This document shows positions 1 through 64,000 of a stretch of 64,000 bases of DNA, piece after piece. Below the pieces are notes generated by a model. The model did no database searches. It was given only the letters and a program-made list of their open reading frames with translations, and was not told the origin of the DNA. The stretch is from Somniosus microcephalus. Its lineage: Eukaryota. The stretch is taken from positions 261,516,001 to 261,580,000 of the forward strand of contig CM126204.1 of NCBI GenBank assembly GCA_052327205.1, given 5' to 3'. The position numbers and the translations under genes were made by a program. Within the stretch, counting starts at the first letter, position 1. Each line of letters begins with the position of its first letter.

Positions 1-442
1 CGGGGCTTTCGTTTCCACATAATTGGTTAGCAAAATAGTTTAATCTACTCATGTTACCATTAGTCTGAATGACTTTTCTGAGCATTGATTGCTCCTGCAC
101 TCACATATTTTGACATATGCATATTACTAACGAGTTGGGTTCAGTCTTTACCAGTTGCTGCTAATTTAGTTTATTGGGAATGACAAAAGTGCCTCCTCCA
201 ATTCTGGGATTTACAAAATGAATTGCAGTGTGAAAATCAGAAGTACTAATTATTGTACTTGATAAAATTTAAACCAAAATAATGAAGGTCTTCATTTTTT
301 GAAACTATTTGATTTTATTATTGGCCGCAAGGGCCAATGTTACCACTGACCTGTAATACACATGGATTCAAGACCTGATCTGCTGAGTTTGAAACATTGA
401 GTATTAGCCTTCTGACTTTGCTTCCTCTTGTTTTAAATACAG

Positions 443-1349
443 GCCTCATTAATGCAACTTTTAAAGGAGAGAAAAGTGGCCTGACTTTCAGAGGAAATGG
501 CAAGATCAAGCGAGAGCTCACCAACATTACATTTAGTCTTCGAACGAGGGACTCGAATGCTGTCATACTCCATGCTGAAAAGGAGCAAGACTTTATCACA
601 GTTGGTATCCAGAAGTGCTATTTAATATTTATGATACAAAGTGGGAATAACCTGGGCAACCTGAGCCTACTCAGCTCAACAGCAATAAGCGATGGTCTCT
701 GGCATGACATTACTTTTTTCATGATAGATCCCTTACTTCAGTATTCCAGGTGGCAGATGGAGATAGACAAGAAAGAAGAGACTGTGACCAGTGCAGTTGT
801 CAGTGGGAACCTGAACTTTCTGTCAGAAGGAACAGACATTTATCTAGGGAGTGGAGGTCCTGAAAAAAGAGCCAGCCTCGCAGGATGCCTGAACACGATG
901 AAACTTGGTGGCATCACCTTATCATACTTTGCAAATGATAATATGCACATTATCAAACCTCAACGAGACCAATTTATCAAAACATCCTCCAATTCCGTAT
1001 TATTGGGCTGCCCAATGAAGAACATTTGTGTATCCAATCCGTGTAAAAACAATGGGAGCTGTGAGGACATGGTTAGTTATTATCAATGTAGCTGTCCTTC
1101 AGGCTGGACAGGCCTGAACTGTGAAGTCAACATCAATGAGTGTCAGTCAAGTCCATGCATTCATGGCAACTGCACTGACAAAGTCTCAGCATACAAATGT
1201 ATATGTAAACCTGGCTTCAGGGGCACTAATTGCGAAGTGAACATAGACAACTGTCGAAAGCACAAGTGTGTAAATGGAGCTACGTGCATTGATGCCATAG
1301 ACAGTTACTCATGTAGTTGTCCTAATAACTTCACTGGAAGATTTTGTGA
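443..1349 (+). CDS. CRB1: CRB1 internal coding exon (equivalent of human exon 9): third laminin-G domain plus three EGF-like repeats
   Basis: Acceptor ttttaaatacAG|gc at 441-442 and donor tttgtga|GTaagt at 1350; 907 nt. Translation (..[61 protein letters not shown]) is collinear with human CRB1 as recalled ([45 protein letters not shown]). The ORF-track start at 397 is intronic. Confidence 0.96.
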
Positions 1350-2162
1350 GTAAGTAGAAATGAATTCTAAAAATAGAATTAAAACTGGTGACGTTAACCT
1401 GCTCTTACTTTGCAACACAGTTTATAGTCTTTATGTGAATTAGTATATAAGTAACTAATACAGATACCTTTGTTTTGTTCATGACTATCTAGTTTCTTCT
1501 CAAATTGCTATATCTAATTGATGATTCATCCCAGACACTTCCATCAACTTAGGGGTTCACCAAGGCACTATACTTACACTGACCCTTGTCCTTCTTGCAA
1601 GATGTTTGAGTCTATGAGCACAGTTGTAACTGTGCAGTACTATTGGGTGATTGCAGGCATGATGCAAGCCACATTATCCACTGCAAGCCAGCAGGAAAAA
1701 CAAATGCGATTAAGCACACATAGTACTTCCACCAACTTTGCTTCAGGCAAGGACAACTGCTAGTGATAATGATGTTATTTCAAATTTATCCATAACTATA
1801 TCATATCTTTTGTAGAAAGCATGGCAAAAGCAAAGTGTTACGTCGTATTTAGGAAAGTCCTCTCGAGATAATACTGAAATAATATTGGCAACGATTAGCT
1901 TAACACTCATAGTTTGTGTGGTGATCTGAAATTGTGTTAAGTAGATAGCTCATTTTTGGCAAACAGCAGGACAATGATGCATTGAAGGAACTTGAGGAAG
2001 AAAATAAGGGCATAGCAATAGAATCAGAGGAGTTTATACTGCCAATTTAGCATTGCCAGAGACACTAAACAGATTCTGGAGCCTAGTGGTGTGAGACTGG
2101 GAAGAGATAGTTTCATACTGTTTTGATTTGATACTGCATGGAATATAACTTCAGTGCAGCAT

Positions 2163-2680
2163 CAACAATAATTTGCATTCATATAGCACCTTTAACATAG
2201 TAAAACATCCCAAGGCGCTTCATACCAGTGTTATCGGACAAAAATGTACACCGAGCCAAGAAGGAGATATTAGGACAGGTAACCAAAAGCTTGGTCAAAG
2301 AGGTACATTTTAAAGGAGCATCTTAAAGGAGGAGAGAGAGGTGGTGAGACAGAGAAATTTAGCGAGGGAATTCTGAAGCTTAGGACCTAGGCAGCTGCCG
2401 GCACGGCCACCAATGGTGGGGCAAAGGAGGTGGGGGATGCACAAGAGGCCAGAGCTGCATGAACGCAGAGATCTCGGAGGGTTATAGGACTGGAGGAGGT
2501 TACAGAGATAGGGAACAGCGATGCCATGGAGGGATTTGATAACATGGATAAGAATTTTTTTATTTTTATAAAAGAGCTGTTAGTGGACCGGGAGCCAATG
2601 TAGGTCAGTGAGCACAGGGGTGAAGGGTGAACTGGACTTGGTGTGAGTTAATATATAGGCAGCAGAGTTTTGGATGAACA
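2163..2680 (-). mobile_element. L2-like / SINE-tail repeat
   Basis: caacaataatttgcattcatatagcacctttaacatagtaaaacatcccaaggcgcttca.. homologous to the element starting at 13945. Confidence 0.75.
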
Positions 2681-2713
2681 TCAAACCTGGCTTAACAACT
2701 CTTTGAACTTACC

Positions 2714-3028
2714 CAGAGTTGATGTAAATGTTTAGAAAGAGCAGAAGCGCCCACACGCCCCTCCCCCTTGCTCCACCCCCTCCCACCCACCCACTCTGAC
2801 GTGAATCAGTCATTCATGAAAAAAACTTATGAAATAATACTGAGCGGACTGCGGGTGGCGCTGTCCAGGGAGAGTATAAATACTCGGGCACGGGCCCAGC
2901 TTGTGCAGGACATTCTTAACAGGAACTAGTGAAGGACACAACTAGACCTCCATGTTGTAAAACAGTTGATTAAAGCCTTGTTTAACGCTTAGACCAAGTG
3001 CCGAGTAGTTTTCTTACGTCACACTCTG
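2714..3028 (+). repeat. Solo-LTR-like element with ~15-bp imperfect terminal inverted repeat
   Basis: cagagttgatgtaa at the start and ttacgtcacactctg at the end. Internal GC boxes, TATAAA (~2875) and ATTAAA (~2969) in U3-R-U5 order. No clear TSD. Confidence 0.45.
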
Positions 3029-6000
3029 CTGTCAAGATATTTATGGTTTAACTGGTGGGAGGGAGTCATGCTCATACTTGCCCTCTCCTGGGCAAGAAAA
3101 TTGCTCTTGGAGCGGTGCCATATAAACAATGGGCTGCTTGATGGAACAGGTACTGAAAGATCTCGTGCTGATATCTGCAGTCAATTCTCTTTTACTCGCA
3201 GTAAAAGAGAACGTGAAAATAATTGGGATCCACACAGTCCGACCTCACCATGCCCTTGGCACCAGTTTCCGCCTGTTTCATTACAGTGACTCATTTCATG
3301 CATTAAGAAATGGTCATTCGGGCTGCAACCATATTTCTAAAAGCTGCTCTTTACCAAATAAAGAATTAGAACCCAAAAGTCAATTTGTTGACTGGCTGTT
3401 GATAATCGATCAGATAGGAGATAATTAAATAATCTTAATTGCGGCAATAAAAATGTTACCGATTTGACTAGTTTAAAAAAACCTCAAAAGAACATTCACC
3501 AATATGTGCAGGAAATATTTTTCCGTTTTCAGAAAATTACCTCGAATTATTAATAAGGCTGGGGAGTGAAAAAATAATTTTGCTGTAATATCATTGTTAT
3601 ATGATGTTGTTTCGGAAATCCTCATAATCCTTTGCAAGAGATTAGACTCTAATTAGTTTTGTCTCAGATATTTCATCAATACCTGTATTACGATTCAGGC
3701 TTTTTCCAAAACTGCTTTCTTGTGTACACAGCCTGACAATAGTTTCCATAACTAGACCAGGACTTGAAACCCGTGTCTTTCACCCTGTGTCACACTGAAT
3801 TATCATAGCCCAAGGCTAATAATGATCCTATGGGGTAGTAATACTGAACAGTGGAACTTATGTTGGCCTCCCATTGCATCTGTCATCAAACTGGACAGTG
3901 GAAAATATCAAACACTAGATTCACTTTGTCAAAACAAATTTATTTACAATTAGACGATTTACAAAAATCATAGAATCATAGAATAGTACAGCACAGAAGG
4001 AGGCCATTCGGCCCATTGAGTCTGCGCTGGCTCTTTTGAAGAGCAATCCAGCTAGTCCCCCTCCCCTCCCAATATTAGATCATGTATATTGTTGATTTAC
4101 CCTTTTCAAGCATCAGACTTCCTTTAGTTGAAGCCAAATAGTGCAGCAAATATGCTTTCGGCTCTCCTTACAGTTTTTTGGAATAGAGCAGGTAAACCTT
4201 CAATTATCCCTTGCTAAACACAATATGGGGTGAATTTTAACTCAGAGCGGGTAAACCATTCCAGTGAGTTAAGTTCTTGCCCGCCAGAGGCAGCAGGAGG
4301 CCATGGTGATTTTAACCGCTGGGTCTCATTAAAGTGTTGCCGATCAATTTCCCACCCGGACCAGGGGTGCAGCGGGCACAGAGTGGTTGTTGGTAAGGGA
4401 AGATTGGGCAGCACTTGGCTTGCTTCCAGGGTAAGTGGCAGAGTAGGGGGTTTCAGGAGAGTCTCGTGGGAGGAAAAGAGGGAATCCAGGAAAAGAGAAG
4501 TTGTGACTTTCCTTATGGGGCCTGGAGGAGTGCTTCCGCCCCTCTTGGCCCCACAGTGGAAATCTGTGACTCACTTGGAGGGCCTTTTTATCCTTTGTCC
4601 AGCTGCCGATCTGCTTCAGTGTGGCGAGAAAGCCATAGCGGCTTCGCCACTCAGGCCCTGGTTAAAATGTCATCGCAGTCCTATTGACAGAACAGGACTC
4701 TGATCTGCAAATTCATGAGGCTCTCACCTGCTTTAGGTGGGTGCCTCATTTGCCTGCAAAACCCTGCAGCTTAATATCAGCGGGAAAATGTCGAGCGGCT
4801 AAGTAACCTGCTTGTTTTTATCTGCCTGCCTGGTTTGAACCCCATAACCTCTTTCAGGAAGAGACATGGAATACACGAGCTCCACATGCTCACAAGAGTT
4901 CTATGCACCCCAACATTTATTGATCTCTACTGTCAGCTGATCATTGATAGATTCTTGTGCTTTATACCTTTAATTCCTTTGATGTAAAATCTCTTTCTTT
5001 ACAGGTTGTGCTTAATTGCCAACTTTATCAAGATTACAAATCATGCACAAATAGCAAGGTAGCTGCTAAACAGGTTGTCACATGCCTGCATCAAACCCAG
5101 GAAATATTGGGCTATGTTTTAACAGGTCAGATTCAAACAGCTAATAGTTGTACAACACATTCCTACATGAACAACTGACTATAACTACAGCATTTTAAAC
5201 ACAGTGGGACTGAAATTCTGTGGCTTTCTGACGCACCCCTACCATAATGCCGCCGGGAATGTGGTGTGGTAGGGCCAGAAAACAAAGTCGGGAACCAAGA
5301 TACGCTAGTGTGCCAGCCTTCAATTGAATTCCCAATCAGCCTCCAGCCACTTCTTACAAGGCCAGTGAATCAAAGAGGGAGGGAGCAGAGGCAGGGCTGG
5401 GGCTTGGTCGGGGCAGGGAATCCCCATGACCACGGCCTGGCAGAAGATTGGGCCATTTTTGGAGGCTGGTGCACCCAGTGAGAAGAGGCCTTCTGGCTTC
5501 TTGATGGATTTGTGGACGACCTTAAGGGTCCATGCTAGAGCAGTGCCCTGGACCTGCACCCCCCCTCCCCCCCAACCCAACCCGCATCAACATTCTTTAT
5601 GAGCTGATGGAGCGTCCTTACATAACCAACTGCTGTGAGCGTCTACAGTTTCCATTTCCAAACCTATGCGACATTTCATCACTTTTGACAATTTTCTATT
5701 AACCATGGCCTTTTATAATGGAAAAGACTCTTTTGTTCCTCCCCTCACCAACATTCTGCCAACTTGGTGTGGAAAGCAACAGGACACATCTATAACATTT
5801 GGCCTATTGCACTGAGTTTACATCTTCACTATCTTTTCATTCCACCAACATCACTTATTTGGCTTTAGCTAAACATTTGTTAGTTTATTAGAGACATTGT
5901 CGAAACTTTTCCACCAATAATAAACTCCCCTGTTTAACAAATTCTGATTTTTTTTAATTGAAATTTTAATTTATTTCCTGTACTACAGATTAATAATTCG

Positions 6001-7307
6001 TGTGATGGAGATGGCTTGAAAAGTAGCTTCAATAATGCTTAGTCAGTAAAACCTTGTGACCGATAACAAGCTCTTTTAATAAAGTCTGGTCAGGTATATT
6101 GCATCAAAGTATCTTTCAGAAAAATGCTGTACATGAAATCAACTTCAGATCTTTTGGATGCAGAATCCATAAAAAAAAAGAAATGTTATGCTTTTTTTAG
6201 GTTATGCATACATGCATATCTTAGTACTGGGTGGCACAGACCACCTTTCACTTTCAAGCATTGGATTCAAATCTAGCCCAAACAGATGGTATAGCAACCT
6301 TCTCTCTTTTTTTTTATATAGCTGTTAAAGGTCCTGTGTAAAATTAGTTTCAGCAGTCTCAACCCAGCTTCTGACAGGCTTAGGTCCATAGTGCAAAAGT
6401 GGCCTCATTCTGAACCAATTGTCAATCAATTGGCAGTTTTACTCTGTAATGTCTTGAAAAATAGAAATCTCGCAAGGGTACAGTAAAGAGGTTTTGTAAT
6501 CTTGTTGGGGGTTAAAGCACATTATTGAACACAGTAAAGAGTGTTTTACCCTGCATATCACAGAATCATACAGCACAGAAGGAGGCCATTTGGCCCATCA
6601 TATAGCCTATGCGGTATCTGATTGGGGAACAGTCAATGATGAGACTGGGTGCAAAATATAGAAAAGGTTCCTACATCCCTTGACTTTCCGTGTTTTGTAA
6701 ATTAACTGAAGACAGATATACAAAGCAGAAAACGGATATTAATTTCTCAAAGATCGCGAATTGGAGAGTGGAGCAGCAGTCCTCGGGCAATGGCTGAAGT
6801 TGAAGCAATGCACAGGAAGGTGGGCAGGTTTAATGTCTTGCAAGTTGGGCAAATTTATCCCCATTACAGCAGAGGAGGACAAGCCATGTTGGTGATTTGA
6901 GGAGCTGGTATTTGGAAAATATAAAAAGAGAATGGAGGAGCTGTCATGCATTAAATAATCCAAATAGATACAACAGTCAATAAAACAATATCTATCTCTT
7001 GTACAACTGGCATGAATCAAATGTGAAAGTGCTGTGTTCCCCCCTCACATGCAAGTGCTGCTTGGTGACCAATGTGAAATTGTCAGCTGTGAGTATTGCA
7101 CCTAACCTCAGGATGCTTAATGCTGCAAAGATGGGGAAAAGAATGTTGAATTCTCCGATACCAACATTCCTGGCCTTTGTGAATATAAACACGTGGAATA
7201 AAAGAGATAAAGCACTTAATATGTGACTGCACCAAGACATTTGGATAGTATAATCATAATCAGTAATTAAAATAGAATTAATGCATTCAAATTTTCTTTT
7301 GTCATAG

Positions 7308-7433
7308 ATATCCTAGATTATCTTCTACATTCTGCATTGATGAGAAGAAAAATTGGACCTGTTATAATGGGGGAAATTGTACTGATGGGCAGAATACAAG
7401 GTGTCTCTGCCCAATAGGATTCATTGGAAGACG
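7308..7433 (+). CDS. CRB1: CRB1 coding exon (exon 10 equivalent), EGF-like repeat
   Basis: Acceptor ttttctttgtcatAG|a and donor acg|GTaagt; 126 nt, phase 2/2, compatible with both neighbours. Encodes [41 protein letters not shown], similar to human [31 protein letters not shown]. Not in the ORF track. Confidence 0.93.
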
Positions 7434-9465
7434 GTAAGTGAAACACAAACTGAACGTGCTCAGACATATTCTGGGCCAATTAGCACTACCAGGGAAGAGA
7501 CATTCAGAGATGAATCACTTTCTGAGAGGTAGATTGGGGAAGAAGAAAAAAAGCATTCAAAGAGCAAGACTCCCAGGCTGCTCTTATTGCACCTAGCTCC
7601 TAGCAACCACATCGAGATCAGTGTAGGCAAGAACCTGGATATAACTCACCAGCACAGCCATTCAGCAAGGAACAGTAGAAGACACAAAGGCAGCTAAATA
7701 AAATCTGAGCAAAACAATTAAAGGGAGATCACTGCCATCTGGGGAGACAAAAAGCCGAGATGATCTCTGCAGTAAATTCATTAATATATGTATCACATGT
7801 TGAGTGTTCATAAACAGATGGAAAAGCATTCACCTATTTCCCAATAATTTTACAGGGAACAATATTCCTTTAAAATCAAAGCTAAAATAGAAATAAAAAG
7901 GAATATGATAACGTGCACATACTTGCTCCTTCTCTATATCCAATCTATCCTCCGATAACTGTTTTATCAGGAGAAACTCTGGAATTTTCTTATCTCACAG
8001 ATTTATTGTTAGAAAAAACATGGAACAATATGTTTGATCCAAAATTTTTATTCTGTCCTTATCTGTCACTTTGAATTTTGGCACATGCTCATTTTAAATA
8101 ATAGCAAGTGATGGAAGCAGCTTTCTCAATATCCAACTTGCTGAGCATGTGCAGGAGGTGGTAACAAGCATTGCTAGGGTGAAAGTTTGGATTCATGTCA
8201 TGTTTTGCCATCATTGCTATGTTCCATCACAGAAAGGATACAATCCTGGACAATCTCAATGTCATATCTCAGGACTTCTGACCAATTTTCTACAGAAAGG
8301 ATTTGGAAAAGAGTTACATTTAAATGTTAGGGTTTTAAAGCAAAGTGTATTCACATGAGCTTTTTCTAAAAAAAACCTTTGAGATGAAAGGTTAAAGTTG
8401 TTTCTCAAGAGGCCATAAACAATAAGCAATTTGCTAGCCTTTCTCAATAATCAATAAACAGCTCCTACCCCTTGTGTTGGGAGGACCCATCAGCAGGAGT
8501 TGTCTGCTGTAGAACCCTTCCCTCAGGTTGTGAACACAGGGAGAAAAAAAGCAGAGACAGAAACACTCACTGGCAGTCGGGTTTTTAAAGAGAAAGCTGC
8601 AGGAACAAGCTTTCACCAGACTCTGAAGGCTAAAATACAGGAGGGAGGTTAGAGGTTATTTTGCTTAAGTCAAGCAAGATGACCCACTGATGTGGGGATA
8701 CCTAATATGTTTGTTATTTGTATTATTTCAAGAAGCCAAATTGTACTCATCAGTACAAATTGTACTGATTGAAGTGAGTCTGAGGATAGCTTACTCTGTA
8801 CATTCACTTGCTGTGAAATAAAGCAGCTTAATGATTCATACTTAGCCTTATCTTACCAAATGTTTTCTCAGTCAACCTTTGAAAAAAGAGTGCAGAAGTG
8901 CTCATGGGTCACAAGTGAAAGACGTGAATATGCTATTGCACAGTTAGATATTGGACAGTACGGGCACACCCTGAAACACAAGACACTCAGATCACGTATA
9001 GGAGTGACGAGCACTGCTGTAACGTAAAGAATGTCTAAGACGCAAACTTGTAACACTCCATAATACAGTGGTAGACAGTGGTTTGAGAAAATTACTGGAA
9101 CAGCAGGAGTGAACAATGGATAGAAAGATGCTAGATATTAAGTAATATCCTACGAGTTCATTCTGTAAAGAAGCAACTATATTTATCTGACTGGCTACTC
9201 TTATGCATACAGTGCTAATCTATATAGCTCTTAATAGTCAAATTGGCTAATGGATTGAGAAACTTAATCAAGCAGAAATTTAGGATGGTCAGGCTTGCAG
9301 ACTCCTGCCGATTGCAGCACAGTTACAGCTCACCTTCTTTAGGATTTGTTTTGGCTTAGGGTGATACCTAAATAAAACCCTGATGGGCAATATTCCTTCA
9401 ACATCAGAATAAAACAAATCTGCCTGAAATGTTTTATATGAAGTCTCCTTCTGAACATCCTGCAG

Positions 9466-9592
9466 ATGCGAAGTCGACATTGATGAATGTGAATCGGGCC
9501 CTTGTCTCAACGGAGGTTTCTGCCAAAACTTGCCCAATAAGTTTCACTGCATCTGCGACATGAGTTTTGCCGGTGACCGCTGTGAGTTTGAT
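9466..9592 (+). CDS. CRB1: CRB1 coding exon (exon 11 equivalent), last calcium-binding EGF repeat
   Basis: Acceptor catcctgcAG|a and donor gat|GTaagc; 127 nt, phase 2/0. Encodes [42 protein letters not shown]. Confidence 0.95.
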
Positions 9593-9703
9593 GTAAGCGA
9601 TTTCTCCTTTTTCATCTCTTTATTACTCTGGCAGCATCTTTTTCAGCTTCTCTCCTACTTCATACTACGAATGGATGATGAACCAGCAATTGAGTGGGGT
9701 TGA
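9593..9703 (+). CDS. CRB1: Alternative CRB1 C-terminus by read-through of the exon-11 donor (CRB1-B-type tail)
   Basis: In-frame continuation [36 protein letters not shown] closely resembles the human read-through tail as recalled (VSSLSFYVSLLFWQNLFQLLSYLILRMNDEPVVEWG..). AATAAA follows at 9724-9729. Confidence 0.88.
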
Positions 9704-9723
9704 AGCTCTTGCATAACCAAGCC

Positions 9724-9729
9724 AATAAA
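9724..9729 (+). terminator. Candidate polyadenylation signal for the read-through (CRB1-B-type) transcript
   Basis: AATAAA 20 nt after the TGA at 9701-9703, followed by GT-rich sequence. Confidence 0.5.
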
Positions 9730-10489
9730 TCAGTTTGTCTAAAAAGGACGGTACAATTATGATATGCCCCTATTGTTTGTGATACTTCATACTGTTTGGA
9801 AACAGGTTATGAACAGAGTTTTTATTAACCCTGTGAAAACTCAAAGCCCTTTTTGGCTTTCAATATATATAACTTTTAACATAGATTATCTGGGGAAATT
9901 ATTTTCTGTAAACATTTAGCATTAGATATTTTTAAATAGAATTTAACACACATAACTAAAAGATTGCGTATTTTACTGTAGTTTGGGAATAAATAAATAT
10001 CGTGATTATCTCATATTTTGGTTTCCAGTGCAGATTAAATAAAAAGAAATAGTGTAGCTGGTTTAAAATCCTTGGTTTCCCCAGGGTGAAGTACAGTGCA
10101 CTGGGATGATCAACTATTTTCACCTCATTTTGGTGTTTAGCAGATTTAATTACCATGCTCTGCAATTTTCTTTCAGCTAAAAATGATCCTGTTACAAAGA
10201 TATATTACAGCCCACTTTTAAAAATGCAATTTTACTCTACAATATCACAGTTAACTACCTCAGTATATTCCTGGGACTAGTATTCTATGATCATGAGTCC
10301 ACAAAATTTTGGGGGGAAAAATATATAAAGCTCCAGTTATAAGCAACAGATTTTAAAAATCTGATGGTGCAGAATTTCACTCAAAACTAATTGGATATTG
10401 CAGGCCTGAGAAATCTGGAGTACAACTCAAGTGGCTTTTATGTTATTTTCAAAGATTTGAATGCTTGTATACAAAGGCATACTCGTTTA

Positions 10490-10935
10490 CATAGAATTGC
10501 ATAAAACTTTACAGCACAGAAATGGGATATTCGGCCCAATTGGTCTATGCCGGTGTCTATGCTCCACACGAGCCTCCTCCCACCTTACTTCATCTCACCC
10601 TATCATCATATCCTTCTATTCCTTGCTCCCTCATTTGCTTATCTATCTTCCCCTTAACTGCATCCGTGCTATTCAGCTCAACCACTTCCTATGGTAGCAA
10701 GTTTCACATTCTCACCACACTCTTGAGTAAAGAAGTTTCTCCTGAATTCCTTATTGGATTTATTAATGACTATCTTATGCTTACGACCCCTAGTTTTGAC
10801 TCCCCCACTAGTGGAAACATCTTCTCTATGTTTACCCTATCAAACCCCTTCACAACTTTAAAGACCTCTATCAGGTTACCTCTCAGTCTTCTCTTTCCTA
10901 GAAAAAAAAATCCCCAGCCTATTCATTCTTTCCTG
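10490..10935 (-). mobile_element. CR1-clade LINE 3' fragment
   Basis: Homologous to 14272-14700 and 33567-34005 (tatgctccacacgagcctcct..caaccac..gtggaaacat..aagacc.ctat.agg). Confidence 0.8.
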
Positions 10936-13900
10936 ATGTTTAATTTTAAAAAATAAAAATTGAATCTTAAGTGTACAAAAGGCACTGCGGTGGTGCCACA
11001 TGCTCAAACATCATAGACTGATCTCCCAATGCCACCACATTCCTGATCTCAGTCACAGGACTATGGGGACGTACCAACTGGAGTGCAAGTGCTTCTTCAC
11101 AGAGGAAGGGCAAACCAGGCTGTTCTGTCACGCGTCTAGGACCTGGCTTTTTTAGAGCAGCATTGCTGGTTACCCAAAGCAGGTCACCCATCTGTGCAGG
11201 GCTATAGGGAAAGAGCAGGGGTGTGGGAATAATTGGAGAGCTCTTTCAAAAAGCCGGCACAGGCATGAAGGGACGAATGGCCTCCTTCTGTGATGCATCA
11301 TTCTATGATCTGTGCTTTTGGGTATGGGTGGTACCCGACAACGGGGAAACTAATTGGGGGAGAAAAGGAAAATAAAATGATCAAACCAAATTTTCAGTCC
11401 ATTCACAAACTGTTAAGGAAAAGAAAATAAACTGCTTGTTATATATTGGAATAACACTTGGAAATAAAGTCACTGCACAAGCTCAAGTGATACAGAGTGA
11501 AGTCTCACTCACCTCAGATCAAATCAAATCCACCTTTAAAATCAAACTCCTTCCCATTGCTTATTAATTCAATTAATGTGAATATGAACACCCCGAGTCA
11601 CAATAGCAAATATGAGAAAATCGGATGCACTAATTGGCTATAATAGTTCGATGTTAGAAAATGAAGGCCCAATGTTCACCTTCAGAGGCTCTAGCACAAA
11701 CCTGGCCACGACAGTGGAACTGCTTCCAACTAGCGACAAGTAATTCTCATCAAGGTACAGAGCAATGTACAAGCAAATTCACTGGGTGGTACATCTGCCG
11801 CAATGCCAGACTTGCAGCACCTCAGAATAGTCCAGCTTCAAATGTTTAAAAAAAATACCAAATAGCTCTATTTGTTTGCTGAACTGTTGACATTTCTGCT
11901 GACCCAGGTAGAAAGTTTCAAATTACAACTGCATGAATTACAGAAATACTTGATGCCATCAAAAACTATACCTGCATCAATGGCATGAGATGAAAATTAA
12001 GCCCTCCTTGCTTAAGTATTTGTACAATGATTTCCACTGTTTTGATTGAAGTGTAAATCTCTCCCTTATGATGTACATTTCCACTGGTAAGTAAGCACTG
12101 ATTTTAACAAGGTTCCACTGCACCGCAATAGTAAGAGCTGCAGAACATTTTAACGCTTTCAGGAAAGTTTGTAAGAGGTTACATTTGATTCTAAAAGCAG
12201 GCTTGCAAGATTTTGCTTCAGAGTGCATTCACACTACAAACTGAGCATTGGTGCAAAGTGGCTTCAGTTTTGCACAATGCTAAACTGTGTAAATCGGGAG
12301 TATCAAACTGACTCCAAGATGAAGTGGAGTGAGACTCTCTCCTTGAGGGAGTCCCACTCCACTTTGTTATGGTTCCAGGTTGAGCGCGGATACCAGATTC
12401 AGGCTGCTTTTACACTATAATTTCAGCATCAGTCAGTGAAAAGATGCAATAGTTGTTGGCTAAGTGCACCATAAGTATCTCACTCCTATTAACTGTGGGA
12501 GTCCTGCCTGCAATTTGTAGCAATCAAGTATTAATATGGACTTGCATTCCTTTGATGGTGGTTGAAATAAGGCACCAAAGTATCTAAAATGTCCGTCTAA
12601 CTGACCAAAACAATTCTTGATTTCCACTTCAGCATTTTGCCAGTGATTTAAGACTGATCAATAAGTGGTTTACAATTCTTGGAAATTAAGTGCTAATCCT
12701 TATCGCTGCTTTGTTTTTGAAAAAATTTCCAACATTAATAAAAAGTCTAAGCACACTGTGGTTATTTTAAGCACTACCTCTATAAGTATTTATATTTAAG
12801 GTTTATAACGGTTCTGATCATTGTTTATTTTATATAAGCATGTGTTACAAATATTTTATTTTTTTCCTGTTTTATTAAGTTATATATTTTTGACTAATGA
12901 TGAATAATAATAAGGTGATACAAATGAAACATGATCTTATTGAATGGTGGAGCAGGCTCGAGGGGCCGTAGGGCCTACTCCTGTTCCTATTTCTTATGTT
13001 CTTGTATGTAATGGAGCTGCCCTGGTCAGAAAACACCGGCCAAGGAGAAGTATGAAATGCACACAAAATACAGTATGATCACTGGTTTATTGAAACAAAA
13101 AATATACATGGGAATACCTGGGTCACTCAAGTTGTGTTTCTTTCCCTGCAGTTTGTACACAGATTTATTTAGTGTATTTTCAGCAACTTGAAACGATAAA
13201 ATTCCATAATAGCCATCAAATTTAGAAAGTAGGAATGCGTGTTGACTTGATTTCCTTGTGGTTTACCATTCACTGTTTCTTACTAACTTCACCAACCATT
13301 TCTAACATTCAATGTCTCGTCACTTTATTTCTCTGTCTGTGTTTTCTTGACTGAACCATTTTATCATTTGACGTAACTCCAGAAGTAAAACAGCTCCCCT
13401 GATTCCTAATGTTCATGATGTTGTTCTGCCTTTCTCTGTACTGCTTTCATATGAAGACTTAATAAACACAACCATCATTGCTGTATTTCCGTCTCTCTGT
13501 TCCGTGTGCTTTGTTTAATGGTAAACATGTGTATATATAAAAAACATACAAAGGGAATGAAGTAACTCTGTGCACATGCTATTGTGTTAGTGTGTTGTAT
13601 TTATTGTGGTCATATTAATGAAGCATGAGCATATTTTTGCCCATACTTCCAAAATTCCTTCCTGGACCTAACCACATTAACTCATGTTAATATTTCTGAT
13701 TCTTTAGGGTACAAGGACAGGGAAATGGGATTAGAACAGCTGGTTCCTGCGGGGAACTAGCACTGGTACAGGCACAACCAAAAAGCCCATACTAAATTTC
13801 TGTGATTCCATACCATAGAAATCCAGCGTTAACATTTGTTTTTGGCTGTTGAATACCAATTAAAGGTGATGAAACAAAATTATTCATGCTTGCCTTTTAA

Positions 13901-13944
13901 CTTTTATCACATTAATTACAACCACTGTAAAGGGGATGTTAAAG

Positions 13945-14935
13945 CAACAACAACTTGTATTTATATAGCGCCTTTAACGTAGTAAAACGTCCCAAGGTGC
14001 TTCACAGGAGTATTAAAAGATAAAAAATTTGACACCGAGCCACATAAGTAGAAATTAGGGCAGTTAACCAACAAAGAGGTAGGTTTTAAGGAGCGTCTTA
14101 AAGGAGGAAAAAGAGGTAGACAGGCGGAGAGGTTTAGGAAGGGAATTCCAGAGCTTAGGGCCTAGGCAACAGAAGGCATGGCCATCAACGGTTGAGCAAT
14201 TATAATCAGGGCTGCTCAAGAGGGCAGAATTAGGAGGAGTGCAGATATCTCGGGGGGGGGGGGGGAGGAGTTTACATAGGATATACGGCACAAAAACAGG
14301 CCATTTAGCCAATCAGTCCATGCCGGCGTTTATGCTCCACACGAGCCTCCTCCCGTCTTTCCTCATCTAAATCTATCAGCATAACCCTCTATTCCCTTTT
14401 CCCTCATATGCTTGTCTAACCTCCCTTTAAACTATTCACTTCAACCACTCCCTGTGGTAGCGAATTCCACATTCTCACCACTCTTTGGGTAAAGACGTTT
14501 CTTCTGAATTCCCTATTGGATTTCTTGGTGACTATCTTATATTGATGGCTTCTAGTTATGCTCTTCCCCACAAGTGGAAACATTCTCTCTGTATCCACTT
14601 TATCAACATTTTTCATAATTTTAAAGACCTCTATTAGGTCACCCCTCTGCCTTCTTTTTTCAAGAGAAAAAAAGAGACCCAGCCTGTTCATCCTTTCCTG
14701 ATATGTATACTCTCGCATTTCTGCTATCATCCTTGTAAATCTTCTCTGCACCCTCTCCAGTGCCTCTGTATCCTTTTTATAATATGGCGACCAGAACTGT
14801 ACGCAGTACTCTAAGTGGGGTCTAACCAAGGTTCGATACAGGTTGTGGGGCTGAAGGAGATTACAGAGATAGGGAGGGGGCGAGGCCATGGAAGGATTTG
14901 AAAACAAGGATGAGAATTTTGAAATCGAGGCAGTG
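13945..14935 (-). mobile_element. L2-like / SINE-tail repeat interrupted by the CR1 fragment
   Basis: caacaacaacttgtatttatatagcgcctttaac..aaaacgtcccaagg tail and LWNSLPK motif. Collinear with the uninterrupted copy at 2163-2680 on both sides of the insertion. Confidence 0.75.
14272..14841 (-). mobile_element. CR1-clade LINE 3' fragment nested inside an L2-tail element
   Basis: Encodes LYRTLVRPHLEYCVQFWSP..GDLIEVFK..FTQRVVRMWNSLP. The host element resumes at ~14842. Confidence 0.88.
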
Positions 14936-15129
14936 GGGTGGCCAGCAGAGGTCTAGCATGGAGCAGTGGAGGAGATACGGAGGTAAAAAGGGACTCGACT
15001 GTTTCAATTCAGGTAGCAGCAAGAGTGCGTCAGTGAGTCTGATTTTACTGGACATGTTCAGTAGCAGGAGGATGATGATGACGATCAGGGAAGGCTATGG
15101 CTATTGGAGGGCCATCGGGGTTCAACACT

Positions 15130-15720
15130 ATCCCAGGCAGAATGTCTACCACTGGCAACCAAGCTACCACAACCGCACAGAGGAGCAATATGTGAAGAGG
15201 CTCTGCCTCATCAAGGAAGCTGTAGATGAATTGTTCTGGAACCAAAGCTGCAATCAAGCAACAACATCAGCACTTTGCTATCATTAACAGGGAAAGTGAT
15301 GATATCATTGGTGAATATAATAACATTAACACCAGTATAAAGCAACAGTAGCAGCAGGAGAGGCTGATAGATTTTTTCAAAAGATGTGGCATTCCCAAGT
15401 TACAAGACAACATTGAGTAAACCCATGTTGAACACATGTGGAATATCCCATGGTATTTAACACAAAGGGATTCCACTCATCAACATCCACATGGTCTGTG
15501 GCCACTAGGAAATCGTGATGCATGTGAATGCACAGTTTACAGAGAGTGACCACAAATTAATACTCATATCTTAAGGGCCTTGTGGGTGGTGACAAGCTGG
15601 ATGGTTAGCATTTCGAGATATGGGTTAACCACTGCAAAAGTGGCTCATTATACCGCTGAGCAATTCCAATAGCCCTCAGCAAACAGCATGCAGTGATGTA
15701 CATTTGAGAAGCAGCAATAT
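15130..15720 (+). mobile_element. Highly degraded PIF/Harbinger transposase remnant
   Basis: Broken motifs SYHNRTEEQYVKRLCLIKEAVDEL, F..CGIPKLQDNIE*THV (cf. GFP.V.GAID.TH), N.KGFHS.N...VC.H and GGDK in the expected HARBI1-like order. Confidence 0.6.
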
Positions 15721-18700
15721 CATCAGGCAGACATTGAATCTGTTGTGCATTTTTCTCTTTAGTGTACCTTAACACACAAAAGCTTCCAGAGAGCGCAGAG
15801 TATAGTCAAGCATTCCTGCAAATGTGTTTAAAACAAGGCAAAACAAATTAGCTCCCCTTTATTGTACCAATGTGTGCACTCAGAGTAATTTCACCCCCCC
15901 CCCCCACCCCGAGACCATTGGACATTCTCACATTAGGGCAAGACCAGAGGCCTACACTAGTTCCACTGTGCTTTACTCTCCTCTGGTACAGTGTTAGTCC
16001 AGTAATCCCTGACAGGTGCATGAGTGAAGAGGCTACGTTTAGCAAAGGAGAAGTCAATTTTCCGTAAGGTTCGTATTTTATAAAAATAACCATTTGATGG
16101 AAAAAAATGTTAGGCAGTTTTCAGGCTAGGAATAGCTGTAAGCTTTGATGTGAAAATTAAATGCTGTTTAAATTTGGTTGTTCCATATAATGCTCAAAGA
16201 TACTAGAGGCTTGTCAATATAATTATCGTTAGGCCAGTGCTTTCAGTGATAATGGAATGCCTGGCTGAGACTGTCACAATATCTTGTTGCCTCGTTTGCC
16301 AAAGTACAGTGTAAGCTCACAATATATTGACTATTAACTGAAGATTATCACCCCCAAAAAAATAATGCGCAGTGATCAGATAACAATCGTTAAACCTTTA
16401 GTGAGGTAATCATCATGTTTCAACTGTGTGAACTGCGGTGGCTGGTGTTCACTATGATTCTTTTCCTCCAGCAATGAATAGTAACATTGACGTGTGCTTT
16501 TTAAAGATTCTGTAAGGTTCTGCAGCTCAGTTACCTCACACACAATACAATTCAGTTGTAGAAAAAAAGACGTGCATTTATATAGTGCCTTTCACGATAG
16601 AAACAGCAATGAGATAATGACCAGATAACCTGTTTTACTGATGTTGGTGGAGAGATAAATATTGGTCAGGATATCAGGAAGAACTCCCCTGCTTTTCTTC
16701 GAAAGGTCCACCTGAGGGCAGACGGGGCTTTGGTTTGACTTCTCCGAAAGATGGGTATAGAGATATAGCCTATACCCAGTAATAGTACATTGGAACACTG
16801 ATTTCCAGCACCATGATATGGTGGAATGCAAGTTCATTCCTGCACTTGCTCATGGCTAGTTCCTAATTTCAGCCATTCTGTCAGAGAAAGAGTCACCTAG
16901 ACATCATTCTAGATGTGGGGAAGAAGCTCTCAACTGGTGCTGCAGTTGTGTACCTCCAAACAGTTGGCAGAAGCGGGACATTGTACAGGCCTGGGAACAG
17001 GAGATTTTCCACCTTCTCACATTTAAAAAAACCAAAGTAAATAAAAAATTGTGCAGTTGTCAGGCGCGTGCAGTGAATGTTACCATTAAATTGAAAGGAA
17101 TAAAATAGTCTGCTGAAAGATGAACAGAAACAAAGTACAACCGAGGATAAAGCAGCATCAACACAAGAGAAGGGGTCGGGGAGGGAACAGCAGGACATTG
17201 CAATGAAAGGAACGTGTAATAAGAACAAAGTTGAAAGAGAGAGAAAGAAAGGAAGGAGTTGCCAGAAGTATGTAGGATGAAGGGCATTGGCTAACACGGA
17301 AGAGGAATGTACTGGTGGGGGGCGGGGGGGGGGTTAAACAGAGAGTCACTATGGCTGAAGTATTTGAGTTTTGTTCTCTAGAGATTACAATGATAATGGT
17401 ATGATTCATCAAATATAGAAGCCGGCTCCAAATCTGCAGAGACAAGAAAAGCACCATTGTAAGGAGGTGCACAGGTAGCTCCTGATAAGGATCGGTGGGG
17501 ATAGACTAGGTTCAAACATTGAAGTGCTATATTCTACAGGCAGTTTTTCTGTGAAGAATTAGAGAATTACCAAAAGCAACAGGGCAAATTGCAGTTGATA
17601 TCAATGCACTGTGAATTATTTGATGTTTTAATTGTTTTTAAGGAGCTATGTTCTTTTTCTCAGGAGGATAAAGAGGTGAGTGATTGTGGTAATAGCATAG
17701 AGTAATGGCATGTTCACTGGCAATGTATAAAATGTCAAAAGGTTTTGGATCTGGTGTAATGGCAATTGTAGATGTGAGGCTACTGCATTGTATGGGTTTT
17801 ATTTTCTAAGCAGTTCTAGGACATGCCTCCTCTCCTTTACCAGAAAATGTTGATTTGGAAGCATTTTGGAGTAGACGTTTCATAGAAAGGAAATTTCTTT
17901 CAAGTGCTTTCCTTTCCTGGATGTTTTAAACATACATGTATAAACTGGAAAGTGGGATTAATTGGATAGTTCTTTCAAAGAGCTGACACAGGCATGATGG
18001 GCTCTAGTGCCTCCTTCTGTAATGTATGATTCTGTGAAATATTTTCTGTTGTATGTTCATATTGAGACAGTGTGCTATTCGTAGCTGGTCAGAGAACAAT
18101 TATAATGGTGACTGGTGTATATTGTGATAATATATTTGTTTCTTGGCTCTTGATCCCCAGCTCTACCTCTCCAACACCAGCCTCAACTCCATGACCACTC
18201 CTCTGGTTGCTTGTCCAACATCAAATCCTGGATCAGCCAGAAATTTCTCCAGTTTAGCATTGGCCATTCTGCTCTGTGCTCACCTAAAACTACACCACAG
18301 CCCTTAATTCCATCCCCTCCCTTGCTGCCTTCTCAGACTGACCTGGCACTGTGCAGCCTTGGTGTTCTGTTTGACTTGCTGCGAGCTTCAAATTTCATAT
18401 CTATCCATCACCAAGAACACCTATTTCTACCTCCACAATATTGCCTTCCCACCTCTACCCCCTACCCCCATTGAAGACTTCCCTCATTCATGTGTCTATC
18501 ACCTCCAGGGTCAGTGATCCAGAAATCCGATGATGCTGTGCCTGTTTTTCAGGCGCTAAATGGGCATCTAAACTTCCAAAATGGTGAGCAGGAAATGCGT
18601 GCTCATTACGAGCCGGAAGTGCGCTGCCCTCCATATTGTTAGAGGCAAAAAATAAGTAGATGTTCAGGGCCTGCACCTGAAACAGGCATTACTGTATCAT

Positions 18701-19605
18701 TTGCATATGCAAATAAGGGGCCTAACGTGTGTTTGAGGCCCCCTGTACAAAATTGGGTTGCTCTGAACGCCGCCAGCTTGGCCACATGAAGACCTGGTTT
18801 TCCTGAACACAGCCAGGAAAACCAGGTCTACATCCGGCCAAACCGGAGGTCCTTAAAAGGGACCATTGCAGGCAGCCACCAAAAAACATAAGTGTTTAAA
18901 AAATACTTAACTAAATATGGAACTGGGAGGAGCAGCAGAGCACCTCCTAGCTCCACATTAAAACTCAAGGGCTGCTGCCAGCCATTTCTCATCGCCCCCA
19001 CCCCCACTCCTGATCAGCCCAGTCGCAATGTCCTGATCGTCCCTCGGTTGCTATCACTGAGCCAGTGAGCACTCTGACATGAGGAGCGCTATAGAAATGT
19101 AGAACTCTGGTTTGCATTTGGTTAAGTTAGGATCACATTCATTTGGTTTTATGTTACTGATTATGACTGCTTTTAAAATGTGAGAAAAATTGGGGATGTT
19201 GCCCTGATCTACTTTTATACCCCCTCCCCCTGGTGGCCAGATTGAGAGAAGCACAAACAGGGACGGGGAATGTGGAGGGCATGAGTTCGGAGAGAGGGAA
19301 AATAAAATAACTTCATAAAAAAGAGAAAAAATATATCACGCGCTACTATGAATGCAGTATCCAACAGCACACGCATATGTTTCTGCGAGATGGCACCTCG
19401 AATAAATCTTCAATCAGGAAACACTGGTTGAAATATCAACCGATATGTCAACTCCAAACTTATACACAGAGACCTGTAGACCCACAGCTGTGATTTATTT
19501 CAGTATTAATTTGGGACCATCCACAAAGCCTGTATGCACATGTGGACAGTGTGAAAAATGGCACCACAGTATACAAGGGAAGCGGTTTTTCTCAAAGTGT
19601 AAATA

Positions 19606-20374
19606 TAGGCCCTGAAATTAGGATCGGGAGCTTGCCGCGCGTGCAAGCCCCTGATGTGCACTCACCCTGCGCGCCGACATCTGAAGCCCGGGCCTGCTTG
19701 CATTTCCTGTCACTGGCCCGGTTCAGATGTCGGCGCGATGTGCTTACCTGATCCAGCGGCGTAGTTAGTGCGATGTGCCGGCTGGGATCAGGTGAGCACT
19801 GTGCAGCCAATCAGGGGAGGGGAAACTCATTCATGAGTTTGACAGTAAGAGCTGTCAAACTCATGAAAACTCCTGGCCCCAAAACACTACTTAAACCTGA
19901 AAGAAAATTTTAAAAAAATATTGCACTACTTAAATGAACAATAAAGAACTCTGAAAAACTATTTTAAACAATAATTTTAAAATTTGAAAAAAAATGTTAT
20001 ATAAAAAATCGGGGCTAAAACTAAACTTACCTTACTGTAAATTCTTTAAAAATAACAAACCTGTGGAAAAAAAAATTCTCAATTGTACTAAAAGCCCACT
20101 TACCTGAAAAACTAAGTACTTACGTGTGGTTTTTCAATGCGTAAAGACCGGAGGCCTTTACACACGCGCAACTCTGAAAAAAAAAAGGAATTTCACTGCG
20201 CACGCGCTGCCTGTGCAGTCGCACGCGTTCTGCCTCTTAACCCCTTGGGTCAGAGGACAGGAAATGCCGGTTTTCAGCGCATGCGCTGTGCATGCTGAAA
20301 ACCGGCAATTCCTCCGGGCACACGCGTGAGTACCCCGTCCGTACTCACGCGTTGTGCCCGGAATTACTGGGCCA
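19606..20374. mobile_element. GC-rich MITE-like element with imperfect terminal inverted repeats and internal hairpins
   Basis: Ends ggccctgaaatt and aattactgggcc. CpG-rich arms around an A-rich core. A related end fragment lies at ~38380-38560. Confidence 0.6.
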
Positions 20375-21348
20375 TATTACTTTCAATCTTTTTAAACGTT
20401 ACCTCTACTTATAATGTTAATACATTTATAATGTTTTACCAATTCTCTATTTTATCATCATTAAAATAAAAATTTGTCTCACTGCAGATCTGAATTAATT
20501 TTTGGAAAAGCAGAGTTACAAAAGGTCTGGAAAAGTGTATGATTGGCAATGAGATTTTCAGCATACATACTTTGTAGATGAATCATAGTGACACTCACTC
20601 AATTACGAATGATGAACATTTTGAATTTCTCTAACTTAGCTAGACAAAATTGGGGGAAAAAGTTTGAATATTTGACCTAAATGTATTTGATTAATCTCTC
20701 ATTCACTATGCTTTTTGGGAACTACTGGTAGCGAGTTCAGATGTGTTTATCTATGATTGTATATTTAGCAATATCTTTGTGGAACTACAGTGCTACAAAG
20801 ACATCCTAGGGTACTTAACCTGTGGCTTGAAAAATCCACTGAGGGATAACAATGAGTTTTTGTTCAGAATCAGTTTATTGTCACCTTGATATATATAACT
20901 GAATAATATATATTCAGAGATGACTTTTAATATAAAATAACACTGGTATTTGTTCTGGGGGAAAAAAAACTCAAGTAGATTTTTTGGATAAAAATGTAAG
21001 ATTGTTTTTTAAGGCCAGCCAAAGACAGCAATGGGGGCCTAACAATAGATTACACCATAGGTTAAGGTATTAGCTGCAGGGTTCAGGTGTGGCTGTAACC
21101 TGAAACTGGAGGCAGGTATCGCACGGCGTCTGATAGAAATTGCTAGTTTTCAAAAGGTACAGGCAGAAACTACCAGCAAAGCAAGAAGCCAGTCTAACTG
21201 CATAGAAAAAAGGGACTTATTTGCAACCAGCCTCAACGTCTTTTTAATTTGAATTAAAAAGACTCAAGTTCCCAGGACCGATCTCTTCAGGAATATCACT
21301 TGAAATTTTGGAATTGCTTTTCAAGTTGTAGAGCAATGCTCTGTTAGA

Positions 21349-21430
21349 ATGGAAAAACGACTGCTCCTGGGCTTTGGCTGGTTGTCGGTTACAGTACTTT
21401 TACTAAAGCGAGGATCTTTGCTCACACAAG
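21349..21430 (+). CDS. Nested CRB3-like gene, coding exon 1: signal peptide
   Basis: ATG (agaATGg, A at -3 and G at +4) opens MEKRLLLGFGWLSVTVLLLKRGSLLTQ: basic N-region, hydrophobic core, polar C-region. Donor caag|GTaaac in phase 1 matches the phase-1 acceptor at 29229. Confidence 0.72.
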
Positions 21431-22485
21431 GTAAACCTGTGCTTGCTAAAAATAAAAGGAAGGTGCAGAAATAGAAATGTATCTTTTCTCAGACTGTGCT
21501 GGATAAAACTAGCCCAGACCTAATGTGTTGCTATTTTTAGATTGGATAATTATATCTGAAGTCTGTCAAATCTAAATATGTAATGGATCATCGATGCAAT
21601 GCTGGGAACAAGGGCAGTTTTTATGACTGAAATGTTTAGTATGTTTAAAGATTGGATTGAGGTGATGCTTTTACTGTTAATGGATATGGTTTTATTGGTG
21701 CATGATGCATGAGTCAAGGAGACTAAATGTGAAGAATACAGAAAGGAAAAGATCAGTAGTTTTAGTGGTCAAAGAGAAAACAACCACTGTTGTCTTCAGT
21801 TTCCCAGTATAATCAAAATACTATTATTTCCTGAAGAGGAGTTTGTACTAAATAATAAACTTACCAGTTAATAACTGAGATAAAAAGTATACTGACATAA
21901 TATTTAAAATGACAATGCCACTCACAGTAAAATGTAAAAATTATAATACTCAAACTGGGATAAATGAGAGAAAATAGGAAGTACTATGATAATTGTAAAT
22001 GGGATTTCCTTTGGGAAAAGGTGATTCAGATACATCTGAAAACATGTCAGATCTGTGCATTAACCCTTTTTCTCATAAAGCAATTGAAATTAATTCTTCC
22101 AGGGGGTTCCAGGGTTGTAAAAAACTGACTCCATCACAGCTGTCAGAACATTGCATGACACATAAGAACCAAAATGGCAGTGGGACATAAACCTGCTTAA
22201 AGATGTTGTACGGTGCTGTATCAAAACTGTCCGCAGGCAGAACAATATAGTTGAGGAAATAAATGATCCAGAATTGATTTAATCTTGGGTGCCACTGCAT
22301 TGTTTGCACATACTTGTGAAACAATCGAATGCATAACTATGCCAATTCCCAATCTGAATATGTAACTATGCCAATTTAACTTCTAAGAAGTAATTTTATC
22401 ATACAGGTGTCTCTGGGGCAATGATTTACATTTTCTAGTTACTCATACGATATATAAGCCATCAGAACTTGTCTTTTGTGGTGCA

Positions 22486-22835
22486 TAAGAAATAGGAGCA
22501 GGAGTAGACCATTTGGCACTTCGAGCCTGTTCCGCCATTCAATAAGATCATGGCTGATCTTCTACCTCATCTTCACTTTCCTGCACTATCCCTATATCCC
22601 TTGATTCCCTTAATATTCAAAAATCTATTGATCTCTGTCTTGAATATACTCAACGACTGAGCCTCCACAGCCCTCGGGTAGAGAATTCCAAAGGTTCACC
22701 ACCCTCAGAGTGAAGAAATTTCTCCTCATCTCAGTTCTGAATGGCCGAGCCCTTATTCTGAGGCTGTGACCCCTGGTTCTAGACTCCCCAGCCAGGAGAA
22801 ACATCCTCCCTGCATCTACCCTGTCAAGCCCTGTT
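22486..22835 (-). mobile_element. CR1-clade LINE 3' end fragment
   Basis: Reverse complement of the tail at 25440-25799 (cataagaaataggagcaggagtagaccat..aagatcatggctgatct). Confidence 0.8.
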
Positions 22836-23299
22836 TTACTTCACATTTTGCCGCACTTCAGTTTCCTTCTTCCTCTGCTACACTTTGTTCTCATTTGGAT
22901 ACAGTTGTTTCGTAGTCTCTGCAACGTATTTTTGAAAGTATTTATCCTCTGTGCGCCTCTATTTGTGTATCCAGCCTAGTTCTCACCTCAACCCTCAAAA
23001 TGCACTCCCTAAACTTGAGACTCTCTGATGTACTCTTCCCTTTCTTTATCGCAAGCCTAACTTTATGCTCTACAACGCTATGATTGCCGTTTTGAAAATG
23101 CTCACTATAACCTCCAGTATCAAATCCAGTATCATTCCAGCCCATGTCGGCTCCCTACCATTTGAGACATGTTATGTCAGTATCAGTTGTCCCAAAATAT
23201 ATTTTCATTCTCATTATAGATCTCTGGAGAATTCAAATCACCAACAATTACATTTGATCTTTAACACTTCACGTATCTGAGTATTAAGTTCCAAATCTA

Positions 23300-23900
23300 G
23301 TATCTCTTCTTGGTATGGTGGGTCATAACAGATCCAAATTAGTTAATATTTTTCCTTTTTATGTCACTTACATTGATCCACAATAATTTCACTTTTTCTG
23401 AACCCAGTCTAGATTCCTCACTCTCCATGAACGTCACGTCTTCTTTCACATAAAAAGCCACAGCTCCCCTCAATTCATCTTTTCTATCTCTTTGGAGCAG
23501 TTTATATCTTTGTAAATTCATCACTATACAGCCCAGCAATTCATTACTTCCCCTTGTGGTTATTTTCTTATAATCTTCTTGTATCACTATGTACTCCTCC
23601 TCTCTCCTGTACCACAACATCTGGCTTCTGTTTCTTTTCTAGTTCTAGCATTCACTAATCCCTCCCCTCACCCCCCCCCCCCCCTTACTAATTTACCGCC
23701 CCCACTTCCCAATGTACCTTTCCTGCAAGGACATTAATAGCAGTCCAATTCAGGTGAATGCTGTCCCCTTTGAACAGGCTTCCCTCGCCCCAGATTGTGT
23801 CCCAATGCCCTAGGTATCTGAAACCTTCCCTTCTACGCCACTTTTCAAGCCACATGTTCACACATCTAATTTTTTTCACTCAGGCCATGGATTCAGCAGT
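23300..23900 (-). mobile_element. Degraded CR1-clade LINE fragment (ORF1 esterase-like region and start of endonuclease)
   Basis: WLEKWRRREGFRYLGHWDT..DSIHLNW (SGNH-like ORF1) and RDRKDELRGAVAFYVKE (APE-like) remnants. Confidence 0.6.
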
Positions 23901-24611
23901 ATTTCCGAGATTGTTACCCATGAGGTCTCTCTATTAAATGTAGCACCTTACTCCTCAAGCTCACCTTTAGACCTCCATCCTACTCTTTCCTAGGACACTG
24001 GTTCCTATATGAACCTTGACTCCCGGTTGTTTTCTCTCCGATTCCAAGAGTTTTTTTTTCCAGCTTCTGCACAACTTTCCCGATCTTGGATCCCAGGAAG
24101 GAATGTATCATTCACGATTGCCAGTAACCTTTTATGTGGCACCTTATCGAAATAGGAATCCCCCATAACTATCTTATGAATAATCTCACTTGTCTGGATG
24201 GGTATCACCTCACTCCATATAGCTTGTCCTGTGTTACAGACTGTAACAAGCCAACCTTTGAGCTCAGTATTTTTCAGCTAGAGCTACACATGTCTTTCAC
24301 CTGTACTCTTCCAAATCCAGGCAGAGTATACCATGCATGTTGCACACTTCACAAGTGTGGCTTCGGACCTTGCCATTCCTGTGTTCAGGGCTATAATGCT
24401 TCTTGGAGTTACTGTCCTTATGTTATGCTCTCTATGGCCTCTTGCTCCTCCTTACCAGCTTAACACAATGCATAAATGATTTTCATAACTTGACTTACCT
24501 TAATATACTAATTTAGCACACTCTTTTGAATAGCCTTCCCATTTTAATATAATAGATAATATAATTATCTTTAAAACTGCCTTGTGTACTTAATATATCA
24601 CCCCTCATCAA

Positions 24612-25799
24612 TTTTGGATTTCCAGAAGGCATTCGGTAAGGTGCCACATAAAAGGTTACTGCATAAGATAAGAGCTCACGGAAGTGGGGGTAATATATTA
24701 GCATGGATAGAGAATTGGCTAACTAATAGAAAGCAGAGTCGGGATAAATGGGTCATTTTCCAGTTGGCAAACGGTAACTAGTGGGATGCCACAGGGATCA
24801 GTGCTGGGGCCTGAATTATTTACAATCTACATTAATGACTTGGATGAAGGGACCGAGTGTAATGTAGCCAAGTTTGCGGATGATACAAAGATGGGTGGGA
24901 AAGCAAGTTGTGCAGAGGACTCAAAGAATCTGCAAAGGGATATAGACAGGCTAAGTGAGTGGGCAAACATTTGGCTGATGGAGTATAATGTGGGAAAGTG
25001 CGAGGTTATCCACTTTGGCAGGAAAAATAAAAAAGCAAACTATATTATTTAAATGGAAAGAGATCACAAAATGCTACAGTTCAGAGGGACCTGGGGGTCA
25101 TTGTGCATGAAACACAAAAAGTTAGCATGCAGGTACAGCAAGTAATCAAAAAGGCAAATGGAGTGTTGGCCTTTATTTCAAGAGGGTTGGAGTATAAAAG
25201 CAGGGAAGTCCTGCTACAACTGTACAGGGTATTGGTGAGACCACAGCTTGAGTACTGCGTACAGTTTTGGTCTCTTTATTTAAGAAAGGATATACTTGCA
25301 TTGGAGGCAGTTCAGAGACGATCCACTTGGTTAATTCCAGAGATGAGGGGGTTGACTTATGAGGAAAGGTTGAGCAGGCTGAGCCTATACTCATTGGAAT
25401 TTAGAAGAATGAGAGGTGATCTTATTGAAACATAAGATACTGAGGGGGCTCGACAAGGTAGATGCAGAGAGGATGTTTCCCCTCGTGCGGAAATCTAGAA
25501 CTCGGGGGCACAGTTTCAGAATAAAGGGGCGCCCTTTTAGAACTGAGATGAGGAGGAATTTCTTCTCTGAGGGTCGTAAATCAGTGGAATTCTCTGCCCG
25601 AAAGAGCTGTGGAGGCTGGGTCATTAAATACATTTAAGTTGGAGATAGACACATTTTTGCAAGATAAGGGAGTGAAGGGTTATGGGGAGTGGGCTGGGAA
25701 GTGGCTTTGAGCCCAAGATCAGCCATGATCTTATTGAATGGCGGAGCAGACTTGAGGGGCCAACTGGCCTATTCCTACTCCTATTTCTTATGTTCTTAT
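24612..25799 (+). mobile_element. 5'-truncated CR1-clade LINE (RT C-terminal part plus 3' tail)
   Basis: Frameshifted LDFQKAFGKVPHKRLL, PQGSVLGP, FADDTK, LVRPQLEYCVQFWS and RRMRGDLIE motifs. Ends in the tatgttctta-type tail. Confidence 0.92.
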
Positions 25800-28143
25800 A
25801 ATAGTGCAGTCAAAATGCTAACTGATTAACCCAAGGATTAAGATATATAAAATAATGCTAAATTATTAAGAAATTCATGCACATTGGGAACTGGTGGTTT
25901 ATTGAAAGTAAATCACTCATTTGCAGCAACATAACTCACAAGGCTTGTGGACTTCCTATACACCATCAGTCTCTAGTATATGTCCTCCATGAAACATCAA
26001 AACAGTTTTTAGGCATCTCTATGCACCCACTGAAATGTTCAGGAAACGTAAGGACAAGGATCTGTGCCACTTACTAATCTCCGATTGAGGGAGATTGGTC
26101 TCCACATTGGAAAGATATGTTCGTCACAAGTGTAGTAAAAGTGCATGAAACAGGCCCTTGTGTAACCTGTAACTGAGAGTTAAAACATTAACAGCACATC
26201 AAAGAAAGCCAAATAAAAAGGAGAGGCAATAGGAAGATTCCCTGAAAGTTTAAAGGAAATGAATCATTCATTCATCTTAATGCTGTGCAACACCCACTCA
26301 AGCTATATATGGAGAACTCTTAACAGGCAAAATAAAAAAAGTAAAGTTCTTTTATGATTAAACAAATCAAGAAAAATTTCAATGTTTTCCACTTTAACCA
26401 GAATTTAAAAAGGTACTTTACTGTATAATTTCCGGTCAAATAAGTGAAATATTCTTTAAAAAAAAATTACCTTGCAGGCCTAGAATACTTGAAGGGAGGA
26501 TTTCATTTTCAATGAGTATTAGGGTAGCACACTGTCTAACAGGCATTCCGACAGACACCACATTTATATCAATTCAGGTACAGCAAAAGACATGGTAATG
26601 TGTTGCTTGCATCAGCCTGAGTACAATGTACTATGAGGAACTCTGGGACAGCCAATGACTATGCGGATGCAGCTGCCCACACTCGCTCAGCTCCTGTGTA
26701 GGCCTAGGCACAAAGGAAGGCTGGGATTATTCAACTTTTCTCTCTGAAAACATACAATTTTTGAAGGGAAAAAAATCCAAACATAGAAATTGTTGCACTG
26801 CGCTGAATCCATTTATTAACCATTCTGCCATTAATAAGTAGATCTTGGCAGGACAGCTCTTTACCCTGTTAAGTCCTAAAATAAACTATGTTTCAGCTTT
26901 CAAAAAGGGATAGTGCAATTGCTAAAAATAATCTTTGAAACACACTTAATCAGACCCATGCTGAGTAGAACATGGGAATTTCTAGACAGGGTCCGTCTAG
27001 TTTGCCGTCTACCATCCTGGTAGTTGCACGATACAGCAAAAATGAAGATGTTGATTAATCATATGATGACCTGACTGACTGAATACTGCACTTTCAGATA
27101 AAATGAAGATACACGAATACCTCAGAGTGACTGAGGGTAACCTCATGTAACAGGTTGCATCATACACATCAACCCAGCAGCTAATCCTTCAATGACAAAT
27201 GCCAACACAACCAAACTAAGAAAGCTCCTTCCTTGCTCACAAAAGATCCAACTGAACATCAATAACTGACGCTCACGGCGCTGTTTCAGGAAATTGAGAA
27301 TAAGATCAGTCCTTCAATAACAGTTCTGCAGTGGAGTGCAATTAATTTTAAGGTGTACTGTCTTTAAGAAAAACAATGTTTGGAAAGCTTTCTCCTGTTT
27401 ATTGGAAAAGAGAAGACCCAGAAGAGGGGCTCATTCTGCTCCAACATTGTTATGTGTCACTAATGCAGTAACATATTTTGTCTTGGTTTACCTTACTGCA
27501 TCGTGTGTTTTCAATGAATCAAACAAAACAGGCTTGCCAGACATTTTTCCCATGAAGATGATATTCCTTGACAAGCTTACAAAGGCAGTGGTTAGTTTCT
27601 GTAGAACTGGCTTTCTAGGATTAGATCCTGGTATTGGTCTTCTTAACACCCATGTTTAAGCTTTGTCTACACTCAGCTGTTTTGCATTAGAGGGAGCCTT
27701 GATTTGCCCATCATTATTAGTTACTTTGCTGCATGGAACTAACACTTTTGTTCTGCATCTCAGCCTCTGCAGTCTTAGAGCAAGTTATGCCCCTATTGTA
27801 GGTCAGCTATACTTGAGCTCCTACAAAATAACGTGAATTGTATCAGTTCAGCTTTTTGCACCAGGTATTAGACCAATTGGAGATATTTTCAAACCATTTG
27901 GCTTTCCCATTGGCTGCAGTTGTAACTGATGTCAGGCCAGCATTATAAGCTAAGTTTGAAAAGACACCACTTAGTTCACTCGGCCACCTTCGGGTTTCTA
28001 ATATTAGTAAAGAGTTGGCAACCGCATTAGCTTTTCTTCAGTATTAGAATTTCACCAGCAGCTGAGGACCAATGAAGAGTTGGACGTTTGGTACTAATGC
28101 ATAGAGGGCAACCTTGCCTGACTAGGGGGCGGGGGCAGTAGAT

Positions 28144-28983
28144 TAGGCTGACCATACATCCCCATTTTCCAGGGACAGTCCCCGGATTAGGTACCGTGTC
28201 CCTGGGCAAACACCGTCTCCGGAAGTGTCCCCGGTTCAGGAAACTCATCCCCGAATACAGCCATATTCATTGGCCCACTGGTCGGCAGGAGTTGGGTAAA
28301 CACGAATGTTCAGAAACCCAGGGGGGAGCTTCTCGTCCTATTCACACCCGGTTTGAGCTCAGGAACGGAATCCAGGAGCCGGTTGAATGGAGGCGATGAT
28401 GACAGCCCCGACTTCCCACAATGCAGCGTGGTGGAGAATCGGCTCCAATTATAGCTCGAGCTGCCTTGCACTCTGGGAGATTGAGTCACCTGACCCCATG
28501 TTTTGGCCAATAGTGACTGGCCGGAGGGCGGAACCTTTAAAGTGTGCGGGAGAAGCCAAAGGCGCAGTGTGAGCTGGTGAGTGAGTGGATTTATTTTACC
28601 TCACAGCTCAGTAAGGAGCATTGTGTTGTTTTTTAAGGAATAAGGCAAGCTCTAAATTATCCCACCGGAAAGAGGATTCTGAAACCTTCTGAGACAGAGG
28701 GTGTTTCACACATTATATGGAAAATCTCAGTCTATTTGGAACAGATTTAAAATTGAGAAATTAAAAGTTAGGATATTCGGGGACGAGTATAGCTGGTACA
28801 GCACTATTACCAGAACAAAAGCAAGATTCAAGATTCGGTGTAAAGTGAAAATGGTGTTGTCTCTACGTGTGTTCCACTAGCAGAAGTTCATCTTGCCGGC
28901 CTTCTTGAAAAGCGTCCTGGCTACTTTGCTGTGCTCCCACCCTGTGTGTCCCCGCATTCACTTTAGAAAATATGGTCACCCTA
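28144..28983. mobile_element. Non-autonomous hAT MITE (Blackjack-like termini)
   Basis: TIRs TAGGCTGACCATA and TATGGTCACCCTA (12/13 match). 8-bp TSD CAGTAGAT / CAGTAGAC (7/8). Subterminal GTCCC/GGGAC repeats. No transposase ORF. Confidence 0.85.
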
Positions 28984-29228
28984 CAGTAGACCACTCTGGT
29001 TCACACACTTTCATTGTAAATGCAGGTATCTGCTACATCGGCGAAGCTCACTTCAGGGGTTAGCAGCCGCTCACTGGCGCAGAAGCATTTTAAATTATTT
29101 ACTGGGTAATCCTTCACTTTGACAGAGAAAAGTTGGTGATTTGTGTTTAGTATTGGGTAGATTTGTAACAAGTTACAAATTTTCAACATTTCAGTACCGT
29201 CTTCATGTTAGTGTTGGTTCCTTTACAG

Positions 29229-29281
29229 CGGTGAATGTAACAGATCCTACACAATCAACAAATGCTGATAGCACATCATCT
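29229..29281 (+). CDS. Nested CRB3-like gene, coding exon 2: short Ser/Thr-rich ectodomain with N-glycosylation sequon
   Basis: Acceptor gttggttcctttacAG|cg and donor tct|GTaagt; 53 nt, phase 1/0. Encodes (A)VNVTDPTQSTNADSTSS with an N-V-T sequon, like the mucin-like CRB3 ectodomain. Confidence 0.8.
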
Positions 29282-30592
29282 GTAAGTTGATAGATTTAAC
29301 TTGACCTAATGTTAATATAGACTATGGTTTCAGTCTAACTCAACTTTTAAGGTACAATTCACAAAGGATTTAGTAAAAACTGCTTCTGTAACACCACAGT
29401 TTCATCTTTGAAATCTCAATTGATCTTCCAATTATCACTAATAGGATACTGTTAGATTAATACCATGATCAATGCTGCAGCTATTAAGAATCCTTTTCAA
29501 TTAAAATGAAGACAAATTAGTGCAATTATATGCATTATCCTGGTAATGCATCCATGTAGAAGTGCCACTTGAGAGAACCCAACTGCAGTTTCGAAACCTT
29601 TCGTGCTTTTGTTGTGGAAATGCTTCTGATATAGAAGGGCATGGTTTTCAATAACAAGCATTGAATTAGATACAAAAATTAATAATTCATTATGCATGAA
29701 ATATTACATTAGGCTTTAATCTAGAACTAGTCCATTGTGTGATCAGTGTTACATAACTGTGGAAGCCTGGGTCAGATGCATACAGATAAGGCAGTGAAGT
29801 TGTAGTAGTCCAGCAGATCTAGTGATAAAACAGTGGACGCCATTGCTGCTGACCTGGGCTCAAATTCTAACCTCAGTTGGCCTTTCATCTCAGCTAACCC
29901 CCCAAATAAAGAGTTTCAGCAGTTCTCAACCAGACCACCTTGTGGTTAGTGGAGTGGCCCCAATCTCAGGGGAAGGGTCGTATTGCAGCCTGGATAGCAT
30001 GCCCATCAGCTGGTATGCAGTAGATGTTGTGCTGAAAGTGGACATGGGGCGAGTCCACATTAGACCACCATCTCACCACTCTCTCACGTAAGAAAACAAC
30101 AGGAAGGCAGTTGAAATGAGGATGTAAAAGTGAATTTTTATTTTAAACAACAGGGAAGTTGTATGTATTTATAAAAGATGTAAGTTTTAAGAAGTATACA
30201 TGTAGTTGAGGGCAGTGGAAACACATGACCTGGTGGCATTGTAGTCATTGAATTATCCAGCACAGAAGGCAGCTATTCGGCCCATCGTGCCTGTGCCGGC
30301 TCTTTGAAAGAGCTATCCAATTAATCTCACTCCCCTGCTCTTTCCCCATAACCTTGCAAATTTTTCCTTTTCAAGTATTTATCCAGTTCCCTTTTGAAAG
30401 GTACTATTGAATCTGCTTCCACCGCCCTTTCAGGCAATACATTCCAGATCATCATAATTTGCTGCGTAAAAAATAAGCAAACTGAAAAAAATGAATCAAG
30501 TTGGGCTTTTAACTCATAGGCACTGGCTAGATTAAAATATGTCCCATTTGTGTGAGGCTTTCTAATAATAAAAATGCGAATTATTTTCACAG

Positions 30593-30814
30593 ACAAATCC
30601 GCCACCAAACAAAGTAAACATAGCAGCCATTGTGGCTCCCTGTGTGATTGGTGGGGTGATAGTTCTAGCTATCATTCTGACTTTTCTAATTCTAAAACTG
30701 CGTGAGAAACGTCAGACTGAAGGGAACTACAGCCCAAGCAACCAGGAGCAGACTGGATCTCGGATGGAAATGAACAATACCCTTAAACTGCCGCCAGAAG
30801 AGCGCCTTATCTGA
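30593..30814 (+). CDS. Nested CRB3-like gene, terminal coding exon: TM helix, FERM-binding motif and ERLI PDZ-binding tail
   Basis: Acceptor ttattttcacAG|aca, phase 0. Encodes [90 protein letters not shown] and [10 protein letters not shown] match human CRB3 rather than CRB1. Confidence 0.92.
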
Positions 30815-31055
30815 TATGTTCAGGCTCTGGGACGCACAAGACTTGGGGTGTTATGGTGGAAGGAGTAGGAGAAGTCAACAGATTCCAGGTATTCCCCCTG
30901 TTACTCAACAAGTTAGGAGGAAGAGTAACGTCACGAAGCTGTGCAACTCCAAGTGTATGTGTGTGCACGTGTTTTCTTTAAACCACGGCAGCTTCAAAGC
31001 TAACCCTGTGTGGGTTATCCTTAAACTGTTTAACCGTTTTGACTCTTGTCGACAG

Positions 31056-31271
31056 GATGTGGAAACCTGGACCTCAGAGATTCTGCTGTATATTGGGTTG
31101 GTCACCGTGGCGTTGTTGCTCCTTTTCTTTCTAGTCCTCACTGCCTCCGTTGTGACCCTGAATAAAAGAGCAACGCACGGGGCGTACAGCCCAAGCCAGC
31201 AGGAGAAGGAGGGATCGCGGGTGGAGATGTGGAACATGGTGCACCCACCCCAGGTGGAGAGACTTATCTGA
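31056..31271 (+). CDS. CRB1: CRB1 canonical terminal coding exon (exon 12 equivalent): TM plus FERM-binding and ERLI tail
   Basis: Acceptor gactcttgtcgacAG|gat, phase 0; 216 nt. Encodes [71 protein letters not shown], close to human [52 protein letters not shown]. Confidence 0.96.
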
Positions 31272-31679
31272 ATGAACCCTGAAGCTTGGCAAATCGTTTC
31301 TACGTATGGTGGTATATCATTGCTGTATGTACAGGCCGAGGATGCCATCCTATTCAGCGTGCCACAAGGAATGCTTTAGCTCGGATTGAAAGTTTTTAAA
31401 AGTGTAGTTTAAATCAATTGATTTGCCAAGTTGTTGCCTGAACAGTCCGAAATACCATTAAAAAATTGCTCCATTTTAATTCTCCCTTTCCGCAAAACTG
31501 TCAACAGAAAATGATTTACAATACAAGTATGTAATTCACGTTCTGAATATAGAACACGCACAAATACAGGAAGAAGATAAACCATTCAACTATACAGAGA
31601 TGGATGGCCCTAGCTTGGAGGTTTCAGAAAAGGTAAAATGCCCATGTAACTCCTCCTCTTCATTTAGGGAGCACTTTTA

Positions 31680-31685
31680 AATAAA
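31680..31685 (+). terminator. First canonical AATAAA after the CRB1 stop (candidate proximal polyA signal)
   Basis: AATAAA about 410 nt after the stop. Further AATAAA hexamers occur downstream (e.g. 38074-38079), so the real 3' end cannot be determined from sequence. Confidence 0.3.
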
Positions 31686-31802
31686 AACAAGATCATAGGC
31701 AATGGAGCTTTGAACTCCTCCCTGTGAAATATGGCAATAGAACCAATTGTTTATAAACATAGGAATAGTGCTAATAACTCTTATCCTTCCTTCTGTGATA
31801 GT

Positions 31803-32076
31803 GGCTTGGAGTTTGCGCTATGTTGCGATTTTTTTTCAGCACAAAAGATTGCGGAATTTCAAGCGCAGCTTATGTCCAGCGCAAATCAAGTTGCCGTGAT
31901 CTTTTGCACTAGTTTAAAAAACATTGCGCTAGAAGCTGACAGACTTTAAGTTTGGCGATAGGCAAATGAGTTTGAGCAGAAACTTGGAAAAAAAAAACAC
32001 GTCTCAAAACTAGCACAATTTTGGGCACAATTTGCACCCGGATTGCCGATTGCGCCCAAAGTGGAAACTCTACCCC
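31803..32076. mobile_element. Small MITE-like element downstream of the CRB1 stop
   Basis: Imperfect inverted ends ggcttggagtttgcgct and aagtggaaactctacccc; CpG-rich relative to the flanks. Confidence 0.45.
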
Positions 32077-33566
32077 AGTGTCTTTACTTCTGCACAATTC
32101 TAATCTTTAGTTTTGTAAACTGCTGAATCTAAACAAACTACAAGTACCATTTCTTGCTCATTATCACAACAAAGCAGTACACCGTAACCAATATATTTCA
32201 GCTGGACAAAATATCAGTCTCTTTATGTATGACTGTCTTTCCTAATGTGACCCAGTTATGTCACAAAGTTTCTAACACATGGCTAATGGCAGTTCTGGTC
32301 ACCACCAGGACCTAGAGCGACCACCTTAACCCTTTCCTTCTTTGGGAGACTCTGCTCACCAAAAGAAGTCAAACCCTTCCTTTTCTAATGAAGACAGAGG
32401 TGAAGCTCGGACAGAGTTTAATCCCGAGCCACAATTTTAATCCAAGCCGCCCGGCAGGAGCATTCCATGGAGCATAAAGTCGGGTGGGGTGTAAAACAGG
32501 CGTCCGACACCAACCCACCCTTTTTTCGCCGAGCCTCAGGTTAAAACCAGGGCTCTAGTCTCTTAAAAGAGATGGGAAAACTTCTTGCTTAAATATTTTT
32601 ACTAACAATATTACAAAGTAACTATGCCCAGAGAAGGTATTTTTTGAATCTGATGAAATAAACTGTTCTAGTTACGCAAACTATTTCATTAGTTTCAAAC
32701 TAATTCTTTAAAGAAATCAAAGCTCGGTTAATATTATAGGAATAAAGCTTTTGTGAAGTGAAGGGTTTCTACCTGGAATGTTAATCCAGATTTTCTCTTT
32801 TCAGATGCTGTTTATTTCCAGCATTTTCTGTTCTTATTTCAGATTCCTAGTGTTTACCATTAGTCATTCTTTTTAACTCTGAATTTTTACTGACACCAGT
32901 TTTAACCTATATTGGGACAGATCTGAAGAAAAGTACAATTAATAGGGCAAAAAGGAAATTGCTGTCTAATGAATGGAATGAGGATAATTTTTGCCAGATT
33001 ATGTATTTTAAACATGTATTTTCAAAATCTCCTCTCACCACTTTACCTCTTTCTGTACTGAATATACATTTCAAATTAAATATATGTTAATCATAACACA
33101 AACAAAATAAATATTTTCAGTACTCGACTAATGTTAGCATTATACAGAAAATCAGTTAAAGAATGTTTATCAATTGCTAATATTTTCTGATTTGGATTTT
33201 TTTAAATGTTATTTTCTACTCTTATGCTGAAATGTTATTGTCGTTCTCAAAGGGTTAAAGGTCAACTGCCCACACTCAGATTTTTTCAGCAGCAGCAGAT
33301 GTTGGTGATAGTAAATGCCAAGAACAAATGAACATGGAGCGTGGGATCAATGTATCAATTAGAGTGTATATATTTAGAGTATAATAGAGTCATTTATAGT
33401 CAGGATTAATTCCAAAGGTGCGTGTCTGTGTAAGTTTGACTGCCATTGCCTCAGAGTGAGAAGGCAACAGTGCTGATGGTATAACACAGCTATTAAAACA
33501 AATAACAAGGCAAAACTAACTAATGATGTATAGCAGTCAAATATGATTTCCAACTTGTGCAAATTA

Positions 33567-34005
33567 CATAGAATTTTACAGCACAGAAACAGGCCATTCA
33601 GCCCAAAATGTCTGTGCCAGAGGCTATGCTCCACACGAGCCTCCTCTCACTCTCCTTCATCTCACCCCATCGACATATCCTTCTATTCCTTTCTCCCTCA
33701 TGTACTTATCTAGCTTTCCCTTAAATGCATCTGTGCTATTCGCCTCAACCACTCCATGTGGTAGTGAGTTCCACATTCTCAACACTCTGAATGAAGAAGT
33801 TTCTCCGGAATTCCCTGTTGGATTTGCTGTTACTATTTTATATTTATAACCCCCTACTTTTGGACAACCCCACAAGTGGAAACATCTTCTCTACGTCTAC
33901 CCTATTGAACCCCTTCATAATTTTAAAGACCCCTATTAGGTCACCTCTCAGTCTTCTCTTTTCCAGGGAAAAGAGCCCCAACCAGTTCAGTCTTTCCTGA
34001 TAGTA
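33567..34005 (-). mobile_element. CR1-clade LINE 3' fragment
   Basis: LGLFSLEKRRLRGDLIGVFKIMKG and MWNSLP motifs on minus; homologous to 10490-10935. Confidence 0.85.
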
Positions 34006-36711
34006 TGTCCTCTCAATTCTTTTGGCTAAATTGACAATCTCACTCAAGGGGACCACAAGCATGGCTGGTGTGAGAACTGGAATTGTCCACCTGGAAACAT
34101 CAGAGGAGAGGGTGAAGAGAGAGCACTCTACTGAGTTTGGGCCAGAGCAGAGGAATTGTTACTCAGCATCTAGCTTTTCTGTACGTGAGCTGGGGGTGTT
34201 TGATGTTGACATTGGGAGATAAAAGTGAAAAAGTCTTCCATTTACTAAACACAAAAGAAAAAAAATCATAAAGTTGAAATTTTAGAAGTATGCAGTGGAC
34301 GCACCTACATATTTGTTTGACATGAATTCAAGAGTATTTAGGGTACTGCAAACTAAATGTAACATGGGCCACAAAGAAAATGAAACTAGACAGTGAGCAA
34401 GTCTTGATCCTGAATGATAGTACTCACAACAGCCATAAAATCAATGATGCCATCTATTTTGTCACAAGATTTTGTTCTTCAGATATAAATAGGCTAATTT
34501 AAAAGGTTATAATCTTGTGAATTAATTCAAAGAATTAGCACATTTTTGGAGAGGACCATGTTCTTGACAAAATGCTTGGCAAACCTTTATTAATCAAAGG
34601 ATGATGAAATTATGTAAATCGTGTTGACGTGCACCATCGTGTCACTTGTGGGTGACATTGTGACCAAAATGATATACAACTTTTTGACGACTTGGCCTCT
34701 GCAAATAAAAAGGTATTTGACAAATGTTTTCTAAAGATAGTGGAATATAAACAGAAAATGCTGGAAACACTCAGGTGGTCAGGCAGCATCTGTGGAGAGA
34801 TGGTTCTTTAACAAAACAACTCTCTTGTGCTTTGTTTAAAATGAAACAGTTAAAATGTTTAGTTAAATTAACCAATTCCTTTATTTACAAGCAAGAAAAA
34901 ATAGGAACTTAAAATTACGTTAAAATACATCCAAATTGTTGAATTCTATATCCTAGTGTTGGGGCAGTGTTCTCACTCCTAAAACTTTCTAAGTGCGTTA
35001 GAAAACTAGGAAATGGCAAACCTGCTTGGATTCTGGTTGTAAGTGTTAACAGTATTTTAATAAATGTACCCAACGCATTGGAATGTCACTAAAAGCTTTT
35101 TGTCTTCTGTTGTGAGCTAAGTGTTTTCAATGTATTAAGTGAAAAAGAAAAATAGCTGTATGTATTAAGTGTATGATTCCTACTTATAGCACGTTACTTG
35201 TCAGTATTACAGAGGTCACCAGTTGCCTGTGACTAAATCTGGTCAACTTAGTGTAAACAATGAACAGAAGCAATTCCCAAGGTGGGGCAGGAATAAATGA
35301 GTATACTGTAAAATCACCTTGATTTTGGATTAGTGATTGCAGACTGTTCGTTTTATATTTGTTAGCTGATCATGAATAGAAAGGCATTTATTTCCACACT
35401 GATTTTCTGAATGCATTGGATTGAAAACGTAGGCCCTGAAATGAAACTGCGGGATACTAGTGTATAAATGTTTAATGTACTAGTGTCCAAATGGTTAATG
35501 TCTATTTTAGGGGAGATATAAATCTATTAAAAAAATTATACCTATGCTAAAATAACAGGAATTTCAGATGAGCAGACTAAGTGTTCAAACAGTAGGATTC
35601 CGCTGCCATAGTTTAAAGGTAAAATATATATGTTGACTTTTTGCGCGCCTTACTGGAAGATTGTGATTGTTTTAAGTTTGGTAGCTGTGCTGTTCATTGT
35701 CAATTAGTCACATTGTTCAGATATTTTTCAGTCAAGTTAGGATTTCATTAGCCTGTGGTTATACAATTTGTATAGAAAATGAAAACAGTGGGCAACTCTT
35801 TTCAATCTTTGGCAACAATTTACCAAAGCTGCAATACTATAAAACAAGTCATTTCTTGTGGCTGTTGTTCACCAGACTGACATGTTTTTGTATTTTTACA
35901 TGCTGTTCCATCAAAACTGCTCTACTGACTGATAGTAATATTGGTGTCATTTCTTCATGCATCTGGGCATAGTTTGGCACTATATTTTAACTAGTCATGC
36001 AATGTACGCAATTGAAATCAAAATCCACTATTTCCCCTAAAATGGGTGAACTTGATGAACATTATATTTTAAATAGAAATTTATACTCAACATATTTTAA
36101 ACCATTCATGAATCAGTCAGATTGAAAAATGTTCAAAACCATTGTGATTTTAGGCGCCAGGCTCTTTACTCTGATCCTATGATGCAGGGATAAAATTTCA
36201 CTATTCATTCACAAACATCAATCTTGGGGCAAGTCATCTGAGAGAATAGTTCAGCGGCGGATGGGTTGAAGGAGTATGAAAACATGAACATATGTTATGA
36301 GAAAATATTAATTATTTGGAAAACATTTCTACTGTGAATTTAACTGACACTTTGTGAAGTTATGGTCAGAATTAGCAGGGTGATAAATTCTATGTTTAAA
36401 TGTTCATTTCTATTATACTTACAAATCTGCCATGATGAGTGTTTTCACTGTAGCAGAGAAAAAGGGAATATGAAAAGAAACAAGATTTATCTATTTATGA
36501 CAGCCAGCTTCTTACTTGGGTTTTCATCTTTTTTTCTGTAGTATTATAGGGGTTGTATGGCAGTCTCTGCCCTGGGGTTACATGGTTGAATAGCACCAGC
36601 TATAGGACATAATCTTGAAGATAGATCCACTGAAATATTATTAAATTAGATGCCTTTAGTCATTTCATTTTTTTCGCTCCTAGTTTTCAGATAGAAATCT
36701 TCCGTTGTTTA

Positions 36712-36940
36712 TGGGATGTGGGTGTCGCTGGCAAGGCTAGTATTTATTGCCCATCCCTAATTGCTCTCGAGAAGGTGGTGGTGAGCCGCCTTCTTGAACC
36801 ACTGCAGTCTGTGTGGTGAAGGTACTCCCACAGTGCTGTTAGGGAGGAAGTTCCAGGGTTTTGACCCAGCGACGATATACTTTTAAGTCAGGATAGTGTG
36901 TAACTTGGAGGTGGTGTTCCCATGCGCCTGCTACCCTTGA
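36712..36940 (-). mobile_element. LINE 3' end fragment of the same family as 61263-61588
   Basis: gggatgtgggtgtcgctggc..tttattgccca..agaaggtggtggtgagcc..cttcttgaacc..tgcagtc is the reverse complement of the 61263 tail. Confidence 0.75.
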
Positions 36941-39900
36941 ACTCCTTTTGTTTGTTAGAAAACATTCCTTATTAGTAGCCCAAATATGTAAATCAGAAAA
37001 AGCTAGCTTCACTGACAGTATAAATTAAAGTCCTAACTCTTGATGCTTTAAATTGAAATATTAAAGTGACATCAACTCTGTTGTTACTACCAAAGACAGT
37101 TTGCATTGGGACCATCCGAATTATAAGTCCAAAGAGGATTTATTTTCAGTTTTACAAAAATTGAGAATCTAACGCAAATTCTTAATCTAGGCTGGTTGGG
37201 GGGAGGGGATTCAGAAATATACAAATCTGAAAAATTTGGATCAGATATTTTCCCAACATTTTCCTTCAAGCATGCATCATTCCAATCCTCCTCTCCCTTG
37301 TACAATACATTTTTGTACCTTGCTAGCAATTTAGAATGTTACCTAAAAGAATTTCTATGAACAAATAATTTGTTACCTAACTATACAAAATAGATAGAGC
37401 ATCACAAACATTAAACAGAAAACTGATCATTTTAATCACGTGTCAATGGGAATCTCACTTCCTCTTCTGAAATAAAAAAGTTGCATCTTATAACAGTCAA
37501 AACTAAAATTTGCATAATTTGCATTAACTCTTTAAGAACTGAAAAATTGGGCTTTCAAAATGAACACTTTTCTGTCCTGGTTCGGCATGTTCTATTATTA
37601 AATAATTATAAAGTAGTGAGAAGTATACAGTACAACTGAAACACATCTTATTTTACATATTTCAGATTAAAATAAATCAAATGTTTTAGCATTTTAACAT
37701 CCTTCAGTGCTTGAAGGGCTAATAACATCTACAAATTGTTTAACTATTTTGTGCTATTGTAAGTGTGGGTCTGTAAATATCTTGGTGATTTATGAAAGTG
37801 AATTGATAGTTGATTGAAAACCTTTATGTACAATGAGATCAATTGACACCAAATGGCTACTCAGATTTTCAGTTCTGTAGAGTGCCAATTCTCAACATTT
37901 CTTTTGCAAATATGTAACAATTGTGCCGAAAAACTTCTGTACATTATATTTTAGAATGTTGTTTCAACTTTGTACTTGATTTTAGAAATGAGTAGATATA
38001 TATATATTACCTTTTTAAATGTAGATATTTGGTGTTTAGACCAATTAATATGAATGTATATATTGTGGAGCAAAATAAACTGTTTCTCCAGTGAATGTTC
38101 TTGCATTGCTCATTGATTTATTTGCAAGTATCTTTCATGTTTATAATGAGTAACTGTTTGAACTAACTGGCTCACACTAACAGCTTAATGCTATAAGTGG
38201 TTAAGTGCCTAAATCACAGCTTACTTTTCACAAAAAAATGTTAAATTGTACAACTATTTTATTCAGTGTCTATGACTGGTATTTTCATTATGCTAAGCAT
38301 CATTTTTGGTAACAAACGGTATCTCTTACCAATAGCTGTGTGTTATTTCTCCTTCATATGAAAGACTTTTACCAGGCGCAAGAATCGTAAGTGTTTTCTG
38401 CGGGCGGAGTGTCTCCAGAAAACGGAACTCTCCACCCACAGAGGCCCTGCTCTAGCGCAGCTGGAGGATCTGTCAAGCGCATGCCTGAAACCGGCATTTC
38501 CGTTGACCCTACGGGTGAGTACTCGGCGCGTACACACCCGTAGGGACCGGAATTTCTGCCTCAATGTCCATGCAGATCCATAGCTGCTGGGTGAGGAAAT
38601 GGCTTCCATTCCAACTTGTCCTGGATAAAATGGTTCAGGTAGTACATGGATGAGTTATCTTTTCCAATCCAAGATATAGAGCGGAGTATCCAAACCCACT
38701 TTAGAATAAAATAAACACTCAACAGGAAGCTATATGAGGACAAAGGGAATAGAAGGTTATGCTGTTAGATGAGGATGGGAGGAAGCTCAAGTGCAGCATA
38801 AATGTCGACATGGACTGGTTGGGCCGAATGGCCTGTTTCTGTGCCGTATATTCTATGTTAATTTATTAGTATCACTTTAGGCAAAACTACCAGTGGTTCC
38901 AAATTAAGGGTCAAACTCACCAATAGTCTGGGTGACAATTAAAACTGGAGAGGAGCATTATGGTACAGCAAATTAGAAGAAACCACACAAACTGCTGTGA
39001 GGGTTTGCAATGGAACGTGGCAATTTCTATTTCCTACTATCGTGACACATTGACTTGTTTTGGAAAACTCCCATATCAATCCAGGACACTTCAGTTAAAC
39101 CGAGCACTAACTAACCTGATTTTCTAGCAGGACTCTGAAAAGCAAAGAAAGCAGGGAGGCATAAATTTAAGGATGAATCCAAGACTCTGTTACAAGGAGA
39201 GATGCTCAGAGCTGAAGTCATACTGCAGAAAAAGAGCGGTGACACAATTGAAAGCTAAACATAGGGACAGGGGTAGGCCATTCAGCCCCTTGAGGTTGTC
39301 CTGCCATTCAATTAGACTATGGCTGATCTGTATAAATGATTTGCATAAAGTGCATATTTGTAAATAAGCATTTGACTGGCAACGTGAGCACACGAGGAGA
39401 CTACATTGGCTCAAAATTGAAAAGATCAAGATTTGAATTTTGTTCATATGGAACAGAAATGCAGCAAACATATTTGATGCTGTCAATTTACTCCTTTAAA
39501 AAAGAAACTGGATAGGTATTCACTTGGGAACAGGCATAAAGGTTACAAGAATAACCAGGGTGATATGATCAAATATTCCATAGGTCATCTACCATTAGTG
39601 CATATAAATTACACTTCAGCTGCCCAATGAGACTGAAAGCTGCCAAGCAGTACCCAGTTTACACTGGGTGAAATTTTAATTCTGCTGCATATAGATGTGC
39701 ACACATGTCCTCTTGTAGCAGTTCAATTTTTAATGTTCAGACAGTGTGGAATGTCAACGGGCAAGTCACAGATTTCCCTAGCCTCAACGTGCTCAGGAAT
39801 CTTTCCTGGCTTAATGGATGCTTCAGCAACCCCATTTGCGAAATGTTGAGAATCTTCACTACTACTAATTGTTTGACTTTTTGGATTAAAAGAAAACCTT

Positions 39901-40549
39901 GCTGTTTTGTAGACCTTACATCCAGACTGAAGCCTGGCTAGTGTCAGCACATTGCCTTGCTGTTCTAGTTGTGATCTTGCAAAGGATCTTGGCCCTGTTT
40001 CTCCAGTGTCCTTGACCCACTCTGTCATAGATTGGGCCAAATTCATTTAGTGCCAATGTCTCTATTACAAATGTCCGGTCTCAAGATATTCACTCAGGTT
40101 CAGTTGCACCAGTTACTTCCATAAGAGACCTAATTTCCTGTGATTTCAAGAGTACATTTGCTACCCAATATCTAATTTTAAAAAGTGTGAGATCCAGGGC
40201 CAGAATACAAAGACTCCTCATTTATGCATGGGATACTGTGATCGTGCATCTGCCATCGTGTGCATTTCTTCCATCTTTTGGAAGGCAGACAAAAAACCTG
40301 TACGATAGCAAAATACTGCAGATGCTGGAAATCCGAAATAACAGAAAATGCTGGAAAAACTCAGGTGGTCAGGCAACATCCGTGGAGAGAAATTTGAGTT
40401 GACGTTTCGGGTCGAAACCCTTTTTCAAAACTGGAAAGGAAATAAAATAGATCGAAGGCAGGTCTGCGATCGAACAAAAGAAACATTAAAAGGTATTCAA
40501 AACCAGACGAGATGGTAATAGGCCAGTGGAGACAAAAGACAGCTGAGAT

Positions 40550-42747
40550 TAGGGTTGCAAAGGGGTGGAAAGTTTCCGGTAAATTTCCAGAAATTTTCCA
40601 CGGGAAGTTTAGCTTGGGAATTTTGCCCAAAAAAGCATATGCTAGCATAATATTGTTTTTTTTGTATTTCTTTCTTTTTTTCCCCCACAGGTCCTCTCTT
40701 AATAATTAAGATTCCATCTCTGTTAGTAATTTTAAGGAATTTCTTAATCAATATATGTTTATCTTCTTACTTGACTTGTTTTAATAATTACAAGTTTTGT
40801 GTGTGACTGTGAACAAGTGTGTCCTGATTGGTTGGATGAGTGGATGAGCGATTAGCTCCCTCTATTTGTAATATTTGCATATCGAATTGTGATTGGCCTG
40901 CAGGCATCTGTAAGACTGCTATAGTTTTTTTTAAGATCCAGGTTAGGGGACCTGAGGGAAGTCATTTTGTTTTCTGCTGATGTGATGATGCAGTAAGTAA
41001 ATCAGACTTTATACCAAATAAACCAGTTACTTGTTGAACTCTGTTGTCCTTCAATTTAAAATATACAAATTAATACACTATTGGTGATGTAGCATCGTGT
41101 GTGTACAGGTCATGCTTCCATCACATGGAGCATCAGCAAAAATGTACTCACCCTGTTGCAATCATGCTGATCGACCGCAGTTCGACACAGAGATGAATGC
41201 CCTTTATTTCTCTGCATAGAACAATGCCACATTTACCGTCGGATGTGTGGAAGCATTTTACCCCAGGCATTAAAGATGGAAAGACTGTGTACATGTGCAA
41301 ACACTGTAGAAAGCCATATGTAAAGAATGCCACAAAGATGCAGCAGCATTTATCCAAATGCAACAACTTCACTCATATTACGTCTATTGGGTGCGCAGCT
41401 CATGGGCTTAACCTGCTCAAGGACATCATGGGTTTGAGAACCATGGAAGCACTGTACAAGAGAGCCAAGCAAGTTGTTAAGTATGTCAGGGGAAAACAGG
41501 TAGTTGCAGCAACCTACAACTCCAAGCAAATGACAAAGAACAAGAACACCACACTGAAGCTGCCCAACAACACTAGATGGGGTGGTGTTGTCATAATGTA
41601 CAACAGCCTTCTGGAGGGTAAGGAGTCGCTGCAAGAAATGGCAATATCCCAGTCTGGGGATATGGAAACCACCATCAAGAAAATACTGCTGGATGATGTG
41701 TTTTGGGAGAGAGTGGTTAGCAGCCTTAAACTACTCTCACCAGTAGCATCTGCAATTGCTCAGATTGAAGGAGATGACGCTGTCTTGTCAGATGTTCTCA
41801 GGCTTTTTACTGATTTAAAAGAACAAATCAGCATTGCCCTACCCACATCCCTGCTGCTCAAAGCAGAGGAGAAGGCAATTGTTCAATTCATACAGACGCG
41901 TCAAGAAATTTGTGTCAAGCCGATTCATGCTGCAGCATACATGCTGGACCCAAAGCATGTTGGGAGACCAAAACTTTCTGGAGAACAGATCAACAGCGCT
42001 TACAGTGTGATTTCTACCCCCTCACACCATCTCAATCTGGATGTGGGCAAAGTTCTGGGAAGTCTGGCAAAGTTCTCTACCAAGCAAGGTCTTTGGAATG
42101 GGGATGGGATATGGGAATCATGCAAGCATATCAGTGCACATACCTGGTGGAAGGGACTTTGTGCATCTGAGGCCCTGTCACCTATTGCATCGGTGATACT
42201 CCAAATCCCACCTTCATCAGCGGCCTCTGAACGAAACTGGTCACTTTTTGGGAATACGCATACAAAGGTGCGCAACAGGCTGACTAACAAGAGAGTGGAG
42301 AAACTGGTGGCTATCCAGGCGAACCTACAACTTATTGAGCCAGATACAGAAGTGTCCACCACACAGCTAGACACTGACACAGAGGAGGAAATGGACACGT
42401 CAGAGCCAGAGAATCAGGAGGAGCAATGAGGAGTAGAAGAATCAGAAGACTCATGAGTAGAAGACTCAAAGGGACAAAATAAGGACAAATTACAGGCTAA
42501 ATAAGCTGACGCTCTTTTTATTTTATTTTAGATGGGTCTTTTTTGTGGGGGTTCAATAAAGTTCAAAATTATAACCTAAATAAAGTTTTGAAAGCCTGTT
42601 TTTATTTGTATGGAACAGTATGTCTATTTTGAGGACAAATATAAGGGTCAGAGACAAAAACCATCAGTGTGCAAAAAAACTCAAAATTCCCATAAATTCC
42701 CATGGAAAGTTTCCTCTTTTAAAAATTCCCAGAATTTTGCAACCCTA
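40550..42747 (+). mobile_element. hAT DNA transposon, internally deleted
   Basis: Perfect 12-bp TIRs TAGGGTTGCAAA (40550-40561) and TTTGCAACCCTA (42736-42747). Perfect 8-bp TSD GCTGAGAT (40542-40549 and 42748-42755). Subterminal GGAAA/TTTCC repeats. Confidence 0.95.
41197..42429 (+). CDS. hAT transposase-derived ORF (BED zinc finger, CxxH, C-terminal hAT dimerisation domain); N-terminal catalytic segment missing
   Basis: SDVWKHF..CKHC..H..C BED finger joined directly to CAAHGLNL. Also TRW, WWK and SSAASERNWS..KVRNRL motifs. 410 aa with no stop. Confidence 0.85.
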   Translation: MPFISLHRTMPHLPSDVWKHFTPGIKDGKTVYMCKHCRKPYVKNATKMQQHLSKCNNFTHITSIGCAAHGLNLLKDIMGLRTMEALYKRAKQVVKYVRGKQVVAATYNSKQMTKNKNTTLKLPNNTRWGGVVIMYNSLLEGKESLQEMAISQSGDMETTIKKILLDDVFWERVVSSLKLLSPVASAIAQIEGDDAVLSDVLRLFTDLKEQISIALPTSLLLKAEEKAIVQFIQTRQEICVKPIHAAAYMLDPKHVGRPKLSGEQINSAYSVISTPSHHLNLDVGKVLGSLAKFSTKQGLWNGDGIWESCKHISAHTWWKGLCASEALSPIASVILQIPPSSAASERNWSLFGNTHTKVRNRLTNKRVEKLVAIQANLQLIEPDTEVSTTQLDTDTEEEMDTSEPENQEEQ

Positions 42748-44140
42748 GCTGAGATTAGGTGTGAAGTGTACTGGCAGGATAAGAGACAGCTGCCAGGTTT
42801 GTGTGGGGCGGGGGGGGGGGGAAGGAGGACCCAAAACAAAGGGGCGGAAAAAAAAGTAAAAAAGTAATAGGGGCCGAGGTTATGATCTGAAATTGTTGAA
42901 CTCGATATTGAGTCCGGAAGACTGCAAAGTGCCTAATCAGAAGATGAGGTGCTGTTCCTCGAGTTTACGTTGAGCTTCCGTGGAACAATGCAAGAGGCCA
43001 AGGACGGTGAGGTCTGAGTGGGAATGGAGCGGTGAATTAAAATGACAGGCGACCGGAAGCTCGGGGTCACCCTTACGGACTGAACGGAGGTGTTCCGCAA
43101 AGCGGTCACCCAATCTGCGTTTGGTCTCCCCAATGTAGAGGAGACCACATCGTGAGCAGCGAATACAGTATACTAGAAACTGGTATACAAAAAACCTGGT
43201 TTCATTAACGTGTAATATACAAATGAACTGAATAGTTTTCACAGCGACAATTTCCTATCAATCATATCATGCAAAATAATGCATTTTGTAATTTGCCTAT
43301 TCTTATGGGCATAACTCAAGTCAGCAATCTTTCAAATGTCTGGTACTCACTGCAGACAGCCTTTTCCCAGGGAGGAAGACAAAACCTTGATCTCTGACCT
43401 CTTTAGCTCTTCACATCAAGGATTGGATCGGCAAACTTCCAATCAAAGTTACATCTTAAATGAGAAACCACCCCCTTGATGTGGAAGCCATGGCAACTAG
43501 ATTGTTTAACAACACGCCCTGCTGAGCACAATCAATGGAAACCATTCTTGCATTCAAGTGCAAATATGTTTGGAAAGCATTAGACAATCCCCATCGTCTC
43601 AAATTGATATAGTATATGAGAATACACAATTTTGAAAAGGCTGGTATTCTAACTAATTTGTCCTAAACAATATTCCAGATAGCTTGTCTCTTCTGGAGTT
43701 AACCCTTTATGAACTGAATCTAACTTCATACGAACTTCATTACATAAATTAAACCAAAATCCATTCTGGGCCGATAGATAAAAGTCTCAAAACAGCAGTC
43801 ATAATAGCTTTCAGCTAGTGAGCACAGGAACAGAAACAGAAGTTGGATTTCTTTAGTTCCCTGAAGTATCATGTGCAAAAAGAAAAAAATAATTGTGAAG
43901 CCAACACTTACTATTCTCACTATCGTAAATATGTTTGCTGCACATCTTTGTTTGAATTTGTGTTTATTCTGAGGTATGGGGGAAAACAAGAAATACTTGG
44001 ACAAATCATCAGAACTGCAGCTATGTACTAGTCTGTAGCCAATGGGAGAAAAAGGAAGACAATGTATGTGGAGATTACTATTCTTTGCATATATTTAAAA
44101 GAAACAGGTTAAACAAAACATCTCAATGTAAAATTGAAAC

Positions 44141-44146
44141 TTTATT
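44141..44146 (-). terminator. Candidate DENND1B polyadenylation signal (3' UTR about 3.6 kb, 47708 to ~44120)
   Basis: AATAAA on the minus strand followed by a U/GU-rich tract (gatgttttgttt). The region 44150-47700 is AT-rich with no recognisable repeats, as expected for a 3' UTR. Confidence 0.45.
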
Positions 44147-47100
44147 GTTTGGCAAAGGCAAAGCACAGCTCTGCAAAGTCTGAAGAATAACTTTATTCAG
44201 CCAATTTTGTACAATTTCTCATATTATACAGCAGCTTGGACAACCATCAAAAGAAGATTAACCAAAGACATCGAGTATCCCAACCGGTGATACCCGTACG
44301 TACCCGTTTTGGTTGAAACGGTCACTGGGTTTCATTTTAAATAGATATATTCTGAATTGGTGGAGTGCTCATACAACTGTCCTAAAACGTTTTATTAAGA
44401 ATTTAATATACCCTGCAACAGCTTAATCTGGCAGTTGGTACATCAAAACCTGGCCGATTTGTATATGCACATTCAGCTACACAGCTAAAAATCCAATTTT
44501 CTTGCAGTACATTTTTGAATCACAAAGGGAAGTAATTCCACTGATAGGATAAGATGCTATGGGATGTCGCTTTTATTGTGTCAATCTGGATAAAAATTGA
44601 TGACTTTTACAAATAAGCTTCCCTAAGGAATGCTGAAAATAAAATTGGCACAAACAGCAGCTCTACAATGACTTGGTGCTTTAAAAGCCAAATTACTGGA
44701 TTTTCCAGTGGACTCAAAGTATACAACTTGTTTGTTTTTTGTTTAAGAAAAAGCCAAACTCAGTTGGGATATACAGTTAAATGGCATTACTATAGAACAG
44801 AACCTAAGCAACACGCTGGTTGATATTTACAACAATTGGACAGTTTAAGACAACTTAAAAGTATTAGTTAACAGTTGAACTGTTTGGTCTCTGGTTATTC
44901 ATGGACAATTGTGTTAACTAGATGCTTAAATGAACAATTAGATAAACATTTGCATAAATTAGACATGCAAGTAATTTACAGGATGAACTGCACATGTATA
45001 TTTTTAAGAGTTGGACAATCATAGCAATGAGTAACATTCACTTTTTAAAATGAACACGTAAATGGAACAAATGCTTAAGACATAGGCTGTTCTATCAGTT
45101 TACCAACATATTGCATATAGAAAAAGTGGACTCTAAATTATGGAAGTGATACAAACTATGGAACTTTGTAAATTAGAGCGGTTGCAAGAATATGGTGGAC
45201 TACTACTCAAATAAGACATTAAAGACTTAGATGGAAAAAGAAAAACAATGATAAAACGAGAAAACTAATTCCACAGTGATCTTTATTCACAATGACCTCT
45301 TGACCTTGTTACATAACTTTGCAGTCGACATGGTGCAAGTTTTAATGGTTAACGCAACTTATATGCACTTTAGGTGCTTCTCTGTACCCTAGATTAAAAT
45401 TTATTATTAAAAAAACTTGGTGCAACAATCTAACTTGAAAGCAACATCTGGAATACAAACAATTTGTAAATAGAATTCATATTGCACAGAATTATTCTAA
45501 AAAAGATAACATGCCTTCTGGGCGCTGAAAGAGGCTGCATTTTAAATTATTTTCAATATACAAACCAAAGACAACAATAAGAGTAAGTTAATTTGACAGG
45601 AGAGCATTTAAAACAAAAACTCAGATCAATTTGAGTTTTTGGGAAATCTGAGGTATATCAAATAGGATTATCCTGCTGATTTTCTGTTTTGATATACAGC
45701 CTGTGTAATGTGACAGCAATATTGCACCTTGATACATCAGTGCACATGCCATCTTTTCATATACATTACACTTTTAGTTTCTGCTCAAGTTGTTCCAGTT
45801 CCCAAAATAAAATTAAGTACCATCATTTTCATTAAGGCACGTGTTCCAGCCTTTGCCGCAGCGATGTATTAGGTATTTTAAATGCCTAAAAAAATTAGAA
45901 ATATTTATATATGTATCTCTGATGAACTAACTAATGAAGTCCTTTAACAACATCCAGTTAAGAGGGGGAAAAAAATAGGACAGAGGAACATGGGAGCAAA
46001 AGTATACCACATGTCCCCAGTAACAGAGTGCAAGACGGTGCCTTATTTAAAGTAATCATCAAGTAACCAAATGTTATCTACAGATTTAAAAGTATTAAAC
46101 ATTAGTGTAGCACAAGTTACTGGAATCATCTGGTTTGTGTAGATGTTGTCATCTATCCTAATATTCATTTACCCTGTTTGTACCCTTTAAAGTACCATTA
46201 ATTAAACAGGAGTACCAACAGGATGTGCTTCTTCCCCCTTATATCCCAGTGTTGGTTGCCATTTACATTACACCAGTCCTATTACACAATCACATTCTAA
46301 AAACACAGCAATATTTCACGAAACATTTACAGCATTTGTGCACATTTGTTCAATACAAAAACACACTTATACCAAGAGCACATAGAAAATTGATAACACT
46401 TAAATCCATATCAAAACGTTAACAATTGTATTTTATCGCAGGCCAGAACTCCTGAGGTCTCAAGAAAGCCGATTTCATGTCTTGTAAAAACTGTTTCATT
46501 CCTAAAATATCACTCAGAGGTTCAAGTGAGCCATCATTAATGGTGTCGAGGGAAAACAAAAACAATTCAACTTATTTCGGGAAGACATGGATTGAATACT
46601 CATTGGTACTAACAGATTGCTGATTAAATAAAATGCAGCATTATCTCCATAGGAGATTCTTTTTCTCCCTTTATTAACCACAGTTTGCATCGTCATTCCT
46701 GATAATTATTGCCTAATGAACTGATTTCAAGCATTTTCAGGTTTACACTATGTAAGCACTAAAGTATCTTATGCTGTGACACTGTTAAACAATTGCATGA
46801 AGTGATTTAGAAAGATGCTACATGTACATGATGATTTCAGAGGACTACGATTTCTGTAATTTTTAAGGCAGTACCTTTGATCATTTGGCTTTAATTTACT
46901 GCATATTTCATTTATAGACATGGGTAAAACATAGATAACAGGAAAACACAGATAATGGTAAAACACAGATAAAATGTAAATGGAGTGTTTAAATAATTCA
47001 GAGTATCCAGCTTATAGATTTATTAAAATGGAACAGGAAGGGTTGAGGAGGGTTTGAAATGTAAGGAATTGCAGAGAATAATGACCACTGTTCCCTCCTC

Positions 47101-47708
47101 AAGTGCTTGTAAACACAGACAATCCCACCTGCTAATTCTCATCCACTCTTCATTGTACAAGGTAACATATATTTTATATATAGCATGCAACAATTTTACT
47201 ATCACAAAGCATTTGCCTTGTTAGCCTGATTTGGTTGGAACAATGCAGGGAAATCTCACTGACCCGGAAAGAAAATCTCAGCCTCCCATTGTGATGTAGA
47301 AACATAAGTTTGTTCTTTGTCCCTCAGAGTTAAAATTTATCTTTTTCACCTGAATAGAACTTTAAATGAAATGGCTTCTGTTGTGTACAGACATACCTGA
47401 TTGCTGAATTATCAATACACTACTCCATTCTAGGCAACAACTTGTACTCAACTGTTTAGCACAAATGTATAAATCAGAAGTAATTTTAATTGTCTGTTTT
47501 AGCAGTGTGTGTTAAAGTTTAAATTTGAAAGAAAATCTGTATTTGATTTTGCATAAATCAGTAAAGCAGTGCATTTTTACTTCTTCTACACTTAGAAATG
47601 TTCAGGAACTCCTCCCTTTCCTGCAGTCTAACACTCAATCTTTCAATTATTAAATAATTCTCTGAATTTGCCCCAGCTTAAAATACTGCTCCACTTTCAC
47701 ACTTTGTT

Positions 47709-48257
47709 CTAAGTGTTGGTAGTGGAAGCACCAACACTGGAAATAGTGTGACCGGTTTCAATTCTGGAACATAAACAGTCGATCTCTTTGAGTAGGTCTA
47801 TTTCACCTGTGGGTTCTAGCAATTCAGCCTCAACAGCGTCTTTCTCCCAAGGGATTAAAACGGATGGGTATTTTGGTGTATTTTGACACTGCTCTTCGTA
47901 GGTACCGTCTCCACTGGTTAGTGTTTGCTTTGGCTCCTTTAGTTTGGCTGAAATCTTTTTCTTCTGCTTTGATTCTTCACTGGAGGCAAGGGTTGCCACT
48001 GAAGCTTTAAAAGACGAGTCACTATTGAGTTTCGGAAAATTTGTCAACTCTTCAACAAACACACAGGAGTTTTCAGAAGATGTCATTTCAAAGGTAACCG
48101 GACATTCAGAAAAATAACAAAATGATTTCCTTGGAGATGGGGGAAGGGGCTTTCTATGGACAACAGTATCATCTTGTCCCAGGTGCCAACTCAGATGATC
48201 ACCATACCCTACACCAAGTTCAGCCAGGTTTCCCTCACTAGGAGTATTGAACTTGTT
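47709..48257 (-). CDS. DENND1B: DENND1B terminal coding exon
   Basis: Minus-strand acceptor ttattttgttAG|aac, phase 0; 549 nt. Encodes NKFNTPSEGNLAELGVGYGDHLSWHLGQDDTVVHRKPLPPSPRK...IPWEKD...EIDLLKEIDCLC...NT*, resembling human DENND1B as recalled (NKSNAPSENNL..WNLGQDD..LPPSPRK..VPWEKE). CRB1-DENND1B tail-to-tail synteny matches human. Confidence 0.9.
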   Translation of the reverse strand, partial: NKFNTPSEGNLAELGVGYGDHLSWHLGQDDTVVHRKPLPPSPRKSFCYFSECPVTFEMTSSENSCVFVEELTNFPKLNSDSSFKASVATLASSEESKQKKKISAKLKEPKQTLTSGDGTYEEQCQNTPKYPSVLIPWEKDAVEAELLEPTGEIDLLKEIDCLCSRIETGHTISSVGASTTNT

Positions 48258-48756
48258 CTAACAAAATAAGAAGAAACACGTTAAGTATGAGATCTCCCAA
48301 AACTTTAATGATTAAAAAAAGCAATTCATTGTCAAATATGAAAGGCACATCTACAATAAATCTCCTATACAAAATAGCTATTTCTTATATCATCTTCCGT
48401 TATTTAGCATTTTCAAATTCATTAAGATTTAACGAGGCAACAATTACTTTTGACTTTTCTGCACTTTTTCTTTCCAAATTAGCTCTCAACAGCATTGTGT
48501 TGGGACAGGATGAGAGCCACAACACAGATGCCTCCAGGGATTACATTAGTGGCATTCTTTGGTCAACCAACTAAGGTGTATGCATAAAAAGATTAACAAA
48601 CTGACTTAGACTAAGAAATTTCAGTGTCTAGGGAAAGCAGCCTCAATCGAGATGATTTTTTTGAATTCAAATAGCTAGTGAACTTGAGTCACATTAGCTT
48701 TGATGTTTTAACTTGTGCACTATCACGATCCTAGAACTTTAATACAGAGTACTCAC

Positions 48757-48973
48757 CCCAGCTTTATAACTGATATCATCCATTGATTTGAAGAAATCCA
48801 GGCTCTTTGCACCACACAGCTTTCCTTGATCTGAACTGTGTGTACTGAGGGTATCAAGGATCTCTCCCAACAAGTCCATCTGGCCTGGAGATTGTGACTC
48901 TAGTTCCATCTGTTCAGAATCATCACTGTCATCAATATAGGCACATACTTCTCCACTGTCTTCCGATGATACC
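48757..48973 (-). CDS. DENND1B: DENND1B penultimate coding exon
   Basis: Acceptor ttcttAG|g and donor ggg|GTgagt; 217 nt, phase 2/0. Encodes VSSEDSGEVCAYIDDSDDSE..MDLLGEILDTLSTHSSDQGKLCGAKSLDFFKSMDDISYKAG. The MDLLGEILDTLSTHSSDQGKL..AKSLDFF block is characteristic of DENND1B. Confidence 0.93.
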
Positions 48974-51229
48974 CTAAGAAATATGAATACTTTAAGTAGC
49001 TGAGCTCTGCAAGATGCAAGTCATACTTAGTTTGCTTAACCAGCGCCACTACCTGCATGAACAAAATCAGTCATTTATTACTTTTAAAGGTTTATTAAAA
49101 GCTACAATTTTTACTTAAAATTGTTGATGTTGTAACACAATTTAAAGTGCTTAATATAAGTTACATGAAACTTAAAATAAGTATGAAGGATAATTTATGC
49201 TGAGTGAAAGGTTAGCAGAAAGGTCAAGTGATGCACCTGATCAAATCACCTAGACTACTTCTCTTAGTTACTGTATCTCTATGAAATAAGGACAGTGCAA
49301 ACAGTTTTATTCCACGTGTAATCTGGGAAGTGTAAATATGAAATTCAAACACATTAAAACAAATTCAAATATTTTTAAAAGTATGTTAGAAATGCAATGG
49401 ATCACTGCTAATAAAAAGATAATACAAATACTTCTGGTTATAAGTTGACAAAAAGTCATTTGTGACACCATCACTTGTGAGTTCTGAAGTTGTTCTAGAC
49501 TTGGTCCTTGGGTAAACCACATAAATTGCTAAACTGTTGAGGCTATTAACATGGAAGAAGCTGGCCCCAGCTTATTCCAGAAAGGCACTCCACTTTGTTC
49601 AGGAGAAGCCAATCACCAGGTTGAGAGACGAGGAGATGACAATTGAAATAACACGGTTTCCCATAACATTCGTAGCACATCAAATAGCTATTAATCAATG
49701 GTGACGTCATAGGACAATGGAAAATGTGCAAGTAATTACTATGTGGAAAGATTAAGCTCCAATGAAGAGCTTTCGAAAAGGCATCATCAGTACCAGGACC
49801 CAGATGTAAGCTGCCCTTGGATCCTGGATGCCAACTGAAATAGGGGGAGGGAAAGGGAGGGGAGGGATGGAAGGAGGTAAAATATTCTGATTATATTACT
49901 TTGAATCTTTCTGGTAGAAACGAGACCATGGTCATGGTCCTTTCCCAATAGCCTCTGTATGCATCAGCACTGATGAATATCCCTTTGCTTAACTAGATCT
50001 GATCATCCTACCTGCAGGGGCATTGGGTTGTAGAGTTATATTAAGCAGAAAAGGAAGAATATCAGCACCCAGTGATGTCTACCCCTGCAGGTTCCATTAG
50101 TAAGCAAGGCTGGCTGGTCAATCATCAACATGTCCTGGAAGATGCAGGCCTACCTGACTCAAGTATTGAATTACTGATCCTGCCATAATAGTTTGATTTG
50201 GTTCTGAGCTTGTAATACCAGATTTGTCATATTGGCGACCTTAACCTCAAAAACAACCAACTTGCCTCGTGCCCCTAACCTCAGACGACAGTCACTTGGC
50301 AGTCATTAGACAACTGACAAATGCAGGTATCAGCCACTGCCAGGCAGACAGAAGGTACCAAGAGCTCATCACCGGGGCATGGTGCATAGGCAACTCTCCA
50401 TAAAATATGCAACTGCATTGTCACCATCCTCCTGACCACAGCAGAGGCACACATCATATCCCATCAGACAGTAGTAACACCAGTAAGAGGTATGGAGCAT
50501 CTTCAGCAGTAGTTGCAGCCAAATCATGGTAGTCACCAAGCCCTCCAGCAAGTCTTAGATTTTACTCATCACCTTTGCAATACACATCTGCCTTCAATGT
50601 GGTGGAAGAACTTACAAAGGTTTGCTTGCCAGGTGCCAGCCACCTTTACCTAAATGTCTAGGGTAGCACATTCACACTTATTTTTTATGTTTTCCAATAT
50701 TGTATAGATTTGCTTACACGTGGGATTGAAGTGTAACCTCTTCTTCTCCCCACTTTCTCTGGTTTGCTTCTAAGCAATGGTGAAAACTGCTATGCAAGAT
50801 TATAAAGCAATTTGACTAAATAGGACCACAATTAAAGTCCAAGTACCACAGAATAACTGCAAGAAATATTTTTGACCTTTGTTAATGGAATACTAAATGC
50901 AAATCCTGACCAAAGTCACCATGCATCCACACAATCAGTAAATATTATGCTTAAAAATAATAAATTCAAATCATGCTGTTTTTGTTGTATTTAGTCGACA
51001 AAATTACCAAGATACAATCATTTTTTTTGTATAGGCACATTAAAAAGGGCTACACACTATCAGGATGGTTTTTTTTTTATTTGATGGGATATCAAAAACA
51101 ATCATATTGCAGTGGGCAGGAATGCAATACTTTTCCCTACTTTTAACATCTAGTATCAGTATTACCCATATTCATAATCAAGTAAACCACAGATAGAGGG
51201 TTGTACTGTAATACAGTATTGTTCTGACC

Positions 51230-51330
51230 CAGTTCTGACGAAGGGTCATCGACCTGAAACGTTAACTGTTTCTCTCGCCACAGATGCTGCCTGACCTGCT
51301 GAGTATTTCCAGCATTTTCTGTTTTTATTT
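51230..51330 (+). mobile_element. Penelope-like tail fragment carrying a minimal type-I hammerhead ribozyme motif (51230-51268)
   Basis: cagtt-CTGACGA-agggtc(atc)gacct-GAAA-cgtt-aactg, followed by the same GATGCTGCCTGACCTGCTGAG..TTCCAGCATTTTCTG tail seen at 40307-40400. Confidence 0.7.
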
Positions 51331-52426
51331 ATGATAGATGGTAATTATCCGTAACTCTGCTCCAATAATGTGCCTTAGCACCAGCCATAGAAAAGAACCT
51401 CCTGTTGCACAAAACATCCTTACGAGCTCCATGACTGAGTTTGTCTATTAGTACATACACAAAATGGTTCTCTGAAAATAATGAATACTAACAATTAAAT
51501 AATATGTGATTCTTTACATCTCTCATTCATACTATTGTGAATAAACTAAACTGCATTATGTTGTCATTCAGCTATCAAAGATGAACACATGCACACAATA
51601 TGCCAATCCAAATTAACGTTAAAAAAAATCATGCACCTTTCACAAGTGCACATAGTTTGATATTTTGAAACCAGTAGAGGTCAGCATTGATGCACACATT
51701 TTTGATACCGTACATCTATTATCCAATATGATCCTCGCATCAGAAAAGAAATATAATTAAGAGCAGAGGTGTTATCAGAAAGTTTGGATTTTTCCCAAAT
51801 CTTATGATTACTTCTAACATAAAACTTATGCATCCAGTATACTTTTTCTGTTGTAAATATTTTTGCAAGATGAATTAAAATCTGCAATTGAAAATACTGT
51901 ATTACACTACAAGCAAACAATTATACACAGCCAACAGTTTAAATATCTTAATATTCTGATTGTAATGCCTGCAAACATCTAACTTAGCAACAGGTTTCCA
52001 CAGGCCAACCTGGCATTGATTTACTGTTTACAAGAAGCTGAGTTTGAAAAGAAAATGGTACGGTAAGACATGAAATAGTATATGGAGAGGTAACATGTGC
52101 CTATGCAAATAAATTATTCATCCAATGAGCCACAAACATAATTCAGCATTAAAGTAGAGGAGTTTGCAAAATATATGATACTGCCCTTCCTAAAATATTA
52201 TATTAACTACTATACTCATTTATCGGAAAGCATAATTGAACATTGGATATACAGCATTAGCAGTAAGGGATACATTGCACATAGAACACTTGCCACTTAA
52301 GTATACAATTATCAGTTTCGACCTTTTGTTAAAAACTTAGCTGAGAACTGCCTGTCTAAAAGGTATCAGGAATGACAACCAAGTGTAAAACAGAAGACAC
52401 AAGAAACAATTGAAATGATTCCTTAC

Positions 52427-52500
52427 TTGCTTGCTCGGTCTGCCTCATCATCATCCAGTGGGGAAACAGCACCAGTGTGTGATGATCGTTGAGGGTGAAC
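52427..52500 (-). CDS. DENND1B: DENND1B internal coding exon
   Basis: Acceptor gtttgcctttAG|gtt and donor gcaa|GTaagg; 74 nt, phase 0/2, joins the 48973 exon in frame. Encodes VHPQRSSHTGAVSPLDDDEADRASK (human ..DDDDIERASK|LSSED). Confidence 0.82.
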
Positions 52501-53969
52501 CTAAAGGCAAACAGGGAAAAAAAGTGACTTTCAAAAGAGACCCTTTATGCCCCTCCTCCTTATGATTCCACGAGCGGCAGTGGCCGACCCAATTTGCCAG
52601 TCTTCTTGCATGAGTCTGGACAGAGAATGTCAGTGGGCTACTTAACCACTCCCGTCGTCAGTTAATATCCCAAATGATCAGCATTTCTGAAGAGACCACT
52701 GGAGACCAATCAAGGAGCAGCAACCCTGGATATTTTTTTTTTTCCTTCCTAGGGAATTCTGAGGTTAATGCTGCACTGGCTTTAATCAGCTAATACCGAT
52801 ACTGCAGTACAATGTTGATGAGTCAGATTTTCAGGAAGAAAATATGGGCACGCAATTATCATTAATCAAATAATACAAATCTTTTACAGTGCAGATATTG
52901 CGATTATAGCCATCCTACAAGTGATAAGAGTAGGGAATTTTACAAGTGTTTAAAAAAATTATAAATTATGCGCATCAGAAGGCACAATCATCACTGATGC
53001 GATATTGTTATATACACTTAAAATATAGAATACATCACAAGTTATTAACTGGAATTAATAACATTTTGTACTCATTGCCGAAAAACAGGACACCACCATT
53101 ACTCCAATGCAGCCCACCCAACAAACCAAACCTTGGTGTTCAATTAACATATTATATGTACTGGCAGATCTCCTGTGGCATTGCTCATAGTAAGCTGGAT
53201 GATATACAGTTTTATAATGATATAGGCGTGTTCTACCATGCATTAACATTCTATGGCTAAACTGCAACTGTGTTTAACCTGGTCCCTCCTTCAAAGCCAC
53301 AAAGTATAATTGCTTGAAATAGCAATATCTTAAGGCCAAGTAGTGGTTAACTGCTGCAGGTGAAAGTTTGCAGATAGTCAGGTCCTTGTACATTTTTTGC
53401 TCTAGGTCAGAAAGCATGAAATGACTGATTTAAAAAAAAACTTACAACTCTTCGAAGTGGGTTATCGTATGTGAAATGGATTAAAAACTTAAATTTTTAT
53501 AATAACAATTTTCCTATGGCACTGTCTGTTGTATCCGTGTGTTAATGGAGACACGGAATGCAGGAGTTGGTTTAACAGGTGTTTACTGAACAAAGTCTGG
53601 AGGTGAACTAAATGATACAAGACTCTATACAGGCTTATATACCCGAGTGGTCACTACCGGTATTACAGTACACAGGGGCTCTTAAAGGTACATACACTAC
53701 AATTCCTCCCCTTTTAGATAATTAGTACATAACATTTTAAGTAATCATTAATTAACATGTTTACAAGAACAATAATCTACACATTTGCTGCAGTTAATCA
53801 ATTATAAGTCAGTCTCTCTGGAGGCTTCCTGACTCGGTCCGGATAACGCCTCGGTGGTGTAGTAGGTTCTTCTGGCAAGGTCGATTCGGCTTGAATACCA
53901 GTGTCGGGTTCATCTGGTTCCAGTATCACCGGATCGGAGGTAGATACTATGGGTATCTCTGCTTCATCA

Positions 53970-56900
53970 TTAGGCGTATGGAGTTGTGGTGTAGGTTGTC
54001 CCTTTTCGGATGACTATGATCTGGTCAGCATGGCGCCTTATTATGCTTTTATCAATGTCCACGGTATACATCAGCGGTCCTAGTCGTGTGCAAATAGTTC
54101 CAGGCTGCCATTTTTCGGTACGGTAGTCCCGGGCCAAAACTTGTTGACCTATCTGGAAGGTTCTAGTTGGCCTTTCATTCATGCCTTGAAATTGCCGGTT
54201 CTCTACGTCCCTTCTGATGTTTGGCTTGATCAAATCCAGCCGGCATCTTAGTCTTCTATTGAAAAACATCATGGCGGGAGTTTGGTTTGGAACCACATGT
54301 GTTGCATTCCTGTATGCAAACAAGAAGTTATCTACCTTATGTTGTAGATTTGTGTCTTCATTACCCATGGCCTTTATGGCCTTCTTGAAGGTCTGGACAA
54401 ACCTTTCAGCTAATCCATTGGTGGCGGGATGGTATGGGGCGGACGTGTAGTGCTTAACCCCATTGTTTTTTAAGAACTTCCTGAATTCTTCGGACACAAA
54501 TTGCGGTCCATTATCAGAACAGATCTGTTCAGGCAGCCCATTCCTGGCAAATATGGTCCTTAATACTGTGATGGTTTTTTCCGTGGTGGTGGAGGACATC
54601 TTTATTACCTCCGGCCACTTGGAGTGTGCATCAACCGCGATTAAGAACATTGAGTCCATAAATGGACCAGCAAAGTCGATGTGTACCCTTTGCCAGGGAG
54701 ATGAGGGCCACTCCCATGGATGTAGAGGGGCTTCTGGTGGGGCGTTTTGGACCTTCTGGCATCCTAGACAGCTCTTGGTCATTTCTTCGATGTCTCCATT
54801 GATACCTGGCCACCACACAAACACTCTGGCTAGGTTCTTCATTTTCACTCCACCCAGATGCCCCTCGTGAAGCTCCTTTAGCACTTTATCCTGGAGTTTG
54901 GGTGGAATCACCACTCTGGATCCACACATCAAGGTTCCTCGGCACACGGACAGCTGTTCTCTTCTTTGCGAGAATGCTGGCAACAGTGGTTCGCCATGTG
55001 CTGGCCATCCCTTCACCGTTAAATCGTAGACTTGAGAGAGAGTCGGGTCATTTCTCGTTTCCTTTTCAATGGTAGAATTTGTTACTGGTAGACATTCCAC
55101 TATGGTTGAGTGGAACATCTCCACTGGGTCCACTGTAGGTGCCTCTTCTACCGTTGGCAACGGTAGGCGCGATAAACCGTCAGCATTCCCATGCTGTTTT
55201 GATCCTTTGTATTCTATGTCATATTGGTGTGCCCCTAGGAAAAGGGACCACCTCTGTAGCCTTTGCGCTGTCATAATGGGAACGCCCTTTTTAGGGTTGA
55301 ATATGGAGACGAGGGGTTGATGGTCAGTCAACAAGGTAAATTTTTGTCCGTGTAGGTAATGGTTGAATTTCTTCACTCCCCACACCAGGCTGAGTGCTTC
55401 CCTGTCGATCTGGGCATAGTTACGCTCAGCTGAGTTCAATGAGCGTGACGCAAAAGCTATCGGCCGCTCCGAGCCATCAGGGAATCTGTGCGATAATACC
55501 GCTCCTATGCCGTAAGGGGATGCATCGCACGCCAGTCTGATTGGCAGTGATGGGTTGTAATGAGCCAACACTTCCTTGGACGTGATCAAGCCTTTGCATT
55601 TATGGAAGGCACGTTTACAGTCTTCACTCCATTTCCAAATTACTCCCGTTTGTAGCAGTGCGTTAAGAGGGTGCAGAACAGTTGACAAGTTAGGTAAAAA
55701 TTTATGATAGTAATTTATCAATCCCAGGAACGACCTTAATTGTGAGACATTTTCAGGTGCTGGGGCTTTTATGACCGCTTCAATTTTTTCAGGTGACTTA
55801 TGCAACCCTTCTTCGTCAATTATATGGCCACAATATATTTGTTTCTGGAAAAATTCGCACTTGGGGCGATTTGCTCGTAGGCCCCGTTCTCTCAGCCTAG
55901 TGAGCACCTGCTCCAAATTGGCAAGGTGCTCGTTGTCGTTTTCTCCTGTTACAAGGATGTCGTCTAGGTAGCATTGAGTCCCCGAAATCCCTTGCAGGAC
56001 TTGCTCCATAGCTCTTTGCCAGATAGCTGGAGCTGATGCTACTCCGCAAACCAGTCAATTGTACTGGTACAGGCCTTTGTGTGTGTTTATCGTGAGATAC
56101 TTTTTAGAGGCCTCCTCAACCTCCATCTGTAGATATGCCTGTGCCAAGTCAATTTTGGTGAAACGTTTCCCTCTGGATAGTGAGGCGAAAATATCTTCTA
56201 TCCTTGGAAGAGGATACTGTATCGTGTGAAGGACCGGGTTTACAGTCACCTTGAAGTCCCCACAGATGCGAATTTTTCTCTGTTCTTCAGATTTATCATT
56301 ACTCAACGTTTTCTTCATGACCGGGACGATGGGTGTTACCCACTCGCTCCAATCTACCTTGGATAACACGCCTGCTTTTTCCAAATTCTCCAGCTTTGCC
56401 TCGACTGCTGGACGAATTGCGTATGGCACCGGCCTTGCCTTAAAAAACTTGGGAATTGCCGCATCTTCCACTTTTATTGAGGCGGTGACGCCTTTCAAGG
56501 TTCCTAGTTCCTGTTGAAACACTTCTTTGGCGTTAGCCAAGATGTCTTTTAATCGTTCAGGTATGATGTCATCATTTTTTTTCTTACTGGTCACCGTCAG
56601 TGCCTGAATGGAGTGCCAGTCTAAACGTATCTTCCTGATCCATTCACGTCCCAACAACGGTGGACCAGCATCTTGCAGAACGTATAAATACAACTTCTGT
56701 ATTTCCTTGCCGTTGTATACAACAGGCACCTTTATTTTCCCTCTGGGGTACACTTTCTGCCCCGTATATATTTTCAAGATAATGGATGTGTCTTTCAAAG
56801 GTATATGCGGAAATAGCCGCTCGTAATCCCGTCGACTTATGACGGTCAGAGCTGATCCTGTATCTAGCTCCATTTTAACTGGGGACCCCGCTATCGTGAG

Positions 56901-57023
56901 GGTAACCCAAATGGTCTGGTAATCTTCTTTGGCAATTACATTATGTAATTTGAGACAGCTTAGTCTCTTGTTTCCGGAGTCGCTATCGCTCTTCTGGTCT
57001 TCGGAGCTACTGTCCGTCATCAT
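53970..57023 (-). pseudogene. Gypsy pol (protease, RT, RNase H, integrase) with an in-frame stop
   Basis: LDTGS protease, RICGDFK and YLDD RT motifs, CDAS RNase H, HHCC and integrase core (HIDFAGP, SDNGPQF, NGLAERFV). A premature TGA at 56055-56057 (YQYN*LVCGVASAPAIWQ, probably CGA>TGA) splits the two ORF-track entries. Confidence 0.92.
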
Positions 57024-57772
57024 TTGTACCTTTCTGTACTTTTCCTTATTGATTTTTTTCTGTCAGTGGATTTTTTGTTTCCAGATCGGCATACACGTGC
57101 AATGTGTCCCATCTTTCCGCATTGCCTGCATGCTTTGTCCTTGAACCGGCAGTCTCTCTGGTCATGGGTGGATCTGCCGCAGCGATAACATCTCTCGAAA
57201 CCCCGTGTCATTTCATGGGTGCCGAAGTCCTGTGGCTTTTGCTGTATCTCTGCAGCTCCTCTTGCTGCTGCTTCGTATGATACAGCCACACTGAAAGCCT
57301 TGCCCAGTGTCAAATCTTTCTCAGAAAGTAGCCTTTTCTGTGTTCCTTCACTTAGGAGACCGCAGACTAATTTGTCTCGTAGAGAATCTGCCAGTCCTGC
57401 CCCGAATTGGCAGTGCTTTGACAGCTTTCTTAATTCGGTGAGGTAATCAGCGTTACTTTCATTCTTGTGCTGATTCCTGCTGAAGAATTTGAATCGTTCC
57501 GCTATCAGCAGCGGTGTTGGGTTTAAGTGCTCCTGTAGGGTATCAACAATCTCCTTAAAATTCTTGTCCATCGGTTTGGCTGGAGTGATTAAGTTTCGTA
57601 ACAGCCCGTATGTCCTTGCGCCCATCAGATTTAGAAGTACCGATGCCTTTTTATCATCCTCTACTTCATTCGCTGTGCAATATACCTCCACTCTTTCCAC
57701 ATATGTGGCCCAATCCTCTGTATCACTATCGAAAGCAGTAATATCGCCAGTCTTAGGCATCCTGAAAATCAA
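57020..57772 (-). pseudogene. Gypsy gag with two CCHC zinc knuckles
   Basis: CYRCGRSTHDQRDC and CRQCGKMGHIARVC knuckles. The frame changes near 57020-57060 before the protease. Confidence 0.88.
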
Positions 57773-57838
57773 AAATGGCGCCTCCCGCGCTTTCCTTTCT
57801 TCCCTGCCGAGAAAAAATGGCGCCTCCCGCGCTTTCCC
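57771..57838. repeat. Direct duplication of aaaaatggcgcctcccgcgctttcc in the Gypsy leader
   Basis: Two copies of the 25-mer, starting at ~57771 and ~57814. Confidence 0.85.
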
Positions 57839-60800
57839 GCCGCTGCTGACAACGCTGTTCTCCGCGGTTTTTATTTACACAGATATTTTTAATAGTTGGA
57901 GACTTGTTCCCGCCGGACTCTCTGGGACTTTTCCCTCCCTCTGCTTGGTCCGAATGCCGACCTGCTTTGCAGCGCCGGCCGTCTCCCGAGTGCTCCACCC
58001 TCCGTCTCTGTTTGCCTCCGCCTTCCGACTCGGCCCCGCTGCAGAGCCACCCGATCGAGCCCCAGCCCGCCGCCCAGGAAGGATTAGTGCAGTACCTGCC
58101 ACCAGCCCGGCTAGCTGGTGAAACCACAGTTTTGTTTTTTTTTCTTCGACCTTCGTCTGAGGAATCGATCTCCTTGAGGTGCTGCCGAATTGCAGGTAAG
58201 TCCGTTTCCAATTCGTCGCCACTGTTGCATCCGTGTGTTAATGGAGACACGGAATGCAGGAGTTGGTTTAACAGGTGTTTACTGAACAAAGTCTGGAGGT
58301 GAACTAAAAGATACAAGACGCTATACAGGCTTATATACCCGAGTGGCCACTACCGGTATTACAGTACACAGGGGCTCTTAAAGGTACATACACTACACTG
58401 TCCACACTAAATGAGGACAAGAACACCATCATGAAAAACACAAATATGTCCTTTTACACTTATAAAGTCTAATTAAAAGTAAACACTGGCTAAGTTCATG
58501 TATAAGTCAATTAAGAGGCTACAGACATTGTGTCTCTGATACTTCCTGTTGCTGGACCATTTGTACAGTGTGAATGTGAGTGACAGAGAGAGTGTGAGAG
58601 TGAGTGAGCAAGTGAGAAAGATAGTGTTGGCCATGCATTTTTCAACTTTAAGTGAATCATGAATAACAAACCAAGTTCAAACTTAAAGCAGTGTTATCTC
58701 AAAGCAAGAAGGAGTCAAAAAATGCTTAATTGTGTCTGGTAAAATAGCAGTGATAAACTGCTTAAACTTTAATTTGACAGTTACAGCTCCTCAATATTTC
58801 ACTGTCTTGTAATGATAATTTTATCACAGTAGCAGATTGAAACTGAACTGGGCATCAGTGCAAACTTGAAATTCTATGAAATTGTATAATCCACGCTATT
58901 AGTCATCTTCAGTCCTGTGGTGATCAGAAATTATAAATTCTACCATGTTCACTTTAGTGTTCCACAATTTTGGAGACAAAAAGAAAAACAGATAGAATCG
59001 CTGGGTGTAAGGATCTGTCAAGTGGAAGATGATTCCATCTGCCCTAGTAAAGAAAAAACACTTTCTCTCTACGATGTTGCTGTTTCAGGAATTCTGCCAT
59101 GTTGCTTTCTTTTCTCTTTTGTACGTGACAGCATAAGGGAACTGTCTTGTAAAAAGGGCGATGATGCAGAGGGAAAATACAGGATATGAAAACTGCATAA
59201 TATTCTGGTGTGAATGAAATGGCAGCAGTTGGTAAGATGGTCCCTTAAACTGGAGAAGACACAGCTTCCCCAGACAGATCTTCATGTACAAGGTTGCTCT
59301 TTCTCCCCATTTAATGATCACTTCTAGTCAGTGACTTTTAAACTTTAAATCCCTTATCCTAAATCACACTAGTCATTCACAGTTACGTCACCAGCAAACT
59401 GTATCCACGTCATCGAGATTAACCTCAAAATGTCTGCAAATCTTGCATCCCATCTTCTTAGCAGCCAAAATAAAACTGATGCTCAATGTCAAGGACAGCA
59501 CTTCACAGCATTTTGTTTTTTCTATCAGGCGTGTACCTATCCGATAAGAGGAGGAAATGCTGCATGATGCTGTACTCAACATCGCCTTTATTGGCTTCCA
59601 TGATAAATTCCCAACAAATGGCAACAATTTTCAATGTAAAATGTCTTTTAAAAACAACATGCCCATATGATAACCAGAGACTTCCCTCTTTTCAACCTAC
59701 CACTTTGGATCTCTGCATGCACCAGCCATGGCTAAAAGGACAGGCAATTTGCCTTGAGCCTTCACTTGTACTGCTGTGAAATGGGTCACAGTTTCACTGA
59801 TGTCAGGTGGGGTGAGGGAAGAAGGTCGAGGCTGACTGTGTTCCTGATATCTTTTTAACCTCACTCCCTGCTGGAAGTGCTTAACCTCCAATGGGCACCC
59901 AACCCATTCTCTCTGTCAGTGGAAATCATAAACATGACCATGTGCCCCTCTATTAGGCGATGCAGTGTGCTGGAGCAACATGCTGTCTGTGTTTGGCTAA
60001 CTGTGACTTTTGCTGGAAGTGCATGCGGAAACATCAGGTGACTATGGGATCAGGCTCAGGACCCAACCCTACGGTCAAATAGCAGCTGACACTCACTGTC
60101 CAGGCTAAAGTGAAAAATAACAATGTGGATCAAATATAAGAGAGGAGACCAACTGCACCTGCAGATCTGCAATGGGAAGAAGAGGCAAGGAGAATCCGAA
60201 GGAACATTAGATGTAATACTACTTGTAAATGCAGAGCATTCATTAATCTTTCTGGGCTATGTAGGTTGATATATTTTTCCATAAATGTCTGTTCCTCTGC
60301 AATTTTTTCTACACAAAATGAGAAACTTTGACAACCAGTTCAAAATGTTAATTTTGGGACCAGATGACAGGTTTCTGATAATTATTTTTCAGTAGTAACA
60401 CAGAAACCTTTTTCTAGCAGTATGTTTATGCCACATAAAAAGCCTTTGTTGTCAAACTGCATTAGAACAGTAAAAAAATCAATTGTATTAATAATCCGTC
60501 TATGCTTCATATTTGAACTAGTCATTTAAATACAAAGGTAATTATTAGTAATGAGCACTCTTTGATCCTTCTGGAAAAGACAAGCTTTCATGTATTCCAC
60601 TGTACATTTTGTTCCAAGTAGCACTGGATGTTTCTCTTGCATGTGTTAATAATCCATTTTGTTTCAGACAGAATTTTTTTTTAATGACTGCATTTTTAAA
60701 TAGCAGAATCAGAGAAAAAAAAGCCTCAGAAACCACTTCAAGTGGTACATCTGAAGGGCTTAAGAGGCACCTTGTACCATTTTCCAGGCTTCCAAAACAC

Positions 60801-61262
60801 GAATATAAAATATATATAAAATAGGATTTTTAAAAAATTGACTGCACCACCTCTGGTAAGCAGAAGTCATAACAAAGGCGATTAGATAAGGTTCCGATTT
60901 CCAGCTTCAATATTAATTACAGACTTCAAAGTCATAAATCTTGCACAAACTCATTAGAAAAACTGGAACTACTAAGTACATCTGCAAAATTTGTCTAATA
61001 GATGAAAGAAAAATGTAAATAAACCCCACTTCCTACTATTTGCAGAAGGGCAAATAACTTCAGTATGTTTTGCAGTGTAGACTTCCAGTTTAACAATGGA
61101 CAGACTGATACTAATAATCATGTGGGATACCAGAGTTCTAAACTACAAGTATAGTTGAATTAACTAACTCTCCCTTATCGATAGCATTCCACTAACTTTT
61201 TAGGAATATAATGCAATCTATCCCACTGAACTAGACAAATAGTCATTTGGAATAGTTTAAGC

Positions 61263-61588
61263 CTACAAGATGCACTGCAGCAACTCCCATAGGCTTCTTC
61301 GGCAGCACCTCCCAAACCCTCAACCTCCACCACCTAGAAGGTCAAGGGCAGCAGGCGTTGGGAACACCACCACCTCCAAGTCACACACCATCCCGAGTTG
61401 GAAATATATCGCAGAGCCTTCATCGTCGCTGGGTCAAAATCCTGGAACACTCTACCTAACAGCACCGTGGGAGTACCTTCACCAAACGGACTGCAGCAGT
61501 TGAAGAAGGTGGCTCACCACCACCTTCTCAAGGCATGGGCAATAAATGCTGGATTTGCTCGCAACACCCACATCTCGTGAATGAATAA
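61263..61588 (+). mobile_element. LINE (CR1/L2-type) 3' end fragment
   Basis: GSKSWNTLPNS..KKVAHHHLLK motif and tgaatgaataaa tail. An inverted homolog lies at ~36712-36940. Confidence 0.75.
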
Positions 61589-63707
61589 ATCATTTTTTTG
61601 AAGTTTTGAGAGTGTACTTCTGCAGTGATTTGAGATAACATTTTTTTTTGTTTTCATTCCATAGACTGTTTCAAAATGCTTTATACCTTAGTGACCCAAG
61701 ATATTCTTCATTAGGAAACTGCAAATAGGCAGTAAGGATTTCCTGCAGCCTTAAGTATATTAACATGATTGGCATTCTGATAAAAAAAAAATTGGACATA
61801 AAAGGAAACATTTCACTATGGACAATTGGAGAATAATTGTCCTTTTTTGGGAGGAGATGAGAAAATGTGAAATGCAAACATTGAAATATATTGCCAATGT
61901 TTTCATTTTACAGTACATTATGTTTATTTTGATCTCTAGAGAAATACACAAGTTTCCTACAGTTCTAACACAGCAAGCACAGGTTAACATTTGATGGCAC
62001 ATCTACACCAAGGAGCAGCAAAGTACAAAATATTTTGTACTCCATTTGAGTGGGGAAGAGGATCAAGTTGTTTTGTATTTTCTCCTTATTTTAAATGGCT
62101 CTATTAAAGACACCATACCCCATACAATGGAGTGGGAAGGCAATCGATCTTCACGTTTAGCACTTTGTTCTGCAAACAGTTGCTGGGAGATACAAAAACA
62201 GTTCACTTTCAGTGTGAGGTAGGGAAGTGCCTCATCTGTTCCAGCAATAGAACAGCTGAAATTGGTTACATATCGAGGGAATATAGCCCTGGTCCTCCTA
62301 CTCTATGGCACTGCTCTAATGCCCTGGGCTCCATTCAAACCAACCTTGCATATAATACTTCTAAAAAAAAAATAAGCATGGATTTAACAATTACCTAAGA
62401 GCTGTGCATTTTCTAACTACTCCATCACACACCAAAAATAAATATATTTTTAAAAATTCTTAACCTGGATCAACCTTCTGCACGCAAGCAAACTTTTACT
62501 ACTTCTGGTTCTTCACCTATTTTCTTTTCTAAATGCAATGTATCTGGGTAATAACACCAAAAAATATTATTTTGAAATCCCTTTTGCTCCAGCCCAAACA
62601 ATAAATTCTTGCGCAATTAAAAGCCACTCATTTGCAAAATAACTAAGAAAACAAACAGGACCATTAATGAGTACTTACTTCAAAACAGGTACTCATTCCT
62701 GGTTGTTTCTATCAAATTTATTTTTAAGCATCCAATGTCACAACAGGATTCCAGGCAATTCCCTGATAACCAGAAAAGAGCACCTATTAAAGTGTGTGCT
62801 GCACGGATACTGCATGCCCGGCAGTACACACATCTTTCCTGGGAGACAGAAGCACTATGGGCTGGCTCATTAATTACAAAAGGTGAGAATTCAACAGCCA
62901 AAAGAATATGTATTCAGTCAGTTTGTTCAAATGTACAAAAAAAAACTTCCATTCACCTCAAACCTTAATAGGACTTGAGAATTAAGATGCAATCACTTTC
63001 TGTTCTCCCATGCCTTTCTATTGTAGTTTATTTAGCCCAAGGCTAGCCATCTGTTATCATGAGCAATGTTCTATAGTTAAGAAAACAAACAGCAAAACAG
63101 CTAACCCAAGCAATTATAGACCGCAGCACACAAACACAAAAGCACAAAAAAAACCAAGAATCTTTTTCCTAAGTGGTCAACCACGCCCACACACTGCTGA
63201 CTCTGTGCTCAAGAAAGAGCAAGGAAGCAATTATTTTTGGGCTTTTAGCAACTGATGAAGAAGTGCACATATTTTCATGCAGATTGGGAACACACCTTTA
63301 CTTACAAAAAAAATCAGGCAACATTTTAATTTAAATTTCTAATAAACTCACTTCCTGTTACGTAATCAATTTGCTTGCGACAAAGTAACATTCATCTCTC
63401 CAGAATTCACTTGTTGCATTGTAGTAAATTGCAGAAAGACAGGCAACACTGGTAATCTGGGTAGTTTGACTGGGGTAATTTGGCTTTCTGCATGACAAAA
63501 TGGCAATGGTCCTGCTAGTTTTGGTATTTTATTAAAATGACACCTGGGTAGCCAGCCCCAGTTCTGCAATACCTCACCTATGCTTCAAAGCCAAAATGAA
63601 ATGCAACACCGAGTATTCAAAGGCACTCGGCTTTAGTTAAGTGAAATTGCCCAGGTGTATTTTTGGACAGTTTAAATCAATGGAAGGTCAAAAAAAATGT
63701 TGAATGC

Positions 63708-64000
63708 TGTTAGATCCGTGATTCTGAGAGTATGCTGTTTTTCAATAACCACACGGATGCTGTAACTTAACAATAAACAGGTATTTACTGGAGGAGGGTA
63801 GTCTCAAGACTGGGGGTACAGAGGCATGCGCAAGGCTTATATACAGGTGTGGTCACTGCCAGTACTACAGTATACAGGGGCTGTAAAAGTAGTTCTGTCT
63901 TAAAGGCACATACACTACAATTCCTCCCCTTTTAGATTAGTAGTACCCCTAATATTCAAATAACAATTAACACTTTAACATGTACATTAAACAACAATAG
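63708..64000 (-). mobile_element. 3' LTR (63708-63919), PPT and start of the internal region of a second, related Gypsy element running off the window
   Basis: Shares tgtt..atccgtg, aaacaggt.tttactg, ggcttatata, cttaaagg.acatacactaca and the adjacent attcctccccttttaga PPT with the 53527 element, but the LTR is longer and diverged. Confidence 0.85.

Follow-up and report, generated by a model that had tools for sequence, protein, structure and literature searches.

The last intron of CRB1 in Somniosus microcephalus (positions 9593-31055, 21.5 kb, of the 64,000-nt window analysed) hosts a three-exon CRB3-type unit encoding a protein of 118 amino acids. Its presence where the original prediction had placed it is confirmed. 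This spliced gene probably goes back, in its present place, to the ancestor shared by the CRB1 and CRB3 loci, and is probably an ohnolog of CRB3. The interpretation given in the original prediction is, as a whole, partly supported; it overlooked that the unit has a tail exon of its own, of a type unlike that of CRB1, and that the same pair of tail exons lies at CRB2.

CRB3 is the main epithelial Crumbs protein of mammals and, unlike CRB1 and CRB2, is without the whole ectodomain. CRB1 is an eye-disease gene.

The nested unit and its host gene

The features of the locus are collected in Table 1. The three nested exons join into a single open frame, with the exon 1-2 join predicted from splice sites and frame, and the signal peptide called from hydrophobicity alone. 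The N-terminus encoded by exon 1 is matched by five NCBI models (P0004, P0005, P0006, P0008 and P0186). The product belongs to the Crumbs family: a single transmembrane (TM) segment is followed by a 37-aa tail with the FERM-binding residues Y10 and E16, as defined in PMC4359734, and the C-terminal PDZ-binding ERLI, and the tail is similar to a solved Crumbs tail (PDB 4wsi_X, E 2e-9). Its CRB3-type character is indicated by the signal peptide and short S/T stalk, with no EGF or laminin-G family found by Pfam on P0004. A search of the ESM Atlas returned one Crumbs cluster, the remaining clusters being generic single-pass membrane proteins.

Table 1. Features of the CRB1-DENND1B region, in window positions
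Feature	Positions	Strand	Remarks
CRB1 laminin-G + EGF exon, open frame	379..1353	+	Pfam Laminin_G_2 and EGF; exact splice ends unmapped
CRB1 last EGF exon	9466..9592	+	donor in phase 0, at the start of the 21.5-kb last intron
Donor read-through, hydrophobic CRB1-B-type ending	9593..9703	+	third ending; also present at CRB2
Nested exon 1	21349..21430	+	ATG and predicted signal peptide; 82 nt; GT donor; phase 1; from exon scan and frame
Nested exon 2	29229..29281	+	S/T/P-rich stalk; 53 nt; AG/GTAAGT; one N-glycosylation sequon; phase 1 to 0
Nested exon 3	30593..30814	+	TM and 37-aa tail of CRB2/CRB3 type (tail Q); ERLI-stop, Y10 and E16 intact
3' UTR of nested transcript	30815..32372	+	crosses CRB1 last exon unspliced; 3' limit taken from the contig of a single relative, no mapped poly(A) site
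CRB1 last exon	31056..31271	+	TM and tail of CRB1 type (tail R)
DENND1B last coding exon	47709..48257	-	convergent neighbour; gene identity from upstream same-strand DENN exons
DENND1B penultimate exon	48757..48973	-	63-64% identity with an exon of the CRB3-adjacent DENND1 gene (contig C31)
Likely DENND1B exon	52427..52500	-	splice sites and open frame; identity inferred from position; acceptor at 52500

The nested exons are not chance finds, since strict exon criteria applied across the 21-kb intron left two signal-peptide and three S/T candidates, the real exons among them, the exon 2-3 join is read in contigs, and 5 of the 18 homologues found are proteins of 118-121 aa, 88-97% identical over the 73-aa query (Mustelus, Carcharodon, Narcine, Mobula and Callorhinchus). 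The join (29281 to 30593) occurs in contigs of three of four runs (X2, X4 and X6, from three organisms and three studies), where runs X1-X6 are presumed, by guess, to be RNA. A contig of X1 covers 30593-32372, and neither it nor the X4 contig has a joint there. Two raw RNA runs (X14 and X15) gave almost no cover of the nested exons, in a mapping swamped by repeats that does not address other tissues.

The reading of the unit as an assembly artefact or pseudogene, which is left with practically no probability, is refuted, and no point was found in its favour. A contig of run X9, which may be the source sample, spans both tails (30428-31865), as do contigs of two relatives; the spliced form is found in three organisms; and the protein is conserved from a chimaera to rays. 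All seven tail Q differences listed for two relatives are synonymous (six of six in X4, one of one in X1; 22 further rows lie outside this set).

As for the host, the 379..1353 exon has a paralogous CRB2 exon on contig C23 (43% identical), and the tail R exon, which starts 241 nt after the end of the tail Q exon, is 84% identical to CRB1 of Hypanus and 73% to CRB1 of Latimeria. A read-through ending of the CRB1-B type is present at shark CRB1, and its end resembles the CRB1-B antigen peptide given in PMC7335077. The neighbouring convergent gene was named from an upstream DENN exon, which scores best against human DENND1B (64.1 bits; DENND1A 55.4).

Paralogous loci and homologues

A separate CRB3 lies on contig C31 of the same genome, tail-to-tail with a third DENND1 gene, named DENND1C by exclusion. 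Its three exons (61, 50 and 195 nt; 101 aa) have intron phases 1 and 0, identical to those of the nested unit. Human CRB3 introns likewise have phases 1 then 0. Because this CRB3 shares its intron phases with the nested unit and stands beside the third DENND1 gene, the unit is an extra Crumbs unit and not a translocated CRB3, as originally proposed; the place of CRB3 proper, on the DENND1C side, is held by the C31 gene, while the unit sits in CRB1 beside DENND1B. Over TM and tail the two proteins are about 62% identical. At the DNA level the unit matches the CRB3 and CRB2 loci in tail exons only, its exons 1 and 2 being dissimilar to anything there. A mitochondrial-carrier gene is also found on C31, about 0.57 Mb from CRB3 and not adjacent to it.

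DENND1 genes lie tail-to-tail with all three Crumbs loci, with DENN exon 120-153 at each and exon-by-exon paralogy, and the nested unit is on the segment (DENND1B) sister to that of CRB3 (DENND1C). The genome contains five tail exons, forming pairs in the same order, Q then R, at both CRB1 and CRB2. Tail R of CRB2 is matched by a Callorhinchus protein at 68%. No fourth Crumbs locus was found among 7 and 12 candidates scored, numbers that are lower bounds.

Equivalent signal-peptide and S/T exons were sought in the last intron of CRB2 as well. None was found there in a strict scan able to recover both known S/T exons, and a loose scan gave five candidates at background level, none with a sequon. 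The short form is thus traced to the CRB1/CRB3 ancestor and not to the locus before the first whole-genome duplication (1R): the proposal that a long and a short form preceded duplication is supported for the second duplication only. To the proposed loss of the EGF and laminin-G exons by CRB3, the present reading adds the loss of the CRB1-type tail. In 200 kb around CRB3 no EGF remnants were found, two motif matches being CA repeats. A candidate tail R remnant on C31, found by tblastn (E 0.21) 5.7 kb downstream of CRB3, was rejected as lying in a SINE-like repeat with stops.

Beyond this species, the nested protein is present in sharks, rays and a chimaera, and not restricted to one species; clear full-length orthologues were found in chondrichthyans only. 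It is the same protein as the NCBI 'protein crumbs homolog 3-like' of Mustelus, Carcharodon, Narcine, Mobula and Hypanus and the 'crumbs homolog 3' of Callorhinchus. The protein is therefore already known to NCBI under an automatic name; nesting, tail pairs and ohnology are absent from those models. In Hypanus, the copy of the unit and CRB1 are on equally long contigs. Automatic gene models of bony fish, from which their Q-type exons are known, fuse such an exon to the CRB1 R exon in Megalops (P0189), Synaphobranchus (P0104), Anguilla (P0220) and Periophthalmus (P0258); P0189 also has signal-peptide-like and S/T-rich segments. No cyclostome or amphioxus sequence was present among the homologue matches that could be named. 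In Latimeria, 'crumbs homolog 3a' is on a contig as long as that of CRB1, yet groups inside CRB3.

Tail phylogeny and competing origins

In trees of TM and tail (66-67 columns), tails cluster by type and not by locus. The R tails of CRB1 and CRB2 are grouped (supports 100/96, 96/89 and 96/90), as are all Q tails (96/93, 99/93 and 96/92; lower in other trees, 89/90 with 27 rows and 51/68). A local tandem origin is rejected by the AU test at both CRB1 (p-AU 4.6e-6) and CRB2 (p-AU 0.0058); the unit did not arise by recent duplication of the CRB1 tail. Within the Q tails, the nested unit groups with CRB3 (99/98, 97/85, 92/81 and 96/95) and falls outside all CRB3 sequences, shark and bony (92/92 and 87/82), although in the 27-row tree a CRB3 clade without the unit reaches only 54/10. 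The Q-type segment of Megalops is placed inside CRB3 on a very long branch, apart from the nested unit.

Lamb 2021 (PMC8040251) assigns DENND1A to quadruplicate A, DENND1B to C and DENND1C to D, with (A,B) and (C,D) split at 1R. The branching order of the Q tails is the same as this published order. CRB1, CRB2 and CRB3 do not occur in the part of its supplement used, and the remainder may bear on their ohnology. The claim of an ancient CRB3 ohnolog agrees with the sister position of the unit and with the (A,B),(C,D) order; the tree alone leaves a chondrichthyan-specific copy of CRB3 unrejected. In the best trees the unit and CRB3 split before the shark/bony divergence, but the AU test leaves a later split unrejected: grouping of the unit with chondrichthyan CRB3 and with bony CRB3 both give p 0.44, and with CRB2-Q a borderline p of 0.052.

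That AU result for chondrichthyan CRB3, the near-identical TM start that it shares with the unit, and the finding of clear full-length orthologues in chondrichthyans only would all favour a copy of CRB3 inserted into the last intron of CRB1, or gene-converted onto a native Q exon there, in early cartilaginous fish. We regard this as unlikely, though it is the strongest competitor. The copy would need to have landed exactly at the position of CRB2's own Q exon; the unit lies outside all CRB3 in the best trees; over its last 37 codons it shares more with CRB2-Q (72% of nucleotides, 25/37 residues) than with shark CRB3 (62%, 23/37); and teleost models carry a Q-type exon ahead of the CRB1 R exon. 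It is rather improbable that only the tail Q exon is ancestral and that the CRB1 and CRB3 loci gained signal-peptide and stalk exons independently. The sister loci agree in having three exons, in the phases and in the size of exon 2 (53 and 50 nt, sequon first), their TM segments group together, and two origins are costlier than one. In favour of independent gain, neither tblastn nor blastn matches exons 1 and 2 of the unit to those of CRB3; phase 1 is common after signal peptides, and the tail exon leaves no choice but phase 0; and C. elegans, too, has a short protein resembling CRB3 (PMC4359734).

A slightly weaker case still can be made for the Q exon serving mainly as an alternative last exon of long CRB1, swapping its tail, with the short form a minor by-product. 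The EGF donor and both tail acceptors are in phase 0, so that either tail can be joined in frame, and the long form of CRB2 does use tail Q (model P0188). However, of the three joins to the 30593 acceptor that were read, all start at the S/T exon and none at the EGF exon, and the long CRB1 models of sharks end in tail R.

A proposed route to CRB3

Under inheritance in place, the tandem duplication of the exon for TM and tail, Q then R, would be older than the first whole-genome duplication. In the CRB1/CRB3 ancestor at the latest, ahead of the second duplication, signal-peptide and stalk exons in the last intron would have been spliced to tail Q, so that a short form was made alongside the long one. 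CRB3 would then have retained the short form only and shark CRB1 both, with mammalian CRB1 keeping the long form on tail R and CRB2 the long form on tail Q, its tail R still being intact in cartilaginous fish. In the shark, an intronic start would yield a small type I membrane protein, and long CRB1 would skip tail Q to reach tail R. The Crumbs tail and PALS1 are a textbook pair. Judging from its FERM-binding (Y10, E16) and PDZ-binding (ERLI) motifs, the nested protein would recruit the PALS1/PAR6 apical complex like CRB3.

The unit resembles vertebrate CRB3 (the ERLI form; 'crumbs homolog 3a' of sharks, on C31) in its signal peptide, S/T stalk, TM and 37-aa Y10/E16/ERLI tail, in being short (118 aa, as against 101), and in its three coding exons, phases 1 and 0, and tail-to-tail DENND1 gene. 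It differs in lying inside the last intron of CRB1 beside DENND1B, with a 3' UTR crossing the last exon of CRB1, and in coexisting with a real CRB3. Internal starts with alternative endings are known at Crumbs loci from the mammalian CRB1 isoforms A, B and C (PMC7335077) and the zebrafish Crb2b short form (PMC11129452). Unlike the unit, these keep EGF/laminin-G exons, the CRB1-B tail is without Crumbs motifs, and none is described with a second ERLI tail exon or with the whole ectodomain missing. CRB-3 of C. elegans (PMC4359734) is likewise a Crumbs protein of about 100 aa without the large ectodomain, but is a stand-alone gene with no predicted signal peptide and an EGLI end. In a literature search that left most subscription journals outside, no account was found of a CRB3-type unit nested in CRB1, nor of how CRB3 arose.

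A wider reading is offered only tentatively: one pre-duplication Crumbs gene may have made a long and a short protein with three endings (Q, R and the CRB1-B-type read-through), of which mammalian CRB1, CRB2 and CRB3 would be fixed subsets. CRB3 would then be a liberated internal isoform, the CRB1 tail would not be orthologous to those of CRB2 and CRB3, and the undivided arrangement would persist at CRB1 in sharks and perhaps in eels and the coelacanth.

The locus offers a direct route to CRB3, as an internal short isoform that became separate through genome duplication and complementary losses of exons, and is a clear case of isoforms shared out among duplicates. If, as this implies, the CRB1 tail and the CRB2/CRB3 tails descend from two different tandem exons that predate the duplications, this matters when CRB1 and CRB2 are compared in retinal disease and when Crumbs trees are inferred from tails only.

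Exons, transcript and conservation of the nested unit

The window, from a 6.4-Gb genome for which sharks supply the nearest named proteins, contains the 3' ends of two genes, CRB1 on the plus strand and a DENND1 gene on the minus strand. Between the last EGF exon of CRB1 and its TM/tail exon sit three further exons that join into a single 118-aa frame. This nested CRB3-type gene (the unit) is real and conserved, and NCBI already lists its protein with an automatically assigned name. The locus has two kinds of tail: Q, the CRB2/CRB3 type (RQTEG ... PPEERLI), in the unit and R, the CRB1 type (RATxG ... EMWN ... ERLI), in the last exon of CRB1.

Features of the CRB1 and CRB2 loci (G000, this genome; C23, the contig with CRB2; other coordinates count within the window)
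Feature	Position	Strand	Remarks
CRB1 last EGF exon	9466-9592	+	phase-0 donor at its end
Hydrophobic read-through ending, CRB1	9593-9703		after last EGF donor
Unit, possible splice acceptor	21330-21349		15 nt 5' of ATG
Unit, signal-peptide exon	21349-21430	+	phase 1
Unit, S/T-rich exon	29229-29281	+	to phase 0
Unit, TM/tail exon	30593-30814	+	second such exon at CRB1; stop 241 nt upstream of CRB1 last exon
CRB1 TM/tail exon	31056-31271	+	tail R
hAT transposase-like frame	41197-42429	+	410 aa; BED finger, dimerisation domain; between CRB1 and DENND1B
Ty3/Gypsy-type LTR retrotransposon	53798-57874	-	in DENND1B intron; gag, protease, RT, RNase H, integrase; three separate frames
CRB1-type R tail exon at CRB2	G000:C23:29081644-29081862 (= L003:240-458)	-	intact
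Hydrophobic read-through ending, CRB2	G000:C23: about 29094580-29094698	-	after last EGF donor

Splicing of the 3' end of the S/T-rich exon to position 30593 was found in contigs of three of four sequencing runs (X2, X4 and X6, three coded organisms from three studies, classed as RNA by guess), and in the fourth, X1, a contig begins at 30593. The loose contig ends measure 64, 86 and 43 letters, with 30 letters of each read. Contigs of X1 and X4 cross the last exon of CRB1 without a joint, that of X1 extending to 32372; this exon is therefore overlapped by the unit's transcript as 3' UTR. The predicted join of exons 1 and 2 rests on NCBI models. The possible upstream acceptor is used in the Scyliorhinus ab initio model P0184, so a non-coding first exon of the unit is possible.

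Homologues of the unit numbered 18 (20 candidates). Five, from Mustelus, Carcharodon, Narcine, Mobula and Callorhinchus, are 88-97% identical, and the remaining 13 are 58-64% identical and in most cases named crumbs homolog 3a. P0184 fuses the last EGF exon of CRB1 to the unit, and in Hypanus the unit and CRB1 have source contigs of equal size, so the nested location is shared. In two relatives (X1 and X4), among the 40 of 62 rows of differences listed, all seven in tail Q are synonymous, and tail R has three replacement changes in each.

A separate CRB3 and the DENND1 neighbours

In human, CRB1 adjoins DENND1B, CRB2 adjoins DENND1A and CRB3 adjoins DENND1C. A tail search of the shark genome gave five matches among seven candidates: two in the window, two on C23 and one on a further contig, C31. 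On C31 the gene is split into exons of 61, 50 and 195 nt, its phases being 1 and 0 as in the unit, and encodes a 101-aa product that is 83-91% identical to named shark crumbs homolog 3a in TM plus tail. A DENN gene stands tail-to-tail with all three Crumbs loci, and these DENN genes match exon by exon. Beside CRB1, an exon of this gene scores highest with human DENND1B; an exon on C23 is letter for letter a DENND1A stretch; the C31 gene is DENND1C by exclusion. With CRB3 present separately and the neighbours so identified, the unit counts as a fourth Crumbs unit, lying on the DENND1B segment, and is not a CRB3 that moved. This upholds the original prediction of an extra Crumbs unit rather than a translocated CRB3, for which a CRB3 beside DENND1C and its intron phases had been named as checks.

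A Ty3/Gypsy-type element related to that of the window occurs in two DENND1 genes, at about 261.73 Mb on the CRB1 contig and at about 38.78 Mb on C31. DENN exon matches of identical score on two other contigs, C27 and C839, suggest an uncollapsed haplotig.

Paired tails and their age

The CRB2 locus is a full EGF/LamG gene; 11.6 kb after its last EGF exon comes a Q exon, clearly of the CRB2 type. The R exon, with a phase-0 acceptor, lies 1039 nt past the Q stop and is conserved in Callorhinchus, where protein P0108 matches at 68%; P0099 and P0175 are two further proteins of this kind. The read-through ending, present at CRB1 and CRB2, may predate the duplications; it resembles mammalian CRB1-B as described in the available part of PMC7335077.

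Trees were built on TM plus tail (66-67 columns) from 37 rows, where five unnamed outgroup rows failed to form one side of a branch; from 38 rows with named echinoderm and nemertean outgroups, under two models; and from 27 rows, after Latimeria crb3a, the long row from Megalops, every unnamed row and a number of redundant ones had been taken out. Across these trees the R tails of CRB1 and CRB2 cluster (100/96, 96/89, 96/90, 98/93), the Q tails cluster (96/93, 99/93, 96/92, 89/90) and, inside Q, the unit joins CRB3 (99/98, 97/85, 92/81, 96/95). The groupings for AU tests on the 27 rows were named beforehand, though the 37- and 38-row trees had already been viewed. Grouping the unit with CRB1-R was rejected (p 4.6e-6), as was grouping CRB2-Q with CRB2-R (p 0.0058). 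Given the clustering by tail type and both rejections, the Q/R pair is older than the CRB1/CRB2 split. The unit with CRB2-Q gave p 0.052, and the unit with shark or with bony CRB3 gave 0.44 each, an alignment of 66 columns being too short to place the unit/CRB3 divergence in time. Among the matches, invertebrate tails combine RATxG, as in R, with EMxNxxKxPPEERLI, as in Q, which is what descent of both tail types from a single ancestral exon would predict.

An insertion of the unit in chondrichthyans only would leave unexplained four automatic teleost models in which an exon of Q type is linked to the R exon of CRB1 (Megalops P0189, Synaphobranchus P0104, Anguilla P0220 and Periophthalmus P0258). 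The Megalops model (181 aa) has a hydrophobic N-terminal segment and an S/T-rich segment, and its Q-type segment forms a long branch within CRB3 in the 38-row tree. Such models suggest that the tandem persists in diverged form in teleosts. One of the four is named 'Crumbs homolog 3b', so the exon nested in crb1 may lie behind some of the crb3b annotations in teleosts. Latimeria crumbs homolog 3a (P0284) and CRB1 (P0025) both lie on contigs of 172,207,807 bases; the former may represent either the nested unit or a CRB3 carried by a fused chromosome. A long-read survey that catalogued 15 isoforms of mouse Crb1 mentions no nested unit in the part available, where not all are itemised (PMC7335077).

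Probable order of events and proposed working

Crumbs genes number three in mammals and five in zebrafish, whose Crb2b short form, unlike the one described here, retains part of the ectodomain (PMC11129452, in part). The portions available of PMC9006659 and PMC3100342 add nothing further on origin, and no paper on the nesting or twin tails was found in a search that most subscription journals lay outside.

According to the sections available of Lamb 2021 (PMC8040251), DENND1A belongs to quadruplicate A, DENND1B to C and DENND1C to D, the first duplication having split (A,B) from (C,D). The Q tree has this same order, CRB2 first and then CRB1-unit plus CRB3. The unit is probably an ancient CRB3 ohnolog, as predicted: its clustering with CRB3 and the order of Lamb 2021 favour this, and the AU value for unit plus shark CRB3 weighs against it. 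The lamprey split falls after the first duplication and before the second (Simakov 2020, PMC7269912, in part).

Across the three loci compared, the short form was found on segments C and D only. The last intron of CRB2 had been named as a place to look for signal-peptide and S/T exons. A strict scan, which recovered the known S/T exons of the window and C31, found no S/T exon in the 11.6-kb intron or between the CRB2 tails. A loose scan gave 5 and 2 candidates, none with a sequon, a background level (20 and 15 in control regions). This distribution, on C and D with none found at CRB2, puts the short form before the second duplication. The predicted pre-duplication origin stands to that extent but runs ahead of the evidence for the first; an older origin, then loss at CRB2, is possible.

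Either tail could in principle be open to long CRB1 because both acceptors are phase 0; all three joins into 30593 that were read come from the S/T exon, and long shark CRB1 gene models terminate in R. Transcription of the unit would start inside the CRB1 intron, its signal peptide would be cleaved and its S/T stalk glycosylated; in calling the short form internally promoted, the original prediction goes further than the evidence. The tail carries Y10, E16 and ERLI, motifs whose roles are described in the available part of PMC4359734, and with these the unit would recruit the PALS1/PATJ/PAR6 apical complex in the manner of CRB3.

Follow-up and report, generated by a model that had tools for sequence, protein, structure and literature searches.

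A probable CRB3-type minimal Crumbs gene within the last intron of a CRB1-type gene in Somniosus microcephalus

A 64,000-nucleotide stretch of Somniosus microcephalus DNA, hereafter the window, probably contains a real, conserved gene that is expressed and encodes a minimal Crumbs protein of CRB3 type; its three coding exons occupy the final intron of a CRB1-type gene and have the same orientation as that gene (Table 1). In epithelial cells and photoreceptors, the apical side is set up by Crumbs proteins, and among human retinal-disease genes CRB1 is a major one. To our knowledge, the origin in vertebrates of the 120-aa CRB3 beside Crumbs forms of 1400 aa has so far had no explanation.

Coding exons and protein family

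An initial annotation had proposed three exons with GT-AG junctions in phases 1 and then 0. All of them lie where it had placed them, and exon-by-exon translation returns identical peptides of 27, 17 and 73 residues, one further codon being split between exons 1 and 2 (exon 1, 27 codons and 1 base; exon 2, 2 bases and 17 codons; exon 3, 73 codons). The exon 1 donor reads AAG/GTAAAC, exon 2 is bordered by the acceptor TTTACAG/ and the donor TCT/GTAAGT, and the exon 3 acceptor is TTTTCACAG/. The exon 1 ATG has A at -3 and G at +4, with an in-frame stop 16 codons upstream; a search for a CpG island at exon 1 returned none. The site matching the AG directly before this ATG serves as an acceptor in a fused Scyliorhinus torazame model (P0260). 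By hydropathy, exon 1 encodes a putative signal peptide (best 11-residue value 2.15, FGWLSVTVLLL), and the TM helix of exon 3 reaches 2.89 over 19 residues. The tail counts 37 residues, ends with PPEERLI and carries N where the EGTY motif usually has T. Pfam analysis of exon 3, the only one of the three long enough for it, gave nothing beyond sub-threshold TM-segment matches and detected neither EGF nor LamG, and, from the exon translations and this analysis, the ectodomain is short and devoid of EGF and LamG domains. The CRB3-type layout proposed initially, i.e., a signal-peptide-like exon, a short S/T-rich stalk with an NVT sequon, a TM segment and a 37-aa tail ending in ERLI, is borne out.

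Table 1. Features of the locus (window coordinates)
Feature	Position	Strand	Remarks
CRB1 exon, LamG domain and EGF repeats	443..1349	+	Pfam Laminin_G_2 3.2e-11, EGF 1.8e-19
CRB1 EGF exon, third from last	7308..7433	+	P0260 residues 1-42, 81% identical
CRB1 last EGF exon (exon 11)	9466..9592	+	donor GAT/GTAAGC, phase 0; P0260 residues 39-84, 87% identical
Possible in-frame acceptor (AG 21332-21333) directly before exon 1 ATG	21334..21348	+	predicted from another species
CRB3-like coding exon 1	21349..21430	+	ATG, positively charged start, 15-residue hydrophobic core (signal-peptide-like), phase 1 end
CRB3-like coding exon 2	29229..29281	+	stalk rich in S/T, NVT sequon, phase 0 end
CRB3-like coding exon 3	30593..30814	+	end of stalk, TM helix, 37-aa tail, stop TGA 30812-30814
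Spacer, 241 nt: probable 3'UTR of CRB3-like mRNA and end of CRB1 last intron	30815..31055	+	
CRB1 terminal exon: juxtamembrane part, TM, CRB1-type tail, stop	31056..31271	+	acceptor CGACAG/, phase 0
Probable common 3'UTR	31272..31900	+	X1 RNA contig

At the sequence level, the match of the three exons to CRB3-like proteins is far beyond chance. The best match of the exon 3 peptide is a 118-aa NCBI "crumbs homolog 3-like" model (P0001; E 1.4e-37, 97% identity), and all 18 of its matches either bear the name crumbs homolog 3, 3a or 3-like or fall into a cluster with such proteins. Five of the 18 are 118-121-aa "crumbs homolog 3(-like)" models with 88-97% identity (Mustelus, Carcharodon, Narcine, Callorhinchus and Mobula), and cluster members bring in Hypanus, isoforms and the fused P0260. 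In a tblastn comparison of the Carcharodon model (P0002) with the window, exon 1 is found at 21349-21441 (E 3.5e-8), exon 2 at 29228-29287 (E 6e-4) and exon 3 at 30593-30811 (E 3.7e-43). Against the N-termini of six chondrichthyan models, namely P0260 and those of 118 aa, the exon 1 peptide reaches 56-78% identity, exon 2 also aligns with chondrichthyan CRB3-like models, and a profile built from 16 CRB3-type proteins retrieves 247 family members.

The gene had been described initially as hidden, which does not hold, since a crumbs-3-like model is already present in the NCBI annotation of related species, at 118 aa in Mustelus, Carcharodon, Narcine, Mobula and Hypanus and at 121 aa in Callorhinchus. 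These "protein crumbs homolog 3-like" entries (XP_041064320.1, Carcharodon; XP_078074271.1, Mustelus; XP_069793962.1, Narcine), together with further counterparts in Mobula (XP_062919932.1), Hypanus (XP_059840686.1) and Callorhinchus (XP_007893872.1), represent the gene found in the window and share its three-part layout. The CRB3-like protein is of a kind already known and database-predicted. The NCBI models are, however, automatic predictions without a published description, and their protein records do not reveal the position relative to CRB1, whereas the window shows the nesting and the likely common 3' end. In the literature searched, no published account of a CRB3-like unit nested in CRB1 was found.

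Host gene, transcripts and 3' end

As expected of CRB1, the host gene has exons for LamG and EGF domains upstream of a TM exon whose tail is of CRB1 type. The LamG/EGF exon at 443-1349 lies closest, among named clusters, to "crumbs homolog 1-like" and "Crumbs ... component 1", each at 0.98. In a tree with 68 columns only, the terminal exon groups with the CRB1-type tail of a tarpon protein (P0121) at 100/100, and its tail contains EMWN, which is typical of CRB1. The last CRB1 intron spans 9593-31055, and the CRB3-like unit lies there on the plus strand, between the last EGF exon and the TM/ERLI exon. P0260 of Scyliorhinus follows the same linear order, from CRB1 EGF exons to CRB3-like exons 1-3. 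The nesting claimed at the outset stands as regards the strand and the last CRB1 intron, but it is probably not complete, as exon 3 appears to be continuous with the CRB1 terminal exon and 3'UTR.

Datasets X1 and X2, presumed to be RNA from one study of a related species (~97% alike), each contain one contig with the joint 29281>30593 (GT..AG, skipping 1311), at depths of 17.3 and 7.96, respectively. Record 12 of X2 covers 29227-29281 and then 30593-30850, and its 9 further upstream letters do not match the intron. This junction had been named in the initial annotation, together with the opposing case that 30593 is only ever joined to CRB1 exon 11; the former is seen in RNA-type contigs and the latter is contradicted by the exon 2-exon 3 joint. 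Record 8 of X1 (1789 nt, depth 34.1) runs unbroken over 30593-31900 and extends ~472 nt beyond (one contig spanning two genes is in itself no proof of a single transcript). In the raw RNA presumed to come from the window's species, X18 has one read on exon 3 and one crossing 31056 unspliced, and X18 and X19 hold hardly any reads on any exon; expression in the window's species therefore rests on two reads.

The contig of X1 record 8 breaks exactly at 30593, and its depth is twice that of the exon 2-3 junction contig (34.1 versus 17.3), which points to a second upstream partner for 30593. Such a partner is what one would see if 30593-30814 served, in part or for the most part, as an alternative TM/tail exon that long CRB1 joins at 9592, with the 118-aa protein as a short isoform; CRB1 would then gain a CRB3/CRB2-type tail. 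We regard this arrangement as conceivable but rather unlikely. A splice from the CRB1 exon 11 donor to the 30593 acceptor would keep the frame open, since both sites are phase 0, and P0260 connects CRB1 EGF exons to the CRB3-like exons. The Heterodontus "crumbs homolog 1-like" isoforms X1 and X2 (1466 aa each) differ solely in the terminal TM/tail exon, CRB2-type versus CRB1-type, so NCBI models of sharks do include Crumbs genes with alternative tail exons. However, the small signal-peptide exon opens the NCBI models in six species, P0260 is automatic and partial, with a signal-peptide-like segment placed mid-protein, and no long protein with a nested-type tail occurs among the 150 of 258 matches listed (50% clustering could mask one).

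On the 3' side, neither AATAAA nor ATTAAA is present in the spacer at 30815-31055, and candidate poly(A) signals lie at 31457, 31680, 32657 and 32741. Because the 241-nt spacer has no poly(A) signal and one RNA contig is unbroken from 30593 to past 31900, the CRB3-like gene and CRB1 probably end at one 3' end; the CRB1 terminal exon probably also belongs to the 3'UTR of the CRB3-like gene. Alternatively, the nested gene could be fully independent, with its own 3' end before 31056, the read-through being an assembly merge of overlapping transcripts or of unspliced CRB1 pre-mRNA. A contig over two genes need not be one transcript, the exon 2-3 contig of X2 stops at 30850, and non-canonical poly(A) signals are possible. 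We nevertheless judge an independent 3' end improbable: the canonical signals are missing from the spacer, X1 depth is 34.1 over the spacer versus zero in the intron bins 29349-30136, which speaks against pre-mRNA, and the X1 contig shows no break at 31056, though one would be expected if CRB1 exon 11>12 reads were common in the sample.

The exon 3 coding sequence (222 nt) accounts for one of the 34 listed differences between X1 record 8 and organism A (37 overall), a synonymous CCG>CCA change, and the 241-nt spacer accounts for eight. A functionless, decaying relic or pseudogene of a CRB3 duplicate, which the degenerate appearance of tarpon P0121 (EGTY tyrosine gone, end PPRVERLL) and the nearly absent RNA in X18 and X19 might suggest, is most improbable and is contradicted for chondrichthyans by three intact frames, by an exon 3 that is 88-97% identical over sharks, rays and chimaera and whose sole listed difference is silent, and by spliced RNA.

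In the favored reading of an expressed nested CRB3-type gene, an internal promoter upstream of 21349 would start transcription, and exon 1, joined by 21430>29229 splicing in the window's species, would supply a cleavable signal peptide whose probable cleavage site follows ..LTQA. A ~26-residue stalk with the NVT glycosylation sequon would come from exon 2 plus the beginning of exon 3, and the remainder of exon 3 would provide the TM helix and a tail comprising a juxtamembrane FERM-binding region and a C-terminal ERLI PDZ-binding motif. Given this predicted tail, the protein may recruit PALS1/PAR6-type partners at apical membranes, like CRB3A. As exon 3 has no donor and is followed by 241 nt without a poly(A) signal, the mRNA most likely passes through the CRB1 terminal exon and stops at the poly(A) site of CRB1, and long CRB1 transcripts would have to splice from 9592 to 31056, past every one of the three small exons. 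The whole would thus act as one compound Crumbs locus, in which two promoters and two alternative TM/tail exons are combined with a single 3' end.

Comparison with other Crumbs genes

In the above tree of 68 columns, the nested type belongs to the CRB3-family clade (97/94), its tail grouping with CRB2 and CRB3 tails and apart from the adjoining CRB1 exon, while "crb3a", a separate gene found on other contigs in sharks, forms a starred clade with bony-vertebrate CRB3 (98/91) that leaves the nested type outside. The nested gene is probably not the orthologue of mammalian CRB3. An AU test does not reject one clade of the nested type and shark crb3a, i.e., a shark-only duplication (p 0.11).

As described in PMC5380682, human CRB3 is a free-standing gene on chromosome 19, and the CRB1, CRB2 and CRB3A tails have 37 residues ending in ERLI. 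Mammalian CRB3A (120 aa, the ERLI isoform) resembles the window's unit in that it lacks EGF and LamG domains and has one TM segment, and in that its 37-aa tail includes a FERM-binding region and a C-terminal ERLI (PMC5380682). The tail of the nested unit, YSPSNQE..SRMEM, is CRB1/CRB2-like, whereas bony-vertebrate CRB3 has YRPSSEE.

The zebrafish crb2b short form (Crb2b-sf) is a shorter Crumbs whose transcription starts inside intron 7 of long crb2b (PMC7044448). It retains the downstream exons and the TM/tail exon of the long form, and EGF/LamG domains are drawn for it; by contrast, the window's unit relies on signal-peptide, stalk and TM/tail exons of its own, and anything that it has in common with CRB1 is at most untranslated. 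The CRB1-B isoform, known from mammals and other vertebrates, likewise uses an internal promoter and an alternative 3' exon coding another TM/intracellular domain (PMC7335077), yet it keeps a large extracellular domain and has a tail without conserved Crumbs motifs, unlike the window's unit with its canonical ERLI tail and no EGF or LamG domains.

A parallel in order is a hypothetical protein of the tarpon Megalops atlanticus (KAG7487592.1, P0121, 181 aa), in which a CRB3-like unit (hydrophobic start, N-x-T stalk, TM IIAVIVPCIVG, KVREKRQ..) immediately precedes a CRB1-type terminal exon. Its order and exon boundary match the window, residues 43-111 aligning to 30617-30811 and residues 112-181 to 31056-31268. 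It differs in being automatically predicted, with the two parts fused into a single frame, and in its degenerate CRB3-like tail (36% identity, no ERLI). In the tree, P0121 sits on an end branch of 0.99, and the AU p is 0.37 for a clade with the nested type.

A possible origin of minimal Crumbs

The shark CRB1 locus may, as a tentative reading that we hold to be less probable than its converse, preserve the ancestral vertebrate Crumbs state: a long EGF/LamG form, a nested CRB3-type unit with an internal promoter, and two tandem tail exons, one of CRB2/CRB3 type and one of CRB1 type. Equally tentatively, losses after the vertebrate genome duplications would have left the CRB3 locus with the short unit only and reduced tetrapod CRB1 to its long form with the CRB1-type tail, and CRB2 would have retained a long form ending in the other tail. 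This ancestral-state reading is proposed because the nested type is present in chimaera, sharks and rays, because a positional relic precedes the CRB1 tail exon in a teleost (P0121), because the nested tail groups with CRB2/CRB3 tails and not with the neighbouring CRB1 exon, and because a second shark Crumbs gene (Heterodontus) has CRB2-type and CRB1-type alternative tails.

Cartilaginous fishes carry two CRB3-type genes, and 3'-end reads or probes on the last exon of shark CRB1 may measure the small gene instead of CRB1. If true, the ancestral-state reading would account for the source of the minimal Crumbs CRB3, and the nested unit and the teleost relic offer a testable route to it, from a short form made by an internal promoter to a later free gene.

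CRB3-like exons in the last CRB1 intron

The last intron of CRB1 contains three small exons of the CRB3 type, each of which was translated and searched separately (table). Their presence, as reported in the initial annotation, is confirmed by borders, phases and homology, and a tblastn search of the window with the Carcharodon model recovered all three at the same coordinates and found just two Crumbs tail exons in the whole window. An in-frame stop lies 16 codons 5' of the exon 1 ATG, and exon 1 has neither a CpG island nor a clear promoter. Since CRB1 places its last EGF exon at 9466-9592 and its terminal exon at 31056-31271, the last CRB1 intron spans 9593-31055 and holds the CRB3-like coding exons on the same strand. 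A fused partial model from Scyliorhinus torazame (P0260) joins the two EGF exons of CRB1 with the three small exons and is collinear with the window, indicating that a catshark has the arrangement too.

Coordinates of the CRB3-like exons, the CRB1 exons and other elements in the window
Feature	Position	Strand	Characteristics
CRB1 EGF exon	7308-7433		
CRB1 EGF exon	9466-9592		
CRB3-like exon 1	21349-21430	+	ATG with A at -3 and G at +4; ends AAG/GTAAAC, phase 1
CRB3-like exon 2	29229-29281	+	preceded by TTTACAG/; ends TCT/GTAAGT, phase 0
CRB3-like exon 3	30593-30814	+	preceded by TTTTCACAG/; terminates with TGA
CRB1 TM and tail exon	31056-31271		
hAT transposase-like ORF, 410 aa	41197-42429	+	BED zinc finger and hAT dimerisation domain
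ORF, 125 aa, downstream of CRB1	47709-48086	-	no Pfam match
Three consecutive long LTR-retroelement-type ORFs	53970-57772	-	gag with CCHC zinc knuckle; aspartyl protease; RT, RNase H and integrase

The 73-residue peptide of exon 3 matched 18 proteins among 20 candidates. Among them are five NCBI models that bear the name 'protein crumbs homolog 3(-like)' (118-121 aa, 88-97% identity), from Mustelus asterias, Carcharodon carcharias, Narcine bancroftii, Callorhinchus milii and Mobula hypostoma. The remaining 13 belong to another paralogue, the shorter 'crumbs homolog 3a' (87-119 aa, 58-64% identity), which is located on other contigs. A cluster look-up added Hypanus sabinus and, for Carcharodon and Mobula, isoforms of the gene, and exon 1 is 56-78% identical to the N-termini of chondrichthyan models. 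From a hydrophobic N-terminus (hydropathy 2.15 over 11 residues), the predicted protein continues with a short stalk carrying an NVT sequon and a single TM helix (2.89 over 19 residues); its tail numbers exactly 37 residues, with a C-terminal ERLI. This composition matches the CRB3A layout as outlined in PMC5380682. Elasmobranch nested sequences read EGNY where the other Crumbs tails compared, including that of the Callorhinchus orthologue, read EGTY, the threonine of which presumably lies within the aPKC-phosphorylated region. The proposal of a nested CRB3-like gene is upheld as a reading, but RefSeq already has models of this gene in related species, and its product is an ordinary protein of the CRB3 kind.

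Directly 5' of exon 2, the intron sequence 29150-29228 (+) is open in the exon 2 frame (..SVGSFTA), and this reading corresponds to the alternative N-terminus seen in each of two models, Carcharodon isoform X2 (P0261) and the Callorhinchus model (P0004), both of which begin in an extension of exon 2 on its 5' side and have no signal-peptide-like start.

Crumbs genes with internal promoters and alternative 3' exons are already known: the start of zebrafish crb2b-sf lies in intron 7 (PMC7044448), and CRB1-B has its own 5' and 3' exons and a different intracellular domain (PMC7335077). A published account of a CRB3-type unit nested in CRB1 was not found in a search thin on subscription journals, which leaves its absence unproven.

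Transcripts and a probable shared 3' end

RNA was compared over 26000-31900, a stretch with exon 1 outside it, using two raw runs under the presumed species label of the window (X18 and X19) and two contig sets, presumed to be RNA, from one study of a related species (X1 and X2). The joint 29281>30593 (GT..AG) is carried by one X1 contig (depth 17.3) and one X2 contig (depth 7.96). The X2 contig, 322 nt long, covers 29227-29281 and 30593-30850, and its nine further upstream letters have no match to the intron, as expected of an upstream exon. X1 depth falls to zero over the intron bins 29349-30136 which, together with the spliced joint, indicates that the X1 and X2 contigs are RNA. The exons are nearly bare of X18 and X19 reads (a single X18 read falls on exon 3, and another passes 31056 without splicing), and own-species expression is thus barely sampled. 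We infer the joint 21430>29229 and, as the initial annotation did for an internal one, the promoter.

The CRB3-like stop (30814) is separated from the last acceptor of CRB1 (31056) by a spacer of 241 nt, in which neither AATAAA nor ATTAAA occurs. An X1 contig of 1789 nt (depth 34.1, about 97% alike) runs unbroken over 30593-31900 and continues for about 472 nt more; it passes without interruption through 31056, the point at which CRB1 exon 11>12 reads would make it branch. Although a contig spanning two genes is no proof of a single transcript, we consider it fairly probable that the CRB3-like mRNA ends in one long terminal exon, enclosing the last exon and 3'UTR of CRB1 untranslated. The initial annotation had placed the whole gene within the intron; this applies to the coding exons, but in view of the spacer and the unbroken X1 contig, the gene probably overlaps the last exon of CRB1. 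In the coding part of that exon, an AATAAA is found at 31161-31166, in the LNKRAT codons.

Compared with organism A, the long X1 contig shows 37 differences, 34 of which are listed. Among those listed, eight fall in the 241-nt spacer, five in the last exon of CRB1 and one in the coding part of exon 3, which is 222 nt long; the exon 3 difference is a synonymous CCG>CCA. The 88-97% identity of exon 3 over sharks, rays and a chimaera points in the same direction, that of constraint.

The intron before exon 3 includes a repeated element at 30137-30530 with very high RNA depth, where the summed X1 contig depth reaches about 21,000, with many loose read ends and 'goes back' joints at 30350. The closing motif of ORF 30327-30608(-) recurs in ORFs 14416-14907(-), 25103-25637(+) and 33657-34062(-), and these motif-sharing ORFs are taken for putative LINE-type tails; ORF 14419-14907 has no Pfam match.

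Possible access of CRB1 to the small exons

At its 5' side the 1789-nt X1 contig stops exactly at position 30593, and its depth is double that of the contig with the exon 2-3 junction. Besides exon 2, 30593 therefore probably has a further upstream partner; this may be CRB1 exon 11 or a different first exon, or the RNA may be unspliced. As for CRB1 exon 11, its donor is in phase 0 and exon 3 is open in that phase, so that a CRB1 protein with a CRB3-type tail is possible. Exon 2, read in the exon 11 phase, gives R and then an immediate stop, and from an AG at 21332-21333 the frame into exon 1 is open. An alternative CRB1 tail as the sole reading of the small exons is ruled out by the exon 2>3 joint and the 118-aa models.

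Alternative tails are predicted in a Crumbs gene of another shark, Heterodontus francisci, for which NCBI lists two isoforms of 'crumbs homolog 1-like', X1 (P0129) and X2 (P0266). Both are 1466 aa long and identical through GEHCELD, and their sole difference lies in the terminal TM/tail exon, which is CRB2-type (..EMDSVLKVPPEERLI) in one and CRB1-type (..EMWNIMKPPPTERLI) in the other; two alternative tail exons in tandem are thus already modelled there. Because this protein is only 44% identical to the LamG/EGF exon of the window, we regard it as another paralogue.

Read-through of the donor of the last CRB1 EGF exon (9593-9703, +) is open for a further 36 codons, which encode a hydrophobic stretch and then a few acidic residues up to a stop. 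It may represent an alternative TM tail of the CRB1-B kind; an atlas search with the read-through ORF returned generic EGF clusters only, at 0.83 or below.

Origin of the nested unit

When 1.84 billion representatives were scanned with phmmer, 258 matches were obtained, the second best of which is a hypothetical protein of the tarpon Megalops atlanticus (P0121; KAG7487592.1, 181 aa). It consists of a degenerate CRB3-like unit and, in the same frame behind it, a CRB1-type terminal exon. Its residues 43-111 align with 30617-30811, and residues 112-181 with 31056-31268, so that both order and exon boundary agree with the window. P0121, a predicted teleost model, is thus a putative counterpart of the nested gene by position, in a fish that is not cartilaginous. 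When its CRB3-like part (residues 1-110) was used as a query, only P0121 itself was matched, one of 22 candidates.

A tree was built from the TM-plus-tail region of 56 hand-picked rows out of 268 proteins, with resolution limited by its 68 columns; most bony-vertebrate CRB3s, all unnamed short matches and all other proteins of the 268 stand outside it. Matches reading ...ERLIW..., which look like translation through the TGA stop, were excluded. In this 56-row tree, the nested type lies within the CRB3-family clade (97/94) and outside the clade of shark crb3a and bony-vertebrate CRB3 (98/91), and the sister of the CRB3 family is the CRB2-type tails (97/93). The CRB1 exon of the window clusters with the CRB1-type tail of the tarpon protein (100/100) and also with the tail of Heterodontus X2 (98/92). 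AU tests rejected neither a clade of the nested type with the first part of the tarpon protein (p 0.37) nor one with shark crb3a (p 0.11).

A recent local duplication of the last CRB1 exon was rejected, as the two tail exons agree at only 21 of 35 residues, confined to the tail itself, and belong to different starred groups of the tree. A retrocopy is dismissed by the introns 21431-29228 and 29282-30592.

Taken together, position and tree suggest, but do not prove, an old origin of the nested type. A bolder reading, which we hold to be rather unlikely, is that the arrangement would represent the ancestral compound Crumbs locus that was the source of CRB3.

Follow-up and report, generated by a model that had tools for sequence, protein, structure and literature searches.

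Tandem Crumbs tail exons and a predicted nested CRB3-like unit at the 3' end of shark CRB1, with a proposed origin in splice forms older than the Crumbs paralogs

The 3' end of shark CRB1 and its two tail exons

In the window analysed here (the whole stretch of 64,000 nucleotides from contig CM126204.1 of the shark Somniosus microcephalus), a CRB1 gene on the + strand reaches its 3' end. The ectodomain is represented by a large laminin-G and EGF exon (443..1349, +; Pfam EGF and Laminin_G_2; 92% identity to shark CRB1 over 302 aa, with splice sites taken from the sequence), an EGF exon (7308..7433, +; 83% over 46 aa in tblastn, with AG/GT ends) and the last EGF exon (9466..9592, +), which we take to be exons 9, 10 and 11 of the human numbering. 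The phase-0 donor of exon 11 at 9592 is the decision point of the gene. Left unspliced, it would give a CRB1-B-like ending, namely a hydrophobic read-through of 36 aa (9593..9703, +) with polyadenylation near the AATAAA at 9724; this read-through is annotated as the end of the Mustelus CRB1 protein (record P0033). Tail to tail with the Crumbs gene lie what are likely the last exons of a gene that we presume to be of the DENND1 type (47712..49020, -), DENN-domain exons of which follow further along the - strand. This neighbour serves as a synteny marker: human CRB1 presumably also adjoins DENND1 tail to tail, and a homologous exon adjoins the shark CRB3 locus. Three marks of a CRB1 ortholog are thereby found together, i.e., an EGF and laminin-G ectodomain, a CRB1-type last exon and the DENND1-type tail-to-tail neighbour.

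Two complete tail units are present in tandem, as an earlier note on this DNA had proposed: tail A behind the proximal acceptor (30593..30814, +; 73 aa plus stop) and tail B behind the distal acceptor (31056..31271, +; 71 aa plus stop), with an offset of 463 nt. Each combines a hydrophobic transmembrane (TM) stretch, a FERM-binding motif of the form GxYxPS and a terminal ERLI, and each follows a phase-0 AG. The Crumbs-tail family has no Pfam match in the window. The units are not chance occurrences: tail A matches both the solved tail of fly Crumbs (PDB; e-value 2e-9) and named shark Crumbs proteins (88-97% identity). Tail B is of the CRB1 type. The label 'CRB3-type' that the note gave to tail A is apt as far as it goes, but too narrow, since the tail is also of the CRB2 type. 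The two upstream donors, at 9592 and at the end of a serine/threonine-rich (S/T) exon at 29281, both read GTAAG and are in phase 0, and from these phases all four joins of an ectodomain with a tail are indeed in frame.

The spacer between the tails (30815..31055, +; 241 nt), which is crossed by one continuous contig, was scanned for polyadenylation signals and contains neither AATAAA nor ATTAAA, as had been stated; it does hold two weak variant hexamers that had gone unmentioned (AACAAG at 30907 and TTTAAA at 30977). It is likely to be 3' UTR in transcripts that use tail A and the end of an intron in those that use tail B. An AATAAA also lies within the coding sequence of tail B (31161-31166) and is a possible cryptic polyadenylation signal for tail-A transcripts. 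The next canonical signals, ATTAAA at 31457 and AATAAA at 31680, are candidates, together with AATAAA at 32657, for the end of a likely common 3' UTR (31272..32372, +). In transcripts spliced at the proximal acceptor, the spacer and tail B would both be untranslated.

The predicted short unit and the joins represented in public models

A scan of the last CRB1 intron yielded a single candidate for a further first coding exon (21349..21430, +), which has a phase-1 donor, encodes a predicted signal peptide (judged on hydrophobicity only) and matches residues 1-27 of named 118-aa proteins. Joined to the 53-nt S/T-rich stalk exon (29229..29281, +; phase 1 in, phase 0 out) and to tail A, it forms a frame of 118 aa, of which 88-105 of the 118 residues are identical to those of seven named shark and ray proteins. 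When tail A was used as a database query, 18 of 20 candidates proved to be hits: five represent this nested unit (88-97%) and 13 a separate CRB3 (58-64%). The unit shows the CRB3-type organization throughout, with a signal peptide, a short S/T stalk, TM, FERM motif and ERLI in ~110-120 aa. It is not, however, the CRB3 ortholog, for which there is a separate locus in this genome (C31, see below), and it forms a clade of its own that is sister to CRB3. Going by these features, the nested unit would work like CRB3 but is a different gene from it, and it can be dated only back to the common ancestor of CRB1 and CRB3. The signal-peptide exon, the read-through ending of exon 11 and the CRB2 tail pair described below had all been overlooked in the earlier note.

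The exons and isoform models in question are already in public databases, and we used these to ask which joins are represented. For the long ectodomain, the acceptors do appear as alternatives in predicted RefSeq models: isoform X1 ends in tail A and isoform X2 in tail B in Scyliorhinus canicula, Cetorhinus, Chiloscyllium plagiosum and C. punctatum. Isoform predictions of this kind are usually based on RNA reads aligned across splice junctions. These models from four shark species argue against a strictly exclusive pairing of exon 11 with tail B and of the stalk exon with tail A, the outcome that the note had named as speaking against tail swapping. A search of longer proteins with tail A gave five hits among 77 candidates, all CRB1, whose clusters comprise 36 records; among the 32 listed records, in clusters found with a tail-A query and hence biased towards A, 11 are long forms with a clean join of exon 11 to tail A (from seven shark species), six are long forms with tail B, one is the read-through, two are the short unit with tail A, three are irregular A-type models and nine have other ends.

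Could the long forms with tail A be annotation chimeras, and the short unit simply a separate CRB3-like gene that happens to lie within the final CRB1 intron? NCBI does name it as a gene of its own, 'crumbs homolog 3-like'; the RefSeq records of Hemiscyllium and Callorhinchus have a long form with tail B plus a separate short model; and in two genome-project models (P0019 and P0049) exon 11 continues into the signal exon, so gene prediction does produce fusions. Against this stand the 11 clean joins of exon 11 to tail A in seven species, and the CRB2 gene, in which tail A follows the long ectodomain in shark as well as in frog and fox. Moreover, four of the shark CRB1 records with other ends stop three residues past exon 11, which, as judged from the codons, fits out-of-frame splicing of exon 11 into the stalk exon. 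We hence regard two separate genes as improbable and favour alternative use of shared exons. In the window, the join of 9592 to 29229 adds one residue before a stop at 29234; this form would be a predicted secreted ectodomain, and with the stop 47 nt ahead of the next junction it might escape decay. Further AG acceptors are found in the intron just upstream of the stalk exon (29195-29228), and models from Carcharodon (X2) and Callorhinchus extend the stalk exon into this segment; these models have no signal exon.

The remaining combination, the short unit with tail B, belongs to the full cassette of the earlier note, in which all four combinations of ectodomain and tail are made. Three of the four (long with A, long with B and short with A) occur among the predicted models. 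The in-frame phases would permit the fourth, and by a crude measure acceptor B of CRB1 has the better pyrimidine tract (13/20 vs 9/20 for acceptor A), with branch-like motifs at -26 and -17. Nevertheless, a tail-B search of proteins of 39-125 aa (three hits among four candidates) returned none with signal and stalk, and none of 17 short B-tail records inspected by eye shows signal and stalk directly on B. A contig from a relative of this shark is likewise unbroken at 31056. These negatives are weak; since the short form with tail B was sought and none was found, the switch looks three-way rather than four-way, and we think it unlikely that the whole set of four is produced. The three-way switch would then operate as follows: splicing of donor 9592 to 30593 would give the long form with tail A; splicing of 9592 to 31056, skipping A, the long form with tail B; and an internal promoter, presumably upstream of 21349, would start a message in which the signal exon is spliced to the stalk exon and this to tail A, giving the 118-aa protein. 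The choice of tail may depend on tissue.

The contig just mentioned comes from a set of 16 listed sequencing runs, eight of them RNA by guess, of which four were aligned to positions 20400-33600 of the window (donor 9592 lies outside this stretch). In run X1, from another species and RNA by guess, a contig of 1789 letters aligns to 30593-32372 at a depth of 34; the repeat-free intron bins of the same run have a depth of ~0-4. Its alignment opens precisely at acceptor A, after a lone letter that does not align; T is the last letter of either upstream exon, and a fork in the assembly graph would then account for one surplus letter. The contig is consistent with splicing at acceptor A and with a UTR spanning the spacer and tail B. 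The shared 3' UTR postulated in the note is in line with this one relative's contig (RNA by guess), continuous over 30593-32372; contigs do not show RNA ends. The aligned runs displayed no read spanning an exon junction, repeats having taken up the tables of joints and loose ends. In the raw RNA runs X15 and X16, of which 24% and 31% were read, there is almost nothing on the tails: place by place, X15 has one read at 30790 and at 31052-31122, and X16 has none. Run X12, of unspecified kind, covers tail B and the UTR and not tail A, an absence that contigs cannot demonstrate.

Tails at the CRB2 and CRB3 loci and the proposed age of the tail pair

Five Crumbs tails are found at three loci of this genome: two at CRB1, two on contig C23 and one on C31 (three further weak genome matches, with e-values above 1, were dismissed). 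The C23 gene has a long ectodomain followed by both tails, A ahead of B as at CRB1, with phase-0 acceptors separated by 1261 nt (A at 29083123 and B at 29081862, - strand). The annotated C23-type gene of Heterodontus has isoform X1 with tail A and isoform X2 with tail B, and that of Callorhinchus has the B exon too (P0069). The identification of the C23 gene as CRB2 draws on best hits, synteny and tail identity: the C23 tail A shares 32 of 34 residues with fox CRB2, and tail B shares 21. Conversely, an unnamed long protein of the CRB1 clade shares 28 residues with tail B of shark CRB1 and 19 with tail A. CRB2 records from fox and frog have tail A at their end. A scan of the last CRB2 intron for signal and stalk exons gave weak candidates only, none of them convincing; in this CRB2 differs from the CRB1 of the window. 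The pyrimidine tracts at CRB2, by the same crude measure, are 15/20 for acceptor A and 10/20 for acceptor B, such that at each locus the better tract belongs to the tail that mammals kept (B at CRB1, A at CRB2). CRB2 also has a hydrophobic read-through of its last EGF exon (from G000:C23:29094699 downward, - strand), in common with CRB1 (9593-9703). The comparison raises the possibility of a 'CRB2-B' form and of a read-through ending that is older than the duplication.

The CRB3 locus (G000:C31:38800308-38807008) comprises a signal exon, a 50-nt stalk exon with the same phases as the 53-nt stalk exon of the window, and tail A; the last exon of a DENND1-type gene lies ~9 kb away. The nested unit resembles it in having signal, S/T stalk and TM + FERM + ERLI exons in the same phases, with ~62% identity of the tail, but differs in lying inside CRB1, where one tail exon likely serves both this unit and the long form. 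No ectodomain match was found in the 160 kb fetched around C31 CRB3, which include 93 kb upstream of it, and no remnant of tail B within 10 kb downstream. DENN-domain exons face the CRB1, CRB2 and CRB3 loci tail to tail; the last DENN exon of the window has no match at C23, and other DENN exons match there.

We built a tree of the tails from 51 rows and 64 columns, with rows chosen from ~200 proteins. The labels of the unnamed rows and of the 14 outgroup rows were assigned by us, and the outgroup could not be separated from the other rows by a single branch. Every A tail falls into one clade (98/95) and every B tail into a second (98/96), i.e., the tails group by position and not by locus, although the strength of this grouping is modest. 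Tail A of CRB1 is sister to CRB3 (99/92), and tail B of the window falls within the clade of CRB1 B tails (100/100). Topology (AU) tests, run after the tree was seen and on 50 rows (the long-branched first tail of tarpon being dropped), did not reject holding the two CRB1 tails together (p=0.052) and modestly rejected doing so for the two CRB2 tails (p=0.039) and for both CRB1 tails with CRB3 (p=0.018). The 64 columns are few, and these locus-wise tests are borderline. In a tree of ectodomains (15 rows, the window's own exons being left out) the shark CRB1 rows and a B-tailed long protein form a clade with support of 100, and the C23 type lies outside CRB1, its placement among the CRB2-like rows not being settled. 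The trees by themselves are consistent with the age proposed below rather than strong evidence for it; much of the weight is carried by exon order, phase, the third ending and the neighbouring gene.

Taken together, these observations lead us to consider it probable that the alternative start and the alternative last exons belong to one CRB1 locus, are older than the duplications that gave CRB1, CRB2 and CRB3, and were reciprocally lost in the paralogs; the loci compared for the age of the tail pair are those of jawed vertebrates. Mammalian CRB1 would have kept B, CRB2 would have kept A and CRB3 the short unit with A; the splice forms of a single ancestral gene are likely shared out among the three Crumbs genes of mammals. 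A rival to this age is a history of later independent events, in which a CRB3 copy moved into CRB1 and the second tail of CRB2 was gained separately by duplication, conversion or convergence. Such a history could draw on the closeness of CRB1 tail A to CRB3, on the short unit being seen only at CRB1 and CRB3, and on the locus-wise grouping at CRB1 that was not rejected. It needs, however, two events that made CRB1 and CRB2 agree in tail types, order and phase, and it has to accommodate the read-through ending of exon 11 common to CRB1 and CRB2 and a DENN neighbour kept at all three loci, as a block duplication predicts; we accordingly hold it to be very unlikely. The fly Crumbs tail is B-like in its first half and A-like in its last half, and hence the two exons may have split the binding properties of an ancestral tail.

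Extending the ancient-pair interpretation to other vertebrates, we lean towards a combined reading in which an early vertebrate Crumbs had three endings (read-through, A and B) and, at least in the ancestor of CRB1 and CRB3, two starts. The mammalian CRB1, CRB2 and CRB3 would be frozen subsets of its isoforms, the tail difference between CRB1 and CRB2 would be older than the genes themselves, sharks would still switch tails at both CRB1 and CRB2, and the teleost crb3b would be the nested unit of crb1 rather than a fish duplicate of crb3a.

Relation to known Crumbs forms

The bony-fish part of this reading stems from gene models. Those of tarpon and eel (P0058 and P0103) have an A-like tail and then a CRB1-type B tail in tandem, and in a mudskipper 'crumbs homolog 3b' (P0145) the TM region is of the A type, whereas a stretch of 23 residues after it is identical to two CRB1-type tails of unnamed proteins. 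Because these models join A-type and CRB1-type tails, they suggest that teleost crb3b may correspond to the nested unit of crb1. Zebrafish crb3a and crb3b are explained as a fish duplication in the text available of PMC5676222, an interpretation that would change if this were true.

Mammalian CRB1 has isoforms A, B and C with alternative first and last exons and with intracellular ends that differ by retinal cell (PMC7335077). The shark locus is similar in combining alternative starts and ends at one locus, and its ending at 9593-9703 resembles the antigen of mouse CRB1-B; it differs from mammalian CRB1, as far as the latter is described in the accessible part of that study, in having a second ERLI tail exon and a short CRB3-like unit. 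Further, mammalian CRB1-B is described there as being without the conserved motifs, which both shark tails keep. The CRB3A/CRB3B splicing covered in the portions available of PMC4668553 replaces ERLI with CLPI and is no swap of two ERLI tails. The short form of zebrafish crb2b is a parallel in that a shorter Crumbs arises from an internal start that brings a signal sequence of its own, but it keeps most of the ectodomain, and tail choice is not described in the available parts of these accounts (PMC11129452, PMC5676222). A Xenopus 'crb3L' that seemed a relevant form is crb3.L, as used in the accessible text of bioRxiv 2023.01.24.525309, and is irrelevant here.

Under subfunctionalisation, each copy of a duplicated gene may keep one splice isoform of the ancestor; the Crumbs genes would add to this general case that the undivided state survives in sharks. 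In the literature searched, which leaves most subscription journals outside, we found no account of Crumbs in these terms and no description of the twin tails, the nested unit or their evolutionary reading. CRB1 and CRB2 are disease genes of the retina and the kidney, and gene-therapy work makes use of the fact that they are partly interchangeable. If their tails were originally alternative exons of a single gene, the differences between the paralogs would have a simple origin, and sharks would offer a natural system that pairs one ectodomain with either tail. Trees built on Crumbs tails alone, such as those in the part available of PMC4359734, would in that case mix the history of exons with the history of genes.

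Several mobile-element-like segments lie in and beyond the last CRB1 intron. High-copy repeats of LINE/SINE-like kind (22200-23000, 24400-26100 and 30100-30540), one of which ends ~150 nt upstream of acceptor A, dominate the read depth there. Downstream of the tails is an open frame of 410 aa (41197-42426, +), which resembles a hAT-family transposase, and further on are LTR-retrotransposon-like gag/pol frames (53973-58349, -), split into pieces of 335 and 694 aa with protease, reverse transcriptase and integrase look-alikes.
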